This document shows positions 1 to 61,034 of a stretch of DNA of 61,034 nt, piece after piece. Made by a program: the position numbers and the translations under genes. The stretch lies in assembly GCA_030592575.1 (NCBI GenBank), contig JAUVIV010000002.1, forward strand, positions 1 through 61,034, in the 5' to 3' direction. How positions within the stretch are numbered: position 1 is the first letter of the stretch; every line of letters begins with the position of its first letter. Under the pieces are notes generated by a model. The model was not told the DNA's origin and made no database searches. It worked only from the letters and a program-made list of their open reading frames with translations. The DNA is from a bacterium. GTDB lineage: Bacteria > Hydrothermota > UBA3073 > JACQXS01.

Positions 1-1
1 G

Positions 2-1000
2 ATGAGGTTCAATAAACCGGTTATTCTTTTTGATGTACTCAAGGAAAACCAGAGCTATGATTATGGACTTCGATATATAGAAACTCTTAATAATGATTAC
101 TTAATACCACCAAGATACTATGAGTATAAAAGAGAACTGAAAGGATTATTTCTTTACCCTATTAGGAAAACTGGAATATTAGGTGGTGGATACACAGACC
201 ATGTAAGCTCTTATGCAACTTGGCGTTGGGATTATTACTATCATTTTAATGATGAAGGAGAGTATGAAAAAGGACTTTTTAGAGAAGTGTCTTACAATCA
301 ATGTCTCCATCGCGAAGTTCTTCTATGTGGAGCAATTAAAGTAAGCTCAATAAACATTGGAGTTATGTCACGCTTCTATATAAACTCAATACACATAAGA
401 AATAATATGTCTAAGTGTGAGGATATTAAGCATGATGAGATTTTATACTCTTCTTCAGATACTTTTACTGTTTCTTTTTATAGGTATATATTTGGACTTA
501 CGATTGATACAATTCAAAATACTTACCTTACTACAATTGTGGAGATTTCTCCTCACATAGGACAACATTACCATACTCCTGCTTTCATTGCTTTTAAACT
601 TGACATTCGGAGAAAAGTTTTTAGATGGTTAGATTTTGGTACAAAGATAGAATATCATTGGACATACAAGTGGGGAGACCATGAATTAAGTATTCCTTTA
701 GGCATTGCTATTTATCCTGACACTCAAACAATAATTGGAGTAGATTTTCACAACATCTACAATATGCCTGAAAGCCCAATACAGTTGCCAAAGATAATAG
801 TTGGAGGAGAAAGACTTATAGGGAAATTGGCACTTCGTTGTGGTTTAGAAATTTGTCACGGAGTAACTATTTGGAAGGATTATTCTTTTGACCCGACAGT
901 TGGAATTGGATATTATCTAACAGACAGACTTCATTTTGATTTGGCGGTAGAACCTATAGACTGGTATCCTTGTAGATTGGCAATGCAATATAAGTTTTAA
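2..1000 (+). CDS. hypothetical outer-membrane beta-barrel-like protein (5' end outside window)
   Basis: ORF open to the window edge; aromatic-rich alternating pattern; C-terminus ...AMQYKF typical of OMP barrels; no catalytic motif recognised. Confidence 0.45.
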   Translation: MRFNKPVILFDVLKENQSYDYGLRYIETLNNDYLIPPRYYEYKRELKGLFLYPIRKTGILGGGYTDHVSSYATWRWDYYYHFNDEGEYEKGLFREVSYNQCLHREVLLCGAIKVSSINIGVMSRFYINSIHIRNNMSKCEDIKHDEILYSSSDTFTVSFYRYIFGLTIDTIQNTYLTTIVEISPHIGQHYHTPAFIAFKLDIRRKVFRWLDFGTKIEYHWTYKWGDHELSIPLGIAIYPDTQTIIGVDFHNIYNMPESPIQLPKIIVGGERLIGKLALRCGLEICHGVTIWKDYSFDPTVGIGYYLTDRLHFDLAVEPIDWYPCRLAMQYKF

Positions 1001-1057
1001 TAAGTTATTAGCTGACAATTTTTTGTGAATTGTCAGTTATAATTTGGAGGGTAAAAA

Positions 1058-2218
1058 ATGTTTGCAAAAAGAGTAGAGCATCTTAGACCTACTGCAGCGT
1101 TTGAGTTTCTTGCCAATGCAAAAAAACTTGAGGCACAAGGTAAGTCAATAATTCACCTTGAGATAGGAGAGCCGGATTTTGATACTCCGGAGAATGTTAC
1201 AGAATCAGCGATAAAAGCTCTTAAAGATGGATATACAAAATATGCAATCGGACAAGGTATTCCGGAGTTCAGAGAAGCAATAGCTGATTATATAAAAAAA
1301 ACAAGAGGTATAAATGTAGGAATAGATGAGGTCGTAGTTGGTGCAGGTGGCAGTGCAATAGTATTCTTCACTCTATTAGCTGTGATAAACCCGGGCGATG
1401 AAGTCCTTTATCCTGACCCTTGTTGGTTCGTATATGAACCGACTACTATACTCGCAAATGGCATTCCAAAACCATATCACTTACCTGAAGAAAAAGGATT
1501 TTCCATAGATATTGACGAAATAAGAAGTAAAATTTCCGAACGGACAAAACTCATAATTATCAACTCTCCACAAAATCCTACAGGAGGAATACTATCAGAT
1601 AAAGATTTGGCTGATTTAGCTGAACTCTTAAAAGACAAAAACATCTGGATTATGTCAGATGAAGTTTATTCGCGGATTCTTTTTGGAGAGGAATTTAAAA
1701 GCATTACGAAATACCCTACTATAAAAGAGAAAACTATAATAATAGAATCGCTTTCAAAAACTTATGCAATGCCCGGTTTGAGATTGGGCTACGGAGTTAT
1801 GGAACCAAAACTTGCATATAAAGTGGCTTCACTCTCGGTTCAATGTAATTCTTGCACTCCCCCATTTCTTCAGATTGCAGGAATTGAAGCATTAACCGGC
1901 AAGCAAGATATTATTGAAGAAAGATGTGATATATATCAGAAGAGACGAGATATTATGGTTGATGGCTTAAATTCAATTCACGGAATAAAATGTGTGAAGC
2001 CAAAGGGAGCAATTTATGCTTTTCCTAATATAAAAGAACTCGGAATTCCATCAAGGGATTTAGCGTTAAAACTTTTAGATGAAGTGGGAGTATGTTGTTT
2101 ACCCGGTACAGCTTTTGGCGGACTTGCCGAGGGGTATATCAGATTTACTTATGCCAATTCCGAAGCCAATATCCGCGAAGCTCTCAAAAGAATTAGAAAA
2201 GTGGTAGAGAGTTTATAA
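1058..2218 (+). CDS. class I/II PLP-dependent aminotransferase (aspartate/aromatic type)
   Basis: GGAGG RBS upstream; PLP-lysine motif SLSKTYAMPGLRLGY; NSPQNPTG motif; typical ~386 aa length. Confidence 0.85.
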   Translation: MFAKRVEHLRPTAAFEFLANAKKLEAQGKSIIHLEIGEPDFDTPENVTESAIKALKDGYTKYAIGQGIPEFREAIADYIKKTRGINVGIDEVVVGAGGSAIVFFTLLAVINPGDEVLYPDPCWFVYEPTTILANGIPKPYHLPEEKGFSIDIDEIRSKISERTKLIIINSPQNPTGGILSDKDLADLAELLKDKNIWIMSDEVYSRILFGEEFKSITKYPTIKEKTIIIESLSKTYAMPGLRLGYGVMEPKLAYKVASLSVQCNSCTPPFLQIAGIEALTGKQDIIEERCDIYQKRRDIMVDGLNSIHGIKCVKPKGAIYAFPNIKELGIPSRDLALKLLDEVGVCCLPGTAFGGLAEGYIRFTYANSEANIREALKRIRKVVESL

Positions 2219-2228
2219 AGAGAAAAGA

Positions 2229-2930
2229 ATGAAACGATTTGGAGCTATATTATTTTTTGTAGCAGGGAGTATTATTTTTTGTAATTCAGTATCTGGAAGT
2301 TATGGAGGAATGATATTAACTAACAAAGAACCCAAAATATTATTAGAATATAGATATCATAAAAGAGATTTAGAACTAAAATCTATAAAAAACTTGAATT
2401 TGGTTCGTCATTACACAACTGACTGGGGGTGTGGATTTTTAGTTGCTGAATATAGCATATTTAAAAATCTTTGCTTATCTTTTGAATTCGGAAGATACAT
2501 CTTCAGTGGAAGAAGTAAGAGAAAAATCGATTGCTATCATTTTGGGTTAGCCCTGAAATCAAATACCTATACTTATAAAGACAGACTTCGGTTTGGATTA
2601 TGGAGTAATACTTATAATACAATGTTTTTTGATAGATCTGATGGTTATCATAAAACAATAGAAGAGTATACCACAGGATTACAAGTTGGTTATCTCACAA
2701 GATTTAAGAATCAGACTCTTTTATTTTACTGTGGTCCCCTGTTTTCTCATTGTGTAAGTTATTACTATCCAGAGGGAACATCCACCATATACGCTAAATA
2801 CGATACTCCACACAAATTTGGTATCTTTTGTGGGGTAGATATGAAACTGTTAAACCACATTAGTTTAAATCTGGAAGGAGAATTTATCAAATATCCATAT
2901 GGTTCCGTTGCTATCGGATATATTTTTTAG
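2229..2930 (+). CDS. hypothetical secreted / outer-membrane beta-barrel protein
   Basis: N-terminal hydrophobic signal-like segment; ends ...VAIGYIF (aromatic C-terminal residue of OMP barrels). Confidence 0.45.
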   Translation: MKRFGAILFFVAGSIIFCNSVSGSYGGMILTNKEPKILLEYRYHKRDLELKSIKNLNLVRHYTTDWGCGFLVAEYSIFKNLCLSFEFGRYIFSGRSKRKIDCYHFGLALKSNTYTYKDRLRFGLWSNTYNTMFFDRSDGYHKTIEEYTTGLQVGYLTRFKNQTLLFYCGPLFSHCVSYYYPEGTSTIYAKYDTPHKFGIFCGVDMKLLNHISLNLEGEFIKYPYGSVAIGYIF

Positions 2931-2943
2931 CTTATTCGTGACC

Positions 2944-2997
2944 GGGTAAATAAGAGCCTCTGCTCTTATCAGGTTGAAGCAAAAGATTCAATCTACC
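2944..2997 (+). repeat. family-A double-hairpin REP-like element (GGGTA..two hairpins..CTACC)
   Basis: Homologous to 51501..51555 and, inverted, to 17670..17724; hairpins AAGAGC-n-GCTCTT and GGTTGAAGC..(decayed). Confidence 0.6.
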
Positions 2998-3013
2998 AAA
3001 TGATTATAATACA

Positions 3014-3940
3014 ATGATTCTAACTATAATACTTTTTATCTTAGGCGTATGGATGCTTGTTAAAGGAGCAAGTTGGCTAATAGATGGAGCATCAAGAGTT
3101 GCAGAAATATTTAAAATCTCTCCTCTTGTTATTGGGCTTTCAGTTGTAGCTATCGGAACATCACTTCCCGAATTCGGAGTTTCATTAACAGCAATACTCA
3201 GAGGAAGTGGAGATATTTCAGTTGGTAATATCATTGGAAGTAACATTTGCAATATTGGATTAGCACTTGCTATAGCTGCTATTATTTCAGTAGTTCTCGT
3301 ATCAAAATCTGCCCTAAAAAGAGACTTCCCCGTTATGCTGGGAGTAACGGTTATGTTATTGGTTTTCATAGCTGATCGCCGATTAGAACGATGGGAAGGT
3401 GTTTTACTTTTTATAAGTTTTATATGCTATTTTGTTTATCTATTCAAACGGAAAGAAGTCTTCACTCATGAAGGAAAAAACTATCCGAGTTGGATTAAAA
3501 AATATCCCTGGTTATCTATACTTTTCGGGATGATTGGAATAGCAATCGGGTCAAAACTTATGGTTGATTCAGGCGTTCAGATAGCAAGATTTATCGGAGT
3601 ATCAGAAGCAATCATCGGGCTTTCAATCCTTGCTATCGGAACTTCTTTGCCGGAACTTGTTACATCAGTCGTAGCTATGTTACATAAAGAATCAGAGATG
3701 TCACTCGGCAATATATTGGGAAGTAATATTTTAAACATTACTATGGTTTTAGGATGTGTATCAATAATCCGACCGATAGATGTGAGCGCAAGACTTTTCA
3801 GAATAGACGGCTGGATAATGTTAGGATATGCAATAGTTCTGTTTCCATTACTTCGCACCCAATATAAATTATCCAAAAAAGAAGGCAGATTCCTACTTAC
3901 CACCTACGTTATTTACCTTGTATATTTATATCTTAAGTAA
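3014..3940 (+). CDS. CaCA-family cation/Ca2+ exchanger (YrbG-like)
   Basis: Two alpha-repeats with GTSLPE plus GNI(I/L)GSNI motifs; about 10 hydrophobic segments. Confidence 0.85.
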   Translation: MILTIILFILGVWMLVKGASWLIDGASRVAEIFKISPLVIGLSVVAIGTSLPEFGVSLTAILRGSGDISVGNIIGSNICNIGLALAIAAIISVVLVSKSALKRDFPVMLGVTVMLLVFIADRRLERWEGVLLFISFICYFVYLFKRKEVFTHEGKNYPSWIKKYPWLSILFGMIGIAIGSKLMVDSGVQIARFIGVSEAIIGLSILAIGTSLPELVTSVVAMLHKESEMSLGNILGSNILNITMVLGCVSIIRPIDVSARLFRIDGWIMLGYAIVLFPLLRTQYKLSKKEGRFLLTTYVIYLVYLYLK

Positions 3941-4067
3941 TTCATCTTACAAACCTCTCCCCTATTTGTTAAATATTAGTTTAGTTCAACAGAAGTAACT
4001 TCTATAATAATTGAACTTACCTAATATCTTTCGTATTAATATCTCTTTATTCTGTGGTCAATTTTTC

Positions 4068-4096
4068 TTGACATAAAGCTTGACATAAAATATAAG
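4068..4096 (+). promoter_or_regulatory. sigma-70-like promoter candidate (TTGACA-17-TATAAG)
   Basis: TTGACA at 4068..4073, 17-nt spacer, TATAAG at 4091..4096; a second TTGACA at 4080; AAGGAGGTG RBS precedes the ATG at 4134. Confidence 0.4.
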
Positions 4097-4133
4097 TGCA
4101 AGTATTTTATAAAAAAGAAAAAGGAGGTGAAAG

Positions 4134-4511
4134 ATGAAGAAAAATTATATTTTTCTTTCATTGTTTATAGTAGGTTTATTTGTTTCAGGATGTGGTTCTT
4201 TAAGTACTTTTCAAAATGCCGAAGTTACACCTACAGGAAAAGCAGTAATTGGTGGTGGAGTTAATGGAATAGTTAATACAATAGGTGGTATATCAGATGA
4301 AGGCGAAAGTTCAATGCTTTTTCCTGTTCCTGAAATATATGGAAGATATGGATTGGCAAAAGATTGGGATGCCGGGATAAAATATACACTACCTCTTACT
4401 ATAAGTGGAGATATAAAATACCAACTCATAGATGGACCAGTTGCAGTTGCATTTAATCCAGGATGTAGTATGTTCATCATAGGAGGATATGGTATTATCC
4501 TCAAGTTTTAG
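4134..4511 (+). CDS. lipoprotein; probable N-terminal part of a split small outer-membrane protein
   Basis: Strong RBS; lipobox LFVSGC; Gly-rich beta-strand pattern; stops 11 nt before the next ORF, which is in another frame. Confidence 0.45.
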   Translation: MKKNYIFLSLFIVGLFVSGCGSLSTFQNAEVTPTGKAVIGGGVNGIVNTIGGISDEGESSMLFPVPEIYGRYGLAKDWDAGIKYTLPLTISGDIKYQLIDGPVAVAFNPGCSMFIIGGYGIILKF

Positions 4512-4522
4512 TAAGTACCAAA

Positions 4523-4756
4523 ATGCTGTATTTTGGGCTTAAGGGAGCATATATGACACTTATGGGAGATATAGGAAATGAAACTATAATTTTCAACCCC
4601 GGTTTTTTTGTAGGAGGATGTGTTGGTTTGAAACTAACTCTTGGCAGACTTTCAATTATGCCTGAATTTAATCTTCTCACTGGAATTAGCGGATATGCAA
4701 AAGATCTAGAATGCAGTTTATCTCAAGGAGGTATAGGATTCGCTGTAGAATTTTAA
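4523..4756 (+). CDS. probable C-terminal part of the same small OMP (ends ...GFAVEF)
   Basis: No RBS of its own; its frame is open back to 4469 and overlaps the end of the previous ORF; OMP-type C-terminal Phe. Confidence 0.35.
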   Translation: MLYFGLKGAYMTLMGDIGNETIIFNPGFFVGGCVGLKLTLGRLSIMPEFNLLTGISGYAKDLECSLSQGGIGFAVEF

Positions 4757-4802
4757 AAATGAAGATGCTTATCATAAACTATAATATTTAAAGAAACAAG
4801 AG

Positions 4803-4834
4803 TGTAGGGAACGGGCATTACTGTTGTTCCCTAT
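4803..4834. repeat. GTAGGGAAC...GTTCCCTAT hairpin (variant of the GTAGGGAC palindromes)
   Basis: 9-nt arms with 8/9 complementarity around a 13-nt loop; GC-rich island in AT-rich spacer; accounts for the spurious TTG start at 4824. Confidence 0.5.
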
Positions 4835-4844
4835 TAATTTGAAA

Positions 4845-5222
4845 ATGCTAATCCTTTTATCCCTTTTAATTTGCTGTAAACCTATTGATTCCGCAAGAGA
4901 AGAGCAGTCATTTTTCTCTTTGCTTGGTACTAAATTTATTCGTATATATCAAGTTGTTTTTTCTTCTCGTCAGGGAGATGTTTGCAATTTTACGCCCAGT
5001 TGTTCTAATTATGCATACGAGGCAATCAGAAAACATGGGCCATTGGGAGTTCTTATGACTTTTGACAGGTTAGAACGATGTAACTATTTTGCATGGCAAT
5101 ATAAAGACAAGTATTACAAAGTAAAATGGGTTCCTGAGTGTGGATACAAACTCTACGATCCGATAGATTCAGGCAAAAAGAAAATAGTCACAGGAAAATA
5201 CGAAAAATCAATTTTAAATTAG
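4845..5222 (+). CDS. yidD: membrane protein insertion efficiency factor YidD-like, with extensions
   Basis: Core FIRIYQVVFSS..CNFTPSCSNYAYEAIRKHGPLG..DRLERCN matches the YidD signature (CxFxPSCSxY..A...HG); ATG at 4845 preferred over TTG at 4824. Confidence 0.7.
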   Translation: MLILLSLLICCKPIDSAREEQSFFSLLGTKFIRIYQVVFSSRQGDVCNFTPSCSNYAYEAIRKHGPLGVLMTFDRLERCNYFAWQYKDKYYKVKWVPECGYKLYDPIDSGKKKIVTGKYEKSILN

Positions 5223-5320
5223 CATTACGAAATCACCAATTCATATTGTTTTTAGTAATTATATGACATTAGTTTTTAAATCTTGACAAGACTTATTTTT
5301 TATACTAAATTAACGAAAAG

Positions 5321-6037
5321 ATGAAAAATGTTTTATTTTCCCTATTCTTTTTCTTGCCCTTAGTAGCTCAAAGTGCTTTTGAATCAATAGATTGCGAAAA
5401 AGAAAGTATTTTTGAGAATCCTGCTAAGTTGTCAACCCCTGGCATTCAAACCTTATGGGTAAAACCTTTCGGCATTCTTTCTTATGCAAGGGTTAATTAT
5501 TCAATAAAAAATATTGGAATTGGTATTTCAAGTTTTGGCAATGAACTTTATCGGGAAAATGAATTTCTCTTGGGATATGGCTGGAAAGGAGTTGGCGTTT
5601 TGCTTAAAGGAATGAATTTGTCTATGAAAGATACCAAAAGTGACTTTACAATTGGACTTGATATCGGAGCAACTTTTAAACTTACTCCTCATTCTGAGTT
5701 CAATCTAAGTTTACAGAATCTTAACTTCCCAAAAATTGCCGGTGAAGAAATTCCCAAAAGAATTATGGGAGAATTTGTTACGAAACCAATGTCTGACTTT
5801 ACCACTCGGATTCAACTTTACAAAGAATCTTGGTATCCGATTGAAATCAGAATAAGAAACGAAATTATGCTTTCAGAACTTTTAAGTTTTGGAGTAGGGA
5901 TAAAAACTTATCCATCGTCATTCAGTCTTGGTGTTTTATTAAACTGTAAGAAATTTGGTGTTTCATATTTCGCGAGAACCCATCAGGATTTGGGTCTCAC
6001 ACATATTATAGGAGTTAAAACAGGAGGTGTAGGATGA
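5321..6037 (+). CDS. hypothetical secreted / outer-membrane protein
   Basis: Signal-peptide-like N-terminus (FFFLPLVAQSAF); beta-strand-rich; ATGA overlap with the next gene. Confidence 0.45.
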   Translation: MKNVLFSLFFFLPLVAQSAFESIDCEKESIFENPAKLSTPGIQTLWVKPFGILSYARVNYSIKNIGIGISSFGNELYRENEFLLGYGWKGVGVLLKGMNLSMKDTKSDFTIGLDIGATFKLTPHSEFNLSLQNLNFPKIAGEEIPKRIMGEFVTKPMSDFTTRIQLYKESWYPIEIRIRNEIMLSELLSFGVGIKTYPSSFSLGVLLNCKKFGVSYFARTHQDLGLTHIIGVKTGGVG

Positions 6038-6483
6038 AATGTTTTTCAGCTATTTTTTTTATTTTATTACTTATTGGATGCGCAGGGGAATCCCCGAAAG
6101 ATAAAAAAGCTTCTGAGTTTACGCGACCTGAGAATGGGAAGATTACTCAAAAGCAAGCAGGATATTATGTCAATGCTTCAAGTAATTTGATGAATGCCAT
6201 AAAAAAGCATGAGGAAGATATACAGGAGTTCATAAAGAGGTATCATCTTAAAGACGATTTATTTGAGCTTTCCGATTCTGTTTATTGTGAAGAGCATCCG
6301 GAGGTAACAAGAACATGGAATCGCTTGCAGAAGCGTTGGAAGAATGATGAGCTCAAGTGCTATAAACTTGCGGGACTTAATGAAGAAAATTTCAACTGGA
6401 TAGGAGGTGCTCTCGCTGATACTGTTAATAAGGACATACAGAAATGGATTCAAACAGAACTTGAAAAAGCAGCAAAAGAATAA
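6034..6483 (+). CDS. hypothetical lipoprotein
   Basis: Lipobox LLIGCAG; translationally coupled to the upstream ORF. Confidence 0.45.
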   Translation: MKCFSAIFFILLLIGCAGESPKDKKASEFTRPENGKITQKQAGYYVNASSNLMNAIKKHEEDIQEFIKRYHLKDDLFELSDSVYCEEHPEVTRTWNRLQKRWKNDELKCYKLAGLNEENFNWIGGALADTVNKDIQKWIQTELEKAAKE

Positions 6484-6695
6484 GTCTTTTAAAAAATAAA
6501 ATATTATACTCTTAAGTTACGTAGTAAGTTACATAGTTAAGTTATAAGAGTTTAATTTTTTAAAGATTTCATTTTTTGGTGGAGTAAAACTTAGTATTCT
6601 TTTTCTCATATCAGGAAAGGAAAATCTTTTTTATACAACAGGTAATTTGAAAGAAATAGTTTATTCGACAAGCATTTTATTTTAGGAGGAAAAGT

Positions 6696-7364
6696 ATGAA
6701 ATTTTTTATAGATACAGCAAATCTGGATGAAATTCGTAAAGCAATGGATTGGGGAGTTCTTGATGGCGTTACCACAAATCCAACTTTGCTTGGGAAAGAA
6801 GTAGAAAAAACTCATCGCAAACCCAATGATATTTTAAAAGATATATGTGAGCTTGTTCCGGGTTCTGTATCGGCTGAAGGTATTAGTCTTGATACAGATG
6901 GAATCGTGAAAGAAGGAGAAGAGCTTGCTAAAATTCATCCAAATATTTGTATAAAAGTTCCAATGACCCCTGAAGGAGTAAAAGCAATCAGAATACTTCG
7001 CAGCAAGGGAATTAAGGTAAATACAACTCTTGTTTTTTCCTGTAATCAAGCTCTCATTGCCGCAAAGGCAGGCACAAATTATATATCGCCTTTCATAGGC
7101 AGACTTGACGACATAGGACAAAATGGAATGGAACTTATAAGTGAAATTATTATTATGCTTGAAAATTATGATTTTGATACTGAAGTGCTTGTAGCTTCGG
7201 TTCGTCACCCATTGCATGTAGTTGAGGCAACTCAATTAGGTGCTGATATTTGCACAATTCCTTTCAAGGTACTCAATTTAATGTTCAAGCATCCGCTTAC
7301 TGATAAAGGAATAAAGAGTTTTCTTAAAGATTGGGAACGTGCAAAAGAATTTATGCCAAGATGA
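6696..7364 (+). CDS. tal: short-type transaldolase / fructose-6-phosphate aldolase
   Basis: [23 protein letters not shown]-terminus; Schiff-base lysine context ICIKVPMT; about 220 aa; AGGAGG RBS. Confidence 0.9.
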
Positions 7365-8668
7365 TAGAAAGATATACAACCCCTGAATTTGAAAAAATAT
7401 GGAGTGATTCATCTAAATATCAGCAGTGGTTAGAAGTGGAACTTGCGGTTCTTGATGCACGTGCTGAACTTGGAGAATTATCACCTGAAATTGCAAAAGA
7501 AATAAGAAGCAAGGCAAAATTTGACCCCGCCCGCATCAAAGAGATTGAAGCCATCACTCACCACGATTTAATAGCATTCCTTGAAAGTGTCGGTGAGTCA
7601 GTTGGTGAACTCTCCGGACAGATACATCTTGGGCTTACCTCCTACGACATAGTAGATACTGCACTTTCATTACTAATGAAAGAAGCAGGCGAAATCATCT
7701 TGAAAGAACTTCGGGAACTAAAAGAAGCTTTAAAACAAAAAGCAATTGACGAGAAAATGACAATTATGGCTGGAAGAACTCACGGTGTTCATGCTGAGCC
7801 TACTTCACTTGGATTAAAGTTCCTTATATGGTATGAGGAGATAAGGCGAAATGAAATCCGATGGTTAGATGCAATAGCTGCTATATCTTATGGCAAAATT
7901 TCAGGTGCCTGTGGCAATTATGCACATATCTCTCCTCAAGTAGAGGAACTTACTTGCAAAAAACTTGGGCTTCTGCCGGCTCCTGTATCAACTCAAGTAA
8001 TTCAACGAGACCGTCATTGCCAATATTTATTTACACTTGCTCTTATTGCGACTTCTTGTGAAAAGATTGCACAGGAAATAAGGCATTCACAGAGAACGGA
8101 GATTCAAGAACTTGAGGAGCCGTTTGCGAGCGGACAAAAAGGCTCATCAGCAATGCCACATAAAAAGAATCCAATAATTTGCGAACGAATTTGTGGACTT
8201 GCAAGAGTTGTGCGAGGTTATACGCAGACAGGATTTCAAAATATTCCATTATGGCAAGAACGAGACATTTCAAATTCCTCTCCGGAACGTGTGATTATAC
8301 CAGATTCTACATCCCTTACTCATTATATGCTGAGAAAGACAAAAGGAGTGATTCAGGGGTTAGGTATTTTACGAGAGAATATGAAGAAAAATATTGAAAT
8401 CACGAATGGACTTATTTATTCCGGTAGGGTTCTTATGGAACTAATGAAAAAAGGATTTGGAAGAAAAGAAGCATATAAGATTGTACAAGGTGCATCTTTT
8501 GAAGCAGATTCAAAGAATAAGCATCTTAAAGAGATTCTGCTTGAAAGGGCGGCTCATGAACCGCCCCTACCATTCTCTGCCGAAGAGATTGAGGACTTTT
8601 TCAACCCTGAGTATTATTTAAGAAATGTAGATTCAGTGTATAAAAGAGTGCTTGGTCACAAAAAATAG
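7361..8668 (+). CDS. purB: adenylosuccinate lyase
   Basis: Fumarate-lyase signature [11 protein letters not shown]; ATG at 7361 forms an ATGA overlap with the tal stop (preferred over TTG at 7331). Confidence 0.9.
8547..8570 (-). repeat. REP-like hairpin inside purB (GTAG-GGGCGG-n8-CCGCCC on the minus strand)
   Basis: GGGCGGCTCATGAACCGCCCCTAC: 6-bp GC stem plus a CTAC tail, a GC island in AT-rich coding DNA; encodes ..RAAHEPPLP.. Confidence 0.35.
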
Positions 8669-8763
8669 AGATTAGAACACAGATTTCAAAGCATTGAAAC
8701 AAATTCAGGGTTTATTTATCTTGCTTATCTGTGAAAATCTGCGTGCACAGTTTTTAATTTATT

Positions 8764-9318
8764 ATGATACTTTTAATTGGATTTCTTTTGATGACTGATA
8801 CTACTTGGGCAACTGGTAGTTTTTTTGACGAGTTCTCAATTAACATTAACATAGAGGAAAGAGAAAAAATAGTTAAGAAAAGATCAGCTTTATTAACTGG
8901 AACAATTAATGCAATACCAGGAATAGCTATAGTTGGCAACAGTTTAATCTATGGTAAAGGAAATTTGGCAGGAATTGGGTTAGGAATTACGACTATGCTA
9001 GTAGGAGCTAGTACAGGAACGATTGCTGGATATCGCAGTGCAAATTGGTTTATCAAGCATAAACCAAAAAATATTGGTATAGGTTTCCTTTTGGGCATTC
9101 CCATTGGCGCACTTGCAGGAGCTTCTTGTGGTGCAATCACAGGAGCAACATTATGTACCATTGGCTTCTATGGACTTGGTATGAATGAAATTTGTGTTAA
9201 TAGATTCCAAAGTGCCGGAGTTGGAGCACTTTTTGGAGTAATCATTGGAGCAGAGATAGGTGCAATAATTGGAGCAATAACAGGTGGTTGGATAGTCGAC
9301 TATTTAGAGGAAAAATGA
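8764..9318 (+). CDS. hypothetical glycine-zipper membrane protein
   Basis: Repeated GxxxG/A segments (IGAEIGAIIGAITGG); first ~20 codons nearly identical at DNA level to the 10287 gene; no obvious RBS. Confidence 0.4.
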   Translation: MILLIGFLLMTDTTWATGSFFDEFSININIEEREKIVKKRSALLTGTINAIPGIAIVGNSLIYGKGNLAGIGLGITTMLVGASTGTIAGYRSANWFIKHKPKNIGIGFLLGIPIGALAGASCGAITGATLCTIGFYGLGMNEICVNRFQSAGVGALFGVIIGAEIGAIIGAITGGWIVDYLEEK

Positions 9319-9378
9319 ATGAATGATTTAGGGGAGTTCTGTGAAAGAAATGCAAATGTCTGCAAATGATTCAATGGG

Positions 9379-9435
9379 CTTCTACCGCACTTTAGTGCAG
9401 GGTAAAAAACCTCAGAGCTAAAGCATAGGTAGAAG
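9379..9435 (+). repeat. family-B REP-like element
   Basis: CTTCTACC-GCACTTTAGTGC-AGGGTA...GAGCTAAAGC..GGTAGAAG; copies at 9592, 10057, 10251 and 51574. Confidence 0.65.
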
Positions 9436-9441
9436 ATAGAA

Positions 9442-10074
9442 ATGAAACAAAAACCTTATTGGCCGAATAATACTATTTACTTTCTTACCTGTTCTACATT
9501 TCTTCACTATCCTTATTTTAGAGAAGATGAGCAAAAACAAATTGTCTTGAATCAAATTGAGAAAGTGCAAAACCTTTTAAAAGATAACCATCGGCTAAAG
9601 CCGTGTAGAAGTAGTCTTCTACCCCACTTTGACAAAGAGCTAATTTATAGTATAGCCATTAATCATTATTATTTAAAATTTTATCTTGAAAACGGTCTAT
9701 TGTTGGCTAAAATCAAACAAGTAATGCATGGAGGAACTACTTTTGAATACAAAAAGAGATATAAGATGCATTACAAAGATATGTGGCAAAGTTCCAAGAT
9801 TATAAGAATTATTTCAGAGGAAATGGATTGGAAAGTAACAGGATATATAATTGGCAATTTATTGAAACACAAGGAACTAAGCACTTTTGAGGAGTTAGCA
9901 GAGAATCCTTTTTCGAGTTACCAAAAAATAGTAACAGAATACGATGAAGAATTTGCTCGTGAATTGGTCTATAGTGTAATTAATGTAGATGAGAATGCAG
10001 ATGGAGTAATTGATGTCAAAGAATTAATAAAGAGTAGGCTAAAGCTTTTAAGACCCTCGACTAAAGCCGGGTAG
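9442..10074 (+). CDS. RAYT-like (HUH/Y1 transposase superfamily) protein, apparently decayed
   Basis: NTIYFLTCSTF.., IAINHYYLKF (HUH position reads H-Y-Y), GYIIGNLLKHKEL (Y1-like YIxxNxxK); flanked and invaded by family-B repeats; stop codon lies in a repeat. Confidence 0.4.
   Translation: MKQKPYWPNNTIYFLTCSTFLHYPYFREDEQKQIVLNQIEKVQNLLKDNHRLKPCRSSLLPHFDKELIYSIAINHYYLKFYLENGLLLAKIKQVMHGGTTFEYKKRYKMHYKDMWQSSKIIRIISEEMDWKVTGYIIGNLLKHKELSTFEELAENPFSSYQKIVTEYDEEFARELVYSVINVDENADGVIDVKELIKSRLKLLRPSTKAG
9592..9633 (+). repeat. family-B REP-like element inside the RAYT-like ORF
   Basis: CGGCTAAAGCCGTGTAGAAG..TTCTACCCCACTTTGAC; translated in frame as HRLKPCRSSLLPHFD. Confidence 0.55.
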
Positions 10075-10106
10075 AAATGGGATTCTACCGCACTTTAGTG
10101 CAGGGT
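10057..10106 (+). repeat. family-B REP-like element
   Basis: CTCGACTAAAGCCGGGTAGAA..TTCTACCGCACTTTAGTGCAGGGT; supplies the last codons and the TAG stop of ORF 9442..10074. Confidence 0.65.
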
Positions 10107-10122
10107 TTAAATGAGTATATCG

Positions 10123-10240
10123 GAAAATCAGAATACCAGAATGAGATACTCAGAGAATCAGAATATTAGAGATTCTTTTTATCTGACCTTCTGATGTCTG
10201 AATTCTTCATCTGATAATCTGGTATCTTGATACGCTTTTC
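10123..10240. repeat. imperfect inverted-repeat (MITE-like) element rich in CAGAAT/ATTCTG
   Basis: Left arm ..ATCAGAATACCAGAATGAGATACTCAGAGAATCAGAAT.. pairs imperfectly with right arm ..TCTGAATTCTTCATCTGATAATCTGGTATCTTGAT.. Confidence 0.4.
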
Positions 10241-10250
10241 AAGATTAATC

Positions 10251-10272
10251 CTCGGCTAAAGCCGGGTAGAAC
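10251..10272 (+). repeat. family-B half element (CGGCTAAAGCCG-GGTAGAA)
   Basis: Same module as at 9592 and 10057; lies immediately upstream of the RBS of the 10287 gene. Confidence 0.55.
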
Positions 10273-10286
10273 AGGAGGCTATTATT

Positions 10287-11741
10287 ATGATACTTTTAAT
10301 TGGATTTCTTTTGATGGCGGATACTACCTACGCAACTGGGAATTTTGGTGGTAGGTTATCAATCAAACTTCCTTCATTGGGTGCTATGAATTTAGGATAT
10401 ACTAATCCGTCTCTTGCTAAAGGACTTGCCGGATTCATCTCAAATCCTGCGGCACTTTCCTATATTGAAGACAAGAACTTTTCAAGTACTGTAGGGTTTG
10501 GTTCAGAAGTTAATCTTAAACTAAACCATACATTTGATATGAAAGAACTTGGAAAGGTTAGCATTCCTCTTGATTTTGCCTTTGGTCAGCCGGTAAGCAT
10601 GAATACGATAGCTTTTGGTGCTAATCTTGGAGGTTGGATAATTGGACTTGGATTTATGGAGGAATTTGGAGTAAGACTAAATACTACTGGAGAAGTCAAA
10701 TTGTGTCATACACTTAATGATACGATTCATTATACTATAACAAATGCTGACATACCGGAAATTCCCGAAGAAGATACTATCCCGATTGCACTGAGTTTTA
10801 GAAGTCCTGTTGAGCTATCTCTTATAGGAAATGGAAACCTTGATTATTCAGAGAATAAAATTTTTTTAGGTATTGCTCGTCAATCATCAGGTTGGTTTAA
10901 AATGGGAGCCGGTATCAGATATAAACCGATTAAAGGAAAAGTTTTACTTGGTTCGGTAGCAAATGTTAACGCACCTTGTACATTAGAATGTCAAACAACT
11001 CAAGTAGGATGGACAATTAAAGGAATGGGAACTACGCATATTAATGAAGATGTGTTTTCTACATTATGGGAAGGGAATGTAACAGGAAATGAATTCGGGT
11101 TTGTTGGTGGAATAATATTGGATTTAGGAATATTAAAATTATCAGGCACATTAGAAGGAACATCAGCAACTACTTTAAAAACTGAAGGTGGAAGTAAATT
11201 AACTTGCATAAATGATATTCCATCAATAGATTCAATTTATTTTGATAGTGTAACAGTTGATACTGTTAATAATGAAATAAGTGGAGCAATAGGAGTAAAA
11301 CTTTCTGAATTCCCTGACACCACAGAAACGAATAACTGGGAAAATGAATCTTATGAATTAGAGGGAAAAATTGGAATAACTCTTGGAAGTGCAATTAAAC
11401 TTGGTCCCTTTACAGCCGGATTAGCTGTTGGAGTAAGTACTTTAGAGGAAATCTGGTTAAGTGGAGGATTTGAGTCTAGGTTATTGTTTCCTTTAAGAGC
11501 TAATTTTGAGCTTAGGAATAAATTTTATCATATTAAAGGAGAAAAGAAGATCCCAATGCCCTATATGGTAATGGGAATAGGAAGTTCTTTGCAGATTAAA
11601 AACTTGAATCTGGATTTTGGATTAAGGACAAATTCTTTCCATACATTGGCTTCCGTTGCCGAGACGGTAAAAGAAGAAGAACTACCAGGATTATTTGAAT
11701 TGTTTTCCCCAATGATAGGAATAAACCTCAAATTTGAATAA
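10287..11741 (+). CDS. hypothetical outer-membrane protein
   Basis: AGGAGG RBS; N-terminus MILLIGFLLMADTTYATG duplicated from/with the 8764 gene; beta-rich; ends ..GINLKFE. Confidence 0.5.
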   Translation: MILLIGFLLMADTTYATGNFGGRLSIKLPSLGAMNLGYTNPSLAKGLAGFISNPAALSYIEDKNFSSTVGFGSEVNLKLNHTFDMKELGKVSIPLDFAFGQPVSMNTIAFGANLGGWIIGLGFMEEFGVRLNTTGEVKLCHTLNDTIHYTITNADIPEIPEEDTIPIALSFRSPVELSLIGNGNLDYSENKIFLGIARQSSGWFKMGAGIRYKPIKGKVLLGSVANVNAPCTLECQTTQVGWTIKGMGTTHINEDVFSTLWEGNVTGNEFGFVGGIILDLGILKLSGTLEGTSATTLKTEGGSKLTCINDIPSIDSIYFDSVTVDTVNNEISGAIGVKLSEFPDTTETNNWENESYELEGKIGITLGSAIKLGPFTAGLAVGVSTLEEIWLSGGFESRLLFPLRANFELRNKFYHIKGEKKIPMPYMVMGIGSSLQIKNLNLDFGLRTNSFHTLASVAETVKEEELPGLFELFSPMIGINLKFE

Positions 11742-11811
11742 GAAATTACAAATATCTATTTTTGTGATTTAATACATTTTATGGAAAGAGTTTGCAGAAA
11801 AGAAGGAATAA

Positions 11812-12558
11812 ATGATCTGTTTGATATTTCTTAGTTTGATAACTTATAATAATACAATGAAAGTAATTGTAGATAAGATAGCAGAAAAACGCAAAAGCTT
11901 AGAATATAAAATAAAAGACACAAAGCTCACAATAGAGAGAGAAATTTATACAAACAACAAATATGGAATACCGGCAACTATAACAATTTACAGAAAAAGA
12001 GAAAAAGTTCGTATTGAATCAAAAGAACAAAGAGGAGAAGTTACAGCGATAAGCAACGGTAAAAACTCTTGTATTACATGGCCTGACGATACAGTAAAAT
12101 TATCATCAGTATTTGATGGTCTTCAAGTATGGAAACCATCAATAGCTGTCCAAATGTGTAGACCTGATAATCCTAATTCACCGTGTTTAATAATGCCACG
12201 AGAGCCAATATCAGTATGGTATCTTAATATACCTGTTCATAAATCAAAAATAATCGGCGAAGAAAAAATCAAAGGCAGAAAATCTTGGGTTGTATCAATA
12301 GAAGATACTACCTCAATATTTGGAAAATTATGGATAGACAAAGAATTATTTGCTGTAGTAAAAGGGGAAACTCAGGGAAAGCACAAAATTACTGTATTAT
12401 GGCATGATTTCAGAGAAACTCCTGACTTGGGAGTTATACCTCATATAATGGAAGAAGAATTTTCCTTATTTCCGAGTGGTAAATGCTTAGAGGTATTCAC
12501 AGTGAAAAACATAGAAATAAATCTTGGTTTATCAGATACTTTATTTGAACTCAAATAG
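11812..12558 (+). CDS. hypothetical protein, possibly LolA-like lipoprotein-sorting fold
   Basis: Hydrophobic N-terminus; motif pattern ..KGRKSWVVSIED..GKLWIDKELFAVVKGE.. resembles LolA-like proteins; weak call. Confidence 0.35.
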   Translation: MICLIFLSLITYNNTMKVIVDKIAEKRKSLEYKIKDTKLTIEREIYTNNKYGIPATITIYRKREKVRIESKEQRGEVTAISNGKNSCITWPDDTVKLSSVFDGLQVWKPSIAVQMCRPDNPNSPCLIMPREPISVWYLNIPVHKSKIIGEEKIKGRKSWVVSIEDTTSIFGKLWIDKELFAVVKGETQGKHKITVLWHDFRETPDLGVIPHIMEEEFSLFPSGKCLEVFTVKNIEINLGLSDTLFELK

Positions 12559-12570
12559 CACACAACATAA

Positions 12571-13680
12571 ATGAAAAAGATTTTAATAGTAACCGGTGAG
12601 GTTTCCGGAGACCTACACGGTGCACTTCTAATCAAAGAGCTCAAAAAACTCATTCCGAATTTAAAAGTATTTGGCATAGGAGGCGAAAAACTTAAAGAAG
12701 AAGGAGTAGAGCTTGTACACCATATAAATGATATAGCTGTAGTTGGTATTTTAGAAGTTATCCCAAAGTTTTTTCGTATAAAACAAGCTATGAATACTCT
12801 TTATCAAAAAATGCTCTCAGAACGACCGGATGTATGCTTATTGATTGATTATCCGGGATTTAACTTGAGGTTTGCAAAATTAGCTAAAAAACAAGGTGTC
12901 AAAGTGGTTTATTATATTCTACCTCAGATTTGGGCTTGGGGTAAATGGAGACTCAAGTCAATCCGCCAATTAATAGATAAAGGAATTTCAATTCTTCCCT
13001 TTGAGCGTGAATTTTATAATATAGGAGCAGTTAGCGAACCGCCCATGCAAATTGAGTTCATAGGACATCCACTGCTGGATATAATACAAAAATCAGAAGT
13101 CAGAAACCAAAAATCAGAAACGATAGCACTTCTGCCAGGGTCACGAAAAGATGAAATAAAACGCATCTTACCTATAATGCTTGAATGCGTAAAAGAGATG
13201 CCTGAGTTTGAGTTCGTTCTTCCGATAGCTCCGGGAATCGATAAATCTTGGATTAAAGAATTCGTAGGGGCAATTCGCGAATTGCCCTTAAATCGCATAA
13301 GAATAGTAGAAGGCAAAACTTATGAAATATTAAGAAACTCAAAGCTTGCACTTATCGCTTCCGGAACTGCCACTCTTGAAGCGTGCATACTTGAAGTTCC
13401 AATGATAATAATTTATAAACTTCAATTCCTTTCTTATGTTTTTGGGCGATTACTTGTTAAAACGCAATGGATTGGGCTTCCAAATATAATTGCCGGGAAA
13501 AAAATTGTGCCAGAATTCATTCAATCTAATGCAAAGCCCGAAAAAATTATAAAAGCTGCAAAACAAATATTGAAAACCAGAGAACAGTCAGTATCAGAAT
13601 TAAGAGAAGTAAAAAAGAAACTTGGTTCTACGGGAGCAGTTCACAGAGCAGCTGAAATTTTATATAAATTCATTTTTTGA
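12571..13680 (+). CDS. lpxB: lipid-A-disaccharide synthase
   Basis: N-terminus KILIVTGEVSGDLHGALLIKELK; ..LLPGSR.. and ..ASGTATLE.. motifs; ~369 aa. Confidence 0.85.
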   Translation: MKKILIVTGEVSGDLHGALLIKELKKLIPNLKVFGIGGEKLKEEGVELVHHINDIAVVGILEVIPKFFRIKQAMNTLYQKMLSERPDVCLLIDYPGFNLRFAKLAKKQGVKVVYYILPQIWAWGKWRLKSIRQLIDKGISILPFEREFYNIGAVSEPPMQIEFIGHPLLDIIQKSEVRNQKSETIALLPGSRKDEIKRILPIMLECVKEMPEFEFVLPIAPGIDKSWIKEFVGAIRELPLNRIRIVEGKTYEILRNSKLALIASGTATLEACILEVPMIIIYKLQFLSYVFGRLLVKTQWIGLPNIIAGKKIVPEFIQSNAKPEKIIKAAKQILKTREQSVSELREVKKKLGSTGAVHRAAEILYKFIF

Positions 13681-13699
13681 GCCACCAATACAATTTTTT

Positions 13700-13767
13700 A
13701 ACCACGAATTATACGAATAGGCACGAATTAAAACCAAAAAACTTTTTTTCGTATTCATTAGTGGTTC
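13700..13767. repeat. inverted-repeat element AACCACGAATTATACGAA...TTCGTATTCATTAGTGGTT
   Basis: ~19-nt imperfect inverted arms; creates the spurious N-terminal extension (..TNYTNRHEL..) of ORF 13677. Confidence 0.5.
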
Positions 13768-13838
13768 CAATTTTTTTGTCCTCTGTGGTTAACAATCTTT
13801 CTCTTGACTTTTCGGAGATGCGTAATATTTATAAAAAA

Positions 13839-14567
13839 ATGGAAATATTCTTTTTTATAATAGGTGCCTGCTTTGGTAGTTTTTTCAATGTTTGCAGATA
13901 CCGTCTTCCACGAAAAAAATCAATTGCCTCTCCCCCGTCTCATTGTCCACAATGCAAACAGTCAATAAAATGGTACGATAACATTCCCATTTTATCTTAC
14001 TGTTTACTTAGAGGAAAGTGCAGGTACTGTCGCAACAAGATACCTTTAACCTACTTAATAATTGAACTTATATCTGCTACGGTTTTTCTTATTACTTTCT
14101 TGAAGTTTGGATTGTCTATAGAACTTCCCATATATTTAACTTTTTTTTCATTGCTTATAATAGGTTCGGCTATTGATGCGGAAATAGAGCTAATTCCTGA
14201 TGCTATTACTCTGCCCGGAATTATATTAGGACTTGCAACAAGTTTCTTTACGATAGGTATTTTGCGTTCTCTTTTGGGTGGTGTAGTAGGAGCGGTAATT
14301 GTTTTAGCATTTGCCGGATTGGGAAAATTACTCTTTAAAAAAGAAGCAATGGGTGGAGGGGACGTAAAACTTCTTGCTATGATGGGATGTTTTGTAGGAT
14401 GGGGTGATGCACTATGGATTCTATTTTTAGCTTCTCTTATAGGATTAGTTTTCGGACTAATTCTAAGAAAATCTATAATCAAGTTTGGTCCATTCTTATC
14501 TATGGCAAGTTTTATAATTATTATAGTTGGGTCTCCTTCAAGATTCCTTTTGTACATACCTGCATAA
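13839..14567 (+). CDS. pilD: prepilin peptidase (A24 family)
   Basis: Zn-finger-like CPQCKQ..CRYCRNKI; catalytic-Asp context GGGDVKLLAMMG; multiple TM segments; ATG at 13839 (MEIFFFIIGACFGSF) preferred over 13677. Confidence 0.85.
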   Translation: MEIFFFIIGACFGSFFNVCRYRLPRKKSIASPPSHCPQCKQSIKWYDNIPILSYCLLRGKCRYCRNKIPLTYLIIELISATVFLITFLKFGLSIELPIYLTFFSLLIIGSAIDAEIELIPDAITLPGIILGLATSFFTIGILRSLLGGVVGAVIVLAFAGLGKLLFKKEAMGGGDVKLLAMMGCFVGWGDALWILFLASLIGLVFGLILRKSIIKFGPFLSMASFIIIIVGSPSRFLLYIPA

Positions 14568-14598
14568 CCCACGAAATAGATTATATAAAAATACCCTC

Positions 14599-14626
14599 TT
14601 GACAAATTAATTTTCATAAGTATATT
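14599..14626 (+). promoter_or_regulatory. sigma-70-like promoter candidate (TTGACA-16-TATATT)
   Basis: TTGACA at 14599..14604 and TATATT at 14621..14626, upstream of the regulator gene start at 14662. Confidence 0.35.
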
Positions 14627-14661
14627 CAATATAAAGTTTGTATATATATATATATAATATA

Positions 14662-16071
14662 ATGAAAAATATTTTTGAAGCACTTTACGAGATATCGCAG
14701 GTTCTCAATTCTACTCTTGATTCACAAGAACTTCTCACAAAAATGATAGACCTTGTGATTCAACACACAAAAGCGGAAAGAGGTTTTATTTTCATAAAAG
14801 GTGGCTTGAATATTGCTCGGAATATGGAAAAAGAAACAATAGGTGAATGTATGTCTAAAGCAGTAGTTCGTGAAGTATATGAAGACAAAAAACATCTTCT
14901 TACTGTTGATGCACAGATTGAGCCACGTTTTCAAGGAAGTGAAAGCATTCTAAGAGGCAAAGTTCGTTCTATATGTGCAGTTCCATTGATTCATTCCGGC
15001 AATGCACAGGGAATTATTTATGTGGATTCAAGTTTAAAACAAGGAATGTTTGACGAGAATATACTACATTTTCTTGAGCTTTTTTCAAATATTGCCTCTT
15101 TATCTCTTGTGAATGCTACAAAATTTGATGAATTAAAACAAGAAACTATGACTCTTCAGGGTCAAGGTATTGGAGAGCTAATAGGAGTAAGTGAACCGAT
15201 GCAAGTAGTTTTTGACTTAATTAAAAAAGCTGCTGCTACTTCCTGTCCGGTTTTCATTCGTGGAGAATCAGGAACTGGCAAAGAGCTCGCAGCTCGTGCA
15301 ATTCACACATATAGTGAACGTGCAAAGAATGAATTTGTGCCACTTTATTGTGGAGGATTGCCGGAAAGTCTTATAGAATCAGAGCTTTTTGGATATAAGA
15401 AAGGAGCGTTCACAGGAGCTAACCAGGATAAAAAAGGACTTTTCGAATCAGCTAATCAAGGAGATATATTTCTTGATGAAATTTGCGATATCTCAATGAC
15501 AGTTCAAGTAAAGCTACTTCGTGTGCTTCAGGAAGGAGAAATCAGAAGGATTGGAGACACAAAACTTATAAAAGTTGATGTCCGAATAATATCTGCAACA
15601 AACAAGGATCCTTTAACAGAAATTAAAGAAAAGCAATTCAGAGAGGATTTATATTACAGGTTAAATGTCTTGGAAATCAAACTCCCACCACTTAGAGAGA
15701 GAAAAGCAGATATTTCTCTGCTTGCAAATTATTTTCTTGAAAAATATGGCAAAAGATACAAAAAAGAAGGAATCACATTTTCAAAGTCAGCAATTAAAAA
15801 ATTAGAAAGTTTAAAATGGCCTGGAAATGTAAGACAACTTGAGAACTCTGTACAACGAATATTAGTTACTACAAATGAAAACCCTATTTCGGAAAGTGCA
15901 ATCTTTGAAGAATCATCAAGTGAACCAGAGCCAACCTTAGATAATACGGGAAAAGAACTTATTCTTAAAAGATTAAAAGCTTACGGAGGAAATAAATCCA
16001 AAACCGCACGAAGTTTAGACATTTCCTTAAGAACTCTTTATTATAAATTGAAAGAATGGGGAGAAATGTAA
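14662..16071 (+). CDS. sigma-54-dependent transcriptional activator with N-terminal GAF domain
   Basis: Walker A GESGTGKE; GAFTGA loop; ESELFGY; C-terminal Fis-type HTH (GGNKSKTARSLDISLRTLYYKLKEWG). Confidence 0.85.
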   Translation: MKNIFEALYEISQVLNSTLDSQELLTKMIDLVIQHTKAERGFIFIKGGLNIARNMEKETIGECMSKAVVREVYEDKKHLLTVDAQIEPRFQGSESILRGKVRSICAVPLIHSGNAQGIIYVDSSLKQGMFDENILHFLELFSNIASLSLVNATKFDELKQETMTLQGQGIGELIGVSEPMQVVFDLIKKAAATSCPVFIRGESGTGKELAARAIHTYSERAKNEFVPLYCGGLPESLIESELFGYKKGAFTGANQDKKGLFESANQGDIFLDEICDISMTVQVKLLRVLQEGEIRRIGDTKLIKVDVRIISATNKDPLTEIKEKQFREDLYYRLNVLEIKLPPLRERKADISLLANYFLEKYGKRYKKEGITFSKSAIKKLESLKWPGNVRQLENSVQRILVTTNENPISESAIFEESSSEPEPTLDNTGKELILKRLKAYGGNKSKTARSLDISLRTLYYKLKEWGEM

Positions 16072-16093
16072 AGAGAAATAAATAAGACATAAA

Positions 16094-17575
16094 ATGAAAA
16101 GATGGGGATTTTTGATAGTGTTGGGAACTTGCAATTTGTATGGACAATGGGAAGCAGATAAAAGATTAACTGATTATCCCTATCCTAACTATGGTAGCTA
16201 CAATAATGCGTGGACAATAGTAGTGCAGGATACTATGGTGCATATCGTATGGGAACATAAAGAGATAACTAATGGTCCAGGTGAGCTTTATTATATAAGG
16301 TCGAGCAATTCAGGGAGTAGCTTTGAGCAGGATAAACCGCTAACTACAGAGGATTCTCATTGTCCTTCGGTAGCAGTTTCTGGTTCAATAGTTCATGTAG
16401 TTTGGGTAGACAAACGTGATGGTAACTGGGAGATATATTACAAGCGGTCAGTTAATAATGGTGAGACTTGGGGAATAGATAAGAAGTTACTTAATGCCCT
16501 TAACTCATGGTCTCCTTCGATAGCAGTTCGTGATTCAATAGTTCATGTAGTTTGGCAGGATTATCGTGATGACAGCTACCCGGAGATATATTACAAGCGG
16601 TCAGTTAATAATGGTGAGACATGGGAAGCTGATGAGAGACTAACCAATGACTCTGCTTCCTCATATAATCCTTCGGTAGCAGTTTCTGATTCAATAGTTC
16701 ATATTGTTTGGCAAGATTGGCGGGATAAGAACTGGAAAATATATTATAAACGGTCAATAGATGATGGAGAGACCTGGGGGATAGATGAGAGGATAAGTAG
16801 TAATGACCCTGCTTTCTCAAGGTATCCTTCGATAGCAGTTTGTGATTCAATAGTTCATGTGGTTTGGTATGATGAGCGGGATAGCAACAAGGAGATATAT
16901 TACAAGCGGTCAGTTAATAATGGGATACTTTGGGAAGATGATGAGAGGCTAACTAATGATACTGATAGTTCATCGTATCCTTCAATAGCAGTTTGTGATT
17001 CAGCAGTTCATGTAGTGTGGATGGATAATCGGGATGGCAACGAGGAGATATATTACAAGCGGTCAGTTGATAATGGGATACTTTGGGAAACCGACGAGAG
17101 ACTGACTAATGCTGCCTATTTGGCTGATCATGTTTCTGTAGCATGTTGGGATTGTTTTTATGATTATGATGTTCATATAGCATGGACAGATTATCGTAAT
17201 GGCTACCCGGAGATATATTACAAGCATCATAAATGTGAGGGTACAGATGTGAAGGAGAGAGATTCTTCGCCTTCGCCTCAGAATGACAAGTTAGAGATAT
17301 ATCCGAACCCATCTATCGGGAAAATCGTTATTCGTTATTTGTTAAGCGAAAATCGAAACAGTTATACAATTAACAATTTACGATTAACTATTCATGATAT
17401 ATCTGGCAGATTAGTAAAAACACTTTATTCCGGAACGCAGGAAAAAGGTGAACATACAATTAACATAAATAATGTAGGGACACGCCATAGCATGTCTCTA
17501 CCCAAAGGTATTTACTTTGTGAAAATGGAGACAAGTAATTTCAAGATAAAGAAAAAACTGACGATACTAAGATAG
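16094..17575 (+). CDS. BNR/Asp-box repeat beta-propeller protein with T9SS C-terminal sorting domain
   Basis: About 7 repeats of SIVHVVWxDxRDxNxEIYYKRSxxxGxTW (Asp-box SxDxGxTW variants); C-terminus ..GIYFVKMETSNFKIKKKLTILR. Confidence 0.7.
   Translation: MKRWGFLIVLGTCNLYGQWEADKRLTDYPYPNYGSYNNAWTIVVQDTMVHIVWEHKEITNGPGELYYIRSSNSGSSFEQDKPLTTEDSHCPSVAVSGSIVHVVWVDKRDGNWEIYYKRSVNNGETWGIDKKLLNALNSWSPSIAVRDSIVHVVWQDYRDDSYPEIYYKRSVNNGETWEADERLTNDSASSYNPSVAVSDSIVHIVWQDWRDKNWKIYYKRSIDDGETWGIDERISSNDPAFSRYPSIAVCDSIVHVVWYDERDSNKEIYYKRSVNNGILWEDDERLTNDTDSSSYPSIAVCDSAVHVVWMDNRDGNEEIYYKRSVDNGILWETDERLTNAAYLADHVSVACWDCFYDYDVHIAWTDYRNGYPEIYYKHHKCEGTDVKERDSSPSPQNDKLEIYPNPSIGKIVIRYLLSENRNSYTINNLRLTIHDISGRLVKTLYSGTQEKGEHTININNVGTRHSMSLPKGIYFVKMETSNFKIKKKLTILR
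17474..17501. repeat. decayed 28-bp GTAGGGACA..TCTCTAC palindrome inside a T9SS C-terminal domain
   Basis: GTAGGGACACGCCATAGCATGTCTCTAC; same length and termini as the perfect palindromes at 42656 and 43582; encodes VGTRHSMSLP. Confidence 0.5.
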
Positions 17576-17669
17576 TTAAAAAGATAGTCGGATGGTCTTA
17601 TGGTCATATTGTCGTATAGTTGGATGGAGGTTAGCATAGGAGATAGAGAGTTCTCTATAAAAAATAAAC

Positions 17670-17724
17670 GGGTAGGTTGAAGCCCTCGCTTCAACCTGAT
17701 GAGAGCAAAAGCTCTCATCTACCC
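17670..17724 (-). repeat. family-A double-hairpin REP-like element (inverted copy)
   Basis: GGGTAG-GTTGAAGC-cctc-GCTTCAAC..GATGAGAGC-aaaa-GCTCTCATC-TACCC; reverse complement of 51501..51555. Confidence 0.7.
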
Positions 17725-17743
17725 ATCAAAAAAACAGAAAAAA

Positions 17744-19207
17744 ATGGAAAAACATATAGGACCATATAGAGTATTAAAAGAACTTGGAAAAGGAGGAACA
17801 AGCACCTGTTACCTCACTGTTAAACCACCTCTGGAACGAGAAATTTTATTGAAAGTTCTTTATCCACAGTTTGCAGGGGATGCGGAGATTCTTTCAAGGT
17901 TTGAGCAAGAAGCTCGTATAATGTCTCGTCTTCGTCATCCAAATATACTGCAAGTACTTGATTTTGGAAAATTGGATGATACTTATTTTATTGCCGTTGA
18001 TTTTATACCGGGGGAGCTACTTGACAAAGTAATTACACAAAAGAAAATTACCACAGAAGAAGCAACTTCTATTATAATGGGAGTACTTCAAGCCCTTTCC
18101 TATGTTCATAAGAGAGGAATAATTCATAGAGATGTAAAACCTTCAAACATTCTTATAACCGAAGAAGGAATTCCAAAACTTACTGATTTCGGACTTGCAT
18201 GGGCTAAAAGTCTTCAAGGAATTACACAAGAAGGGACATTTCTCGGAACCCCAAGCTATATGTCATTAGAACAACTCAAAGGTGATAAAATTGACCAGCG
18301 TACGGATATTTATTCGCTGGGACTTGTTTGGATTGAGCTACTTACAGGTAAAAAAGCTTATCCGGGAGAAAATTACGGAGAAACTATCCAAAACATTCTT
18401 ACAAAACTTCCTGTAGGAATAGATAAATTAGAGCAAAAAGTTTCGCCTGAGCTTGCCAGTATTATAAAAAAGATGGTAGAAAAATCCAAAGAACAACGAT
18501 ACAAAAGTGCAGACAAAATTATATATGACATCAAAAAATTACAAGGTATACACAATACGTCTCTACAAAAAATGAAAGCGATAGAAATTCCTCGTTGGGT
18601 TGGATGGGCAATTGCAATAATATTTCTTGGATTTGTTGGATGGAATATTCAAGAACTTTATAGTCTGAAATCAGCCACAGAACTCGGAAGCCAGATGACA
18701 AAAATGAAAAGTCGCAAAGAAAAGAAATCATTCACTTCAGAAATAGAAGACATAATGATAGCAGACGCAATAAGCAATAATTCAGAAACCAGTAGCCAAC
18801 ATCCTTTGTATATACAGGTTTTACCTTATGCAAAAATTTATCTTAATGATAGTCTTATAGGAGAAACTCCTCCGGGATTACAGACAAAAGTTACTTCAGG
18901 AGAGTATGTTCTTACTTTTAAAAATCCACAATTTCCGTCAGTAACAAAGCAACTTGAAATAAAAGATGCTCAAAATATACAAATTAATTTATTGGAGGAA
19001 GTTTCATATCTTTCCTTTATTGTTAAGCCATGGGCAGATATATGGATAGATAAGGAACCTCATGGAACTACTCCTTTTGGAACTCCTTTGATTTTATCAT
19101 CGGGAAAACACGAAATAAGACTTCACAATCCAATTTACAAAGATTATGTGGATACATTGAATTTAGAAAAGGGAGATACATTACAAATTAAATTTACATT
19201 TCAATAA
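17744..19207 (+). CDS. Ser/Thr protein kinase with TM segment and C-terminal PEGA domains
   Basis: GKGGTS..K, HRDVKPSNIL, DFG, GTPSYMSLE; TM (WVGWAIAIIFLGFVGW); two PEGA-like units (AKIYLNDSLIGETP, ADIWIDKEPHGTTP); ATG at 17744 avoids the repeat. Confidence 0.85.
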   Translation: MEKHIGPYRVLKELGKGGTSTCYLTVKPPLEREILLKVLYPQFAGDAEILSRFEQEARIMSRLRHPNILQVLDFGKLDDTYFIAVDFIPGELLDKVITQKKITTEEATSIIMGVLQALSYVHKRGIIHRDVKPSNILITEEGIPKLTDFGLAWAKSLQGITQEGTFLGTPSYMSLEQLKGDKIDQRTDIYSLGLVWIELLTGKKAYPGENYGETIQNILTKLPVGIDKLEQKVSPELASIIKKMVEKSKEQRYKSADKIIYDIKKLQGIHNTSLQKMKAIEIPRWVGWAIAIIFLGFVGWNIQELYSLKSATELGSQMTKMKSRKEKKSFTSEIEDIMIADAISNNSETSSQHPLYIQVLPYAKIYLNDSLIGETPPGLQTKVTSGEYVLTFKNPQFPSVTKQLEIKDAQNIQINLLEEVSYLSFIVKPWADIWIDKEPHGTTPFGTPLILSSGKHEIRLHNPIYKDYVDTLNLEKGDTLQIKFTFQ

Positions 19208-19839
19208 TGATATTATTAACTTTATTTATAATATTACAATCTGACACATTGCAAAAGCTTTATGATAGCGGCAATTATTTTGCTGTTATCGAACAAGCCG
19301 AGACTGCGATTAAGGATACGAATTTGACTTTAGAAGATAGGACAGGGATTCATACTATACTTGCTTTTTGCTACGTGGCATTTGACAAACCAAGACTTGC
19401 CAAACTTGAATTTCTTGAAGCTCTCACTATTAACCCTAAATTAGAACTTGACCCTATGCTTACATCTCCTAAAATTATAAAGGTTTTTCAAGAAGCTAAA
19501 TCAAACTTCCGATTCTTTATGCGAGAAAAACAGGAAGTACAAAAAATCAAAAAAGATTTTACGGCATTCACTATTCCGGGCATATGGAATATTAAAAGAG
19601 GAAATAAGAAAAGAGGCTACTGCCTCTTAGGATGGAGTGGTACAAGTGTATTATCTTTGGGAATCTCTCATTATCAATGTGAAAAATATCACAAGGAATA
19701 TTTAGATGCCAGAATACCTGAGTTAATTGAAGCTAAGTACAAAAATTATAATCGTTGGTATCAAAGTAGAATATATTCTCTTGTTTCTTTTGCTGCAACT
19801 TATACTGTTAATCTTTTCTTATTAGCACTTTCTCCTTAG
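19207..19839 (+). CDS. hypothetical membrane protein (TPR-like N-terminal half)
   Basis: ATG overlaps the kinase stop codon by one base (TAATG: stop TAA 19205..19207, ATG 19207..19209); helical repeat-like N-terminal half; hydrophobic segments near the C-terminus. Confidence 0.4.
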   Translation: MILLTLFIILQSDTLQKLYDSGNYFAVIEQAETAIKDTNLTLEDRTGIHTILAFCYVAFDKPRLAKLEFLEALTINPKLELDPMLTSPKIIKVFQEAKSNFRFFMREKQEVQKIKKDFTAFTIPGIWNIKRGNKKRGYCLLGWSGTSVLSLGISHYQCEKYHKEYLDARIPELIEAKYKNYNRWYQSRIYSLVSFAATYTVNLFLLALSP

Positions 19840-19861
19840 AGTAAAATTAGTCTGTTGATAA

Positions 19862-20154
19862 TGTCATTGCGAGAAGCAAAGCAACGAAGCAATCTCTTAT
19901 CATACTATTAAAGATTGTTTAGCAGAGCCTGCCTGAGCAAGATTCTTCACGGAGTTTACCCTGAGGCAAAAGTTGAGATTCTTCACTTCGTTCAGAATGA
20001 CAGAGGAAGGGTTCAGAATGACAGCCGAAGGGTTCAGAATGACAGAGGAAAGGTTCAGAGAATTACAGGTGGAGGGCTCAGACTTGTCCTGAGCGGAAGC
20101 GAAGGAATAACAAGTGAAGAGTTCAGAACAACAAACGAATCACTCGCAATGACA
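19862..20154. repeat. composite repeat block bounded by a perfect 12-bp inverted repeat TGTCATTGCGAG / CTCGCAATGACA
   Basis: Inverted repeat at 19862..19873 and 20143..20154; interior 19937..20116 is colinear (inverted) with the insertion in prmC at 56878..57041. Confidence 0.6.
19990..20060 (+). repeat. tandem 21-bp repeat (GTTCAGAATGACAGnnGAAGG), 3 full units plus a partial
   Basis: Units at 19990, 20011 and 20032, with a partial unit at 20053; two units are present in the prmC copy. Confidence 0.8.
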
Positions 20155-20569
20155 ATTCTTACATTTCGCAGAAGTCTGTAGAATAAACATATTTAAATTT
20201 CTATTTTCTTTTTTGCCCTCCATAGTTTATAAATCTCTATTAACGATACAAGTAAACAAATTAAACCGATTTATCTGTTTTATCCGTTGAATCCGCTTAC
20301 CAATAATACAAGTATTTTCTATTTGTAAAAATTGCACTGGTTTTGCAATAATTACATACTATATAAACAAGTGATAAAATAAGTGTTTTACGGAAAACTG
20401 CTATTGAATTGAATCTTGTGTATATCTATCTTTTTGACATATAATTTGCTATCTTAAGTTATGAGATGAAAAAGATAATTATAATTTTAGGTATAAAAGG
20501 AGGTGCTATCCAGAATAAAATAGATGGAAGAAATATAAACATTAGTAGTTTTTATAAAAGGAGGAGAAA

Positions 20570-23206
20570 ATGAAAAGGGGACTTTTTCTTGCAAGTGTTT
20601 TAATCGGATTTGCTATTACAAGTTCTGTCTGGGCAAATCCTCAGCAACAGGCAGGTATATCCGGAACAGTAACTGATGAAGAAACAAAAAATCCAATTGC
20701 AGGAGCAGATGTTTGCATATATTTAAATCCTTGGACTTCACCAATAATATGTACTAACTCCGATAGCAGTGGTTATTACGAAGTAGAATTTGGATTACGT
20801 GGTTTAGGAGGAGATGTTGATACAAATTATGTTTATGTAGCCTGCTATAAAGCAACATATAAAGGAGAATGGTGGGACAATAAATTCTCACCACAAACTG
20901 CAGATTCTATTCAAGTTATAACAGGTCAAGTACACAATGAAATAGATTTTGCTCTTGGTGCAGGAACAGCAAGTGGGATTACTGGAAAAGTAGTAGAGCA
21001 GGGAAGTGGAATAGGAATAAACGATGCAACGATTTCAGTATATGCACTTCCAGATACTATTACTGTGCTTGAAACAACTTTTACGCAATCTAATGGCACT
21101 TATTATGTTTTATTACCGTCAGGATCTTATTTATTACATGCAGAAAAACAAGGATACGATGAAGGAACACCACAAATGGTGAATGTATCTACGGGAGAGA
21201 TAACCGATAATATTAACTTTACATTGGGATATTCTCAGGGAAATGGTGCAATTTCTGGAGTTGTAATGAGTGAAGACTCAATACAGCCTCTCAACGATGC
21301 TTATGTAGAACTTTATACAAATTTGGATAATTCTCCAATCGCTTTCCAGATGACTGAACAGAATGGTTTTTATAGATTTGCTCCTCTTAGTTCGGGGAAT
21401 TATTATATCCGTGTAGTAAAGTCAGGATTCATATCTGAATGGTGGGATAATAAATTGTTCCCATATGCTGATTCTATTCTTGTAGAAGGCCGTGAAGTTA
21501 CCGACATTGATTTTTATCTTGCAAAAGATGAGCCTACAGAGGAAGGAAAAGTAGCTGGTTGGGTAAAAGATGTAATAACTATGAATCCTATAGAAGGAGC
21601 TTACGTAAAGATTGTTGGCTCTAACGACCTCGGAACTTATACTGATTATCAGGGAAGATATTTAATAAAGAAAGTTCCAGCAGGAATGCATCAAGCCACA
21701 GCAAGTGCTGCAGGATTTTCACCTTCTCTGTCAGACACATTTGAAGTTATAGCTAATGAGTGCACCGAAGACATTAATTTCCTTCTCAATCCTGATTCTA
21801 CTGGTCTTCCAGCCCATATACATGGGATAGTCCTTTCAGAGGCAAACGGGCAACCTTTACCAAACGCTTTCGTCTCAGCTCTCTATATCGGAAGTAGCCA
21901 AATAGTTACCACAGTTAAGACTCAACGAAACGGTACCTACGCAATGACAGTTTCCGCTGGTGAATATAACATCCGAGCAAATGCTTATGGATTTGATGAA
22001 GAATACTTCTACGAAAATTCTAATGACACAATAGAAGTATTTCCAGGACAAGAAATATACAATATCAACTTTACTCTGAGTGCATCAGATAGGGGTGGAA
22101 TTTCAGGAACGATACTTGATACTGCAGGTATCGGCATACCAAATGCACAAGTTCATGCACAGGGAATTAGCAACTGGTTTAGAGGTAATGCTCAAACAGA
22201 TAGTACCGGAGCTTATTTCATAGACGGACTTCTACCTGGTTTCTATAAAGTACGAGCTGTTGCTACAGGATATAAGCGTGGAGCTTATCCACAACCTGTT
22301 GAAGTACTTACCGATTCTACGACTAAATTAATTGATATAGTACTGGAAGAACTGTCTTCTCAATCAGGCACAATCTCAGGAATTGTAACAGACGACTCAA
22401 CTTCTCTTCCTATACCTCATACACTAATTATGGTTTTCTCAAGAAAACTTCCGTTTGTTGGATATGCTGTTACTAATCAGAACGGCTTTTATGTTGTAAA
22501 AGATGTACCAGTTACTACTGATAGTAGTTTCTATGTTATCGCTTTAAGCCGAGAATATATTCCAGAATTCTATAATGGAGTTTATTTCTGGAAAGAAGCA
22601 ACTCTTATACCATCTCCTGACGATAATATTGATTTTGAACTTGGACGATTTGTATCAGGATTTAAAGGTATCTGTGGTAGAATCACTCAAGGAAAAGCCA
22701 GTGTAGATAATGCTATAATATATGCTATGGACGGCGAAGATATTGTTGGTGCTGCTTACTCAATGGACGATGGAAGTTACCTTATAGATCAATTACCTCC
22801 AGGAACTTATAACCTTAAAATATCAAAACCAGGATATGATGATATAATTTACGGTCCTATATCAGTAGTTGACCAAAACATATCAGGTGTAGATATTGAG
22901 ATTAAAACCACTGGAGTCTCTGAAGATAATACAACTTCTAAAAAGCAAGCATTACAACTATCCGTTACACCAAGCATTGCAAAGAATAACACTACAATAT
23001 ACTATACACTCCCAGAGAAAAGCAATGTAGAACTTTCGGTTTACAATGTTTCCGGAAGGAAAGTTGTAACACTTACTAAGGGAAGAATTAATTCCGGTAA
23101 TCATCATGCAATTCTCAATACACAAGAACTCACACAAGGTATATATTTCGTTAGACTTAGCGGAGGGAAAACTCAACTTACAAAGAAACTCATAATCCTG
23201 CAATAA
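20570..23206 (+). CDS. large secreted protein of tandem carboxypeptidase-regulatory-like (CarboxypepD_reg) domains with T9SS C-terminal domain
   Basis: GGAGG RBS; signal peptide; about 9 units of ..ISG.V.D..t..Pi..A.V......T...G.Y....L..G.Y.....; C-terminus ..GIYFVRLSGGKTQLTKKLIILQ. Confidence 0.7.
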   Translation: MKRGLFLASVLIGFAITSSVWANPQQQAGISGTVTDEETKNPIAGADVCIYLNPWTSPIICTNSDSSGYYEVEFGLRGLGGDVDTNYVYVACYKATYKGEWWDNKFSPQTADSIQVITGQVHNEIDFALGAGTASGITGKVVEQGSGIGINDATISVYALPDTITVLETTFTQSNGTYYVLLPSGSYLLHAEKQGYDEGTPQMVNVSTGEITDNINFTLGYSQGNGAISGVVMSEDSIQPLNDAYVELYTNLDNSPIAFQMTEQNGFYRFAPLSSGNYYIRVVKSGFISEWWDNKLFPYADSILVEGREVTDIDFYLAKDEPTEEGKVAGWVKDVITMNPIEGAYVKIVGSNDLGTYTDYQGRYLIKKVPAGMHQATASAAGFSPSLSDTFEVIANECTEDINFLLNPDSTGLPAHIHGIVLSEANGQPLPNAFVSALYIGSSQIVTTVKTQRNGTYAMTVSAGEYNIRANAYGFDEEYFYENSNDTIEVFPGQEIYNINFTLSASDRGGISGTILDTAGIGIPNAQVHAQGISNWFRGNAQTDSTGAYFIDGLLPGFYKVRAVATGYKRGAYPQPVEVLTDSTTKLIDIVLEELSSQSGTISGIVTDDSTSLPIPHTLIMVFSRKLPFVGYAVTNQNGFYVVKDVPVTTDSSFYVIALSREYIPEFYNGVYFWKEATLIPSPDDNIDFELGRFVSGFKGICGRITQGKASVDNAIIYAMDGEDIVGAAYSMDDGSYLIDQLPPGTYNLKISKPGYDDIIYGPISVVDQNISGVDIEIKTTGVSEDNTTSKKQALQLSVTPSIAKNNTTIYYTLPEKSNVELSVYNVSGRKVVTLTKGRINSGNHHAILNTQELTQGIYFVRLSGGKTQLTKKLIILQ

Positions 23207-23225
23207 TTCAAACTGAAGCTCATAG

Positions 23226-23254
23226 CCCCGCACTAATTATATGTGCGGGGTTTT
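23226..23254. terminator. rho-independent terminator between convergent genes
   Basis: CCCCGCAC-n9-GTGCGGGG followed by TTTTC; sits between the convergent 3' ends at 23206 and 23257. Confidence 0.7.
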
Positions 23255-23256
23255 CT

Positions 23257-24204
23257 TTATTTTACTGTAAAATTTGTAGCTCTTGAACAACTGAAGTTTC
23301 CAAACTCATCTATTGCTTGTACCTTCCAACGATAAATAGCTTGAGGCAATGAATCAATTACTACAGTCGTATCCAATATATTATCGTATGTAAGAACCGT
23401 ATCAAGATTAGAGTATTGAAGAATTAATCGGTACACAACAGGATAGATAGGATTAATTTTCCTCCATACAAAATCTATTGGTGTAGCTTGAGGTAAAGTA
23501 TCTTTGTCAATCGGGCTTATATTGTAAGATATCTTATAAATAATTCTCGGAATATAGAAATCAAGAGAGCTTCCTATAGTTCCTTTCTTATCAAGTGCAT
23601 GTATTGTAAAAGGTCTACCAACAAGATTTTCTAACTCGTGGTTCGGATAAGGACTTTCACATATTTCTGCTTCATAAATTCCAGCATTAAAAGATAACCC
23701 TTGAGTGAAATTTCCGGTATCAAGCTCTACAACAACCCAGACTGAATCTATATCCTGTATTCCATCCGGGTCTTGAACTTCACAAGAGATATAACCCCAA
23801 TATACATTATATGATGGAAACCCCATATCTTCTTGGCAGGATATAGCACAAGCAGATTTAATTACAGGAATTCCATTAAGCAGAAAGTTCATTATTGTCG
23901 TATCTCCTACATTTATATTTATTGTGTCAGTTGTATCAGTTGCATAACTTGAAAGCTGTGCTACAAATCTCCATGTTCCCGGGTCAGGATTTAATACGAA
24001 CTCCCCAATTGAATCAGTTGTTGTACTAAATTTTATTGGAATAGTAGAAACATTCACTCCTTCAAGTGGGATTCCTACCATATCGGTAACTCTGCCTTTA
24101 ACTCTTCCTTCTTTTATATAATTCGGTGATTGCGGGTCGTACGGATTATCTCTATTGGCTTTACAACTTAAGAAGAGAAACACTAAAAACCAAAATTTTT
24201 TCAC
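23257..24204 (-). CDS. hypothetical lipoprotein with carboxypeptidase-regulatory-like domain
   Basis: GTG start at 24204 forms a GTGA overlap with the upstream stop; lipobox FLFLSC; ..GRVKGRVTDMVGIPLEGVNV.. Confidence 0.5.
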   Translation of the reverse strand: MKKFWFLVFLFLSCKANRDNPYDPQSPNYIKEGRVKGRVTDMVGIPLEGVNVSTIPIKFSTTTDSIGEFVLNPDPGTWRFVAQLSSYATDTTDTININVGDTTIMNFLLNGIPVIKSACAISCQEDMGFPSYNVYWGYISCEVQDPDGIQDIDSVWVVVELDTGNFTQGLSFNAGIYEAEICESPYPNHELENLVGRPFTIHALDKKGTIGSSLDFYIPRIIYKISYNISPIDKDTLPQATPIDFVWRKINPIYPVVYRLILQYSNLDTVLTYDNILDTTVVIDSLPQAIYRWKVQAIDEFGNFSCSRATNFTVK

Positions 24205-26246
24205 TGTTTTTTTAAGAATATCTGTTGTTTTGCAAAGTTTGATATTTTGGTCAAGAATTGTTTGTACTCTTGGTAATCCTCTACAGGTATAATTCGTTCC
24301 CATCTTGAAAACTTATCGTGAAATTCAATTTCTTGAGCAGATACTTTTTTATATTCTCCTTCATAGCTTGCATATTTACAAGATATTTTCAGCGAAGACG
24401 GAATAGATTCTATTTTATGAGTAGCAGGAAGATGAATTCGTGCATTTTGTTTGATTTCATAGGAAGTAGTATATACTATATTATATTTACGAGTAGCAAG
24501 AGAAACTTCATTAAATCTATATTTTTCTGCTCCGGGAATTCTGAATATTAAAAGATCCCCTGCAGAAGTCGGGTAATCTTTTAATTTATAATTCCATTTA
24601 AGGTAAAATTGCTTTGATAAATCTTTAAATGGACCAATCTCATAGTCAATAAGTTCAGCTCCTGGTGATTCATTATTAATTATTTCCTGAATATTGTGCG
24701 GATACTCACTTTCTCTTGTATATTTCCATCTGCCTCTTATCCATGATTCCCAAGCACCTGTATATTTCCTTTCAAATTCTACAAGTGCATCGCCCTGTGA
24801 ATTAAGAGTCATATCAATTTCAATATTTCGTGCATTATAAGAAGGAGGAGGTACTAAAATAGAGTCTATACTTCTCGCTATAGGATTTTCACATAAAATC
24901 CCATGATTCCCATGATTAAAATACGGGTATCTGTACGTTTCCGAAACCGGATCCAGCCAGAAAGTTGTATCAGGTAATCTAATTTCATTTATTGCATGAT
25001 TTGAATAACTAATAGGAAGTTCTCGTAATGGAGCAGTACCTTTTCTATTTGTTAACACATAAATAGGATAAGCATCTACGCCAATTGATCTGAGCATAGT
25101 AGCAAGAAGAATTGATTTATCAGTGCAATCACCAAATCCATTTTTCAAGGTAAGAGAAGCTAAATGTCCTGCAGAACCTGAGCTTGCACCTCCCTTAATG
25201 GATATATATCTTATATTTTGCTGCACCCAGTGATAAATAAATCCAATTGAATCATGTATGCTTTCAGCTGGTTTTATTATTTCTTCACACAAACTATCAA
25301 TTTTCGGGGTTACTTTCATTCTTCTAAGTTGCCATTTAGAATAGCGGTCATAAATATAGTCCCAATCTTTAAAAAGACTGGTAAATATTATCGGAGCAAT
25401 ATCGTCAAGTGATGGCATTCTTGGTTCATCTATAACGCCTAACACATTACAAAGTTCCCATTCGTATATTTTTTTATTAGATTTAATTGTAATTTTGGGC
25501 GTAGCTTTATCTTCGGGGAAATTTCTTGCATAAAAATTAAGCTCAAGAGAATCCGGAATTACTACTTTGAATTTTGACTTAATCGTAGGTTCACTTGATT
25601 GAAACATAGCACAAGGATTAAAAGTATTTAAGTCTGCTGGTTTTATTCTTTCGGATTCATAAACATATTCTATAATATCTTGGGTTTCAACTTCAGGTAA
25701 ATTAAAGGAAAGAGTTTTATATCTGTTAAAATAGCCCATTTTTTCAGCAGGAGAACTTATCTTGATTTTTGAATGATCAAGCCATGAGATACTGCCATCC
25801 GGATGAATCGTTCTGGCAAGTAAAATATGAATTTTAGAACGAGTTTCATTAAAACCCATTCGTTTATCTGCCCATTTCCTACACTCAGGCTTCAGGATTT
25901 TAGCAATAAAATGATAGCGATGTGTTCTTGTTCCATCCCGATGTAAGACACTAATGTCATTTACCCATAAAATTATTCCATTCGCATCTTTAAATTGAAG
26001 AGTAGATTCTTCCGCAAGTTTAAGGATTTCTTGAACAGGTATTGTATCTTCAAATGTACTAATAGATGATGTTGATGGAGGTAAAAATTTAATCTCCTGT
26101 AATTCTTCCTTGTTGATTTTTCCTTTATTCTCAAGAACTAATAAAGAATCTTTGAGATATTTTACTTCATCTTTAAAGCTTTCACCGTTCTTGAGTATTA
26201 TTCTTTGAGAAGATACTAAAAATATTACAATAAAAATATTTATCAT
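24201..26246 (-). CDS. transglutaminase-like cysteine protease family protein (DUF3857-like N-terminal region)
   Basis: Transglutaminase core GFGDCTDKSILLATMLRSIGVDA with downstream H..D; signal-anchor N-terminus. Confidence 0.7.
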   Translation of the reverse strand: MINIFIVIFLVSSQRIILKNGESFKDEVKYLKDSLLVLENKGKINKEELQEIKFLPPSTSSISTFEDTIPVQEILKLAEESTLQFKDANGIILWVNDISVLHRDGTRTHRYHFIAKILKPECRKWADKRMGFNETRSKIHILLARTIHPDGSISWLDHSKIKISSPAEKMGYFNRYKTLSFNLPEVETQDIIEYVYESERIKPADLNTFNPCAMFQSSEPTIKSKFKVVIPDSLELNFYARNFPEDKATPKITIKSNKKIYEWELCNVLGVIDEPRMPSLDDIAPIIFTSLFKDWDYIYDRYSKWQLRRMKVTPKIDSLCEEIIKPAESIHDSIGFIYHWVQQNIRYISIKGGASSGSAGHLASLTLKNGFGDCTDKSILLATMLRSIGVDAYPIYVLTNRKGTAPLRELPISYSNHAINEIRLPDTTFWLDPVSETYRYPYFNHGNHGILCENPIARSIDSILVPPPSYNARNIEIDMTLNSQGDALVEFERKYTGAWESWIRGRWKYTRESEYPHNIQEIINNESPGAELIDYEIGPFKDLSKQFYLKWNYKLKDYPTSAGDLLIFRIPGAEKYRFNEVSLATRKYNIVYTTSYEIKQNARIHLPATHKIESIPSSLKISCKYASYEGEYKKVSAQEIEFHDKFSRWERIIPVEDYQEYKQFLTKISNFAKQQIFLKKQ

Positions 26247-26249
26247 TAT

Positions 26250-26672
26250 TTACTCCTTATCTTTGTTTTTTGAAAAATTATATCCAATAAATGCTCCGAT
26301 AGGAAGTGAGAAACTTATCATTTCATTTACTTCTTTTGATTCTATTGCCATTGCTTTTGTTATGCCAGCCAATGCCAATGGAAATAAAATAGTTCCAATC
26401 AATGTGTTTACATACTTCCCGTCATCGTATTGTTTTCCTGTAATCCATAATCCAAGTGAAGCTCCAAGTCCATATAATAGGTATCCTCCTATAATATGTG
26501 TATTTCCTTCATTCCCCCATATTGCATTTGCTCCGTTAACTCCTATACAATATCCAATTGCTCCAAATGAATATCCACCTATTAATTCTTGCACATATTT
26601 TGGATGCATAAATTTAGCTTCTAAATTAACAGCACCCACTACAAGAAATAATATAAATCCAATTTTTTTCAC
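26250..26672 (-). CDS. hypothetical small membrane protein (Gly-rich TM segments)
   Basis: Signal-like N-terminus and 3-4 hydrophobic Gly-rich segments; 3-nt spacer to the next gene. Confidence 0.45.
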   Translation of the reverse strand: MKKIGFILFLVVGAVNLEAKFMHPKYVQELIGGYSFGAIGYCIGVNGANAIWGNEGNTHIIGGYLLYGLGASLGLWITGKQYDDGKYVNTLIGTILFPLALAGITKAMAIESKEVNEMISFSLPIGAFIGYNFSKNKDKE

Positions 26673-26680
26673 TGTTTTTT

Positions 26681-27787
26681 TTATTGCAAAGAAAAAAACT
26701 TTTTAATCTCTTCTGTAATTGATATAATATCGTCTTCTTTTAATTCAGGGAACATTGGGAGAGATAAAACTTTAGAACAAAGCTCTTCAGTAACAGGAAA
26801 ACTTCCCGATACTAAATCAAGATACTTATAGGCAGGTTGTAGATGTAGAGGAACAGGATAATGAATCCCTGTACTAATACCTTTTGAGTTAAGCCATTCC
26901 GATAGTTCATTACGTTTTTCAGTCTTTATCACATATAAATGGTAAACATGCTTCGCATATTCTTTTTCTTTCGGAGAAAGTACAGGTAAGGTTTCCAATA
27001 GCGAATTATATATTTTTGCATTCTGTCTTCTTTTTTCATTCCAATCAACTAAATGCCTGAGTTTTACCCGAAGAACTGCCATTTGAATTGCATCCGCTTG
27101 ATAATTGTACCCTTCAATCAAATGCGCATATTTTTCATGTCTTCCGTGATTTGCAAGTAAATTTACTTTATTTGCAATATCTTCTCTATTTGTAACTACA
27201 ATTCCGGCGTGTCCGTATGCTCCAAGATTTTTCCCCGGATAAAAAGAAAAAATACTTGCATCTCCAAACTGGCCTACTCTTTTCCCTTTATATTCTGCTC
27301 CATGAGACTGAGCGGCATCTTCTATCAAGATAAGATTATGTTTACGTGCAAGCTCAATAATCGGATCCATATCACAAGGTTGACCAAATAAATGAACTGG
27401 AATTAAGGCTCGTGTACGAGATGTAATTTTCTTCTCAATCTCTTTCAGATTGATATTATAAGAATCAGGGTCAATATCAGCAAATACTATGCGTGCTCCA
27501 GTATGAGTAATAGCTTCAGTTGTAGCAATAAATGTAGCAGGAGTTGTTATTACTTCATCTCCTTCACCAATTCCAAATGCAAGTAAAGTAAGATCCAATG
27601 CGGTAGAGCCATTACTTGTAGCCACTCCATACTTTACTCCACAAAATTCAGCAAACTCATGCTCAAATCCTGTAACCTCTTCCCCACCTGCAAATTGTGC
27701 AGATTCAATTACTTTTCGGATTGCTTTATCTATCTCATCTTTTATATTTTGATATTGGACTTTTAAATCAATAAGCGGTATATTCAT
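26681..27787 (-). CDS. DegT/DnrJ/EryC1/StrS-family sugar aminotransferase
   Basis: N-terminus IPLIDLKVQY; ..SFYPGKNLGAYG.. PLP-lysine context; ~368 aa. Confidence 0.85.
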   Translation of the reverse strand: MNIPLIDLKVQYQNIKDEIDKAIRKVIESAQFAGGEEVTGFEHEFAEFCGVKYGVATSNGSTALDLTLLAFGIGEGDEVITTPATFIATTEAITHTGARIVFADIDPDSYNINLKEIEKKITSRTRALIPVHLFGQPCDMDPIIELARKHNLILIEDAAQSHGAEYKGKRVGQFGDASIFSFYPGKNLGAYGHAGIVVTNREDIANKVNLLANHGRHEKYAHLIEGYNYQADAIQMAVLRVKLRHLVDWNEKRRQNAKIYNSLLETLPVLSPKEKEYAKHVYHLYVIKTEKRNELSEWLNSKGISTGIHYPVPLHLQPAYKYLDLVSGSFPVTEELCSKVLSLPMFPELKEDDIISITEEIKKFFSLQ

Positions 27788-27850
27788 TTTTCTCCTGTTT
27801 TTCTTCTGCTTCTTTGTTCTATATAGAAAATTGATTTATCAAACCTTTTT

Positions 27851-27900
27851 GAAGTGCAAAATCAGTGATTTTACATGCAACAACATCATTGTTGTACTCC
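27851..27900 (-). repeat. family-E double-hairpin element (inverted copy)
   Basis: Reverse complement GGAGTACAACAATGATGTTGTTGCATGTAAAATCACTGATTTTGCACTTC matches 59169..59219. Confidence 0.65.
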
Positions 27901-27937
27901 ATACTTATCATTCCAATTGTCAACAGAATAAGTGTAT

Positions 27938-29248
27938 TTACAATTTTATATTGAATCCTGCTTGTATAGATCTATCAGGTCCTTCTACCCCTCTTATAAC
28001 CTGATATTCTGTATTAGTCAAGTTATTTATTCTGAACAATACCTCCCAGTTTTTTAACCTTTTTGAAAGCCCCAAAGAAAAGAGCCAATAAGTAGAAAAA
28101 GTTCCAAGAGACGTTTCTCTATAATAAATATTTTTTTCAATATATTTACTTTCCAATCCTATTTCTACATCATAAGGCAAAGGAATTTCAAGAGTGTTAA
28201 TAAATAAAACGGTAGGAAGATAAGATAAGATAATACACTTAGGAAGTTCAGAGTCAGAATAAACTTCTAATGGGATATACTCAAAAGAAATTACATTTTT
28301 GATTTTTTGCCATTCTAAGCTAATACCTCCTTCCCATTTTTTTTGTTGTTTTCCATTTACTGGTATAATAGATTCAAAAAGCGAGCGAGCTTGCATCGGA
28401 AAAGGATGGTCCCAATAAATTATATTTTCTACCCATTTATGCGAGAGCTCAAGAGTAACATTATCTCCAAGCAAGAATTTAACTGTAGAAAAAGAATTCC
28501 ATTGTTCGTGTTTTAAATCAGAATTCTGAACTACATAGGGTTGATTCATATAGATACTTTCAAAGGATTTTGTAACTTTTTTACTTCTATGTGAAATATT
28601 TATTGAGAGTAATTCGTTTACTCTCCAATTCATTTGCACAAATGGAGTTACGATAGGAGCACTTACGCCTACTCCTATAAATAGTGGCTCCCAAAATCTT
28701 CTGCCCCACAGGACACCAATGTCCCATAAAGGTTCTAACTCATAACAACCTGATACAAGAATCTTAAAAACATTTCCCCCAAGATAGAGAGAAATTGAAC
28801 TATTAGCAAGATAGAGATCTTTCCAGTATTTTTCTCCTATTCTATATTTTTTTGTTTTCGCATTAATCTCCAGAATACTTTTATTCCCAATAGTTCTTAA
28901 CTCTGTCTCAACTCCAATAGATATTTTATCCTCTATTTCCAGAATTTGCAATGCAAGTAAATTATTAAAATTTGTGCTTCCACTTATTTTGATATTATAA
29001 TCTTTTCCCAATTCATTTTTCCCAATCTTTAATCCCAAAAACAAATTCGGGAAACTTAAAGACGATTTTTTTTGAAGCAAAGCAAAAATATTACTTTGAT
29101 GAGATAATTGTTCAACTTTTAAAGTTTCTGCAAAAACTTCAGGTAAAGGCAATTCAAGTTTTGGAATAGGGTCATTTCCTTCAACTGCATATAAAGAAGT
29201 AGAAAGCAAAAGATAGAAAGCAAACAGTAAGAAAATATTATTTTTCAT
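27938..29248 (-). CDS. hypothetical outer-membrane beta-barrel protein
   Basis: Signal peptide; beta-rich; C-terminal ..NNLTNTEYQV..AGFNIKL resembles the terminal strands of TonB-dependent/porin-like barrels. Confidence 0.45.
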   Translation of the reverse strand: MKNNIFLLFAFYLLLSTSLYAVEGNDPIPKLELPLPEVFAETLKVEQLSHQSNIFALLQKKSSLSFPNLFLGLKIGKNELGKDYNIKISGSTNFNNLLALQILEIEDKISIGVETELRTIGNKSILEINAKTKKYRIGEKYWKDLYLANSSISLYLGGNVFKILVSGCYELEPLWDIGVLWGRRFWEPLFIGVGVSAPIVTPFVQMNWRVNELLSINISHRSKKVTKSFESIYMNQPYVVQNSDLKHEQWNSFSTVKFLLGDNVTLELSHKWVENIIYWDHPFPMQARSLFESIIPVNGKQQKKWEGGISLEWQKIKNVISFEYIPLEVYSDSELPKCIILSYLPTVLFINTLEIPLPYDVEIGLESKYIEKNIYYRETSLGTFSTYWLFSLGLSKRLKNWEVLFRINNLTNTEYQVIRGVEGPDRSIQAGFNIKL

Positions 29249-29279
29249 TAAATATTCTATTTTTTACTACTATTTTATG

Positions 29280-30290
29280 CTACTTAAACGGAGGTTTCTG
29301 AATTCCGTTTTCGGTTATAAACCCTGTAATATATTCATTAGGAGTAACATCAAATGATGGATTGAAAATATCTATATTTTTTGGTGCTATTTCATAATTT
29401 CCTATTTTTCTGACCTCATCTGGATTGCGTAGTTCAATTGGTATTTGTTCCCCTGATTCTATACTCAAGTCAAAAGTAGTGCTGGGTGCGGCAACATAAA
29501 ACGGTATATTATGAGTTTTTGCAAGGACTGCAAGTGTGTAAGTTCCTATTTTATTTGCAATATCTCCATTACGTGCAATTCTGTCTGCTCCGACAATACA
29601 CAAATCAACTTCCTTAATTACAACACCTCTTACACTATCACAAATTAAGGTTACAGGAATTTCTGCTTGCTGTAACTCCCAAGCAGTAAGTCTTGCTCCT
29701 TGCAAAACAGGCCTTGTCTCCGAAACAAATATTTTCTTTATTCTATTTTTTGCAATATAAATTGGAGCAAGTGCAGTTCCTATTCCACAAGTTGCGAGAG
29801 CTCCGGCATTACAATGAGTGAGAATTTGAGCATTTTTCGGGATAAGAGTTTCACCATTTTTTCCTATTTGTTCACACAAAAATTCGTCTTCTTTTTTTAT
29901 TTTATTAGCTTCTTGAAGAAGACAAGACTTGAGTAAGGAAAATTCAGAAACTACCTCTACAATTTTTTTCATTCGGGTTAAACCACAAAATAGATTATAT
30001 GCAGTAGGTCTGGTGTGTTCAAGTCTTTCAATTGCCTCTTTAATCTCTTTCACATCTTTTGCTTTCTGTGCAGCAATTGCAACTCCATACGCACCAATTA
30101 CACCTATTAAAGGAGCTCCTCTTATTCTCATTTCATTTATCGCTCCTACTATCCCTTCTACCGTGCCTATATCTTTGTAATTTATTTCCCAAGGAAGAAG
30201 GGTTTGGTCAAGTATCCTGACTTTCCCTTGAGACAAACAAACTCCTGTAGTATTTTCTTCCCACTCAACAGTGGAAAAATTTAATTTCAT
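29280..30290 (-). CDS. mtnA: S-methyl-5-thioribose-1-phosphate isomerase (eIF-2B alpha/beta/delta family)
   Basis: ..ILDQTLLPWE.., ..RIRGAPLIGV.., ..GADRIARNGDIANKIGTY..; ~336 aa. Confidence 0.8.
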   Translation of the reverse strand: MKLNFSTVEWEENTTGVCLSQGKVRILDQTLLPWEINYKDIGTVEGIVGAINEMRIRGAPLIGVIGAYGVAIAAQKAKDVKEIKEAIERLEHTRPTAYNLFCGLTRMKKIVEVVSEFSLLKSCLLQEANKIKKEDEFLCEQIGKNGETLIPKNAQILTHCNAGALATCGIGTALAPIYIAKNRIKKIFVSETRPVLQGARLTAWELQQAEIPVTLICDSVRGVVIKEVDLCIVGADRIARNGDIANKIGTYTLAVLAKTHNIPFYVAAPSTTFDLSIESGEQIPIELRNPDEVRKIGNYEIAPKNIDIFNPSFDVTPNEYITGFITENGIQKPPFK

Positions 30291-30413
30291 ATAAAAATAA
30301 TATCATCCGACACAATACTGTCAATGAAATTTTCCATAAAGAATAATTGACAATTATTCTTCTACATATATTATTATATATAATATATACTAATAATTTA
30401 AAAAGGAGGAATT

Positions 30414-31277
30414 ATGTATAAGAATATATTTTATTGCTCTTTGATTTTTCTTTTATCTTTTAGCTGGTGCAAGAATGCAAAGGCAGGTAAAATAACTTTC
30501 GATTCAAGCCGTGATGGAAATGTTGAAATATATGTAATGGATGAGGATGGTAGTAATCCAGTTAGATTAACTCATAACAATGTTCCGGATGTTCGTCCTT
30601 GTTGGTCACCTGATGGCAAAAAAATTGCTTTCAGTTCAAGACGTGATGGGAATCTTGAAATATATGTAATGAATGCGGACGGTAGCAATCCGATTAATAT
30701 ATCCAACAATAGTGCTAACGATTGGTATCCTTGCTGGTCACCTGATGGCAAGAAAATTGCTTTCAGTTCAAAACGTGATGGGAATGTTGAAATATATATA
30801 ATAAATGCAGACGGTAGCAATCCTGTTAATATATCTAACAATAGTGCCGCTGATTGGTGTTCTTCATGGTCACCTGATGGCAAGAAAATTGCTTTTTGGT
30901 CAGGTCGTGATGGAAACTGGGAAATATATTTAATGAATCCGGATGGCACAAACCAAGTAAATTTAACTAATAATAGCAAGGGCGGTGATTGGGCACCATG
31001 GTGGTCACCCGATGGTAAAAAAATTGCCTTTTTCAGAGAAGAGAGCGAAAACAATTCAGAAGTATGTATAATGAATGCTGATGGGACAAATATAATTAGA
31101 TTAACTTATAATGAAAATTTAGATGAGTATCCTTGTTGGTCACCTGATGGTAAAAAAATTGCCTTTATATCAGACCGCGATGGTAATTGGGAAATATATG
31201 TGATGAATACTGATGGGAGTAGTCAACAGAGACTTACTAATAACAATACTTGGGAATGGAAGCCATCATGGAAGTAA
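30414..31277 (+). CDS. secreted TolB-like PD40/WD40-like beta-propeller repeat protein
   Basis: Signal peptide; about 5 repeats of SPDGKKIAF.S.RDGN.EIY.MN.DGSN; repeats also visible at DNA level. Confidence 0.75.
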   Translation: MYKNIFYCSLIFLLSFSWCKNAKAGKITFDSSRDGNVEIYVMDEDGSNPVRLTHNNVPDVRPCWSPDGKKIAFSSRRDGNLEIYVMNADGSNPINISNNSANDWYPCWSPDGKKIAFSSKRDGNVEIYIINADGSNPVNISNNSAADWCSSWSPDGKKIAFWSGRDGNWEIYLMNPDGTNQVNLTNNSKGGDWAPWWSPDGKKIAFFREESENNSEVCIMNADGTNIIRLTYNENLDEYPCWSPDGKKIAFISDRDGNWEIYVMNTDGSSQQRLTNNNTWEWKPSWK

Positions 31278-31326
31278 ATCTAAAGAATTAAAAATTATTC
31301 TTTATTAGTAGTATCAATAATAAAAA

Positions 31327-31352
31327 GGGGGATTCTTTCTTACAGAATCCCC
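31327..31352 (-). terminator. rho-independent terminator of pilA
   Basis: On the minus strand GGGGATTCT-n7-AGAATCCCCC followed by TTTTTATTATT; located 18 nt past the pilA stop. Confidence 0.65.
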
Positions 31353-31369
31353 GCGATTTATATATAACT

Positions 31370-31771
31370 TTAGTGGTAAGTCTTATTTTGTGTACCGTAT
31401 ACATCTGTACTGTCCGTGTCATGTGCCTTAACATGTACAACAAAACTATCAGCGTATCCGTTAAAACTCTGGAACGTGAATGTAACTCCATCTTCAGGTA
31501 ACTGCATATATGCATTACCATCCGGATCAACTAATTTACCTATGAATGTACTATATGAAGTATATTCAACATCAGCTACTGCATAAGTCGCATAATCTAT
31601 TTCATATAATCCGACACATTCTCTTATTTTAGTAATATCAGCTTCTGCAGCTCCTCTACGAGCACGATTCTGAGCACCCATAAATCTTGGAATAGCAATA
31701 GCAGCAAGAATACCAATAATCACAATCACCACTATAAGCTCAATTAAGGTAAAGCCTTTTTTGTTTCTCAT
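31370..31771 (-). CDS. pilA: type IV pilin (prepilin with class III signal)
   Basis: MRNKKG|FTLIELIVVIVIIGILAAIAIPRF; AGGAGG 8 nt upstream of the ATG at 31771 (preferred over GTG at 31780). Confidence 0.85.
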   Translation of the reverse strand: MRNKKGFTLIELIVVIVIIGILAAIAIPRFMGAQNRARRGAAEADITKIRECVGLYEIDYATYAVADVEYTSYSTFIGKLVDPDGNAYMQLPEDGVTFTFQSFNGYADSFVVHVKAHDTDSTDVYGTQNKTYH

Positions 31772-31801
31772 TTTGTCCACCTCCTTTCACTTTATATATA
31801 T

Positions 31802-31817
31802 AGCAAACTTTATGCCA
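31802..31817 (-). promoter_or_regulatory. sigma-54 (-24/-12) promoter of pilA
   Basis: Minus strand reads TGGCAT-AAAGT-TTGCT, matching TGGCAC-N5-TTGCW; about 30 nt upstream of the pilA ATG. Confidence 0.75.
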
Positions 31818-31913
31818 AATCTATTCGAAAATTAAATTTAAAAGGTTAAAAGATTACAAGATAAGCATCTACGAAAAAATTCAATCAATTATTCTTCAAA
31901 AAATTACCAACGA

Positions 31914-31935
31914 TTAACGGAAATATTTCCGTTAA
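31914..31935. promoter_or_regulatory. perfect 22-bp palindrome TTAACGGAAATATTTCCGTTAA, candidate enhancer (UAS) for the PilR-like activator
   Basis: Perfect dyad ~100-120 bp upstream of the sigma-54 promoter; a further half-site TTTCCGTTAA at 31957..31966. Confidence 0.55.
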
Positions 31936-31942
31936 ATTTCCC

Positions 31943-33382
31943 TTAAGACGTTAGGATTTCCGTTAAAACATAGTAAGTATTTTTTTTGGAGGTTCCTTTA
32001 CAAATAATAAGGTTTTTGTCCATAAGTTTTTGCAAATCGTTTCTTACCATACGTTGAGATATATTAAAAAGAGAACTGCAGATTTTGGTAGTTATTTTTT
32101 GATGAGAATGTAAATAGTTCAGTATTTCTTCTTGGCGATAATCAGCTTTAGAAAGTTGGATATTGGATGATACACGCTGAGTACTGAACATTGGGTTAGA
32201 AATATAGGGAGTAGATTCTCTTATTTTACCTGGAAGATCCATTATATCAATTACAGAACTTTCTATAAGAATTATTTCTCGTTCTATTGTATTTTCAAGT
32301 TCTCGAATATTACCAGGCCAATTGTAAGAAAGCATTAATTTTGTTGCCTCTGATGATATTTTTTTAATAGCAACTTTATGTTTAGCACTAAATTTTTTCA
32401 AAAAATAATGAATAAAAAGAGGTATATCTTCCTTTCTATCACGAAGAGGAGGAATTTGGATAGGAATAACATTTATACGATAATAAAGGTCTTCTCTAAA
32501 TTTCCCTTCTTGTACCAAATCTTCCAGATTTTGATTTGTGGCAGTAAGGAGACGAACGTCCACAGGAATAGGACAAGTTGAGCCCACAGGAGTAATTTCG
32601 CGTTGTTCAAGAACACGTAATAAACCTACCTGGATTTTCGGTGAAGCAGTAGAAATCTCATCCAAAAATAAAGTTCCTTGATGTGCTGCTTTGAATAAAC
32701 CATCTTTATCATGAGTAGCTCCGGTAAAAGAACCTTTTACATAACCAAATAATTCTGATTCAAGAAGAGTTTCCGGAAGAGCACCGCAATTTATAGGGAT
32801 AAAAGGTTTTTTTACTCTTTTTGATAAACGATGTATTTCTCGAGCTATAACTTCCTTGCCAGTACCTGATTCTCCCTGAATAATGACAGTTGAGTCAGTT
32901 AAAGCAACCTTGCGAACAAGGTCTAAGACATCTTGAAATACTTTAGATGAACCTATAAGTTTTTCGGTTATTTTCAGCGAACTTATTTCTCTACGAAGCT
33001 TTATATTTTCTTGTTTTAGGAGGTAAGTTTTAATAGCACGCTGAACAACCCATCGAATTTCTTCAAGCTTAAAAGGTTTGGTAAGATAATCAAAAGCACC
33101 TCTCCGCATAGCTTCAACAGCAGATTCAAGAGAGGCATAGGCAGTAATAAGAATAACTATAATAGTAGGGTCAATTTTTTTTATCTGTGATAAAAGAGAG
33201 AGGCCATCAAGTTCCGGCATACGAAGATCGAGCAATATAATTTCAGGAATCCAATCCTGTATTATTTTCACAACCTCAGTTGGTTTCTGAGTTATACAAA
33301 CCTCATAACCTTCCTTATTAAGCATAACTTGAAGAAAGTCACATACTCCCTTTTCATCATCTACGACAAGAATACGAGGCAT
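31943..33382 (-). CDS. pilR: sigma-54-dependent response regulator (PilR-like): REC + AAA+ + winged-HTH-like C-terminus
   Basis: REC (..LLDLRMPELDG..); GESGTGKE; GSFTGA (GAFTGA variant); ESELFGY; the C-terminus resembles a DeoR-type HTH rather than a Fis-type HTH. Confidence 0.8.
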   Translation of the reverse strand: MPRILVVDDEKGVCDFLQVMLNKEGYEVCITQKPTEVVKIIQDWIPEIILLDLRMPELDGLSLLSQIKKIDPTIIVILITAYASLESAVEAMRRGAFDYLTKPFKLEEIRWVVQRAIKTYLLKQENIKLRREISSLKITEKLIGSSKVFQDVLDLVRKVALTDSTVIIQGESGTGKEVIAREIHRLSKRVKKPFIPINCGALPETLLESELFGYVKGSFTGATHDKDGLFKAAHQGTLFLDEISTASPKIQVGLLRVLEQREITPVGSTCPIPVDVRLLTATNQNLEDLVQEGKFREDLYYRINVIPIQIPPLRDRKEDIPLFIHYFLKKFSAKHKVAIKKISSEATKLMLSYNWPGNIRELENTIEREIILIESSVIDIMDLPGKIRESTPYISNPMFSTQRVSSNIQLSKADYRQEEILNYLHSHQKITTKICSSLFNISQRMVRNDLQKLMDKNLIICKGTSKKNTYYVLTEILTS

Positions 33383-33401
33383 AATTTAAATTATATATAG
33401 T

Positions 33402-34964
33402 TTAAGTTTTGTACGGGAGATGAACTGCAAAGCAAGTACCTCCCTCAAGTTCACTTTTGACTTCTATTCTACCTTTATGTAATTCAATTATTTTTGAGAC
33501 AATGGATAACCCAAGTCCAGCCCCTCCCCTCTTTGTGGTGTAAAAAGGTGTGAAAATTTGTTGAATATCATGGTCAGAAATTCCCAGACCTGAATCTTGA
33601 AAAGTAATAACTATTTCGTCTTTATAAGCAACTTTTTGTTCTTCTAAAATTGAATATTTATGAGAAGGTAGAATTAATCTAATATCAAGTTTTTTAGGTT
33701 TATCTCCATTAAAATTCATTGATTGAAGAGCATTAATTATAAGATTTAAAAAAGCTGTTTTTATTTGTTCGCTGTCAATTATAAGTTGCAAATCTTTTGG
33801 AGTATCCTGAATAAATTCTATTGGGATTTTGTTAATATTTGCAAGTTCAATTGATTCATTTATAATTTTACCGATTTTAATAGTTTCAAGATTTAACGGG
33901 ATAGGTTTACTAAAAGAGAGAAAATGTGTAACTACAGTATTCAAACGTTCAGATTGAGTTATAATATTATCTATAAGTTTTTCTTTCTGCCCTTCCGAAA
34001 CTCCTTCTTTGATAAGTTCGGAGGAACCTTTAATAGCAGTTACAGGGTTTCTTATCTCATGAGCAAGGTCGCCAGAAAAGCTACCAATAGTCGCTAATCT
34101 TTCTGTAATTTTAGAATCTGTAAGATCCTGAAATATAAGCACTATTCCTCTTTGTTCTCCGCGTGTACTTTGTAGCCAAGAAGTATTGACTCCAATAACT
34201 CTGGAACCAATGTTAATTTCTTGAAATCCTTTTTTGAAATTATCATTTAAAAGTTTTGCAAATTCATCAGGAAGTTCTTTAATGTTTTTTCTTATAGGAG
34301 TTTTCAGGATTTGGTCAGCAGATTTATTTTTGTAAAGCAAATTGCCAAGATGGTCAACAACCAATATTCCGGAATTTATAGATTGAAGGATAGTACTTGT
34401 ATCAAATTTAACCTGTCTAACCTCTTCTCTTTTTTGGCGAAGTTGTTCAGCAAGATAACCCGATGTAACTGCAACAAGATAAAAGAAAGTAGCTTGAAGA
34501 TAAATTCTCATATAAAGCGTATATGAATCAAGTTCTTGAAGTAAAGAAAAAACCATAGGAACAATGTTATGAAATTCCAATAGGAGTAAACCAGCGTACA
34601 TAAAAAGAGAAAAAGTAGCAATAAACACTCCTCCTTTAAGGAAGAAGAAAATACTTCCGACTATGATTGGGAAGAAGTAAAGAAAAGAGAATTCTGACTG
34701 GAATCCGCCGGTATGACGAATAATTCCAGTAATGATAAAGATATCAAGAATTATGCTTGTCCATATAATAAAATTAGAAAATTTTTCTTTTTTGAATGCA
34801 ATGTAGTAAAAAAAAGTAAGTATATAAGTAAGAAAAATAATACTCCAAAGAAAGATAGAAGAAGCTTTTGGGAGAAAATACATTCCGATTCCCAAAATTA
34901 CTGTAATAGTAATTATTCTAAATAATAATACCCATTTGAATGGGGTTTGGAGTTCTGTTTTCAC
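33402..34964 (-). CDS. pilS: membrane sensor histidine kinase (PilS-like)
   Basis: About 6 N-terminal TM segments; H-box FSGDLAHEIRNPVTAI; G2 box GGAGLGLSI. Confidence 0.75.
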   Translation of the reverse strand: MKTELQTPFKWVLLFRIITITVILGIGMYFLPKASSIFLWSIIFLTYILTFFYYIAFKKEKFSNFIIWTSIILDIFIITGIIRHTGGFQSEFSFLYFFPIIVGSIFFFLKGGVFIATFSLFMYAGLLLLEFHNIVPMVFSLLQELDSYTLYMRIYLQATFFYLVAVTSGYLAEQLRQKREEVRQVKFDTSTILQSINSGILVVDHLGNLLYKNKSADQILKTPIRKNIKELPDEFAKLLNDNFKKGFQEINIGSRVIGVNTSWLQSTRGEQRGIVLIFQDLTDSKITERLATIGSFSGDLAHEIRNPVTAIKGSSELIKEGVSEGQKEKLIDNIITQSERLNTVVTHFLSFSKPIPLNLETIKIGKIINESIELANINKIPIEFIQDTPKDLQLIIDSEQIKTAFLNLIINALQSMNFNGDKPKKLDIRLILPSHKYSILEEQKVAYKDEIVITFQDSGLGISDHDIQQIFTPFYTTKRGGAGLGLSIVSKIIELHKGRIEVKSELEGGTCFAVHLPYKT

Positions 34965-35032
34965 TTCAAATCAATGATTTTTTGAATTAATTGATTCAAA
35001 TCACAATACTACACGATTATGATTCACCTTTG

Positions 35033-36079
35033 TTATTCCACAACTGACGCCAATTCAAACATAGGAAGATACATTGCGGCAAGGATAACACCGATAATTC
35101 CGCCAAGTAAAACAATAGTAATTGGCTCGATAAGAGAAGTAAGTGTAGCAACTGCAGTGTCAACTTCCATATCATAAAAATCAGCAATTTTCTCAAGCAT
35201 TTCTCCAAGTGAACCACTTTCTTCACCAACTCTTATAAGGTCAGTAACAAGTGGAGGAAAAACACCTGACTCTTTGAGTGGACCAGCAATAGTTCTTCCT
35301 CCTGTAATACTCTCCTTTGCAGCAAAAACTGCTTCTTCAATAATCTTATTCCCCGCAGTAGTAGCTGTAATCTCAAGACCGGTAAGAATTGGGACTCCAG
35401 ATGCTGTAAGAGTTGCAAAAGTTCGAGAGAATCTTGCGACAGCAGCTTTTCTAATAAGAGGTCCAAAAACTGGCACATTTAGCACAAATTTATCAACTTG
35501 TCGTTTACCTTGTTTGGTTTTGTTGTATGCCTTAAAACCAACAACCAGAGCAATAGTAGCAATAACTAACAGGATGAAATTACCTCTTATAAAATCTGAT
35601 AACCCCATAACAGCTCTAGTCAATGCCGGTAATTCTCCTCCCATACCTGCAAACAATTGAGAATAAGTAGGCATAATAAATGTTAACAAGAAAAAAGCAG
35701 AGCCCATTGCAACTGTAAATATTACTGCAGGATAAGTCATAGCACTTTTAATTTTTCCTTTAAGTACTTCTGATTTTTCTAAATGTTCTGCTACACGAGT
35801 AAGTGTAGTATCTAAAACTCCTCCAGCTTCTCCCGCTCTTGCCATTGCCACATAAAGCGTATTGAAAACCGCAGGATATTTTGAGAGAGCAGCCGTTAAA
35901 GTATTTCCTGATTCTACATTATTAGTAATATCAAGTATTATTTGCCGAAATCTTTTATTTTTTGTTTGCTCTGAAAGTATTTCAAGGCATCTAACTATTG
36001 GTACACCTGCTTTTATCATTACTGAGAATTGGCGAGTAAAAACCATTACTTCTTTTGATGGTACTCTTCCTTCAAACAT
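35033..36079 (-). CDS. pilC: type IV pilus platform protein PilC (GspF family), N-terminally short
   Basis: Two T2SSF-like halves; ..FTRQFSVMIKAGVPI.. and ..FSRTFATLTASGVPI..; C-terminus ..AAMYLPMFELASVVE; 8-nt overlap with pilT. Confidence 0.8.
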   Translation of the reverse strand: MFEGRVPSKEVMVFTRQFSVMIKAGVPIVRCLEILSEQTKNKRFRQIILDITNNVESGNTLTAALSKYPAVFNTLYVAMARAGEAGGVLDTTLTRVAEHLEKSEVLKGKIKSAMTYPAVIFTVAMGSAFFLLTFIMPTYSQLFAGMGGELPALTRAVMGLSDFIRGNFILLVIATIALVVGFKAYNKTKQGKRQVDKFVLNVPVFGPLIRKAAVARFSRTFATLTASGVPILTGLEITATTAGNKIIEEAVFAAKESITGGRTIAGPLKESGVFPPLVTDLIRVGEESGSLGEMLEKIADFYDMEVDTAVATLTSLIEPITIVLLGGIIGVILAAMYLPMFELASVVE

Positions 36080-37136
36080 TTTTCTCCTTTATTCGTTTTA
36101 ATTCTTCCGGATTAGGGGATGCTCGTTGAGCAGTTTTCCATGAGAGAATTCCACGTCTTACCAAATCCGCAAGTGATACATTCATTGTCTGCATCCCAAC
36201 TTGTCCCGAGGTTTGAATAGTTCCGTATATTTCATGAACTCTATTATCTCTTATAAGTGCTCTTATTGCAGGAGTTATGGTCATTATTTCAATCGCAAGG
36301 CAAAGTCCTCTTCCACTTGCTCTTGGTAATAAACGTTGCACTATAACTCCCTCAAGTGTCAATGCAAGTTGTGTTCTTATTTGTCGTTGTTGATATGATG
36401 GAAAAACATCTATCATTCGATTAATAGACTCTGTTGCTGAATCCGTGTGGAGTGTACTAAGAACAAGATGTCCTGTTTCAGCTGCAGTGAGTGCACTGCT
36501 TATAGTTTCAAGATCTCTCATTTCACCCACAAGTATTACATCAGGATCTTGTCTGAGTGCATATTTTAGTGCAATGGCAAATGAATCGGTATCTTGTCCT
36601 AATTCGCGTTGCTGAACTAATGAGCGCTTATGTTCATGTATATATTCAATTGGGTCTTCTATTGTAATTATATGAGAAGCATCCTCTTGATTTATTTTAT
36701 CAACCATGGCAGCTAATGTTGTTGATTTTCCACTTCCGGTAGGACCTGTTGCAAGAATAAGTCCTCTTGTTTTTCCAATCATTGAATCAACTATTCTGGG
36801 CAATCCAAGTTCTCTTAGATTAGGAACTTCAAACGGGATACGTCTTAAAGCACAAGCAACTCGACCACGTTCCATAAATGCATTTCCTCTAAATCTTGAA
36901 ATCCCCTCAACCGAAAAAGCAAAATCCACTTCCTGATGTGCTTCAATTTTTTCTCTCTGCCCTACTGTTAACAATGCATAAATAAGCTCTTTGCAACTCT
37001 CCGAATTTAATGGAGGATTATCTGATATTGTAAGTTGCCCATCTATCCTGAATTGAGGTGGTACACCAGATGTCAGATGTAAATCAGTTGCATTTTTTTG
37101 CACTACATTTTCTAATAATTCATGTATTGAAATCAT
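36072..37136 (-). CDS. pilT: twitching-motility retraction ATPase PilT
   Basis: GPTGSGKSTTLAAM; ..IITIEDPIE..; ..GEMRD..; TGHLVLSTLHT; ~354 aa. Confidence 0.9.
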   Translation of the reverse strand: MISIHELLENVVQKNATDLHLTSGVPPQFRIDGQLTISDNPPLNSESCKELIYALLTVGQREKIEAHQEVDFAFSVEGISRFRGNAFMERGRVACALRRIPFEVPNLRELGLPRIVDSMIGKTRGLILATGPTGSGKSTTLAAMVDKINQEDASHIITIEDPIEYIHEHKRSLVQQRELGQDTDSFAIALKYALRQDPDVILVGEMRDLETISSALTAAETGHLVLSTLHTDSATESINRMIDVFPSYQQRQIRTQLALTLEGVIVQRLLPRASGRGLCLAIEIMTITPAIRALIRDNRVHEIYGTIQTSGQVGMQTMNVSLADLVRRGILSWKTAQRASPNPEELKRIKEKNV

Positions 37137-37138
37137 AA

Positions 37139-38842
37139 TTATATTACCGTTGTTACTCTCACTACTTCCTCAAATGTAATTATTCCCTTTTTAAATTTTG
37201 AAATTGCTACATCTCTTAATGTAAGCATTCCTTCTTCTACCGCTACCTTTTTTATATTACTTGCAGGTATTCTCCCTAATGTCAATTCTTTTATTTTTGA
37301 AGTCATTTCCATTACCTCATACAATCCTCCCCTACCTTTATATCCATTATTACATTCACTACATCCGGTTCCATGATATGGAGTAATCTTACTTATTTCT
37401 TCAGCAGGTATGCCTATATCAATAAGTGCATCACGAGGAATAGTCGTAGGTTCCTTGCACTTAGTACATATCTTTCGCACTAACCTCTGTGCTACTACTA
37501 AAATCAATGATGAACTTATCAAGAACGGTTCTATCCCCATATCCAACAATCTTGAGATAGCACTTGCAGCATCATTTGTATGCAAAGTAGATAAAACCAA
37601 ATGTCCTGTTAACGCTGCTCTTATTGCTATCTCTGCGGTTTCACGATCTCGTACTTCTCCCACCATTATTATATCAGGATCTTGTCGCAAGAAACTACGC
37701 AATGCACTTGAAAATGTTAAACCTACCTTCGCTCTTGTTTGAACTTGATTTATTCCACTAAAATTATACTCAACAGGATCTTCTACTGTCATTATATTTG
37801 TGTCAGGTGTATTTATACGAGCTAATGCACTGTAAAGTGTTGTTGTTTTTCCACTTCCTGTAGGACCTGTTACAAGTATTAATCCATACGGTGATTGTAT
37901 TGCTCGAAGAAACTTATCCAATCCGTCTTTTTCAAACCCTATTTTCTCAAGATCAACGTTCAAAGAACTTTTATCAAGTACCCTCATTACTACTTTTTCA
38001 CCATAAAGTGTTGGTATCGTTGACACTCGAAGATCTATTTCCTTGCTTTGTAATCTCATCTTTATCCTGCCATCTTGTGGAATCCTGTGCTCTGCCAGGT
38101 CAAGAGTTGCCATCACTTTTATTCTTGATATAATTGAATTTTTTAATTTAAACGGAGGAGAAGGCTCTTCATAAAGAACACCATCTATTCTTGTTCTTAC
38201 TCTTAATATTCTTTCGTATGGCTCTATATGTATATCTGATACTCCTTTTCTTATTGCTCCTGCTATCAGTGAATCTACATACCTTACTACCGGGGTTTCT
38301 TTTGTTGCCGCTTCAAGTACCGTTAAATCCGTATTGTCTGTTTCTTCCTTTACCACTTCCAGTTCTTCGTCCTTCATGTATTTCATTATCTCATCAATAT
38401 TATCATCCACTTTATAATGCTTATTCATGAACTCTTTTATCTGTCTCTTGCTTACTATATAAGGGTCAATCTCATAACCGGTAACAAATTTTATATCATC
38501 TATTAAAGCAATATCTGTAGGATCTACCATTGCTACTCCGAGAATTTTCCCTTTCTTTTTTATTGGAATACACAGAGATTTCCGTGCAAAATCTTCGGGA
38601 ATTAACTTAACTATTGCATCTGAAACTTCAATATCAGAAATATCTATATTTGGAACACCAAGATATTCACTTAAAAATTCAATGAATTTATCTTCAGGTA
38701 TAAGACCTTGTTTTACAAGTGCATCTTCAATATCGTCATTAGAAACATTAATATGTTTATTTATCTTGCTTGCTTGTTCTGCGTTAATAAGGTTACTTGC
38801 TAAAACCCCTTCTATTATTTTTTCGTCCTTTTTACCTTTCAT
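37139..38842 (-). CDS. pilB: type IV pilus assembly ATPase PilB (GspE family)
   Basis: N-terminal GSPII-like domain; GPTGSGKTTTLYS; TGHLVLSTLHTND; tetracysteine CTKCK..CSECNNGYKGR. Confidence 0.9.
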   Translation of the reverse strand: MKGKKDEKIIEGVLASNLINAEQASKINKHINVSNDDIEDALVKQGLIPEDKFIEFLSEYLGVPNIDISDIEVSDAIVKLIPEDFARKSLCIPIKKKGKILGVAMVDPTDIALIDDIKFVTGYEIDPYIVSKRQIKEFMNKHYKVDDNIDEIMKYMKDEELEVVKEETDNTDLTVLEAATKETPVVRYVDSLIAGAIRKGVSDIHIEPYERILRVRTRIDGVLYEEPSPPFKLKNSIISRIKVMATLDLAEHRIPQDGRIKMRLQSKEIDLRVSTIPTLYGEKVVMRVLDKSSLNVDLEKIGFEKDGLDKFLRAIQSPYGLILVTGPTGSGKTTTLYSALARINTPDTNIMTVEDPVEYNFSGINQVQTRAKVGLTFSSALRSFLRQDPDIIMVGEVRDRETAEIAIRAALTGHLVLSTLHTNDAASAISRLLDMGIEPFLISSSLILVVAQRLVRKICTKCKEPTTIPRDALIDIGIPAEEISKITPYHGTGCSECNNGYKGRGGLYEVMEMTSKIKELTLGRIPASNIKKVAVEEGMLTLRDVAISKFKKGIITFEEVVRVTTVI

Positions 38843-39000
38843 TTTTTACATATTATCCCATAATTCTAATTTGTCAATTAAAAATAGGTAATAAATTGAA
38901 AATTACTGTTTTAAAGCTAAACTTTTTTATTACCTTAATTTTAGTTAAATTTAGGATTATACAATTATATAACTTATGAGAATTTATACCAATCTGTAGT

Positions 39001-40230
39001 CTATAATTTTGGACCTACTTTTGAGATTGAGTAAATATCAGAGATAAGATAATCATTGGCAATGGAACGTAAAACTTCTTCATCTACTTTTTCTATATTT
39101 GCTATCGTCTCGTCTAAGGAAATATTTTTATTCAAGTGCATCTCATTGCTTAAAAGACGTACCATTCGAGACGACATAGATTCAAGACTTAACATTAAAT
39201 TTCCTTTCAAATGCTCTTTAGTTCGTTTGAGTTCTCCGGGCTCTAATCCATTTTTGTTTAATTTTCTAAACTCATCCCAAATATATTCCATTGCTTTTTG
39301 CACATTTTTTGGGTCAGTAAGAAAATATACGTCAAAAGTTCCTGTATCAGAAAGTAACTCCATAAAGCTTGAAATCTCATAGACAAGAGCTTCTTCCTCG
39401 CGAAGTCTTTGAAAAAGCCTTGAACTCATTCCGCCTCCCAAAAAAGTATTTAAAATAAGCCACGGATATCTGAGTTCATTATCATATTCAATGATTCTCG
39501 TCCCAAGAGCTACATGAACCTGAGAAATATCGTTTTTCTTTGCTTTTTTGAACTTTGGCGTAAGTTTTTGAAAATTATCTTTTTTTCTTAGGGTTGATTC
39601 TTTTGCAAATTCAAAAGATGCTTCTACAAGCTCAACAAGTTTATTATGCTCAATATTACCTGATGCTCCTACAATTATATTAGAACCTCTGTAATGTTTT
39701 TCATGAAAATTTAAAATATCCTCACGGGTAAACCTTTTAACATTTTCTTCAGACCCCATAATTTCCCAAGAAAGTGGATGAGGTTCAAATAAACAACCGG
39801 ATAAAAGATGTAGAACTTGGTCAGAAGGAGAATCTTTAAAACTTTTCATTTCTTCTAAAATCACATTTCTTTCAAGTTCAATTTGGGCAGGGTCAAATTT
39901 AGAATTCTTTAAAATATCGGATATTAAATTCCATACTTTATCAAGATGCTCGTCGAGAAACCTTGCATAGTAATAAGTAAATTCTCTTGTTGTAAACCCG
40001 TTAAGCTCGCCTCCTATCTCATCCATTTCTATTGCAATATCTCTCGCTGACCTCTTTTCGGTGCCTTTAAAAAAAAGATGTTCAATGAAATGAGAAAGCC
40101 CGTTTTCTTCTTCGGTTTCATCTCTTGACCCACGAGTGATACAAACCCCAAGTGCCACAGAATGCACTTGAGAAACGTTCTCTGTAATTACTCTTATTCC
40201 GTTAGGAAGAACACTCTTACGATAAGCCAT
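39001..40230 (-). CDS. M16-family (pitrilysin/insulinase-like) zinc peptidase
   Basis: Inverted zinc motif HFIEHLFFKG (HxxEH) plus downstream E; ~409 aa. Confidence 0.85.
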   Translation of the reverse strand: MAYRKSVLPNGIRVITENVSQVHSVALGVCITRGSRDETEEENGLSHFIEHLFFKGTEKRSARDIAIEMDEIGGELNGFTTREFTYYYARFLDEHLDKVWNLISDILKNSKFDPAQIELERNVILEEMKSFKDSPSDQVLHLLSGCLFEPHPLSWEIMGSEENVKRFTREDILNFHEKHYRGSNIIVGASGNIEHNKLVELVEASFEFAKESTLRKKDNFQKLTPKFKKAKKNDISQVHVALGTRIIEYDNELRYPWLILNTFLGGGMSSRLFQRLREEEALVYEISSFMELLSDTGTFDVYFLTDPKNVQKAMEYIWDEFRKLNKNGLEPGELKRTKEHLKGNLMLSLESMSSRMVRLLSNEMHLNKNISLDETIANIEKVDEEVLRSIANDYLISDIYSISKVGPKL

Positions 40231-40294
40231 TTTTAAAATTTAAAAACAAAACTAATTAACCATTCACAAATTATCCAGACAGTTTGCCTGATTT

Positions 40295-40933
40295 TTATTT
40301 ACGTTGCCGTCGCCATGTTACTCTAAAATCTTTCGTTATTTTATACACCAAAGCATCAACAAGTTTACCGTATGCTGTTTCCGGAGCATCAGCATCAAAA
40401 ACAAAGTTCTTACCACCAAAGATACTAACAGAACCAACTTCTTTTGTTGTATTTGCCGAGCCGTTCCAGATAGATGCACCCGTCGCAGTCTCTACCATTT
40501 GCGAGTTAAGTTTGGCATCTACCTCAGCCTCAAACCTCATGTGTTTCAACCCCGACATAATGTTAATGTTTGGTCTAACATCCGAGACTACAAATTCACC
40601 AGAAATAATAGAACTAATCTCATACTTTTCACCAAGAGATTTGAATGCAAGATGATCTAACTGTTTATGCCCAATCGCCTTTAAACATTCACTCTCAGTT
40701 CCCAGATTGATTATTCGTACTATTTGCTGGTCTTTTCTTATTACTTCCATGAATTTTCCTGTTGCATACTCTCCGAGTTTACCCTCATTTGAAGATTTAA
40801 ATTCAATGATGCCAATGATTTCATATTTTGTAAGATCAACTTTTGGGGGAACCATTATTTTAGGTTTAGATGCACAACCTACCACCATAAGCATTAATAC
40901 TGCAATTACGCACAAGTTTAATATATGTTTCAT
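40295..40933 (-). CDS. hypothetical lipoprotein
   Basis: ATG at 40933 gives MKHILNLCVIAVLMLMVVGCAS (lipobox); no catalytic motif recognised. Confidence 0.5.
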   Translation of the reverse strand: MKHILNLCVIAVLMLMVVGCASKPKIMVPPKVDLTKYEIIGIIEFKSSNEGKLGEYATGKFMEVIRKDQQIVRIINLGTESECLKAIGHKQLDHLAFKSLGEKYEISSIISGEFVVSDVRPNINIMSGLKHMRFEAEVDAKLNSQMVETATGASIWNGSANTTKEVGSVSIFGGKNFVFDADAPETAYGKLVDALVYKITKDFRVTWRRQRK

Positions 40934-40985
40934 AAATATCTCTATTTTACTGTATCTTACCATTTATCATTTGCAAGAAAATATT

Positions 40986-41876
40986 TCATTTAATAGATTT
41001 TACACAACGAAATCCTAAGCCATTACCAAAATAAGCAGGTATAAAACCATTACGATTGTTAAGTCTCACAAAAACAGGATTTGGAGATTGCCAACTACCT
41101 CCTCGAACAGCTTTTCCATATATCGGCTTTTCGTTTTTTTTAAACGGACCATATTTAGTGTAAATCCAATCATCTTGTGGACCATTAGGATAAGGATTAC
41201 GAACGTTATCACACCATTCACTTACATTCCCACACATATCATATAATTCAAATCTATTGGGCTGATAACTTCCTATCGGTTTAGTATTTATCTTTCTCCA
41301 TCCCAACAATCTGACAATACCTGCAAAAAATGATTCTCCTTTATATCTGTAATTAGCACGTATGGAATCCGGTGAATTGCCCCATGGAAACCATTTCACA
41401 TCCCTGCCACCTTTTGCTGCATATTCCCATTCAGATTCAGTGGGAAGATTTTTACCAACCCATTTAGCATAAGCTTTAGCATCGTTCCAGGTAACATTTA
41501 CCACCGGATGCTCTACTCTATCTTTTTTTGCACATTTCCGCCAATCTCCTTGTGCATCGTATCCCGTCTCCTGAACAAAATATTCAAATTGTCTATTTGT
41601 TACTTCGTAAGTATCCATATAAAATGAATCAACCTCTACGAGATGTTTCGGTATTTCATCACCAAACCACCAATATGCGTGTTTTTCACTCATATGAGGT
41701 ACCTTCCGTCCCATTTCTACAAGATATTCAAGTTCATTCTTATCTATACCCATCTCGAATATTCCTCCGGGAATAAGTGTCATTCCTTCAGGAATTTTTG
41801 AAAACAAACTATCTGTCTTATTTGTTTGTGCAAAAGAAAGAGGAGTAGCAAAAAAAATAAGCAGGAGTATCATCAA
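40986..41876 (-). CDS. secreted formylglycine-generating-enzyme (FGE/SUMF1) family protein
   Basis: Signal peptide; ..HPVVNVTWNDAKAYAKW..; ..GNVSEWC..; ..RGGSW..GFRCV. Confidence 0.8.
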   Translation of the reverse strand: MMILLLIFFATPLSFAQTNKTDSLFSKIPEGMTLIPGGIFEMGIDKNELEYLVEMGRKVPHMSEKHAYWWFGDEIPKHLVEVDSFYMDTYEVTNRQFEYFVQETGYDAQGDWRKCAKKDRVEHPVVNVTWNDAKAYAKWVGKNLPTESEWEYAAKGGRDVKWFPWGNSPDSIRANYRYKGESFFAGIVRLLGWRKINTKPIGSYQPNRFELYDMCGNVSEWCDNVRNPYPNGPQDDWIYTKYGPFKKNEKPIYGKAVRGGSWQSPNPVFVRLNNRNGFIPAYFGNGLGFRCVKSIK

Positions 41877-41961
41877 ATATTTTATTGTTATTTTATTTCT
41901 ACTTTTTTTGAAAAATTACCTACATTTGAAGTTAGGATACATTTTGTTTTTTAAAAATTTC

Positions 41962-43362
41962 TTATTTCTTTTCAATCTCTTCTTCTACTTTTCTTTTTGC
42001 TTCTTCCAAAAGTTCTTTACTTTCTTTTCTTAGTTTATGGCTTTCTTGTATCTTATCTGCAATTTGCTTTTGGATTTGTGGTTTGATTAGTGGGATTCTA
42101 ATTTTCTCAAAATCAGAAGGTTTTAAATGAGCAATTATAGCACCTCCTGAAAGTTGCTCTACTTGTAGTTTTGATAGAATGGAATTAAAAATCAAAGCTA
42201 AACATTCTTTTTCAAAATTTTGATATTTTTCTTTAAGAGTAAGCCTTAGAAATGCACTACTTAAAACACCTTTAACATCCTTTTGTAAAACATAACTAAT
42301 TCCAATTGTTCCATCTTTTGTAAATAAGATTTCTCCTTTATGGGGTTGGAAATCACTTTTTATTTCATTAAAATGTTCTTCTGCTATTTTCCTTGAAGTT
42401 TCTTCAATGCCAAAAATTGAAAAATCTGAAACTCTTACAAATTCTTTTCCGTCTTCCGTATAAGCATTTGTTCCAACTTCAATTCCTTTTTTCCAGTTTA
42501 TAATATTTCCAACAACATCAAATCCACCATTATAATTTTCAATCTTTTTAATAATTTCTTTATATTTTGGTTGAAAATATTCAGCATCAAATCTTTTGGC
42601 TCGTTCTACTTCTTTTTTTGTTGTTTCAAATGTGTTGGTTATTTTAAATGTGTTCGTAGGGACAGGTCGCGACCTGTCCCTACAATAATCATCCCCAAAA
42701 ATTTCTTTATTTAACAATTCTTCGGCTTCCTTGTAGAGTTGTTTTGATTGTGTTTGCTTTTGGTGTGCCTTTTTAAATTTTTTTTCAATATCTTTAATAA
42801 TATTGTCAGAAAAATTTGGAAATGGAATATTTAGAAGATAAAACGGTGCTATTTCAGGTTGCAAACCACCATACATTCCTTTATTAATCATTTCTCTACC
42901 ATATTTTGTATTCAGAAAAATAGTTAATAAATATGGATTAATGCTTCCACTTTTTAGGATAAAAGTATGTGATGAAGCAATAACTTGTCTTTCTTCATTA
43001 AACAAACAACACTGACCAAAATTAGCACCAGTTCTTGTAATAAGTATATCTTCTCTTGAAATAAGATTAGATTTCAATTTTTTAGCATGCTCTTGAGATA
43101 TAAAAACTTTATTTGACAAATCTAAAAAAAGAGGTCTTACGTTTTGTGCTCTCAAAAACAAAACATCGTTTTTCACATATTCTCTTTTTATTTCTTTAGG
43201 GTGATATATTTTTACTTCAAAATCTTTTAGTTTTTTGTTGCTTCCTTTTTCTAAAAGAAATTTAATATCTAAATAATCTTTTCTAAAAAACTCAGAATCA
43301 AATCTATGATTATGGCTTTCCGTAATTATGTCACTATATTTTATTATACTTATCTGTGCCAT
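41962..43362 (-). CDS. hsdS: restriction-modification specificity subunit (HsdS-like, two target-recognition domains)
   Basis: Two TRD-like halves, each followed by a helical conserved region (..KQLYKEAEELLNKEIFG.. and ..KLRKESKELLEEAKRKVEEEIEKK); ATG at 43362 lies 2 nt after the upstream stop. Confidence 0.8.
   Translation of the reverse strand: MAQISIIKYSDIITESHNHRFDSEFFRKDYLDIKFLLEKGSNKKLKDFEVKIYHPKEIKREYVKNDVLFLRAQNVRPLFLDLSNKVFISQEHAKKLKSNLISREDILITRTGANFGQCCLFNEERQVIASSHTFILKSGSINPYLLTIFLNTKYGREMINKGMYGGLQPEIAPFYLLNIPFPNFSDNIIKDIEKKFKKAHQKQTQSKQLYKEAEELLNKEIFGDDYCRDRSRPVPTNTFKITNTFETTKKEVERAKRFDAEYFQPKYKEIIKKIENYNGGFDVVGNIINWKKGIEVGTNAYTEDGKEFVRVSDFSIFGIEETSRKIAEEHFNEIKSDFQPHKGEILFTKDGTIGISYVLQKDVKGVLSSAFLRLTLKEKYQNFEKECLALIFNSILSKLQVEQLSGGAIIAHLKPSDFEKIRIPLIKPQIQKQIADKIQESHKLRKESKELLEEAKRKVEEEIEKK
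42656..42683. repeat. perfect 28-bp palindrome GTAGGGACAGGTCGCGACCTGTCCCTAC inside hsdS
   Basis: Exact self-complementarity; identical copy at 43582..43609; translated as CRDRSRPVPT just after the central conserved helix. Confidence 0.95.
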
Positions 43363-43364
43363 AT

Positions 43365-43892
43365 TTATTCCATATTTTGTAAATTGTTTTCGTCTAAATC
43401 CCATTTTAATGGATTGTCTATAATGTATTTACGGATATTATTTAATGATTTATCATTACGGATAATGTGGTCATAAAATGATCTTTGCCATTTGAATTGT
43501 ACCAATCCATTTTGATGTATTGACTTTGATGATGTGGTTTTGAATACACCAATCAATTCCGATAATGATTTTATTTTTACCGTAGGGACAGGTCGCGACC
43601 TGTCCCTACATTTATTATCAAAGTTATTATCAATTACCAATATTCCATGAAAATGATTTGGCATAACTATAAATTCGTCCAAACAAACATAACCATATTG
43701 ATTTTCCAACCATAACCATTGTCTTTTTACAATTTCTCCGTATTCATTTAAAATCATTTTTTCGTTTTCCATTCTCCCAAAATATGCTTCTTTCTCTTTC
43801 GTACAAATGCTTACAAAATAATATCCTTCTTGTGAATAATCATAATCTTTTAACCTGTTTAATTTACGATTTTTTAATTTAGGTTGCAACAT
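43365..43892 (-). CDS. HUH/Y1 single-strand DNA transposase-like protein (RAYT / IS200-like superfamily)
   Basis: ..YDYSQEGYYFVSICTK..; HUH motif MPNHFHGILVI; C-terminal catalytic-Tyr context RKYIIDNPLKW; 1-2 nt spacers to hsdM and hsdS. Confidence 0.7.
   Translation of the reverse strand: MLQPKLKNRKLNRLKDYDYSQEGYYFVSICTKEKEAYFGRMENEKMILNEYGEIVKRQWLWLENQYGYVCLDEFIVMPNHFHGILVIDNNFDNKCRDRSRPVPTVKIKSLSELIGVFKTTSSKSIHQNGLVQFKWQRSFYDHIIRNDKSLNNIRKYIIDNPLKWDLDENNLQNME
43582..43609. repeat. perfect 28-bp palindrome GTAGGGACAGGTCGCGACCTGTCCCTAC inside the Y1 gene
   Basis: Identical to 42656..42683; read in the same codon phase (CRDRSRPVPT) between the HUH motif and the catalytic Tyr. Confidence 0.95.
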
Positions 43893-43893
43893 A

Positions 43894-45939
43894 CTAATTA
43901 CTCCAAAAACTCAGTTTTTGTTTTACAGCCCATTTTTCAAAGGCATACGCAATTTCTGCTAAATCATGTTTTTGAATAAGATGATTATGCTCATCTAGTT
44001 TTCTTTCTCCGGTCTTTTCGTCAATCTCATAAATCTCTTGTCCGGAATTATCTTTCCCTGAATTTTCTGAAACTGCCATAAAAATAGGATAATCTTCAAC
44101 TTTCGGGTTTATTTCATCATCCCATTTTTGAACAAACAGAACAGATGTTTTTGTTCCCGTATGTGGTTTAAAAGTATTTCCATCAAGACCAATAACTGCA
44201 AGCAGTCTTGCTCTTTCCATAATAAAATCTCTGATTCTCTCATCAGAAGTATTATTAAATCTTCCTTGAGGTAACACAATTGCCATTCTTCCACCATCTT
44301 TTAGAAAATCTAAATTTCTTTCAATAAACAAAACATCTCTTGAAATTTTATTTATTTTCTTCCCTTTGTTAAAAGCGACATCATAGTTTGAAATAAGACG
44401 ACTATCTTTTATATCTCCTGCAAAAGGAGGATTTGCCATTACCATATCAAATTTAAATTCTTTCGGATTTTTTGGGTCTTTTGCTAAATCAAGAAGTCTT
44501 TGATAGCCATCATTATATGTTCTCATCCATTCTCTATCTTTTTGTTTTTCCGCCCATCTTGTATAGTCTAAACTATTAAGATGTAAAACATTCGTCCTCC
44601 CATCTCCTGAAATCATATTCAGTGTTCTGGCAACTCTTACAGATTTTTCATCAAAATCAATCCCAAAAACTTTATTTACATAGTCTTTTTGTTCAGAGGA
44701 AAGTTTCTGATTAGAAAAATTAGCAAATTGAGCTTTACCCTGATTTACAAGTTTTTTCCAAACATTAAAAAGAGTATGAACCGTAAAACCACAACTACCG
44801 CAAGCAGTATCAATCATATATTCATTTGGTTGCGGATTTATCATATAAACAGCCATATCAATTACATTTCTCGGAGTAAAATATTGCCCTTTTGCTCCTT
44901 TGGCTGATTTGTTTACAAGATATTCAAAAGCCTCATCAATTACCTGAAGATTAGAATTAAAAAGTTTTACATTTTGCAAAAAACCAACACAAATTTGCAA
45001 ATGATTTTCATCTGTAATCTTAAGAGGTTCTCCTTTTTCAAAAATACCAGGCCACTTATCTTTGGCTTTATTAAATAATTTATTAATTACTTCTTTGGTA
45101 TGATGTGCATCTCCACGACTTCTAAATTCTAATTTTCTAAAACCATCATTGCCAATATTAAGCAACAACAATTCTTTTTCTGTCAATCTGGGATTATCTT
45201 TCTTTGCTTCTTTTAAAAGAACTTCTATTGTAACTCTGTCCTCTGCGCTTTCCATTTCATCAAAAAGTTTTGTAAAAATGAGCTTGAAAACTTCTTCAAA
45301 AACATCAACACCGGCATTAGACAATACTTCGTCTTCCATTTCTTCAATCAAAGATTTTAGAGACTTTCTTTCTTCCGAAAGTCTATCTTTTTGCATTAAC
45401 TCAAAATATGTAAATATCTCATTTTTTACATCATCAATTGTTTCTGTTGCTTTTGGTATATCTGAAAGTGGCTCAAAGTAATTTGGGTCAAGTCTTTCAT
45501 AACAATCAATATCAACACCATTTGTCCAAACTGCAAGCGGGGCACCTGTTGCATTTGTATAACTTTTTAATTGATCTTTACCATCTTTTGCTTTATGTTT
45601 CTTCATTTCAAGAACACAGTAAACACTTGTTTTATCTATTTTATTAAGAATGACAATATCAGCAAGTTTCTTTTCTCTTCCAAAATTAACGGTAAATTCT
45701 ACTTGTATCAAATCTAAAGAATAATCATATTCATTGATGAGTTTATCAATCATCAATTGTCTTACAATCTCTTCCGGTTTAACTTGAATATCCTTTTTTC
45801 TTTTCAAGCATTTAAGAAAATACTTGCCATTTTTCTCAAAGATATTTTTTTCAATTCTATCAATACTTTCAGATGAAAAAATTATCAGGTCGTATTTGCC
45901 AGTAGATTTTATTAATTGTAATATTTGTATATTATTCAT
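43894..45939 (-). CDS. hsdM: N6-adenine DNA methyltransferase (HsdM-like) fused to an N-terminal PD-(D/E)xK-like (HsdR_N-type) domain
   Basis: Gamma-class motifs ..DTACGSCGF.. (motif I) and ..MANPPFAG.. (motif IV); N-terminus ..LADIVILNK..VYCVLEMKKHK..QLKSY..AVWTNG.. resembles a PD-(D/E)xK core. Confidence 0.8.
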   Translation of the reverse strand: MNNIQILQLIKSTGKYDLIIFSSESIDRIEKNIFEKNGKYFLKCLKRKKDIQVKPEEIVRQLMIDKLINEYDYSLDLIQVEFTVNFGREKKLADIVILNKIDKTSVYCVLEMKKHKAKDGKDQLKSYTNATGAPLAVWTNGVDIDCYERLDPNYFEPLSDIPKATETIDDVKNEIFTYFELMQKDRLSEERKSLKSLIEEMEDEVLSNAGVDVFEEVFKLIFTKLFDEMESAEDRVTIEVLLKEAKKDNPRLTEKELLLLNIGNDGFRKLEFRSRGDAHHTKEVINKLFNKAKDKWPGIFEKGEPLKITDENHLQICVGFLQNVKLFNSNLQVIDEAFEYLVNKSAKGAKGQYFTPRNVIDMAVYMINPQPNEYMIDTACGSCGFTVHTLFNVWKKLVNQGKAQFANFSNQKLSSEQKDYVNKVFGIDFDEKSVRVARTLNMISGDGRTNVLHLNSLDYTRWAEKQKDREWMRTYNDGYQRLLDLAKDPKNPKEFKFDMVMANPPFAGDIKDSRLISNYDVAFNKGKKINKISRDVLFIERNLDFLKDGGRMAIVLPQGRFNNTSDERIRDFIMERARLLAVIGLDGNTFKPHTGTKTSVLFVQKWDDEINPKVEDYPIFMAVSENSGKDNSGQEIYEIDEKTGERKLDEHNHLIQKHDLAEIAYAFEKWAVKQKLSFWSN

Positions 45940-46111
45940 ATTAACCCCTATTTATATAGTTAAAGCTATTCTCATTTTATGGAGTTTATCAAATTTTATA
46001 CTCTTAGAAAAATATTTTTTGAATTGAGGATAAAACAGGTATATATCTTTATAATTGGAGAATGATAAAATTGTTAATTTTTGCAATGTACCTTCTGCAA
46101 ATTTGAATTTC

Positions 46112-48166
46112 TTAATGAAGGAGAACTTTGCGTGAAAGCTGAACTTTACCTTGTTCATCAATCCCTAATACTTTAACCTGGATTGTTTCTCCAAGTTTTA
46201 CTTCATCTTCCGGAGTTTTCACTCTATAATTGGCAAGTTGTGAAATATGAAGCAAACCATCTTTACCGGGTAAAAGCTCAACTATTACTCCAAAAGGAAA
46301 CATCCGTGTGATTTTTCCAGTATAAACTTTGCCAACTTCAACTTCTTCTATTATACCTTCAATTATTTTCTTAGCAGCTTCAGTTGCTTCCCAGCTATCT
46401 GCACTAATCGTCACTCTACCTTCATCCGAAATCTCTACCTTTGCTCCTGTCTTTTCTGTTATATCTCTTATGACTTTGCCACCAGGACCTATTACCTGAC
46501 CTATTTTGACCTTAGGTACTGTTATAATGCTAAGTTTTGGAGCATAAGTTGAAATTTCTTCCTTTGGCTTAGATATTACAGAATTCATAATTTCAAGGAT
46601 TTTAATTCTTGCTTCTTTTCCAGTCTCAAGTACGCGTTCAATTACATCAAGCTTAAGTCCCTTAGTTTTAATATCAAGCTGAATTACATTTAATCCTTCT
46701 TTAGTACCTGCAAGTTTGAAATCCATATCACCAAGATGGTCTTCTTCGCCAATCATATCTACAAGTATATCGTCCCCAACAAGTCCAATTGACATTCCGG
46801 CAACATGCGATTTTATTGGAATACCTGCATCCATTAAAGCAAGTGAGCCACCGCATACAGTTGCCATTGACGAACTTGCGTTTGAGCTAAGAATATCAGA
46901 AACAAGCCGTATAGTATAAGGGAAATCATCTGCTGAAGGAATTACCGGTTCAAGTGCATGTTCTGCAAGAGAGCCATGTCCTATTTCTCTTCTCCCTGGA
47001 CCCCGAAGGAATCTAACTTCTCCTACAGAAAATGGAGGGAAATTATAATGAAGCATAAAACTTTTATATGATGTACCTGTAAGTTCCTCTATTTTTTGCT
47101 CATCCATTACAGTCCCAAGAGTTACCGTAGATAAAGATTGAGTCTCTCCTCTTGTGAATAAAGATGACCCATGAGTTCTTGGCAACAAACCGACTTCACA
47201 AGATATAGGTCTAATTTCTTCTAATGTACGACCATCCATACGAGATTTATCTTCAAGAATTGATTTTCTCATACTATCTCGTTTTATATTTTCAAATTCT
47301 TTTATTACATCGCCTTTTTCATATTTTCCTTCTTCGGAAGGCTCTCCGGAAAACTCTGCAATAATTTCATCTTTGATTTCATAAAGTTTTTTACGTCTCG
47401 GTAATCGGTCTTTAATTTTAAGTGCAGATTCAATATTAGTCAGGAATTTATTTTCTATAAGTTTTTTTAATTCTTCCAAAGGCTCATCAACTTTCCAATC
47501 CATTGAACCATCAGGAATTTGTTTTTGAAATTCTAGAAGTTTTTGAACCTCAGAGACCCCAAATTTCAAAGCACTAACAATAGTATCTTCCTTAATCTCT
47601 CTGCATTTTGTCTCTATCATAGTTACTCCCTCTTCAGAAGCCACTACTATAAGATTAAGATTGGATTCTTCTCTTTCGCTTGTAGTTGGATTTAATATGA
47701 AATCATCGCCAATTAAGCCAACTCTTACGGCTCCTATTGGACATTGAAATGGAATATCAGAAGCCCTCAATACAAAAGAAGCTCCTAATATTGCCAAAAC
47801 ATCTGCATCATTTTCTCTATCCGAAGATAAAACACTTCCAATTACTTGCACAGGGATGTTCCATTCTTTTGGGAAAAGAGGTCTTATAGAACGGTCTATA
47901 AGTCTTGAAGTTAAAATTTCTTTGCCGGTAGGTCTCCCCTCTCGTTTAAAGAACCCACCTGGTATCATACCAGCGGCATATTTCCGCTCCGAATAATCAC
48001 AAGTTAATGGAAGGAAATCGGGTGGATTTTCAGGTGGATTTTCGTCTCTACAAACCGTAACAAGAACAATTGTATCCCCATATCTGACAGTACACGAAGC
48101 ACCTGCCGAAATCGCTAATTTACCTGTCTCTATAGAGAGGTCTCTTCCACCAAAGTTAATATTCAT
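46112..48166 (-). CDS. pnp: polyribonucleotide nucleotidyltransferase (PNPase)
   Basis: Two RNase PH-like halves plus KH (..VIGPGGKVIRDI..) and S1 (..GKVYTGKITRMFPFGVIVEL..) domains; ATGA overlap with rpsO. Confidence 0.95.
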   Translation of the reverse strand: MNINFGGRDLSIETGKLAISAGASCTVRYGDTIVLVTVCRDENPPENPPDFLPLTCDYSERKYAAGMIPGGFFKREGRPTGKEILTSRLIDRSIRPLFPKEWNIPVQVIGSVLSSDRENDADVLAILGASFVLRASDIPFQCPIGAVRVGLIGDDFILNPTTSEREESNLNLIVVASEEGVTMIETKCREIKEDTIVSALKFGVSEVQKLLEFQKQIPDGSMDWKVDEPLEELKKLIENKFLTNIESALKIKDRLPRRKKLYEIKDEIIAEFSGEPSEEGKYEKGDVIKEFENIKRDSMRKSILEDKSRMDGRTLEEIRPISCEVGLLPRTHGSSLFTRGETQSLSTVTLGTVMDEQKIEELTGTSYKSFMLHYNFPPFSVGEVRFLRGPGRREIGHGSLAEHALEPVIPSADDFPYTIRLVSDILSSNASSSMATVCGGSLALMDAGIPIKSHVAGMSIGLVGDDILVDMIGEEDHLGDMDFKLAGTKEGLNVIQLDIKTKGLKLDVIERVLETGKEARIKILEIMNSVISKPKEEISTYAPKLSIITVPKVKIGQVIGPGGKVIRDITEKTGAKVEISDEGRVTISADSWEATEAAKKIIEGIIEEVEVGKVYTGKITRMFPFGVIVELLPGKDGLLHISQLANYRVKTPEDEVKLGETIQVKVLGIDEQGKVQLSRKVLLH

Positions 48167-48435
48167 TTAAGTCTTCTTATACCAAGAGATTTTATTACCT
48201 GTTCGTATCTACTTGATTCTTTCCTTGAGAGATACTTGAGCAATTTTCTCCTTTTCGCAATCATCATAAGAAGACCTCTCCTTGAGTGTACATCCTTCTT
48301 GTGTGTTGCCAAATGAGCAGCTAAGTTACTTATCCTGCCCGTAAGCAAAGCAATTTGTACATCAGGAGAACCTGTGTCTTTTGAATGAACTCCATACTTT
48401 GTTAGAACTTCTTGCTTTTTCTCTTTCGTTATCAT
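48163..48435 (-). CDS. rpsO: 30S ribosomal protein S15
   Basis: MITKEKKQEVLTKYG..DTGSPDVQIALLT..HLATHKKDVHSRRGLL; ATG at 48435 preferred over TTG at 48453. Confidence 0.9.
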   Translation of the reverse strand: MITKEKKQEVLTKYGVHSKDTGSPDVQIALLTGRISNLAAHLATHKKDVHSRRGLLMMIAKRRKLLKYLSRKESSRYEQVIKSLGIRRLK

Positions 48436-48459
48436 TTTCTCAAACGTAATCAACTTTAA

Positions 48460-50091
48460 TCACTTGTCAAGTTTTTTTAAAATTGTATCTCTTTTTTTAT
48501 ACTGTAATTCGTCTTTTTCCGGATAATTGAGATTGAAATGAAGACCTCTTGACTCTTTGCGTATGAGTGCACATTCTATCACGAGTGAAGCAACAGTTAC
48601 TACGTTTCGTAACTCAATTAATTGAAAAGTAGCAATAGCCTGTCGTAGAGGCGATTTATAAGCTATTTCTATGTATTTATGATAAAGCTCTTCTATTTCA
48701 GATTTATATTTTGAAATTTTATTTTTTGCTTCTTGCAATTCCTTATTATTTCTTACTATTCCGACTTGTTCCCACATTAAATTTTTAATTTGCAATAAAT
48801 AATCTGAAATTACTTTTTCTTCAAGATGATTAGAAGATTTATCTGTTAATTTACTGTTTGTAGATTGCATACTATTTTCTAAATCTTCAATCTTTAATTT
48901 TTCAATTTTGGAATCCTTGACCATTGATTTATCTACCCTATGAGCAAAAACAACAGACTCTAAAAGCGAATTTGAGGCGAGTCTATTTGCACCATGAACT
49001 CCTGTGCAAACTGCTTCACCAGTCGCATAAAGACCTGGTATATTAGTTTTTCCTTTCATATCTACAACGATACCACCACACACATAATGGGCTGCAGGAA
49101 CAACTGGAATTGGCTCTTTCGTCGGATCTACCCCCAAATCACAACAATGTTTATAAATATTTGGAAATTTGTCTATTATTTTACGAGCTCCAAAACCGGT
49201 AATATCAAGTAAAACATAGTCATCTCCTTTTTCCTTGAGTTCCGAATGGACGGCTCTTGCGACTATATCTCTCGGAGCTAATTCTTTTCTGGAATCATAT
49301 TTCTCCATAAAGGCACAACCGTCTTTGGTTTTTAATATTCCTCCCTCTCCCCTCAAAGCTTCTGATAAAAGAAATGCACGACCATTAATTTTCTTGCCGT
49401 AAAATGAAGTCGGATGAAATTGAATGAATTCCATATTTGCAACAGGTACTCCTGCTCTATAAGCCATTGCTATACCATCACCAGTCGCAATACCAGGATT
49501 GGTTGTATGCAAATAGATACTCCCTATTCCGCCGGTCGCAATGATAACAGATTTTGCAAGAAAGGGAAAAAATTCATTCCTATTGGTATCAAAACCCCAC
49601 ACCCCTATACACTTACCGTCTTCTATAATTAAATCTATTGCAAGACAATGTTCAAGTAAATCAATTCCATTTTTATGAACTTCTTTAATCAATACTGTTT
49701 CAATTGCTTCTCCTGTACGGTCTTTTGTATGGATAATTCTTCTCGCTGAATGCCCTCCTTCTTTTCCAAGGTCAAATTCAGATTTATGAGATTTTGTAAA
49801 TTCAACACCCATTTCGCTGAGTTTAGCAATTCTATGAGAGGCATCGGTAGCCATTATCTTCACAGCATCAGGATTACAAAGCCCTTCACCTGCAAGTAAT
49901 GTATCTTTTATATGAGATTCTATGGAGTCAGATGGAGATATAGCGGCAGCTATTCCTCCCTGAGCGTAATTTGTATTTGTTTCGTTGCTTTCTTTTTTTG
50001 TAATAACAGTTACTCGCCCATAAGCTCTAGCATCAAGAGCAAATGTAAGCCCTGCAATTCCACTTCCTATAACTAAAAAGTCGGTCTGCAT
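48460..50091 (-). CDS. nadB: L-aspartate oxidase
   Basis: FAD motif DFLVIGSGIAGL; succinate dehydrogenase/fumarate reductase flavoprotein-like core (..QFHPT.., ..GANRLASNSLLE..). Confidence 0.9.
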   Translation of the reverse strand: MQTDFLVIGSGIAGLTFALDARAYGRVTVITKKESNETNTNYAQGGIAAAISPSDSIESHIKDTLLAGEGLCNPDAVKIMATDASHRIAKLSEMGVEFTKSHKSEFDLGKEGGHSARRIIHTKDRTGEAIETVLIKEVHKNGIDLLEHCLAIDLIIEDGKCIGVWGFDTNRNEFFPFLAKSVIIATGGIGSIYLHTTNPGIATGDGIAMAYRAGVPVANMEFIQFHPTSFYGKKINGRAFLLSEALRGEGGILKTKDGCAFMEKYDSRKELAPRDIVARAVHSELKEKGDDYVLLDITGFGARKIIDKFPNIYKHCCDLGVDPTKEPIPVVPAAHYVCGGIVVDMKGKTNIPGLYATGEAVCTGVHGANRLASNSLLESVVFAHRVDKSMVKDSKIEKLKIEDLENSMQSTNSKLTDKSSNHLEEKVISDYLLQIKNLMWEQVGIVRNNKELQEAKNKISKYKSEIEELYHKYIEIAYKSPLRQAIATFQLIELRNVVTVASLVIECALIRKESRGLHFNLNYPEKDELQYKKRDTILKKLDK

Positions 50092-50114
50092 ATTACTTCA
50101 TTCTTCGTTATTTC

Positions 50115-51476
50115 TTAATCGGAACTTTTGAATGACTTTAATTTATCCACAAAGTAATCAAGTTCTTCACGAGTGCGTTTTTCTGTTACTGCTATTAAAA
50201 GTTCATTGGTTTGTTCTTTGTAAAACTTACTTATTGGAACTCCTGCAAAAATATGTTCTTTAATTAAACTTTGAACAATTTGAGATGCCTCTATCGGTGT
50301 ATGAATAAGAAACTCATTAAAAAATGGGGTCTGATAAGACAAGTCAAATCCCGGTATTTCGGAAATTCTTTTAGCAAGATAATGTGCCTTCTCATAACAA
50401 AGTTCACTAACTTCACGAATTCCTTGAGCTCCCATTATGGTAAGATATACGCAAGTAGCAATGCTACACAGTCCTTCATTCGTGCATATATTTGATGTTG
50501 CACGTTCTCTTCTTATATGTTGCTCACGTGTTTGAAGTGTCATAACAAAACTTCTTTTACCTTCTATGTCCTTTGTTTGTCCAATTATTCTTCCCGGCAT
50601 CCTACGAATCCATTCTCGACGTGTAGCAAAAATTCCAAGTCCGGGTCCTCCAAAAGATTGAGGTATTCCAAGAGACTGCCCTTCAGCTACAACAATATCT
50701 GCACCCAAGTGCTGGTTAGCACCCCAGTCACCCGGTGGGGCAAGCATTCCAAGAGAAGCTGGAAGTGGAATTCCTATATAAAGTGCATTATTCTTATGGA
50801 TTAAAGCCCCAAGTTCTTCAACTTGCTCAAGCACTCCAAAGAAATTAGGATGCTGAACTACAACACAAGACACATCGCCTTTTTGCAATATATCCTTAAG
50901 AGCATTTATATCCGTACACCCATTTTGCAAGGGCACGATGCATAGTGCTTCTACTCCAAGATAAGTCTCAAGACATTGTATATACGACGGATTAACTCCC
51001 TCGGATATTAAAATTTTTCCCTTTTTTATGAAGCGTGCCATATAGCAAGCCTCGGCAAGTGCCGATGCTCCATCATACATTGATGCATTTGCAACTTCCA
51101 TTCCCGTAAGCTCGCAAATCATTGACTGGTATTCATAAATTGTCTGAAGTGTTCCTTGAGACGCCTCAGCTTGATAAGGAGTGTAGGCAGTGTAAAACTC
51201 CGGTCTTCTTATCACATAATCAACTGCCTGAGGAATATAATGGTCATACGAACCAGCCCCAAGAAATGAAATAGCTTTATTCGTACTTATATTACTATCT
51301 GATAATCCCTGCATCAGCTTTTTGATTTCAAGTTCTGATAAAGCCGACGGCAACTCAAGAGATGTTTTAAGTCTTAAATGTTCCGGAATTGGAGAAAGAA
51401 GAGCATCAAAATTTTTGACTCCAATTCGCTGGAGCATCTCGTTCCGTTCTTCAACTGTATTAGGTATAAATCTCAT
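50115..51476 (-). CDS. gcvPA: glycine dehydrogenase (decarboxylating) subunit 1
   Basis: ..FLGAGSYDHYIP..; ..YTPYQAEASQGTLQ..; ~453 aa, typical of a split P-protein alpha subunit. Confidence 0.9.
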   Translation of the reverse strand: MRFIPNTVEERNEMLQRIGVKNFDALLSPIPEHLRLKTSLELPSALSELEIKKLMQGLSDSNISTNKAISFLGAGSYDHYIPQAVDYVIRRPEFYTAYTPYQAEASQGTLQTIYEYQSMICELTGMEVANASMYDGASALAEACYMARFIKKGKILISEGVNPSYIQCLETYLGVEALCIVPLQNGCTDINALKDILQKGDVSCVVVQHPNFFGVLEQVEELGALIHKNNALYIGIPLPASLGMLAPPGDWGANQHLGADIVVAEGQSLGIPQSFGGPGLGIFATRREWIRRMPGRIIGQTKDIEGKRSFVMTLQTREQHIRRERATSNICTNEGLCSIATCVYLTIMGAQGIREVSELCYEKAHYLAKRISEIPGFDLSYQTPFFNEFLIHTPIEASQIVQSLIKEHIFAGVPISKFYKEQTNELLIAVTEKRTREELDYFVDKLKSFKSSD

Positions 51477-51500
51477 TTTTACCTCACTTTACTTCACACT

Positions 51501-51555
51501 GGGTAGATGAAAGCCTCTGCTCTCATCTGGTTGAAGCGAGGGCTTCAACCTACCC
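51501..51555 (+). repeat. family-A double-hairpin REP-like element
   Basis: GGGTAGATGAAAGC-ctct-GCTCTCATC-TGGTTGAAGC-gag-GGCTTCAACCTACCC. Confidence 0.7.
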
Positions 51556-51573
51556 GTTTTTTGTTCACTTTTT

Positions 51574-51628
51574 CTTCTACCGCACTTTAGTGCAGGGTAG
51601 AAAACCCTTAGCTAAAGCTGGGTAGAAG
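51574..51628 (+). repeat. family-B REP-like element
   Basis: CTTCTACC-GCACTTTAGTGC-AGGGTAGAAAACCCTTAGCTAAAGCTGGGTAGAAG. Confidence 0.7.
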
Positions 51629-51692
51629 TTTCTCAGGAATGCCCCCGAGTCATTCATAGAATTCCTTAACCCGTTCATAAAACTCCACAAGT

Positions 51693-51788
51693 GTCATGCT
51701 GAATTTATTTCAGCATCTCTTAAAAATCTTCTTCTTTTGAGAACCTGTCCTGAATTTATTTCAGGATTCCGAAACAAGTTCGGAATGA
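51693..51788. repeat. cluster of three small hairpin repeats (ATGCTGAA-TTTATTT-CAGCAT; CCTGAA-TTTATTT-CAGG; TTCCGAA-ACAAG-TTCGGAA)
   Basis: Hairpins read directly from the sequence; a related ..TCATGCTAAATAAAATAAAGCATC.. occurs at ~59436. Confidence 0.5.
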
Positions 51789-51899
51789 CATTTTTTTTAC
51801 GAAACTTCTCAAATCATTCATTCTTTTTTCATCGTATATTGTACCTCGTAGCGAACCTTCATTTGCCGAGTATTTTTTTAACCTCGGACGCTACTATCC

Positions 51900-52784
51900 T
51901 CATTCATTCCTTTGCTTGAACTCATCGAACCATTCATAAATTTCTTTATCTCGGATATCTCTTTCTCTGCTTAAGTTCAAATTAATAAAAATAGAAGCAA
52001 TAGCTACAATAAATCCGATAATACCAACCCAAAATCCCCATTTAGAAAATTTCCCTAATTTGCTTGCTTTTTTTAATTCTTTATTTACTGGATTAATAAT
52101 TTCTCTTCTAATAGAATCCATACTTTTCTCAATAGATTCAACATCTTTTAATCGTACACGTAAATCATTTATAATATTCAAGATCGGATTCAAGATATTT
52201 GGGGCAAGCATCGTACGTAGTTTTTCTATTTCTTTAGTAAGTGAATTTAGTAGTGCCTTTAGTCTTGTTGAGAAAGGCATTCCATCCTTTATTTCTACTT
52301 CTTGATCCTCAGTTAATAATGTTATTTTGTTAATGCAATCAACATCTAAAGGTGGTGGTAGAGAATCGTATGCTTCTATTTGGACAATATGAAAAAACTT
52401 GTTAGCTGAATTCTGTAAGGCATGAACACGGATAAATCTTGCTGAAATTTTATGTGGAAATTTGAACTCCTGCCAACCATTAAAACCGGAATCTCCTGTG
52501 TCGTAGTGTACAATCCAATTCTTATGATCAATAGATGTAAGAAGTCTGTATTTGTATCTTCTTAAAGCTCGTTGTGTTCTTCCACCTCCAAGATTGTCCC
52601 ATAAAAGAAAACGTATTGTATGTAAATCATAAGATTTTTCTAAATCAACTGTCAATGTAGATGGCCATTCCGTACAGGCAAATCCGGTTTTATTGTCATC
52701 ATATTTAGTTACATTTCCATCAGTTGCCTCTCCCTTATTAGTCCACTTTTCCTCAATTTGCTTATGTAATGCAATGTTTGCCAT
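51900..52784 (-). CDS. hypothetical F5/8 type C (discoidin)-like domain protein with coiled coil and C-terminal TM anchor
   Basis: No signal peptide; N-terminal ~150 aa resemble a discoidin/galactose-binding-like fold (..HTIRFLLWD..ARFIRVHALQNS..IVQIEAY); TM WGFWVGIIGFIVAIASIFINL near the C-terminus. Confidence 0.5.
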   Translation of the reverse strand: MANIALHKQIEEKWTNKGEATDGNVTKYDDNKTGFACTEWPSTLTVDLEKSYDLHTIRFLLWDNLGGGRTQRALRRYKYRLLTSIDHKNWIVHYDTGDSGFNGWQEFKFPHKISARFIRVHALQNSANKFFHIVQIEAYDSLPPPLDVDCINKITLLTEDQEVEIKDGMPFSTRLKALLNSLTKEIEKLRTMLAPNILNPILNIINDLRVRLKDVESIEKSMDSIRREIINPVNKELKKASKLGKFSKWGFWVGIIGFIVAIASIFINLNLSRERDIRDKEIYEWFDEFKQRNE

Positions 52785-52823
52785 TTTTATCTTATTTTAT
52801 CATCTCACAAAAAACACAACTCT

Positions 52824-52838
52824 GCAGGTCTCCCCTAC
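52824..52838 (+). repeat. remnant of a family-C element 3' half (GCAGGTCTCCCCTAC)
   Basis: Matches CAGGTCTGCCCCCTAC of 57567..57630; overlaps the gcvH stop codon. Confidence 0.35.
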
Positions 52839-53218
52839 TCCTGAGTTACAAGCTTCTCGTATTCTTTATCTGTCAAGAGTGTTTTCAACTCTTCAAGGTT
52901 TGACATTTCTATCCTTATCATCCAGCCCTCTCCATACGGCTCGTTATTCACGGTTTCAGGTACAGTAGAAAGCTTTGCGTTTACTTCTACTATTTTACCG
53001 GTTACAGGTGCATAAATATCGGTAACTGCTTTAACTGCTTCTATGGTTCCAAAAGGGCTTCCTTTTTCAACAAGCGAGCCCACCGGAGAAAGCTCAACAA
53101 AGACAACATCAGATAGCTCTGACTGTGCGTAATCACTTATTCCACAGGTTATAATATTATCTTCTACTCTCACCCATTCGTGAGTTTTTGCATACTTTAA
53201 ATCCTCTAATATTTTCAT
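52835..53218 (-). CDS. gcvH: glycine cleavage system protein H
   Basis: ..THEWVRVE..; lipoyl-lysine motif IEAVKAVTDIYAP; ~127 aa. Confidence 0.9.
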   Translation of the reverse strand: MKILEDLKYAKTHEWVRVEDNIITCGISDYAQSELSDVVFVELSPVGSLVEKGSPFGTIEAVKAVTDIYAPVTGKIVEVNAKLSTVPETVNNEPYGEGWMIRIEMSNLEELKTLLTDKEYEKLVTQE

Positions 53219-53353
53219 ATTTCCCTCCTAATTTCCGATATGGTATATTTACGCTTTTATTATGTCAAGAGTAATTTTTCTTGGAGTCTCTTTTTTTCAG
53301 ATAGCACTATTTAAAATCAGCTTTTAGCGTGTTCTCGTATTTCATCATAGTCC

Positions 53354-55075
53354 TTACTTAAGCAGGATGATTTTCTTAGTTTTGCTTCTCTTGCCAATTT
53401 CAAACTTACAAAAATAAATTCCATTTGCTAACTCTTTGGTATTCAGTTGCACTTCATGCTTTCCTTCGTTTCTTACACCTTCATCAATCGTTTTAACAAT
53501 TCTTCCGATAACATCATAGAGCTTAATAGATACACTTGTTCTATCAGGTAATTCGTATGAGATTAAAACATTCTCTCGTATCGGAGTAGGCAAATAATCA
53601 ATTTCAAATGTTAGTTTATTCTGCTCCTCTACCTCCCAAGTATGAGAATAGACAATTCTTATGCAGAAATCAAAATAAGTACCATAAAGCTCATTGGTAG
53701 TATTCCAAGTTACCATAGAGTTAGTACCATAAGAGCGGTTATCTATTGGAAGGTTACTATCCAACCCTATTCCCGGACCAATTAAACCTTCTGTGAATTT
53801 TGCTACAACCCAGAAATTACTATCTGTAGTCATACAAGATGACGCAGAGTCTCCTTTTATAGTTACCCATTCTGATGATGAAGTTGCAGAAACATTTGAA
53901 ATCTTGAATTTTTGGTCGCTAAGGTTAGGTTCCGTTGCACTACCTCCGAAAACACCAACCCACTCAAGAGGAATATCTTTAATACCTATCAATAATTTTA
54001 CTTTCTTTATATAAAATGGTGAACTCAAGTATGGAGTGAATCTAACAGCCATACAATCTTTATCGTTATTTGGATTCTGAATTGCTCCGTTAGGACATTC
54101 TGCTTTGCCATCATCATATACAATCTCTCCGTTTTCATAACTGTGTGAAATCTGTGATAAAGTATCATTGGCAGGAACCTCATCCCCGACGAGAAATGTA
54201 ACAAAAATAATAACATAACTTTCATTATAAAGAAGAGGAGTCCAATTAGCAAATGTAAGAGATTGTGTAGTACTTGAATCTAAATCGGCAACTGTTTGAG
54301 AATCCACATAAACAGGATTGCCAAGATGGTTTGTTATAGTGCATTTTACTTTAAATGTTTCAGTATTAAGCCCTATATTTTTTGCCGTAGCTTTTATTTG
54401 ATAAGATGTGTCCACCCATACTTCTATTTCCGGACTTTCTATTGAAGATATACAAACATCGTGGCTAACTGGAATCCAACTAACATACACGGACTTTGCA
54501 AATTCGCCATCTGTGTAAAATACCCAATTACTTAGTGTATCATAAAAACTATGTTCTTGAGAAGCATTATCTGATACACAAAAAGGACTTCCTGATGAAG
54601 TATCTCCAGGCAATATAGAAAGCCAGAAATTCCCCGAATCAATTTTTACCGAATCAGCTCCGAGATTATGTATTGTTTCAACAGGGAGATTTTGAGCAGT
54701 TAGATTTTCGGACTCATAGAGAATAGAGTCTCCGCTATTGTTATAGATTCTGAATTTAAACTGGTTTGTAACCCATGCTCCACTATTATAAAATATATTT
54801 TTTACTTTTTTAATCCAAAAAGGATACTGTATTTGCGGGAAGTCGGAGATTTGAAAAAAAGTTGCTCTTTCCGGATCTGTCGAAAAGTAAGCTGGAGTTC
54901 CGTTATAATAAATTAACCAATCTTTAGTTTTCTTGTTTTTTGAAGTAACTGAGCTATGGGCATCTGTCCCTATCCAATTTGCTTTTATTATTTTATTTTT
55001 CGTTTTGCCTGTATAGTCAGCAAAACAATAAATTGCAATTACCATACTCATAACAAAAAATATAATTCTTCTCAT
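53354..55075 (-). CDS. hypothetical secreted protein with T9SS C-terminal sorting domain
   Basis: Signal peptide; C-terminus ..VSIKLYDVIGRIV..GKHEVQLNTKELANGIYFCKFEIGKRSKTKKIILLK. Confidence 0.6.
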   Translation of the reverse strand: MRRIIFFVMSMVIAIYCFADYTGKTKNKIIKANWIGTDAHSSVTSKNKKTKDWLIYYNGTPAYFSTDPERATFFQISDFPQIQYPFWIKKVKNIFYNSGAWVTNQFKFRIYNNSGDSILYESENLTAQNLPVETIHNLGADSVKIDSGNFWLSILPGDTSSGSPFCVSDNASQEHSFYDTLSNWVFYTDGEFAKSVYVSWIPVSHDVCISSIESPEIEVWVDTSYQIKATAKNIGLNTETFKVKCTITNHLGNPVYVDSQTVADLDSSTTQSLTFANWTPLLYNESYVIIFVTFLVGDEVPANDTLSQISHSYENGEIVYDDGKAECPNGAIQNPNNDKDCMAVRFTPYLSSPFYIKKVKLLIGIKDIPLEWVGVFGGSATEPNLSDQKFKISNVSATSSSEWVTIKGDSASSCMTTDSNFWVVAKFTEGLIGPGIGLDSNLPIDNRSYGTNSMVTWNTTNELYGTYFDFCIRIVYSHTWEVEEQNKLTFEIDYLPTPIRENVLISYELPDRTSVSIKLYDVIGRIVKTIDEGVRNEGKHEVQLNTKELANGIYFCKFEIGKRSKTKKIILLK

Positions 55076-55208
55076 TTTTCTCCTGTTTTTATTGAAATCC
55101 TAATTACATTAAATATAATCCTCAAAATACTCTTTGGCAAGTTTTAAAAAACTTAGGAAGTAATTTTTCTTGACGAGAATATATTTTGATATTAAGATAG
55201 AAAAGCTT

Positions 55209-56270
55209 ATGAATGAAGAAATAACCACCAAACTTCAAAAGCTTAAAGAAAGAGCTGATGAAGTAGGTAAATTGCTTTCTTCTCCCCAAAACATAAAGGA
55301 TAAAAAGAAATTCGTTTCCTTATCTCAAGAATATAGTGAGCTTCAAAAAACTGTTGGATTATGGGATAGATACCAAGACGTTCTTCGAAGTATCAAAGAA
55401 GATGAATATATATTAGAATCAAAAGATGAGGAGCTCAAAAGCATTGCGGAAGAAGAGCTTCAGGAATTTACCGTAAAGAAAGAGCAATTAGAAAAAGATA
55501 TTTTAGAATGCTTAATCGTCAAAGACCCGAATGACAATCGTAATATAATAATGGAAATAAGACAAAGTGCCGGTGGAGATGAGGCATCTCTTTTTGCGAA
55601 CGACCTCTTCAGGATGTATTCAAAATACGCAGAACGAAAAGGATGGAAGATTGAGATTTTATCTTCTCATATTACTTCAGTCGGAGGATTTAAGGAAATT
55701 ATATACTTTTTGAAAGGGAAAAATGTCTATAAAGATTTGAAATACGAGAGCGGTGTTCATAGAGTCCAGAGAGTTCCTACCACAGAATCTGCAGGAAGAA
55801 TTCATACATCAACGATTACCGTATGTGTACTTCCGGAAGCTTCACAAGTAGATATAACAGTTGACCCAAAAGATATAAAATTGGAAACTTTTAGATCCGG
55901 AGGAGCTGGAGGTCAAAATGTAAATAAAGTATCAACAGCCGTCAGACTTATTCACACTCCCACAGGTACAACTGTCGTTTGTCAGGATGAGCGTTCTCAA
56001 TTTCAAAATCGGGAACGTGCAATGCGTATCTTGCTTGCAAGGCTTTATAAGGATAGACAAGAAAAACATGATGCTAAAATTCGAGATTCTCGAAAAAAAC
56101 AAGTAGGAGAAGGTGATAGGTCTGAAAAAATAAGAACTTATAATTATCCGCAAAAAAGAATAACCGACCATCGAATAAATCTTACACTCTACAGACTTGA
56201 CTCCATCCTCAATGGAGAGATTGATGAGATAATATCAAAACTTAAAGAATCTCAAAAACTTGACATATAA
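55209..56270 (+). CDS. prfA: peptide chain release factor 1
   Basis: ..[17 protein letters not shown].. (PxT region); GGQ motif [12 protein letters not shown]; ATG at 55209 preferred over TTG at 55170. Confidence 0.9.
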
Positions 56271-56340
56271 TTAAAATTTATCTAATACAAATTTTAAAAC
56301 ATTGAGTATGTGATAGCCCTCTTTTGCACTTCTTATAAAT

Positions 56341-57429
56341 ATGGCAAAAACATTCGCTTGTCAATTTGATGATACGTCAAAAAATTTTTCTAAAGAGATA
56401 AGAGGAATTCTTGTTCAAACAACTCAAATCCTTAAAAATAATCATTTCAAAAATCCCTCCAAAGAAGCAATTATACTCGTAGCTTGTGCATTGAAAATAG
56501 ACAAAATATCTCTCTATCTTCATTACAACAAAATTTTATCAGATTTAGAGCAAGCTTCTATATCCAAACTCCTCGCAAGAAGACTTGAGCACGAACCACT
56601 GGAATATTTAACAGGACAGGTAAATTTTATGGGAATTGATTTTATGATTGAACCTCCGATTCTTATTCCAAGACCAGAGACTGAAGTTTTAGTTGAAACT
56701 CTTGTGAAATTAGCAAAAAGTAGAAACGATTCGCAAACCGCTCCTACCATAATATTTGATATAGGAACAGGTTCCGGAATAATCGGAATAACAAGTTTAA
56801 AGTTTTTACCCAACGCAAGAGTTTACGCTTCAGATATAATCGACCTCCACCTTGCCAAAAGAAACGCAATTAAACTTTCCACCTGTCATTCCTTTACTTC
56901 CGCTCAGGACAAGTCTGAGCCCACCTGTCATTCTGAACCCTTCGGCTGTCATTCTGAACGAAGTGAAGAATCTCAATTTTTGCCTCAGGATAAACTCCGT
57001 GAAGAATCTCGCGGTTGTCAGAGTAAGCCCCGTAAAGAGTCTAAACTTAAAATATCTGAAAGAATAAGTTTTTTAAGAAGCGATTTACTGCAATCATTTA
57101 AAAGAAAAGCAGATTTCATTGTATCAAATCCTCCTTATATTTCGAGTTCTGAAATACCCTCACTTCAGCCGGAAATAAAGTTATTTGAATCACATACCGC
57201 ATTAGATGGTGGAGAAGATGGACTATTCTTTATTAGAGAACTAATAAGAACTTCCGGAAATAACCTTAAGAAAAGCGGAATGCTCTTGTTAGAGATTTCC
57301 CCGGAGCAAACTGATACTATAGGAAAAGAAGCTCTAAAGTATTTTGAATCTGTAGAGTTTATAAAAGATTTTTTTGGAAGAACAAGGGTCTTCCTTGCTA
57401 AATATCCAAAAACAGGAACATACTTTTAA
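56341..57429 (+). CDS. prmC: release-factor glutamine N5-methyltransferase PrmC/HemK carrying a 57-codon repeat-derived insertion
   Basis: SAM motif IFDIGTGSGIIG; catalytic FIVSNPPYI; follows prfA as usual; the segment between the two motifs is repeat DNA. Confidence 0.8.
   Translation: MAKTFACQFDDTSKNFSKEIRGILVQTTQILKNNHFKNPSKEAIILVACALKIDKISLYLHYNKILSDLEQASISKLLARRLEHEPLEYLTGQVNFMGIDFMIEPPILIPRPETEVLVETLVKLAKSRNDSQTAPTIIFDIGTGSGIIGITSLKFLPNARVYASDIIDLHLAKRNAIKLSTCHSFTSAQDKSEPTCHSEPFGCHSERSEESQFLPQDKLREESRGCQSKPRKESKLKISERISFLRSDLLQSFKRKADFIVSNPPYISSSEIPSLQPEIKLFESHTALDGGEDGLFFIRELIRTSGNNLKKSGMLLLEISPEQTDTIGKEALKYFESVEFIKDFFGRTRVFLAKYPKTGTYF
56878..57041 (-). mobile_element. 164-bp mosaic repeat element inserted in frame in prmC, flanked by the 7-bp direct repeat TAAACTT
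   Basis: Colinear inverted homologue of 19937..20116 (with one fewer 21-bp unit); TAAACTT at 56871..56877 and 57042..57048; 164+7=171 nt (57 codons), no stop codons. Confidence 0.7.
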
Positions 57430-57566
57430 TCCCATTGGATACTCTCGATTCTCTCGCACTTAAAAACTTGACGAAATATAATTCTATAATAAGCTTTTTA
57501 AAAATAAAAAAACAAAATGCTCTTAACTCAATCCGTAATATACAACAATAATTATACTCTGAATAA

Positions 57567-57630
57567 TGTAGAGGCGAACTCACGTGTTCGCCCAAATCAT
57601 CAAGGCAGACACACAGGTCTGCCCCCTACA
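57567..57630 (+). repeat. family-C double-hairpin REP-like element
   Basis: TGTAGAGGCGAAC-tcacgt-GTTCGCCC..GGCAGAC-acacag-GTCTGCCCCCTACA; near-identical copy at 59244..59306. Confidence 0.75.
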
Positions 57631-57683
57631 TCTTTTTATCCCTTTAACCACAATTATTATTCAAACCAAGCCAAGGAGACACT

Positions 57684-59152
57684 ATGAAAAGAATATTTAG
57701 TTTTATCTGGATAATTACAGGAACACAATTTATTGTGTCCACACTCGCAATTGCACAGACACCTAATACTTTGTGGACAAAAACTTACGGAGGAGCTTCT
57801 TCTGATAAGGGTTGCTCTGTTCAAGAATGTATAAATGGAGGTTTTATAATCACAGGAAGGACAAGGTCTTTTGGTGCTGGCGATTATGATGTCTATCTTA
57901 TAAGAATAGATGCAAACAGTGATACTCTGTGGACTAAAACTTATGGCGGAAATGGTTGTGATGAGGGTTATTATATTCAAGAATGTACAGATGAGGGCTT
58001 TATAATTACAGGAGCAACAACGTCTTTTGGTGCTGGCTCCTACGATGTCTATCTTATAAGGACAGATTCAAATGGTGATACACTATGGACTAAAACTTAT
58101 GGAGGAACTACTGATGATTGGGGCTGTTCTGTTCAAGAATGTACAGATGAGGGCTTTATAATTACAGGAGCAACAACGTCTTTTGGTGCTGGCTTTTCTG
58201 ATGTCTATCTTATAAGAACAAACGCAGATGGTGATACACTATGGACTAAAACTTATGGAGGAACTACTGATGATTGGAGTAATTCTATAGATAAATGTAC
58301 AGAAGGAGGATTTGTAATTACAGGAACAACAAAGTCTTTTGGTACTGGCTCTTCTGATGTCTATCTTATAAGAACAAACGCAGATGGTGATACACTATGG
58401 ACTAGGACTTATGGTGGAACTAACAATGATGAGGGATGGTCTGTTCAGGAGTGTGCAGGAGGTGGTTTTATAATCACAGGAATGACAAGGTCTTTTGGTG
58501 CTGGCTCCTATGATGTCTATCTTATAAGAACAAACACAGATGGTGATACTTTGTGGACAAGAACTTATGGTGGAACTTGTTGTGAGTATGGCAATTCTGT
58601 AGATAAATGTACAGAAGGAGGTTTTATAATTACAGGAATGACAACTTCTTTTGATGATGGTTATGAAAATGTCTATCTTGTAAGGACAAACTCAGATGGT
58701 GATACACTATGGACACAAATTTACAGTGGAATTGGTTGTGCTTGGGGATGCTCTGTTCAGGAGTGTGCAGGTGGTGGCTTTATAATCACAGGAATGACAA
58801 CGGCTGGCAATAGTGATGTCTATCTTATAAGGATTTCCGAGACAGGAGTGGAAGAAAGAGATTGCTTCACTGACGCTCACAATGACAGGTTGGAAGTATA
58901 TCCGAATCCGTGTAGCAAAAAAACCGTTATTCCTTAAACGAAAATCGTAACGATTTACGATTAACAATTCATGATATATCAGGTAGAATGATTAAAAGTC
59001 TTTATTCCGGGACTCAAGAAAAGGGTGAGCATACAATTCTCCTAAATAATGTAGTGACATGCCATGGCATGTCACTATCTGTAGGCATTTATTTCATCAG
59101 ATTTGAAACAGATGATTTCAAGATAACAAAGAAATTTACAATAATTCGTTAA
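57684..59152 (+). pseudogene. eight-bladed repeat (beta-propeller-like) secreted protein whose T9SS C-terminal domain is out of frame at an A7 tract
   Basis: ORF 57684..58937 stops 12 nt after A7 (58917..58923); the shifted frame is open from 58916 and encodes the rest of a T9SS domain to 59152; one extra A restores NRYSLNENRNDLRLTIHD.., matching the paralogue at 17290..17575. Confidence 0.7.
59051..59078. repeat. 28-bp near-perfect palindrome GTAGTGACATGCCATGGCATGTCACTAT inside the T9SS C-terminal domain
   Basis: 22-bp perfect core; same position in the domain as 17474..17501; encodes VVTCHGMSLS. Confidence 0.6.
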
Positions 59153-59168
59153 TCGTGCTTGGTACTAT

Positions 59169-59219
59169 GGAGTGCGACAACGATGTTGTTGCATTGCAAA
59201 ATCACCGATTTTGCACTCC
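59169..59219 (+). repeat. family-E double-hairpin element
   Basis: GGAGTGC-GACAAC-gat-GTTGTTGC-A-TTGCAAAATC-acc-GATTTTGCA-CTCC; inverted copy at 27851..27900. Confidence 0.65.
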
Positions 59220-59243
59220 CAAAAAAAACACTCCGAAAATAAA

Positions 59244-59306
59244 TGTAGGGGCGAACCCACGTGTTCGCCCAAATCATCAAGGCAGACACACAGGTCTGCC
59301 TCTACA
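59244..59306 (+). repeat. family-C double-hairpin REP-like element
   Basis: TGTAGGGGCGAAC-ccacgt-GTTCGCCC..GGCAGAC-acacag-GTCTGCCTCTACA. Confidence 0.75.
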
Positions 59307-59315
59307 TCAACGATA

Positions 59316-59368
59316 GTAGGAACACGATTCATCGTGTCCGATTCGGATTTGATAAATCAAATCCCTAC
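59316..59368 (+). repeat. GTAGG..CCCTAC double-hairpin element
   Basis: ACACGAT-tc-ATCGTGT and GGATTTGAT-aa-ATCAAATCC hairpins between GTAGG and CCCTAC. Confidence 0.55.
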
Positions 59369-59603
59369 AAGACCTCTTACAAACATATAAAAAATTTGGG
59401 AAAATTTCTAATTCTTTATGGCAAAACTCCTGTCATGCTAAATAAAATAAAGCATCTGTGAGATTCTTCGCTAACGCTCAGAATAACAACTTAATATGTA
59501 GTGCTTTGAACTTGTGTTCAAGCCATAAGCAAAAGCAAACTTATGCACTTAAAAAACCATCGCCATATCATTGTAGAAATTTCAAATGAATAAAACACAA
59601 ATG

Positions 59604-59660
59604 GGTAGAGTAGGGGCAATTGCCCCTATCTAACCCCCACGCAGAAGCAAGCTTCTGCAC
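59604..59660 (+). repeat. double-hairpin element (TAGGGGCAATTGCCCCTA; GCAGAAGC-aa-GCTTCTGC)
   Basis: 18-bp perfect palindrome plus a second 8-bp-stem hairpin, preceded by GGTAGAG. Confidence 0.55.
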
Positions 59661-59677
59661 TCCAAAATAATGAGCAT

Positions 59678-60448
59678 CTACTGACTATTACCAAATGCTT
59701 TCTTGACACCGAAAAATTCACCTACCCATTCTACTGAATAAAGAACGGGTTTTCCATGCATTTCAAGTGCTGAACAAAAATGGATTTTTATTAGCTCCCA
59801 CTCAAACTTCTTTTGCCATGTTTCCGGAGCATCCAGCACTTTCCTTTTAAAGTGATGAAGAACCTTACTGAACTGTTGTTCGCCAACTCTTGAAAGATCT
59901 ATAATTAGCATTTCTTTTCTTGCCAAAATTTGAAGATTAGTGTTTAATGGATAATATAAAGCAATTATGAAAGGTCCCGGAGTTTCTATACCTTTTATTT
60001 TCCCCAGTATTAATTCTGCTCTAAAATAATCATAATTGCTGATAAAAAAGTCATCGGTTGTTGTAGAATCTTCAAGTTTATTTTCCAATGTATCACTTAC
60101 CTCAAGTGAAAGAGGCCAATAGGTAATATTCACATTCTCCTTAACGATACCACCTATTTCTCTATAATCCTCATATTTTGTATGACTGTGAAGGCTACGA
60201 TAAGCCCTATGCAACATAGCATATCGTCTAAATTCTTTCTCGGTATCCGGTTTTGCAGAAAATAACATATATGAATAAAGTCCGTATCCCGCTTCTTCGG
60301 CTTCTCCTTTAAGTAGATAGTCTCGACAAGTTATTTTTATTTCAGGACGAGCTTTTTTGGGAGCTCCGGCACATCCATAAAATAAGACACCTAAAGAATA
60401 TAAAACCGAATAAATAGCAATAATTAAAACACTGTGTCGTTTTGTCAT
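59678..60448 (-). CDS. hypothetical lipoprotein
   Basis: Lipobox-like ..GVLFYGCAG; no motif recognised; 1-nt spacer from the upstream small ORF. Confidence 0.45.
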   Translation of the reverse strand: MTKRHSVLIIAIYSVLYSLGVLFYGCAGAPKKARPEIKITCRDYLLKGEAEEAGYGLYSYMLFSAKPDTEKEFRRYAMLHRAYRSLHSHTKYEDYREIGGIVKENVNITYWPLSLEVSDTLENKLEDSTTTDDFFISNYDYFRAELILGKIKGIETPGPFIIALYYPLNTNLQILARKEMLIIDLSRVGEQQFSKVLHHFKRKVLDAPETWQKKFEWELIKIHFCSALEMHGKPVLYSVEWVGEFFGVKKAFGNSQ

Positions 60449-60449
60449 A

Positions 60450-60644
60450 TTATTCCTTTCTTTTGTTTTTGTTATTCCTTTTTTTTGTTAACAAACTAAA
60501 TATCAAATACGCAAAACAGAATAAAAACAAGAATATTATTACATACACATAATCTGGCGGTCTATTAGGTGGCAAGAAAAATATATAACCAACCAAGATT
60601 GTAAAAGGAATGCTAATAAAAAGAGAAAATAAAAATCTAATCAT
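60450..60644 (-). CDS. hypothetical small two-TM membrane protein
   Basis: Two hydrophobic segments and a basic C-terminal tail (KKRNNKNKRKE); tightly packed with the downstream lipoprotein gene. Confidence 0.3.
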   Translation of the reverse strand: MIRFLFSLFISIPFTILVGYIFFLPPNRPPDYVYVIIFLFLFCFAYLIFSLLTKKRNNKNKRKE

Positions 60645-60686
60645 TTACTTCCAGAATTATAATCAATCGTAATTATTTTCTATCTA

Positions 60687-61034
60687 TTATTCTCGGCATT
60701 TAGGTCGTTTCGGAACACCATCTTTAAATTTAGAACTTTTTGTTCGTGTGATATCAAATTCATAAGTTCCCATTTTAAGATAAGAATGATTACCTACAGT
60801 GAAGTCATCAGAAACATATTCACAATAGATTTCTAACCGCAAAGGACCTTCGGTTAATTCATTGACCTTTTGTACCTCTAATATCCTGCCACAAGCTTTT
60901 CCTATACTTATCTGTAATGTCTTTAAGTGATGGTTACAATATCTGAGTAAAAGAGCAAAGGCAAGATTATGGAATTTGTGAATAAGGAAAATAGCTTTTT
61001 CTTTTTGACTCTTGCCAGAACCTTCAATAAAATA
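60687..61034 (-). CDS. hypothetical protein, C-terminal 115 codons (5' end outside window)
   Basis: My own translation of the minus strand: ..YFIEGSGKSQKEKAIFLIHKFHNLAFALLL..GTYEFDITRTKSSKFKDGVPKRPKCRE, stop at 60687..60689; not in the supplied ORF track because it is open-ended. Confidence 0.4.
   Translation of the reverse strand, partial: YFIEGSGKSQKEKAIFLIHKFHNLAFALLLRYCNHHLKTLQISIGKACGRILEVQKVNELTEGPLRLEIYCEYVSDDFTVGNHSYLKMGTYEFDITRTKSSKFKDGVPKRPKCRE

Follow-up and report, generated by a model that had tools for sequence, protein, structure and literature searches.

Hairpin repeats with GTAG feet and two RAYT-type genes in a 61-kb contig: a probable REP/REPIN population

What are the short, GC-rich hairpins that lie densely packed in this AT-rich contig, and how do they relate to the two Y1-type genes found among them? 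The window analysed here is the whole contig (61 kb), and the repeat counts given for it cover that contig. RAYTs are REP-associated tyrosine transposases, thought to spread REPs. Each copy that an earlier, sequence-only reading had assigned to five repeat families (A to E) was found where it had been placed. Within the window, 7 GTAG…CTAC segments folded at or below the threshold of -0.40 kcal/mol per nt, against none in each of the 40 dinucleotide shuffles that served as control, and the best real segment reached -0.75 kcal/mol per nt compared with -0.38 for the best shuffle. The proposed over-representation of such hairpins is therefore far above chance, and the repeats are non-random and real. 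The GTAG/CTAC feet ascribed to almost all of them are present in families A, B, C and D; family E lacks them. We consider it very probable that the window holds a dense REP/REPIN population together with two RAYT (TnpAREP) genes encoding HUH/Y1 single-stranded DNA nucleases, families D and B being cognate to RAYT-1 and RAYT-2, respectively; profiles, structures and the cognate families around the genes in other organisms all agree with this reading.

RAYT-1 (43365..43892, minus strand, 175 aa) carries the HuH motif MPNHFHG, followed by WQRSFYDH and the tyrosine motif KYIIDNP. Its best-scoring NCBIfam model is REP_Tyr_transpos ('REP-associated tyrosine transposase'; 61 bits, E 1.1e-16), the first match of the family profile is TnpAREP 4er8, and the AF2 model (pLDDT 86) has E. 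coli TnpAREP 4er8 as its top PDB match, in keeping with the RAYT-like character first attributed to this open reading frame. More than 4000 homologues were found, one of which (P0007) scores 68 bits against the RAYT model and 16 bits against the IS200 model. Since NHFH, WQ and YIIDNP agree with the published signature of TnpAY1 subclass 2.4 (NH[IFV]H, WQ, YIxNNP; Quentin, Siguier, Chandler, Fichant 2018, PMC6006769), which equals RAYT Group 4 (Bertels et al. 2017, PMC5581495), we assign RAYT-1 to this subclass as a putative HUH nuclease. As in the subclass 2.4 REPtrons, the segment from beta3 to alphaC of RAYT-1 carries a variable insert, the REPs have 'double feet' (GT[AG]G…C[TC]AC) and the occurrence among many phyla is patchy. 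Its relatives come mostly from uncultivated groups that were barely sampled in 2018 (Patescibacteria, Omnitrophota, Cloacimonadota, Ignavibacteria). Both window proteins find their best structural counterpart in the E. coli TnpAREP of the REP/BIME system (4er8), at 16-18% sequence identity. That enzyme has the same HuH and tyrosine catalytic residues and recognises a hairpin together with a GTAG guide, but belongs to subclass 2.2 (DHLH, WE, YIHYNP) and has no REP within its gene.

A family D double-foot REP (GTAGGGACAGGTCGCGACCTGTCCCTAC, 43582..43609) lies in frame inside RAYT-1, in the stretch that joins the HuH motif to helix alphaC, and is translated as CRDRSRPVPT. That this copy is genuinely in frame is borne out by the homologues, 101 of 104 of which have a REP-coded peptide at the same site in the HuH-alphaC linker, while 3 have none. 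The linker REP is read as the VGTGRDLSL type in 39 homologues and as the RDRSRPVPT type in 30, the third frame containing a TAG stop, and the palindrome is present at the DNA level in most of 44 RAYT-1-type loci from more than 10 phyla. The stems also covary, in a test that had been proposed beforehand, with 96.8% of cells paired and double changes in 9 of 12 pairs, values that are inflated because the set was chosen as palindromic. At 32 loci, further copies lie outside the gene, concentrated directly 5' and 3' of it. Against the nearest copy of its own locus, the 20-nt core inside the gene shows a median of 0.5 differences, and against copies from other loci a mean of 5.6. Across relatives from many phyla, each of the two genes is accompanied by the same repeat variant that it holds internally or at its end, a REPtron arrangement in which family D is the cognate REP of RAYT-1. 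The defining trait of subclass 2.4 is that its RAYT genes contain in-frame 'double-foot' REPs (PMC6006769).

Does the copy inside RAYT-1 persist as the survivor of an insertion, or is it kept for a purpose? The second possibility, for which we would give perhaps one chance in five, is that it is a maintained cis element, either a master copy travelling with the enzyme or an autoregulation site on the gene or its mRNA. It would account for the single position held across many phyla and for a perfect or near-perfect palindrome in RAYT-1 while the copies in T9SS genes decay. The use of two reading frames argues in the same direction, as it means that conservation does not act on the peptide, and so do the identity to neighbouring REPs kept within each genome and the 17 occurrences of the exact 28-mer in relatives' loci, all inside or beside the RAYT gene. 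Against it, the number of linker copies and the presence of partial copies vary widely among homologues, three of which dispense with the REP, and the pattern would look the same if REPs had re-inserted repeatedly at a hot spot or if flanking copies had converted the one in the gene. Moreover, published modelling places the segment in a peripheral loop that would hardly affect the protein (PMC6006769).

A second, identical 28-nt perfect palindrome of family D (42656..42683) lies in the neighbouring hsdS gene, where it separates the two target-recognition domains and is again read in this frame (CRDRSRPVPT). The start of hsdS (41962..43362, minus strand; Pfam Methylase_S) was corrected to 43362, 2 nt past the RAYT-1 stop codon, as 110 of 120 homologues begin at residue 15 of the long open reading frame. 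None of 119 hsdS homologues has residues in the 10 REP-coded columns, and we regard the in-frame copy already noticed there as an insertion proven by this comparison of sequences. On the other side, the stop codon of an hsdM-type N6 DNA methylase gene (43894..45939, minus strand; Pfam N6_Mtase, HSDR_N_2) is 1 nt ahead of the RAYT-1 start. RAYT-1 is wedged into a Type I restriction-modification operon and, unlike the subclass 2.4 REPtrons, has no REPs directly flanking the gene. In one further locus (L077), an hsdM 54% identical to that of the window adjoins a RAYT.

RAYT-2 (9442..10074, plus strand) comes from a second Y1/HuH family, whose motifs are NHYH, WQ and GYIIGNLLKH. In the window copy the HuH motif is damaged, NHYY replacing NHYH, a change unique among 120 homologues, and the protein may be inactive. 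Approximately 200 homologues were recovered, mainly from Patescibacteria, some with PF01797 and some called RayT by their sources. The RAYT-like nature suspected for this gene is upheld by a homologue whose best-scoring model is the NCBIfam REP-associated tyrosine transposase (47.5 bits) and by an AlphaFold model with E. coli TnpAREP 4er8 as top match (E 2.8e-5). Family B units, all on the plus strand, surround and enter the gene. Upstream lies a composite of CTACC-GCAC-TTTA-GTGC-AGGGTA and a GCTAAAGC-GGTAGAA unit (9379..9435), an arrangement common to three related loci (L081, L084, L085). Copies also lie in the gene itself, in line with the in-frame location reported earlier: the composite NHRLKPCRSSLLPHF (9592..9633), in frame ahead of the HuH strand, and another at 10057..10106 that forms the 3' end of the gene (PSTKAG, the stop codon being the TAG of GTAG) and extends beyond it. 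A further unit (CTCGGCTAAAGCCGGGTAGAA) follows at 10251..10271. In alignment A2, the internal composite occurs only in the window protein and the three relatives closest to it, with a partial copy in P0123. In the three related loci, family B units flank the gene, their stems covary (GCAC/GTGC, GGAC/GTCC, GAGC/GCTC) and the gene terminates as PSAKAG-TAG inside such a unit; in L085, 89-nt tandem arrays lie on either side. These patterns identify family B as the cognate REP of RAYT-2.

The remaining copies are mostly intergenic. Family A doublets lie at 2944-2997 (decayed, intergenic), at 17670-17724 (inverted; GGGTAG, two hairpins, CTACCC) upstream of a Ser/Thr kinase gene, and at 51501-51555, ahead of gcvP (start codon at 51476) and adjoining an intergenic family B composite (51574-51628, plus strand). 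A decayed D-like variant of the GGGAACGG type (4803-4833) lies just 5' of yidD; like the copies at 17670 and 51501, it is 5' of a likely start codon and outside the gene. Family C forms intergenic head-to-head doublets (GTAG-GGCGAAC hairpin, spacer, GGCAGAC hairpin-CTAC) at 57567-57630 and 59244-59306, which are 97% identical; a remnant is also present near 52824. The intergenic double hairpins of family E are found at 27851-27900 (inverted) and 59169-59219. Two copies are new to the list, at ~59605-59665 and, within a repeat cluster (58948-59680), at 59316-59368, a GTAG, two hairpins, CTAC doublet whose second hairpin recurs in locus L134. The GTAG foot, the 5-13 bp stems, the several families per genome, the clusters and the occasional in-frame genic copies, as well as the head-to-head dimers of two different hairpins in families A and C, are features of the GTAG-tagged REP superfamily and of REPIN doublets (Di Nocera 2013, PMC3733652; Bertels & Rainey 2011, PMC3116915). 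Family B departs from these in its very short stems (3-4 bp plus foot helix) and its overlap with the RAYT-2 stop codon, and family E in having no GTAG.

No partner RAYT gene for families A, C or E was found within the 61-kb window. Dozens of metagenome contigs show the head-to-head architecture of family C, and hairpins of the C type occur in other RAYT genes of metagenomes, for instance as VGADLRVCP in that of locus L201; exact-pattern scans for the family A and family C composites found none elsewhere. Two supposed anomalies dissolve on this evidence. Several families next to only two Y1 genes pose no puzzle, since this is a single contig, families B and D are matched to genes, and C-type hairpins reside in metagenome RAYT genes. 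Neither are intragenic copies exceptional, as in-frame genic REPs and several families per genome have been published (PMC3733652).

The other genic copies fared variously. In ORF 16094..17575, a decayed family D copy (17474..17501) contributes VGTRHSMSL in frame to the T9SS sorting domain, as had been claimed for two such domains; the second copy (59051..59078, also decayed) lies in a paralogous tail remnant, the T9SS gene 57684..58937 being frameshifted ahead of its sorting domain. Because the surrounding DNA is paralogous (78% identity across 196 nt), both probably derive from one old insertion. The suspected copy in purB (ORF 7331..8668), a hairpin plus CTAC at 8547..8571 (plus strand), is in frame (RAAHEPPLP); its insertion is unproven, the region being only ~2 residues longer than in solved PurB proteins. 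In lpxB, a GTAG hairpin (VGAIRELPL; 13265..13290, plus strand), absent from the earlier list, is likewise a candidate insertion, and a similar hairpin is translated as VGAIHELPLQ within the RAYT gene of locus L093.

The mosaic element reported in prmC (56872..57042, plus strand) is a real in-frame insert of 171 nt (57 extra residues), proven by alignment with T. maritima HemK, in which residues 177 and 178 are contiguous across it, but its hairpin units are TGTC-tagged and not of the GTAG class. A twin occupies 19937-20123 within an intergenic mosaic of TGTC-tagged units that includes 21-nt tandem units (19860..20160), and further TGTC-type copies lie at 17258-17288, 51690-51793 and 59431-59490; like this mosaic, they were previously unlisted. 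By their sequences, the prmC insert and the several intergenic mosaics form a separate TGTC-tagged superfamily. We know of no enzyme for this class. The window units have in common with the published CGTC/TGTC-tagged REPs, including Rickettsia RPE-4 and RPE-6 (PMC3733652), a TGTC start, stems beginning with AT, in-frame insertion into genes and the lack of a linked transposase; the published stems of 8-9 bp, loops of 4-5 nt and CCA tail differ from the 5-7 bp, 7-13 nt and CTC tail of the window units, and copies that fit them better exist in other loci.

Could the hairpins instead be selected host regulatory elements (terminators, mRNA stabilisers or protein-binding sites), with an incidental link to the Y1 genes? 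Most copies are intergenic and near gene ends, and such roles are documented for E. coli REPs (PMC3733652). This explanation is nonetheless improbable, as it leaves unexplained the copies in coding loops of unrelated proteins, the locus-specific match of internal and flanking variants in dozens of genomes and the tandem arrays around RAYT-2 homologues, and the hairpins match no Rfam family; it could describe a secondary co-option of the repeats, though not how they originated. That the Y1 genes are ordinary IS200/IS605 elements, with the hairpins as subterminal ends and solo remnants, is very unlikely despite the fold common to IS608/ISDra2 TnpA and a weak Pfam Y1_Tnp match, as each gene is single-copy in the window, no tnpB gene or distinct left and right IS ends were found at RAYT-1 or RAYT-2, the tyrosine motif is Y---N(P/L) and not Y---Q, identical hairpins are scattered far from the genes, and profile scores side with RAYT (47-68 bits) over the NCBIfam IS200 model (16-19 bits, cut-off 55 bits).

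Under the preferred REP/REPIN-plus-RAYT reading, and by analogy with E. coli TnpAREP and IS200/IS605, the enzyme would bind the short GC-rich hairpin on single-stranded DNA, read its GTAG foot (or the GTAG…CTAC 'double feet'), and cut and rejoin beside it, so that elements would be copied or maintained; we infer this mobility from presence and absence in homologues only. Genic copies would then be survivors of insertion in tolerant loops, the frame being kept by inserts divisible by 3 in length (30 nt in hsdS), and they could persist only in the two reading frames without a TAG stop. Against this reading count the missing REPs directly beside RAYT-1, the NHYY motif of RAYT-2, the lack of partner enzymes in the window for families A, C and E, and the GTAG-less hairpins of family E. 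Genic REPs, multiple families per genome and REPs within RAYT genes are all known; the new points are minor, namely the unclassified family of RAYT-2 and the position, in two phyla, of a RAYT gene lodged between hsdM and hsdS. If the copy inside RAYT-1 were indeed a master copy, enzyme and substrate would move together in horizontal transfer.

All of the repeats listed in the sequence-only reading were recovered at their positions in the window, a complete contig of 61,034 bases with a G+C content of 34%, and about 25 elements lie within the 61 kb of this single contig of the genome. When all GTAG…CTAC segments of 18-90 nt were folded, seven reached -0.40 kcal/mol per nt or lower (best, -0.75), while none did so in any of 40 dinucleotide shuffles, where the best value was -0.38. 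At the gathering threshold, no Rfam family matched the window. The GTAG/CTAC feet, proposed as a head common to nearly all the repeats, are indeed shared by families A, B, C and D but not by family E, a double hairpin present in two copies (27851 and 59169) without GTAG. Compensatory changes maintain the stems of families D, B and A; in family A there is one clear change between copies (ATAAGAGC/GCTCTTAT versus ATGAGAGC/GCTCTCAT). Two dense clusters were also observed. At 58948-59680, at least six repeat types stand back to back over ~730 nt (a D remnant, E, C, a GTAG doublet at 59316-59368, a TGTC unit and a hairpin pair at 59605-59665), a cluster that is BIME-like, and the 420 nt upstream of gcvP (51477-51899; ORF 50115..51476) combine elements of families A and B with two TGTC-type hairpins in a mosaic.

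The first of the two suspected Y1 genes, RAYT-1 (43365..43892, minus strand), possesses the motifs MPNHFHG (HuH), WQRSFYDH and KYIIDNP. Residues H80 and H82 of the HuH motif are invariant in the alignment of the RAYT-1 family (A1), as are Y156 and N160 of the Y motif, and the Y---NP pattern is that of class 2 rather than the Y---Q of IS200 (class motifs as defined in PMC6006769). More than 4000 homologues were retrieved, among them proteins of Pontibacter (Bacteroidetes) isolates, under source names that include 'transposase' and 'REP element-mobilizing transposase RayT'. The best NCBIfam match of RAYT-1 is the REP-associated tyrosine transposase (61 bits), and its homologue P0007 scores 68 bits with the RAYT model versus only 16 with the IS200 model. 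The family profile matches the E. coli TnpAREP structure 4er8, which is also the top Foldseek match of the AlphaFold model (4er8_A, E 8.6e-7; pLDDT 86, with low values confined to residues 91-110). The 80-bit cut-off of the NCBIfam RAYT equivalog (NF047646) is reached neither by RAYT-1 nor by the second gene, RAYT-2 (21 bits), nor by the RAYT-2 homologue P0125, which matches over nearly its full length (47.5 bits); such scores are expected, since these subclasses are distant from the seed of the model.

Subclass 2.4 of TnpAY1, described by Quentin et al. 2018, is characterized by the motifs NH[IFV]H, WQ and YIxNNP, a variable insert between β3 and αC, 'double-foot' REPs and in-frame REPs within the tnpAREP gene itself (PMC6006769); members of its equivalent, Group 4, occur in 17 classes (Bertels 2017, PMC5581495). 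RAYT-1 displays each of these features (NHFH, WQ and YIIDNP, with a family consensus YIxNNPLKW; an in-frame REP insert; a double foot) and, judged by its sequence, appears to be of the subclass 2.4 type. The insert is the 28-nt family D palindrome GTAGGGACAGGTCGCGACCTGTCCCTAC (43582-43609), a double-foot REP (5' GT[AG]G … C[TC]AC 3') located in frame in the stretch that joins the HuH motif to helix αC. Among homologues, this linker varies in length and reads either RDRSRPVPT or VGTGRDLSL/VGNGRDRSL, which are one DNA read in two frames; the third frame holds TAG. The REP-coded peptide is kept in 101 of 104 homologues, and the palindrome was seen at the DNA level in RAYT-1 loci of 80 genomes from more than 10 phyla. 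Variants covary (GGGAACGG…CCGTTCCC, GGGACAACCCTAGGGTTGTCCC, GGGAACAGGCATGCCTGTTCCC): in a set of 39 distinct variants, pairing holds in 96.8% of cells and double changes are seen in 9 of the 12 pairs, figures inflated by the choice of the set as palindromic.

Comparison of copies within and between loci ties family D to its enzyme. Where a locus also has copies outside the gene (32 loci), the core within the gene departs from the closest of them by a median of 0.5 of 20 nt, versus a mean of 5.6 nt from copies of other loci. These outside copies gather immediately upstream of the start codon and immediately downstream of the stop codon, i.e. a REPtron, a RAYT gene surrounded by its own REP family; at the window RAYT-1, the only family D copies are the internal one and another 680 nt downstream. 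From this pairing and these layouts, family D belongs to RAYT-1. The two intact D copies share asymmetric flanks (C…A on the plus strand, 42655-42693 and 43581-43619) and have similar AT-rich 9-mers on one side (ATAATCATC/TTTATTATC), which may denote a target-site preference or chance.

The second gene, RAYT-2 (9442..10074, plus strand), itself has no Pfam match; some of its ~200 homologues do match PF01797 or are named RayT. The motifs of this family (NHYH, MWQSSK and GYIIGNLLKH) follow the TnpAREP order, and in the last of them Y135 and N139 are invariant (alignment A2 of the RAYT-2 family), the P being replaced by L. Of 110 members, 90 have NHYH. The window copy instead has NHYY, a variant unique among 120 homologues, and might therefore be an inactive or inactivated copy, or reflect a sequencing error. 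This copy also has Cys at residue 17, where Gly is nearly invariant. The first Foldseek match of the RAYT-2 structure model (pLDDT 82) is again 4er8_A (E 2.8e-5). Profile searches were weak: comparison of the RAYT-1 and RAYT-2 family profiles gave only 7% probability and a PDB sequence search with the RAYT-2 profile returned nothing significant, so the link to TnpAREP rests on structure prediction, NCBIfam and motif order. None of the 12 published subclasses (PMC6006769) has the motif set of RAYT-2, which is nevertheless clearly RAYT-like; its family is apparently unclassified.

Family B surrounds RAYT-2: a copy at 9379 precedes the gene, one at 9592 lies within it, one at 10057 spans the stop codon and one at 10251 follows it. 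The same layout is found at three loci of RAYT-2 homologues (L081, L084 and L085), comparison of which reveals covarying stems (GCAC/GTGC, GGAC/GTCC, GAGC/GCTC); there, the homologous genes end with PSAKAG followed by TAG, which is the TAG of the GTAG foot. About one in six RAYT-2 homologues has an end of this kind, and the internal copy is limited to the window protein and its three closest relatives, with a partial copy in the homologue P0123 (A2). Family B accordingly belongs to RAYT-2, by both pairing and REPtron layout. In L085, tandem arrays of an 89-nt composite of family B flank the gene on both sides (3620-3990 and 4560-5030; at least four and at least six copies). The ORFs flanking RAYT-2 in the window (8764..9318 and 10287..11741) share a signal-peptide-like 5' end (MILLIGFLLM; 8759-8843 and 10282-10366, 82% identical), which places the RAYT-2 REPtron between tandem paralogues.

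Several other readings of these loci were considered. Neither a mobile 926-bp unit (RAYT C-terminus plus HsdS TRD1) flanked by the two identical D copies nor shuffling of hsdS through these copies is supported; hsdS homologues are collinear except for a 10-residue insert. An IS200/IS605 insertion sequence was likewise rejected, given the lack of Y---Q, of multiple identical copies, of distinct left and right subterminal hairpins and of tnpB: within the window, neither gene is accompanied by IS ends, a tnpB gene or a second gene copy. Relatives of both genes, and the window RAYT-2 with family B, are instead flanked by their own REPs, again with neither IS ends nor tnpB. The proposal of two RAYT-like genes is borne out by motifs, best NCBIfam match and top structural match.

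The presence of several repeat families next to only two Y1 genes, initially regarded as anomalous, has a simpler explanation. Family C (57567 and 59244) is a head-to-head REP doublet consisting of a GTAG-GGGCGAAC hairpin, a spacer and a GGGCAGAC hairpin-CTAC. An exact metagenome scan for the full composite gave no matches, and a looser pattern for the second hairpin retrieved more than 120 contigs, many with the two-hairpin architecture and a first hairpin of GGGCGAAC, GGGCGCAC, GGGCGACC or a second GGGCAGAC. In one metagenomic locus (L201), the linker of a RAYT gene reads a C-type hairpin as VGADLRVCP, and in another (L093) a RAYT gene reads VGAIHELPLQ, close to the lpxB hairpin of the window. 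C-type hairpins inside RAYT genes indicate that elsewhere these REPs are paired with subclass 2.4-like enzymes of their own; the one of this genome is not on the contig. Family A (2944, 17670 and 51501) is a spacerless doublet that was not found elsewhere, either in the 80 RAYT-1 loci or in a scan of viral contigs (no matches), and families C and E are also absent from all 80 RAYT-1 loci.

A second repeat class has the form TGTC-AT-stem-loop-stem-AT-CTC and includes 21-nt tandem units. In the window it is represented at 19860-20160, 51690-51793, 56872-57042, 59431-59490, 17258-17288 and 58857-58887. prmC and both T9SS proteins contain it in frame (ERDSSPSPQNDK), the 17258-17288 unit lying in the protein encoded by 16094..17575; the prmC insert has an intergenic twin at 19937-20123. 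The viral-contig scan gave a single match to the TGTC unit, and the TGTC form with covarying stems and a CCA tail recurs in many unrelated loci. The window units resemble the published CGTC/TGTC-tagged REPs in the tag and the AT start of the stem but differ in having shorter stems, longer loops and another tail (8-9 bp, 4-5 nt and CCA in the published elements); copies in three other loci (L028, L055 and L057) fit the definition fully. No transposase is known for such REPs (PMC3733652).

Copies inside genes had been viewed as a departure from REPs, which are extragenic by definition. Yet for GTAG REPs, multiple families in one genome, dimers in head-to-head orientation and in-frame copies within genes have already been described (Di Nocera 2013, PMC3733652), and in-gene REPs are equally on record for subclass 2.4 (PMC6006769). 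In the window, in-gene copies hold for hsdS, both RAYT genes, the T9SS gene 16094..17575 and, with a different class, prmC. The D copy in hsdS (42656-42683; gene 41962..43362, minus strand, with its true start at 43362) reads CRDRSRPVPT between the two target-recognition domains, where none of 119 homologues has residues. The sorting domain of 16094..17575 includes VGTRHSMSL, the translation of a decayed D copy. The tail in which the 59051 copy is found is frameshifted and paralogous to that of 16094..17575, so both T9SS copies probably represent one old event. At 57684-59143, the DUF5122 β-propeller gene stops at 58937 and its T9SS sorting domain goes on in a different frame and is 22 nt short of the paralogous 17243-17566; this gene is either a pseudogene or an assembly error. 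The prmC insert comprises 57 residues (56872-57042), across which residues 177 and 178 of T. maritima HemK are contiguous. purB (7331..8668) and lpxB are only possible cases of insertion: both carry in-frame GC-rich hairpins with a foot, with only ~2 extra residues relative to solved homologues. The copies at 17670, 51501 and 4803 lie upstream of likely start codons.

RAYT-1 is located between hsdM, whose stop is 1 nt before the RAYT-1 start, and hsdS, which starts 2 nt after the RAYT-1 stop (41962-45939). A Latescibacterota locus (L077, 7234-12793) has the order hsdM (54% identical)-PIN-RAYT-ORF-hsdS, and three more of the 80 RAYT loci, weaker cases, have an N6-methylase neighbour. As the arrangement clearly recurs only once, it is a lead rather than a finding; a speculative side reading would be that the hsdM-hsdS gap of Type I restriction-modification operons is a place where RAYT/REP units become established, and that a REP inserted into the linker of HsdS could change the spacing of its target.

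The comparisons show that enzymes and repeats are paired, that they are laid out as REPtrons, that stems covary, that in-frame insertions are lineage-specific and that only the two stop-free frames are used. By analogy with E. coli TnpAREP and IS200/IS605, the RAYT would bind the hairpin on single-stranded DNA, read the GTAG foot, and cleave and rejoin its cognate REP through the tyrosine. The copy inside RAYT-1 is a perfect palindrome identical to the local REPs, and the T9SS copies are decayed, suggesting that the in-gene copy is homogenised, re-inserted or selected. A more speculative proposal, which we consider rather unlikely, is that subclass 2.4 RAYT genes hold their REP as a selected nucleic-acid element and not as a tolerated insertion: either the gene would carry its own substrate, a seed or master copy, or the element would serve autoregulation. 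If so, the occurrence of a nearly identical 28-bp palindrome in more than 10 phyla would be accounted for, and gene and repeat would form a self-contained unit able to found a new REP population after horizontal transfer. As the gene's own hairpin is retained, palindromic and identical to its neighbours, whether it is a passenger or a functional element is directly testable.

The core of the finding belongs to an already described REP/RAYT kind. With two enzyme-repeat pairs side by side, it provides a clean, well-populated case in an uncultivated AT-rich lineage and accounts for the odd peptides (VGTGRDLSL, RDRSRPVPT, VGADLCVCP, CHSERSEES) that recur in predicted proteins during genome annotation. 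It extends the published behaviour of subclass 2.4, a REP within the transposase gene, to Patescibacteria, Omnitrophota, Cloacimonadota and others, and adds a second, apparently unclassified RAYT-like family in which the stop codon is supplied by the cognate REP.

Follow-up and report, generated by a model that had tools for sequence, protein, structure and literature searches.

An identical palindromic hairpin in a RAYT-like Y1 gene and the adjacent hsdS gene of a Hydrothermota bacterium

Why would a gene for a Y1 HUH enzyme and the neighboring gene for a type I specificity subunit carry the same perfect palindrome, translated into the same peptide? The question is posed by a contig of a Hydrothermota bacterium (GenBank assembly GCA_030592575.1, contig JAUVIV010000002.1), of which a stretch of 61,034 nt, here called the window, was analyzed. 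The palindrome, GTAGGGACAGGTCGCGACCTGTCCCTAC, is present twice without a mismatch (0 copies expected). Both copies lie inside minus-strand ORFs, 926 bp apart, and both are translated as CRDRSRPVPT, confirming a preliminary description of the locus. When up to three mismatches were allowed, no further match was found in the 61-kb window, nor any in 100 shuffles. The locus comprises the following features:

41962..43404, minus strand: type I specificity (S) subunit gene, hsdS-like, with two TRDs (ORF list, domain matches and homologue alignment)
42656..42683, no strand assigned: second identical copy of the palindrome, inserted in frame into hsdS as ten codons, ~680 nt past the Y1 stop codon
43365..43892, minus strand: Y1 HUH enzyme gene, RAYT-like, 175 aa (HUH H80/H82, invariant Y156 and N160; best structure match 4ER8)
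43582..43609, no strand assigned: internal copy, a 28-bp GTAG-headed perfect palindrome, Y1 codons 96-105, in the loop that connects the HUH strand to the next helix
43894..45939, minus strand: type I-like N6-adenine methyltransferase gene (HSDR_N_2, N6_Mtase and Eco57I domains)

Two copies of one palindrome in neighboring genes

The block shared by the two genes is 30 nt long (C, the 28-mer and A on the plus strand; TGT...ACG on the coding minus strand), and the sequence beyond it is unrelated between them. Because 30 nt equals exactly ten whole codons, there is no need for the compensating changes that the preliminary description invoked for each insertion. Each copy, taken as ssDNA, forms a hairpin of -13 kcal/mol whose 12-bp stem is capped by a 4-nt loop (z = -6.7 and -8.1). 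Chance or an assembly artefact was ruled out: the frames are intact, and the unit also occurs in isolate genomes (Segetibacter) and long-read chromosomes. Both canonical copies in the window are intragenic, with no upstream copy beside the Y1 gene, and with a total of two in 61 kb, active spread in this genome is not apparent. The 30-mer had no match among curated plasmids and phages.

Within hsdS, the real start of which is probably the ATG at 43362, 3 nt past the Y1 stop, homologue alignment bears out the proposed position of the copy, between the central conserved helix (ending in LLNKEIFGDDY) and the start of TRD2. The 10-codon block is absent from all of the 119 best homologues, and the hsdS copy is, by this comparison, a lineage-specific insertion. 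An hsdS allele lacking it (an empty site) would read …GATGATTAT joined directly to AACACATTT…. The Y1 gene itself fills the cargo slot between hsdM and hsdS without intergenic space; homologous M-S cassettes hold other cargo there, so that the slot is variable. Both M and S show a likeness to MADS components, with scores below the cut-offs, and a PADLOC search for a defence role of Y1 gave no match.

The preliminary description read this arrangement as a programmed rearrangement, in which Y1-mediated joining of the hairpins would delete 926 bp and fuse the N-terminal part of Y1 to TRD2, or switch hsdS in some other way. The shared codon phase would keep such a fusion in frame, and one homologous locus (L072) has a deletion beginning beside its hairpin. 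However, the phase is weak evidence: the palindrome has only two stop-free phases, used ~69:53 among copies, giving a ~51% chance that two copies share one. With neither the Tyr helix nor TRD1, the fusion has no apparent function. Moreover, a second hsdS or spare TRD cassette was looked for near the locus and not found, the single hsdS lying between Y1 and an FGE-sulfatase gene. Nor is there a general linkage between Y1 and type I R-M systems, as R-M genes are near only 4 of 86 other Y1-homologue loci (L055 and three weak cases). We consider such a rearrangement extremely unlikely. A metagenome scan with a degenerate pattern for the two parental sites and the two recombinant junctions returned 0 matches, the parents included, which means that the source organism is absent from that collection.

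The Y1 enzyme and its internal hairpin

The HUH motif of the Y1 protein (NHFHGIL) spans residues 79-85, and an alignment of 67 homologues shows no variation at H80, H82, Y156 or N160. The internal copy had been placed between the HUH motif and the catalytic tyrosine. This location holds, since the copy precedes both candidate tyrosines, although the residue itself had been misassigned: Y140 (SFYDHIIR) is Y/H-variable in the family, and the invariant tyrosine is Y156, in the YIxxNP helix. The top Foldseek match of an AF2 model (pLDDT 88.2) is 4er8_A, E. coli TnpA_REP with its REP hairpin (E = 6e-7, TM 0.56/0.59). The protein matches NCBIfam REP_Tyr_transpos (NF047646) at 1e-16 and 61.1 bits (cut-off 80) and Pfam Y1_Tnp (PF01797) at 20.5 bits (cut-off 23). 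As both scores are below the curated cut-offs, sequence comparison places it in a related subfamily, outside the curated equivalog.

The internal palindrome turns out to be a property of the family. It is present in 77/80 metagenomic homologous loci, ~250-290 nt into the ORF, and in 11/12 genome loci encoding a substantial Y1 match; nearly all of the 120 best protein matches have a perfect palindrome between the HUH motif and the Tyr helix. The G/R/P-rich linker that the preliminary description attributed to Y1 homologues does exist, and it is encoded by the palindrome itself. Lineage-specific insertion is borne out for hsdS; recurrent, sporadic insertion does not fit Y1, where the copy is near-universal in the family and co-varies with the flanking copies of the gene. 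The same residues encoded by non-palindromic DNA, named there as the sign of a conserved protein feature, were looked for in the homologues and not found.

Among homologues, the internal copy is read in either stop-free frame, as xRDRSRPVPT or as VGTGRDLSLx, which indicates that the conserved object is the DNA hairpin and not the peptide. This bears on a role mainly at the RNA or peptide level, such as an mRNA hairpin tuning expression of Y1 or the operon, or a functional Gly/Arg/Pro-rich linker. A stable stem within two co-transcribed genes and a linker always found in the Y1 family are in keeping with such a role. Yet the two frames yield unrelated peptides, the hairpin-encoded peptide of Y1 is predicted to be a disordered loop (pLDDT <50 at residues 95-98), no known RNA family in Rfam matches in the window, and copies elsewhere are mostly extragenic and in either orientation. 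We regard this explanation as very unlikely.

The sequence of the hairpin varies while its pairing is kept. Nearly all of the ~39 core variants are perfect palindromes, with double compensatory changes at 11/14 stem pairs and 93% of cells paired, a level reached in 0/500 shuffles. Neither perfect palindromes nor apparent compensation requires selection on an enzyme site, as template-switch 'quasipalindrome correction' can produce both. Extragenic copies lie beside the Y1 ORF in 31/77 loci, 30-180 nt upstream and/or 3-130 nt downstream, in either orientation and of the same variant as the internal copy; Y1 members without an internal copy retain flanking ones. The core variant follows the protein tree only in part: the nearest neighbor has the same core in 27/63 cases against 12.6% expected, and one core is retained down to 45% protein identity.

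Other Y1 genes have half copies, tandem half arms, a frameshift or an adjacent deletion at the hairpin site. Judged by these half copies, the frameshift and the deletion, the DNA at this site is recombinationally active. A clean 42-nt filled/empty pair separates Y1 proteins that are 84% identical, and identical Y1 proteins occur in a single genomic context.

On this evidence, we think it probable that the RAYT-like Y1 has the neighboring 28-bp palindrome as its cognate, REP-like hairpin, in a family that normally has flanking copies and one copy in the ORF, the latter in a disordered loop that tolerates either stop-free frame. Evidence for this reading comes from the enzyme (HUH motif and invariant tyrosine, NCBIfam match, 4ER8 fold match) and from the DNA (internal palindromes, covariation, same-variant flanking copies, partial tracking of the tree and GTAG/CTAC ends). 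The hsdS copy, absent from 119 homologues and sharing 30 nt with the Y1 copy without a mismatch, adds to it, as do the altered hairpin sites of other Y1 genes and the filled/empty pair. The sub-cut-off scores, the presence of just two copies in the window, the possible origin of palindromes by template switching, the absence of target duplication and viral contigs with no Y1 in view (the last two discussed below) weaken it.

Copies in other genomes and a proposed mechanism

The exact 22-nt core matched at least 120 genome stretches from roughly nine or more phyla, and the identical 28-bp hairpin is found from Patescibacteria to Bacteroidota, Nitrospinota and Gammaproteobacteria. The unit occupies hundreds of unrelated sites in other genomes, several of which have many copies. 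These are mainly extragenic (median spanning ORF 137 aa vs 376 aa at random positions), with a few in-frame copies in real, Pfam-confirmed genes (a kinase, KdtA and YchF) and in a cytochrome-domain protein. The GTAG/CTAC ends are kept in 89/131 canonical-core copies, beyond which the sequence is unrelated. Among 88 copies, direct 2-nt repeats that could represent a target-site duplication flank 9, about as expected by chance; no clear target motif emerged apart from a purine preference immediately outside CTAC, and 12 are central to longer palindromes.

The window itself also contains three diverged relatives:

13264..13291, no strand assigned: diverged 28-bp relative GTAGGGGCAATTCGCGAATTGCCCTTAA, in frame as VGAIRELPL within lpxB
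17474..17501, no strand assigned: diverged 28-bp relative GTAGGGACACGCCATAGCATGTCTCTAC in the gene of a secreted repeat protein, where it encodes VGTRHSMSL, in frame, within the C-terminal sorting domain
59051..59078, no strand assigned: the same diverged element as at 17474, GTAGTGACATGCCATGGCATGTCACTAT, in a paralogous protein, with changes on both arms that keep pairing

Alignment of YchF and LpxB to solved structures gave no clear length gain that would point to a net insertion.

Could the hsdS copy have arisen without an enzyme? The 30-nt block could have been carried over from the Y1 gene, 926 bp away, by replication template switching or by short-patch gene conversion; the hairpin would still belong to the Y1 family, and this spread of it would have been passive. 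The identity over exactly 30 nt at a distance of <1 kb fits such copying, as does the lack of a target duplication, and the half copies and tandem arms of other Y1 genes resemble slippage products. The flanks, however, are unrelated and offer no homology to guide conversion, and the unit is also at those hundreds of unrelated sites in other genomes. Passive copying appears unlikely to us. Less likely still is that the palindrome is a selfish or host-generated element in its own right, which Y1 does not mobilize and which fills permissive loops, with the Y1 linker as one hotspot. In-frame copies in unrelated genes and six viral contigs that hold the hairpin with no Y1 in view would suit an element of this kind; against it, one and the same site is filled in 77/80 Y1 loci, the internal and flanking copies of a locus are of one variant and close to the Y1 ORF, and the variant in part follows the Y1 tree.

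If the palindrome is the cognate hairpin of Y1, a mechanism can be pictured for the observed anatomy, conservation, covariation, flanking arrangement, fold and hsdS insertion; how the enzyme would cut and rejoin DNA, in which direction copies would be made and what the internal copy would be for are inferred. On ssDNA, the palindrome would fold into a hairpin, as for E. coli TnpA_REP and IS200/IS605 TnpA. Y1 might then recognize the stem and its GTAG/CTAC foot, nick there via its tyrosine and rejoin the DNA elsewhere. Short hairpin units would thereby be copied or moved; most would end up intergenic, while within genes only stop-free, frame-preserving copies would survive. In the window, a 30-nt unit with the exact sequence of the internal copy may have been put into the nearest tolerant linker, that of hsdS, where it would take the role of the usual downstream flanking copy. 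A copy embedded in the ORF would keep Y1 and its substrate inseparable through horizontal transfer, which would explain how one 28-mer spans phyla despite ~45% protein identity.

A bolder version, which we find doubtful, makes Y1 and its ORF hairpin a self-contained cross-phylum replicator. The ORF copy would serve as the master template that writes 28-30-nt cassettes into nearby ssDNA, including ten-codon in-frame insertions in other proteins, and the hairpin would let Y1 cut or rearrange its own gene (for self-limitation or as an on/off switch). If true, no smaller mobile unit made of an enzyme and its substrate would be known, and the system would be a natural mutator that acts by peptide insertion.

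Relation to known systems

Phase-variable type I hsdS shufflons (such as pneumococcal ivr/SpnD39III) use integrase-type tyrosine recombinases, several hsdS/TRD cassettes and inverted repeats. The locus is like them in having repeats in hsdS at a TRD boundary and a recombination enzyme gene next to it; unlike them, it has one hsdS, one repeat in hsdS, an HUH enzyme and no spare TRD, and we do not class it as a shufflon. With IS200/IS605 elements (structures 2VJU, 2XM3 and 2F4F), it shares the enzyme superfamily and the logic of a hairpin on ssDNA. However, those elements are multicopy units whose left and right ends have different hairpins; here the flanks have one palindrome in either orientation, and the hairpin is also within the gene. 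There is also no sign of multicopy whole-element transposition, each protein having one stable context, and we do not assign it to these insertion sequences.

Rickettsia palindromic elements reportedly lie in-frame within protein genes, adding a surface peptide, are ~100-150 bp long and are confined to Rickettsia; we know of no dedicated enzyme for them. The in-frame coding insertions here (in hsdS, whose 119 best homologues are without it, the kinase, KdtA and YchF) resemble them in behavior, not in membership, as the present unit is 28-30 bp, Y1-linked and mostly extragenic. The GTAG-tagged palindromic repeats said to occur across prokaryotes likewise have a GC-rich stem with GTAG at its 5′ foot and form a family of variants, but are described as species-specific and extragenic, in contrast to an ORF-embedded copy and an identical sequence across phyla.

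REP/RAYT pairs, which reportedly include the REPINs of Pseudomonas, are among the most abundant and least understood bacterial repeat systems; to our knowledge, REP spread has never been demonstrated in vivo. An enzyme gene carrying its own substrate offers a compact, easily synthesized enzyme-hairpin pair for direct tests of REP mobilization, in a family where filled as well as empty sites can be seen, along with half copies and in-frame coding insertions. The hairpin also accounts for a recurrent 'VGTGRDLSL / RDRSRPVPT' peptide that contaminates metagenome protein families, and it shows a route for adding short disordered loops to proteins, here to a restriction-specificity subunit at its helix-TRD2 junction.

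The REP/RAYT likeness lies in the enzyme, a small Y1 HUH protein that has the fold of TnpA_REP (in E. coli, TnpA_REP is YafM and is paired with REP/BIME), in GC-rich, GTAG-headed palindromes flanking the enzyme gene, in mostly extragenic copies and in a hairpin variant that co-varies with the enzyme lineage. Here, by contrast, the protein scores under the curated RAYT cut-off, one variant is identical over many phyla, and in place of an imperfect REP or a REP doublet there is one perfect 28-bp palindrome that has GTAG on both strands. What is unusual, on our best reading, is the extra copy of the hairpin inside the enzyme's own ORF, found in ~96% of members.

The shared palindrome and its setting

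The 28-mer GTAGGGACAGGTCGCGACCTGTCCCTAC occurs as two exact copies (42656-42683 and 43582-43609), with no further match at up to 3 mismatches in the 61,034-nt window and none in 100 shuffles. One extra identical base on either side extends the shared block to 30 nt, which on the coding strand reads TGT…ACG and comprises ten whole codons. Both copies lie inside minus-strand ORFs, where each is translated as CRDRSRPVPT, and as ssDNA each forms a hairpin of 12 bp with a loop of 4 nt (-13 kcal/mol, z ~ -7 to -8). The frame compensation that the preliminary description invoked for each insertion is unneeded with a 30-nt unit, and two copies would share a phase in about half of cases, with the two frames occurring 69:53 among copies.

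The two host genes sit next to a methyltransferase gene:

41962-43404, minus strand: two-TRD specificity subunit (hsdS), likely start ATG at 43362
43365-43892, minus strand: Y1 HUH protein, 175 aa
43894-45939, minus strand: type I-like methyltransferase (hsdM) with an N-terminal HSDR_N_2 domain and with N6_Mtase and Eco57I domains

These genes abut (Y1 starts 1 nt past the hsdM stop, and the probable hsdS start lies 3 nt past the Y1 stop), forming a 4-kb island of 28-30% GC with pnp on one side, an FGE-sulfatase gene on the other and no hsdR near it. Homologous M–S cassettes at other genome loci fill the space separating M from S with different cargo: a pair of RhuM genes in L213, an AAA_15/21 ATPase in L215, and RhuM with a frameshifted Y1 in L055. 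Y1 is thus a guest of a variable cargo slot, outside the R-M system proper; it has no PADLOC match.

The window hsdS exceeds its homologues by ~10-11 residues, precisely in the stretch that separates the central conserved helix from the first TRD2 strand, and the CRDRSRPVPT residues are absent from the best homologues (0/119, at 45-67% identity). The hsdS copy is an insertion, as had been proposed. The Y1–TRD2 fusion proposed alongside it would be without both the Tyr helix and TRD1.

A hairpin inside Y1 genes

At E <= 1e-5, 4088 proteins are related to Y1. Among the best 120 of these, the segment from NHxHGIL to KIKSLSELIG is almost always xRDRSRPVPT or VGTGRDLSLx, the palindrome's two stop-free frames; others of the 120 carry close variants (VGNGRDRSL, VGAGRDLPL, RTGHDLSL, RDNPRIVPT), and only a few miss the hairpin segment. 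At genome loci with Y1 homologues, the exact 28-mer lies in ORF phase 0 or phase 1, often beside half copies or tandem left arms, and its site can bear lesions (the frameshift in L055, an adjacent deletion in L072). The linker named for Y1 homologues in the preliminary description is real and hairpin-encoded, and its conservation is at the DNA level, not the peptide level.

An internal palindrome (stem of at least 10) is present in 77 of 80 metagenomic Y1 loci, 250-290 nt into the ORF, with ~39 different cores, including the canonical ACAGG (17 times) and AACGG (12 times). Of these 77 loci, 31 also carry the same variant outside the ORF, at 30-180 nt on its upstream side, at 3-130 nt on its downstream side, or on both, as do the variant loci L127-L132, and members without an internal copy keep flanking ones (five in L216, one in L217). 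Two Y1 homologues with 84% protein identity (P0021 and P0031) form a filled/empty pair (L130:10291-10326 against L217:3016-3531), separated by a clean 42-nt (14-codon) indel holding a 36-bp extended palindrome. The nearest protein neighbour has the same core in 27 of 63 cases (12.6% expected), and one core is retained among proteins down to 45% identity; the hairpin variant tracks the protein tree only in part.

Across 34 distinct 28-mers, 93% of cells are paired and 11 of 14 pairs show two-sided changes, a level that neither 500 shuffles (0/500) nor any slid register comes close to. Template-switch correction can also produce perfect palindromy and paired changes, so covariation alone is no proof that Y1 recognizes the stem.

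The AF2 model of Y1 (pLDDT 88.2, pTM 0.81) places a low-confidence coil (88-109; <50 at 95-98) between the HUH strand (80-87) and a helix (110-127), so the palindrome encodes a surface loop predicted to be disordered. Its top Foldseek match is 4ER8, E. coli TnpA_REP in complex with a REP hairpin, with IS200/IS605 transposases next. Sequence models agree with a TnpA_REP-like Y1, yet score below curated cut-offs; H80, H82, Y156 and N160 are invariant.

Copies and related hairpins elsewhere

The frame GTAGGG-N16-CCCTAC, at up to 2 mismatches, has six matches in the window against 0.49 expected. Diverged palindromes, older relatives of the 28-mer, are found at four positions:

13264: 28-bp palindrome, in frame in lpxB
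17474: 28-bp palindrome, in frame in a secreted repeat protein
59051: in a paralogue of that protein, pairing preserved through changes on both arms
8543: weaker case, in purB

Other window repeats include a separate small family, a GC-rich element of 57 nt that carries two hairpins and GGTA…CTACC-like ends (2941-2997, 17667-17723 and 51498-51554; at least one copy intergenic). Two further small palindromic families are a double hairpin with a GTAG head, whose copies are 97% identical (57565-57623 and 59242-59300), and a CTACC…GGTAG hairpin (9373-9408, 10076-10111 and 51568-51603). GTAG-tagged hairpins seem plentiful in this genome, though a single Y1 gene is in view. An inverted pair of 88 nt, with 37 kb between its arms and 94% complementarity (19937-20059 and 56925-57012), contains 21-nt tandem units (GTTCAGAATGACAG…). 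GC skew changes sign at ~22-26 kb together with gene orientation, which may be a replication landmark or gene-strand bias alone.

A scan for the 22-nt core, with one genome per species, gave at least 120 stretches. The matches listed, at loci of 30% to 67% GC, include Patescibacteria, Nitrospinota, Bacteroidota (among them the isolates Segetibacter aerophilus and Pontibacter ruber), Gammaproteobacteria, Fibrobacter, Spirochaetia, Calditrichia, Ignavibacteria, Acidimicrobiales and others. Among these matches, complete GTA…TAC ends are seen in 89 of 131 canonical-core copies with unrelated outer flanks, the base directly outside CTAC is a purine in ~74% of cases, and no target duplication was found at 88 copies. 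Twelve of these 88 are centred in longer palindromes, four with 7-12-nt flank arms. Copies in L010, L053, L109, L016 and L130 lie dead centre of much longer palindromes, their 7-12-nt arms varying between copies. Such centring suggests either that the unit inserted at the tips of hairpins already in place (e.g. terminators) or that the palindrome grew outward by template switching.

Copies are mostly extragenic (median spanning ORF 137 aa, against 376 aa for random positions in the same loci). Some are read in frame within real genes, namely those for KdtA, YchF, a PSCyt1 protein and a Ser/Thr kinase domain. The hairpin is present on six viral contigs with Y1 not in view; curated plasmid and phage collections gave no match. 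On a Poriferihabitaceae chromosome (OZ243042.1; L005, L025, L034, L066), the palindrome is nested in a larger dispersed repeat whose flanks are conserved. At another locus, L011 (1977-2174), an 88-nt tandem array takes the palindrome through each of the three frames of a single ORF. Third-phase copies (…GQVATCP…; L009, L025, L048, L061, L070, L096) are without TAG, GTAG having become GCAG, GAAG or CGAG. The loss points to possible selection against the stop codon, but where the genome is GC-rich some of these open frames may be spurious.

Proposed mechanism and relation to REP/RAYT systems

Building on the established anatomy, DNA-level conservation, covariation, flanking arrangement and fold, we propose that Y1 would nick and join single-stranded DNA at the foot of the hairpin, thereby spreading the hairpin unit, and that the ORF-embedded copy would hold enzyme and substrate together. 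With no intergenic DNA downstream of Y1, the hsdS copy may then be a 30-nt unit that was copied from the Y1 gene and landed in the closest linker able to tolerate it.

To our knowledge, no earlier description exists of a REP embedded in the ORF of a RAYT family, of one 28-bp REP shared without change across phyla, or of the in-frame spread of such a REP into genes. The underlying kind of system is known, namely REP/RAYT, with RPE-like coding insertions. The hairpin and Y1 form a system of this kind, which resembles RPE in its in-frame coding insertions and differs from other REP/RAYT systems by its peculiarity, a third hairpin copy within the enzyme's own ORF.

Follow-up and report, generated by a model that had tools for sequence, protein, structure and literature searches.

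In the window analyzed here (the whole 61,034-nucleotide stretch of DNA), an open reading frame directly downstream of prfA, in the same order as in relatives, is identified by its sequence as the gene for PrmC (HemK), the release-factor glutamine methyltransferase. The product reached 209.7 bits against TIGR03534, whose curated equivalog cut-off is 199.1, both PF17827 (PrmC_N) and PF05175 were found in it, and HemK/PrmC structures were its top matches by sequence and by fold. The GxGxG SAM motif, GTGSG, is located at residue 142 and the catalytic NPPY at residue 263; the invariant residues of a 66-sequence alignment, NPPY among them, are present by construction of the list. Judged by the nearest PrmC homologues, the host lineage is WOR-3-like. 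The gene carries a repeat element with a short direct repeat on each side:

56341..57429, + strand: prmC (release-factor N5-glutamine methyltransferase), 362 aa, frame intact with the insert included
56871..56877, + strand: left direct repeat TAAACTT; the codons ..A TTA AAC TT.. read I-K-L
56878..57041, + strand: inserted mosaic repeat, 164 nt, GC 48% versus 33-34% in the host, three of six frames open
57042..57048, + strand: right direct repeat TAAACTT, 7 bp

Insertion site and the empty site in relatives

The first-pass annotation proposed that PrmC contains 57 extra codons between its SAM-binding motif and NPPY. These codons correspond to residues 180-236, read as STCHSFTSAQDKSEPTCHSEPFGCHSERSEESQFLPQDKLREESRGCQSKPRKESKL between GTGSG and NPPY, and the segment is missing from 12 aligned homologues, four of them 76-79% identical, and from T. 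maritima HemK, which is contiguous at the insertion point (167→168 flank the 57 residues). The annotation had set a comparable segment in unrelated lineages against its own proposal, and no such segment was present in the best 120 of 6168 PrmC homologues, all of which are 252-325 aa long.

The DNA of relatives upheld both the insertion and its exact boundaries. In the contigs of the closest relatives (L001 and L002, 76-79% identical), the empty site reads GATTAAACTTAAAGTATCTGAAAG, with a single TAAACTT (GATTAAACTTAAAG), compared to ATTAAACTT, 164 nt and TAAACTTAAAATATCTGAAAG at the filled site here; because of this pair of sites, we consider both the insertion of 171 nt and the direct repeat TAAACTT (7 bp) to be real. 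The two heptamers were found exactly where they had been placed, with 164 nt between them and in the same codon phase, and the element plus one repeat (171 nt, 57 codons) contains no stop, so that the ORF reads through. Precise excision was expected to restore a normal PrmC linker, and homologue P0005 indeed reads NAIKLKVSERIRFLRGD, the sequence predicted for the excised protein. The contigs of three close relatives (L001-L003) were searched for element modules and none were found. In the gene described here, the junction of an empty allele would read ..ATTAAACTT followed directly by AAAATATC...

Modular structure of the insert

The element is a mosaic of short modules, which are arranged in the following order:

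56878..56921, + strand: module A, with the hairpin GCTCAG-GACAAGT-CTGAGC at 56902-56920
56922..56945, + strand: module B, one 21-nt unit (C)TGTCATTCTGAACCCTTCGG, encoding CHSEPFG
56946..56974, + strand: module C, CTGTC-ATTCT-GAACGAAGTGA-AGAAT-CTC, an inverted-repeat or hairpin module, encoding CHSERSEES
56984..57010, + strand: module D, CTCAGGATAAACTCCGTGAAGAATCTC, encoding PQDKLREES, conserved in copies from other phyla
57017..57042, + strand: module D', a divergent version of D in tandem, 33 nt further on, which ends on the first T of the right TAAACTT

Module A, which shares an identical 26-mer with a second, intergenic copy of the element, has a DNA fold of -5 kcal/mol (z -2.3). The stem of module C (ATTCT/AGAAT) encloses a central G-N-A triplet, and compensatory variants of the stem (ACCCT/AGGGT and ATCCT/AGGAT) occur in other instances; the predicted fold is weak (-0.8 kcal/mol with standard parameters), and the covariation behind the label ‘hairpin module’ comes from a biased sample. 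The oligonucleotide d(GTCATTCTGAGCGAAGCGAAGAATC) and its ACGAAGT variant may form a GNA-triloop/tandem G·A hairpin, for which the nearest-neighbour prediction is weak. Three fetched loci (L054, L079 and L103) have a D-D arrangement, and it is the second D there to which module D' aligns. The module spacings inside the insert are 42, 21, 36 and 33 nt, all multiples of three, and prmC stays open because of these spacings and because the element and repeat together make 171 nt with no stop in frame.

The 164-nt element is small, has no ORF of its own and is present in two copies in the 61-kb window. Its fold as a whole is unremarkable, with an RNA MFE of -37.1 compared to -34.9±3.6 for shuffles (z -0.6) and a DNA z of +0.55, and no inverted pairs were detected in 56850-57070 (6-nt seed, 8-nt minimum). 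The element is no classical MITE because terminal inverted repeats are absent, and it is unlike the Rickettsia palindromic elements (RPEs) because it is not globally palindromic. Three open frames out of six were matched by 1.7% of Markov simulations and by 0.7% of the 164-nt windows of the host.

A second, intergenic copy

The second copy of the mosaic is located between two ORFs and is flanked by further modules:

19912..20120, - strand: intergenic mosaic copy, with ORFs 19207..19839 and 20570..23206 as neighbours; module order A, degenerate B, B, B, C, D, D'
19862..19896, + strand: outer module TGTCATTGCGAG..., flanking the intergenic copy and forming a 12-nt perfect inverted repeat with 20143-20154
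20121..20154, - strand: outer module TGTCATTGCGAGTGATTCGTTTGTTGTTCTGAAC, on the opposite side of the intergenic copy; its ...TCTGAAC abuts A where prmC has ..TTAAAC

The prmC insert is colinear with the intergenic copy in inverted orientation, with 87-94% identity over about 140 nt. Repeat searches paired 19937-20024 with 56925-57012 (88 nt, 94%) and 20071-20123 with 56873-56925 (53 nt, 87%), and a gapped local alignment of the two copies was strong across 56873-57012. Module probes of 20 and 26 nt matched only these two loci in the window, with no match expected from shuffles; on this sequence comparison, the inverted homology between the prmC insert and the intergenic block is far beyond chance. 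The earlier description of the two blocks as homologous module by module holds for 56873-57012, but the last 29 nt of the insert (57013-57041) match the intergenic copy weakly, being a second, diverged version of the module before them. The unit counts given for the two blocks agree with ours, since the exact TGTCATTCTGAAC occurs twice in the prmC insert and three times in the intergenic copy. The 21-nt unit of module B is present once in prmC, as two exact units and one degenerate unit in the intergenic copy, and one to three times in metagenome copies.

We inspected the intergenic copy for a flanking 7-bp duplication and found none. This copy is embedded in further modules with different neighbours, and the positions that bound the prmC element are not the ends of a discrete unit there. 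The original reading is supported by the checks it had suggested. Of its mobile element with a target-site duplication, the direct repeat is real and the remainder is putative, as the insert has no terminal inverted repeats and the other copy no duplication.

Predicted effect of the insert on the PrmC protein

In the AF2 model the core has a pLDDT of >95 and the insert is a coil with a pLDDT of 35-59 between helix H170-181 and strand E242-246, a low-confidence loop that is a prediction and no proof of exposure. Foldseek aligned the model of the insert-bearing protein to HemK/PrmC (1nv8/2b3t) with TM scores of 0.89-0.91. The modelling thus agrees with the suggestion that the 57 residues are tolerated as a loop: the PrmC fold is kept, the residues make an unstructured excursion between helix and strand, and the insert is probably floppy and disordered. 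The peptides encoded by the insert include SEPTCHSEPFGCHSER and SEESQFLPQDK. The frame in use has three CHS motifs and one further Cys, and its GRAVY is -1.51; the remaining two open frames have values of +0.57 and +0.25. Because the loop is strongly hydrophilic, is predicted to be disordered and leaves the Rossmann sheet at the edge opposite the SAM/NPPY pocket, the enzyme most likely still works. This tolerance is read from the model and the sequence, however, and PrmC could instead be impaired or decaying.

A RAYT-like gene and other repeats in the window

A single gene in the window is of interest as a possible source of an enzyme acting on the modules:

43365..43892, - strand: RAYT-like Y1 (HUH) transposase homologue, NCBIfam NF047646, E 1.1e-16, 61 bits, cut-off 80

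The product scored 20.5 bits against Pfam Y1_Tnp; among PDB entries it matched 4er8 (TnpArep) best, and both the HUH and the Tyr motif align. The window has no other candidate for an enzyme acting in trans on the repeat modules, and we infer that this one may be linked to the prmC element. The ORF contains a GTAG-type palindrome, which encodes a 10-residue insert in the protein, and is not flanked by such palindromes. Other repeats in the window start with GTAG and finish with CTAC; inside the prmC insert, the modules open with TGTC and carry no GTAG. The palindrome GTAGGGACAGGTCGCGACCTGTCCCTAC was considered, alongside modules A and C, as a candidate target of the RAYT-like protein. Short repeat modules were also found in frame in hsdS, in the RAYT-like gene itself and in two T9SS-tail proteins. 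A tblastn search with the Y1 transposase of locus L048 found no match in the window, and across all the loci it matched a single contig, present three times. Y1 genes were not enriched near the copies: about 740 kb of loci held a single distinct case.

Distribution of the modules

The 85-nt B-C-D core was recovered with 84-92% identity in MAGs of Nitrospirota, Thermodesulfobacteriota and Ca. Stahlbacteria, and because it is non-coding in these three other lineages, the DNA of the element did not originate in prmC. Genomes that bear the core span 34-60% GC and at least four lineages, counting the WOR-3-like one, and exact module C is present in IMG/VR contigs of widely varying base composition. 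In sediment metagenomes, the core is found inside units of about 190-260 nt with terminal inverted repeats (GAGACTGTGTCGCAAT.../...ATTGCGACACAGTCTC). Copies vary in their linkers and in the number of units, D modules elsewhere are followed by TAA.., and modules also sit in the middle of other palindromes. In near-identical contigs, the polymorphic insertion of a 30-nt module showed no duplication. The repeat family is probably a different one from that of Rickettsia, and it occurs in several phyla.

Module A had no match in IMG/VR and none in 110 fetched loci of other organisms, and in these collections modules A and D' were found nowhere beyond the two whole-mosaic copies. The C-D junction probe GAAGAATCTCAAYTTTTGCCTCAGG yielded no match in a genome-contig and a metagenome-contig collection, both of which lack the source genome, and a distant blastn search of a plasmid collection was likewise without a match. 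Rfam returned nothing at gathering thresholds over the whole window and chance-level matches only around the insert. Protein searches with the insert peptide recovered two short hypothetical ORFs from one frame and five from the three open frames concatenated, none with a Pfam domain; no second real protein with the mosaic was seen in these searches, whose E-values are very insensitive for queries this short in a set of 5.8 billion sequences.

Discussion

We consider it probable that a mosaic repeat was inserted in frame in prmC and that the protein tolerates it, although only two whole-mosaic copies are available. We propose that a pre-assembled, REP/BIME-like A-B-C-D-D' copy of 164 nt would have entered prmC at the single TTAAACTTAAA, in the linker that joins helix B to strand 3 in the methyltransferase domain, leaving TAAACTT on both sides. 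The insertion may best be seen as selfish or neutral DNA that got past the filter of selection, and not as a functional domain.

As to how the copy entered, we give close to an even chance to homology-guided integration or template switching between the target TAAAC(TT) and the element core TCTGAAC(T/C), a route that is as plausible as a staggered cut because the heptamer resembles this core. The prmC copy has no terminal inverted repeats and its left end falls in an inter-unit linker, the other copy being preceded by ..TTCTGAACTC and prmC by ..ATTAAACTTT; the TAA.. that follows D modules elsewhere and the module insertion polymorphism without duplication are also consistent with guidance by homology, but the likeness of TAAACTT to the TGAAC core is weak (5/7) and post hoc. 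A classical MITE moved in trans by an IS transposase, for which TAAACTT would be a true target-site duplication from a 7-bp staggered cut, is a plausible if doubtful alternative. The 7-bp direct repeat, perfect here and single at the empty site, points to it, as do the small size, the absence of coding capacity, the presence of at least two copies and the terminal inverted repeats of the sediment units that share the core. However, inverted repeats of at least 8 nt are absent from the prmC copy, as are the terminal repeats of the sediment units, the intergenic copy has different neighbours and no flanking duplication, and the position of the left end and the duplication-free polymorphism also speak against a MITE. 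Y1 enzymes act on single-stranded DNA hairpins and are not known to make a target duplication. Single-strand insertion of the IS200/IS605 or RAYT type (Y1 HUH), 3' of a short recognised sequence and with one TAAACTT borne by the element, is suggested by the RAYT-like protein encoded in the window, by the conserved inverted repeat of module C with its compensatory changes and G-N-A triplet, and by the nesting of modules in palindrome centres. We nevertheless consider it improbable: the insert modules do not have the 5' GTAG usual in REPs, the match to the RAYT family scores under the curated cut-off, there is no Y1 enrichment near copies, and the intergenic copy does not end in TAAACTT.

The remaining explanations deny that a mobile repeat was inserted, or that it is translated. 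The hydrophilic and intact frame, with its three CHS motifs and further Cys, could be expected of an adaptive, lineage-specific PrmC domain (such as a Cys/His-rich metal-binding or interaction loop), with the intergenic copy derived from the gene. Such a domain is very unlikely and largely refuted by the closest orthologues, which do not have the segment, by the occurrence of the core as non-coding repeat DNA in other phyla, by AF2, which gives it no structure, and by the peptide searches, which return only short domainless hypothetical ORFs. The window is probably a metagenome contig and holds the repeat twice, conditions under which a repeat-induced mis-join can be suspected. A mis-join would put different loci on either side, but here both flanks are the same gene, in frame and with a perfect 7-bp repeat, and the copies differ at 6-13% of positions and in unit number; an assembly chimera is hardly credible and was rejected on these grounds. 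Translational bypassing has precedents in T4 gene 60 and the yeast mitochondrial byps, and an insert left untranslated, through bypassing between identical AAA-CTT codons or removal at the RNA level, would fit the pair of identical heptamers, one at each end and both in one codon phase, and the GC of the insert, which is above that of the host. There is no stop or rare-codon trap after the first CTT, no intron or other RNA family was matched and the RNA fold is ordinary, and bypass is not needed because the 171 nt are stop-free and in frame; we consider an untranslated insert very unlikely and rejected both an intron and a bypass element. An intein was considered and also rejected.

The repeat family is a more interesting lead than the prmC insertion itself. 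Core identity of about 90% across phyla of very different base composition is hard to account for without horizontal spread or a conserved protein or structure. One could imagine an undescribed mosaic family that spreads horizontally, with RAYT-like Y1 enzymes moving it in single-stranded form into the centres of palindromes and now and then into genes, where modules kept ORF-compatible would seed disordered loops; this proposal is speculative and unlikely, and if true would generalise the RPE phenomenon to free-living uncultivated bacteria. In-frame selfish repeats in essential-pathway genes have so far been documented mainly in the obligate intracellular Rickettsia, and a clean pair of empty and filled sites from a free-living-type uncultivated lineage suggests that the process is more general and can give conserved enzymes sizeable disordered loops. 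The modules also pollute gene calls, as seen from recurrent hypothetical-ORF peptides of the CHSERSEES, VILNEVKNL and RFFTSFRMT kind, and their recognition should therefore improve the annotation of MAGs.

Comparison with known systems

The REP/BIME elements of proteobacteria are mosaics of short imperfect palindromes with variable linkers, present in many copies; a 5' GTAG is typical of REPs, and the cognate RAYT gene is flanked by them. These elements are extragenic by definition. The elements and their RAYT (TnpA-REP) transposases were reportedly described by Nunvar in 2010, Bertels and Rainey in 2011 and Ton-Hoang in 2012. The insert resembles them in its imperfect-palindrome modules (A and C) and variable linkers, and in the presence of a RAYT homologue in the window. 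It differs in that the prmC copy lies inside a gene (the second copy being intergenic) and that its modules start with TGTC and not GTAG; furthermore, the RAYT match in the window is below the family cut-off and the tie between enzyme and element is a putative one.

The BOX elements of Streptococcus pneumoniae, with the structure boxA-boxB(n)-boxC, are intergenic and confined to one genus, and some contain small ORFs; they are not known to have a flanking duplication. Like BOX, which is mentioned in PMC10969869, the element described here is modular with a variable number of internal units (one to three of the 21-nt B unit), but no sequence relationship is expected between the two. Bacterial MITEs such as Correia, ERIC and the Anabaena MITEs are small, multicopy elements that have no transposase, are flanked by a direct repeat and now and then lie in frame within a gene (PMC10969869). 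The prmC element may be comparable, being small, without a transposase, present in two copies in 61 kb and flanked in prmC by a direct repeat, but the terminal inverted repeats that define MITEs are missing from the prmC copy.

According to PMC10969869, the RPEs (Ogata et al. 2000, 2002) are non-autonomous repeats of about 100-150 bp located in frame in unrelated housekeeping genes, and the peptide they add is judged not to conflict with how the host protein folds and functions. The prmC element differs from the RPEs in that it is not palindromic as a whole, being a mosaic with a variable unit number and a 7-bp direct repeat, and in that it comes from a different phylum (WOR-3-like) and has a core common to several phyla, whereas RPEs are confined to one genus. 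What the prmC element shares with the RPEs is its location in frame within a gene, with the ORF preserved, at a position that appears compatible with the protein fold.

An in-frame insertion in prmC

The 362-aa ORF at 56341..57429 kept its frame unbroken across the insert and scored 209.7 bits against the PrmC equivalog model TIGR03534 (curated cut-off 199.1 bits). In the alignment with T. maritima HemK, query residues 41-177 matched HemK 36-167 and residues 235-352 matched HemK 168-278, so that HemK is contiguous exactly where the window's PrmC has 57 extra residues. The four closest homologues, from WOR-3 relatives, were 76-79% identical outside the insert and had zero residues at its position, and the best 120 of 6168 homologues (E ≤ 1e-20) measured only 252-325 aa, which does not point to a comparable segment in unrelated lineages. 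The DNA of close relatives (contigs L001 and L002) reads GCGATTAAACTTAAAGTATCTGAAAGAATAAG at the site, compared to GCAATTAAACTT-[164 nt]-TAAACTTAAAATATCTGAAAGAATAAG in the window. This is an empty-site/filled-site pair with a gain of 171 nt, 7 of which repeat the target.

TAAACTT lies at 56871-56877 and 57042-57048 with 164 nt in between, exactly where the first-pass annotation had placed it. The 57 stop-free extra codons that it reported are borne out by the open frame and by their absence from HemK and the WOR-3 homologues, and the orthologue alignment that it proposed located the insertion and its exact boundaries in both the proteins and the L001/L002 DNA. One WOR-3 homologue carries NAIKLKVSERIRFLRGD, the normal linker predicted for precise excision. 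We rejected mis-assembly as the source, since it would not yield an in-frame insert with both flanks in one gene. In the window, 70 nt (56271-56340) separate prfA from prmC, genes that share 7 nt in the relatives; the N-terminus of the window PrmC (MAKTFACQFDDTSKNFSKE..) is longer than that of the relatives (MLEEFSEE..) and differs from it. The true prmC start codon may differ from the listed one.

Modules of the insert and its intergenic copy

The insert (48% GC, surroundings 33-34%) is a chain of five modules.

Modules of the prmC insert
A, 56878-56921: small hairpin GCTCAG/CTGAGC (z -2.3)
B: one 21-nt unit
C: CTGTC-ATTCT-GAACGAAGTGA-AGAAT-CTC
D: 56984-57010
D', ending at 57042: diverged tandem copy of D

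A search of the insert found no terminal inverted repeats, and it folded no better than shuffled sequence. Its repeated words are spaced 42, 21, 36 and 33 nt apart, every one a multiple of three, and TGT-CAT-TC is therefore read as C-H-S three times. Three of the six frames are stop-free; first-order Markov simulations reach this in 1.7% of cases, and 164-nt windows of the host in 0.7%. The peptide of the used frame is very hydrophilic (GRAVY -1.51) and those of the other two open frames are hydrophobic (+0.57 and +0.25).

A repeat search of the window recovered the proposed inverted homology with an intergenic block near 20 kb, pairing 19937-20024 with 56925-57012 (88 nt, 94%) and 20071-20123 with 56873-56925 (53 nt, 87%). 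Single-module probes matched just these two places in the window and nothing in shuffles. TGTCATTCTGAAC occurs twice in the insert and three times in the intergenic block, in agreement with the unit counts first reported. Gapped local alignment was strong across 56873-57012, the chief difference being that the intergenic copy has two more 21-nt units; the final 29 nt of the insert matched weakly. The intergenic copy sits among further modules that form a 12-nt inverted pair. The stretch 19915-20181 (+) is open over 88 codons (MFSRACLSKILHGVYPEAKVEILHFVQNDRGRVQNDSRRVQNDRGKV...) and is the type of spurious hypothetical ORF that such repeats create in annotations, of which proteins P0121 and P0122 from other samples are examples.

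Predicted consequence for PrmC

The AlphaFold2 model of the window PrmC, resting on a 66-sequence alignment, had a mean pLDDT of 86.6 (core > 95) and matched HemK/PrmC crystal structures with a TM of 0.89-0.91 (target-normalised). The insert residues were modeled as coil at pLDDT 35-59, exiting helix 170-181 and rejoining at strand 242-246, so the suggested loop is consistent with a prediction in which the PrmC fold is kept. In class I methyltransferases, the loops that lead from a helix to a strand sit on the opposite edge of the sheet from the cofactor/substrate pocket; it is therefore plausible that the predicted excursion is compatible with retained PrmC function.

The repeat family in other genomes

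Exact matches to module C and to its GAGCGAAGCGA variant were found in 42 IMG/VR contigs of broad base-composition range, mainly at gene ends and frequently as inverted pairs. The B-to-C junction occurred in 62 JGI metagenome contigs and six GTDB species genomes (four Nitrospirota, one Thermodesulfobacteriota and one Ca. Stahlbacteria, the last a WOR-3 relative of 38% GC). Over its 85-nt B-C-linker-D core, the prmC insert was 84-92% identical to these copies, in none of which modules A and D' were detected. In sediment contigs the core forms the left arm of 190-260-nt units bearing terminal inverted repeats, themselves nested within variable palindromic flanks. Complete units with the B-C-D core and terminal inverted repeats GAGACTGTGTCGCAAT/ATTGCGACACAGTCTC were seen in L058, L062, L063, L064, L099, L114, L117 and other metagenome and MAG loci; their outer flanks vary between copies and are reverse-complementary within each copy (e.g., CCCCTCCCCCTTAA...CAAGGGGGGAGG). 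The units seem to occupy the centres of other palindromes. Neither an Rfam family matching the repeat nor a published description of the cross-phylum core was found.

The arms of module C covary across instances, T-A changing to C-G at two positions and G-C to A-T beside the central G-N-A triplet. Such compensatory changes would fit either a hairpin or a binding site with dyad symmetry, in a biased sample of instances. The predicted fold of the window variant reaches only -0.8 kcal/mol with standard parameters; GCGAAGC resembles the very stable d(GCGAAGC) mini-hairpin. Two near-identical contigs are told apart by a palindromic module of 30 nt, which no duplication flanks and which is a natural insertion polymorphism of one module. 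The module, CCCGCCTGCCATAGCTGTGCGGCGGGCAGG, distinguishes L083 from L081/L088/L110 and L073 from L080/L109; in L080/L109 an inverted C module holds a CCTGCCTGCCGGCAGGCA-type module in its loop. A 54% GC contig, L048 (= L072, L093; 1-947), has a B-C-D mosaic flanked by genes for a pseudouridine synthase and a peptidase, and encodes a Y1_Tnp plus DnaA_C-like protein ~3 kb away, the sole such co-occurrence in ~740 kb of retrieved loci.

A RAYT-like protein and other repeats in the window

The product of ORF 43365..43892 (-), 175 aa long, is a RAYT-like homologue of Y1/HUH transposases (NF047646, E 1e-16, 61.1 bits, under cut-off). Its HUH and Tyr motifs can be aligned with those of E. coli TnpA-REP, and its best PDB match is 4er8 TnpArep. 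It lies between hsdM-like (43894..45939) and hsdS-like (41962..43404) genes, and nothing seen ties it to the prmC element. A perfect 28-nt palindrome, GTAGGGACAGGTCGCGACCTGTCCCTAC (-13 kcal/mol as DNA, z -6.8), lies in frame in this ORF at 43582-43609, encoding CRDRSRPVPT; without these 10 residues the family score was 63.9 rather than 61.1 bits. The same palindrome occurs at 42656-42683, again in frame, within the gene for the type I R-M specificity subunit (41962..43404, -), where CRDRSRPVPT separates the protein's two halves. An in-frame C-type module stands just upstream of LE(I/V)YPNP in each of two T9SS-tail proteins (ORFs 16094..17575 and 57684..58937).

Other repeats in the window
17262-17288 and 58860-58887: T9SS-tail C-type modules, peptides RDSSPSPQNDK and RDCFTDAHNDR
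17473-17500 and 59051-59078: GTAG...CTAC hairpins within or beside the Por_Secre_tail domain
2941-2997, 17667-17723 and 51498-51554: intergenic family
9373, 10076 and 51568: intergenic family
57565-57623 and 59242-59300: intergenic family

The gene of ORF 57684..58937 may be disrupted, since its stop at 58937 precedes the rest of the sorting domain (58948-59143), which is 78% identical to 17371-17566. The intergenic families are REPIN-like, with outer stems GGGTAG...CTACCC or GTAGGGG...CCCCTAC around one or two hairpins. The window has 10 perfect GC-rich hairpins whose stems reach at least 8 bp, and shuffles have 0-2.

Origin of the insert

The empty site has one heptamer where the filled site has two. 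The linkers are conserved between both window copies, which shows movement or copying of the mosaic as one block. The first-pass reading is supported, and the mobile element and target-site duplication that it proposed are established as far as a real direct repeat. That TAAACTT pair could be a genuine transposase-made duplication, a possible but rather doubtful reading given that the insert has no terminal repeats and that its left end falls inside an inter-unit linker; the intergenic copy has no 7-bp direct repeat. Upstream of the homologous left-end position the intergenic copy has TTCTGAACTC and prmC has ATTAAACTTT, and D modules elsewhere are followed by TAA... From these features we see nearly an even chance that short TAAAC/TGAAC homology guided an integration or a template switch, and consider a Y1-type single-strand insertion unlikely.

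Comparison with known systems

In-frame insertion of repeats has a precedent 25 years old. A census is worthwhile, with a clean empty/filled site in a conserved enzyme, several other in-frame modules within 61 kb and a cross-phylum core. Rickettsia palindromic elements are short repeats that lie in frame in housekeeping genes and are tolerated by the protein (PMC10969869). The prmC insert would work in the same way, but it is probably not a member of that family, as it is non-palindromic, mosaic in build and from a different phylum. It also fails the terminal-repeat criterion of MITEs. Its construction is like that of REP/BIME mosaics, although the prmC copy is intragenic and without GTAG, and its variable internal unit brings to mind the pneumococcal BOX elements.
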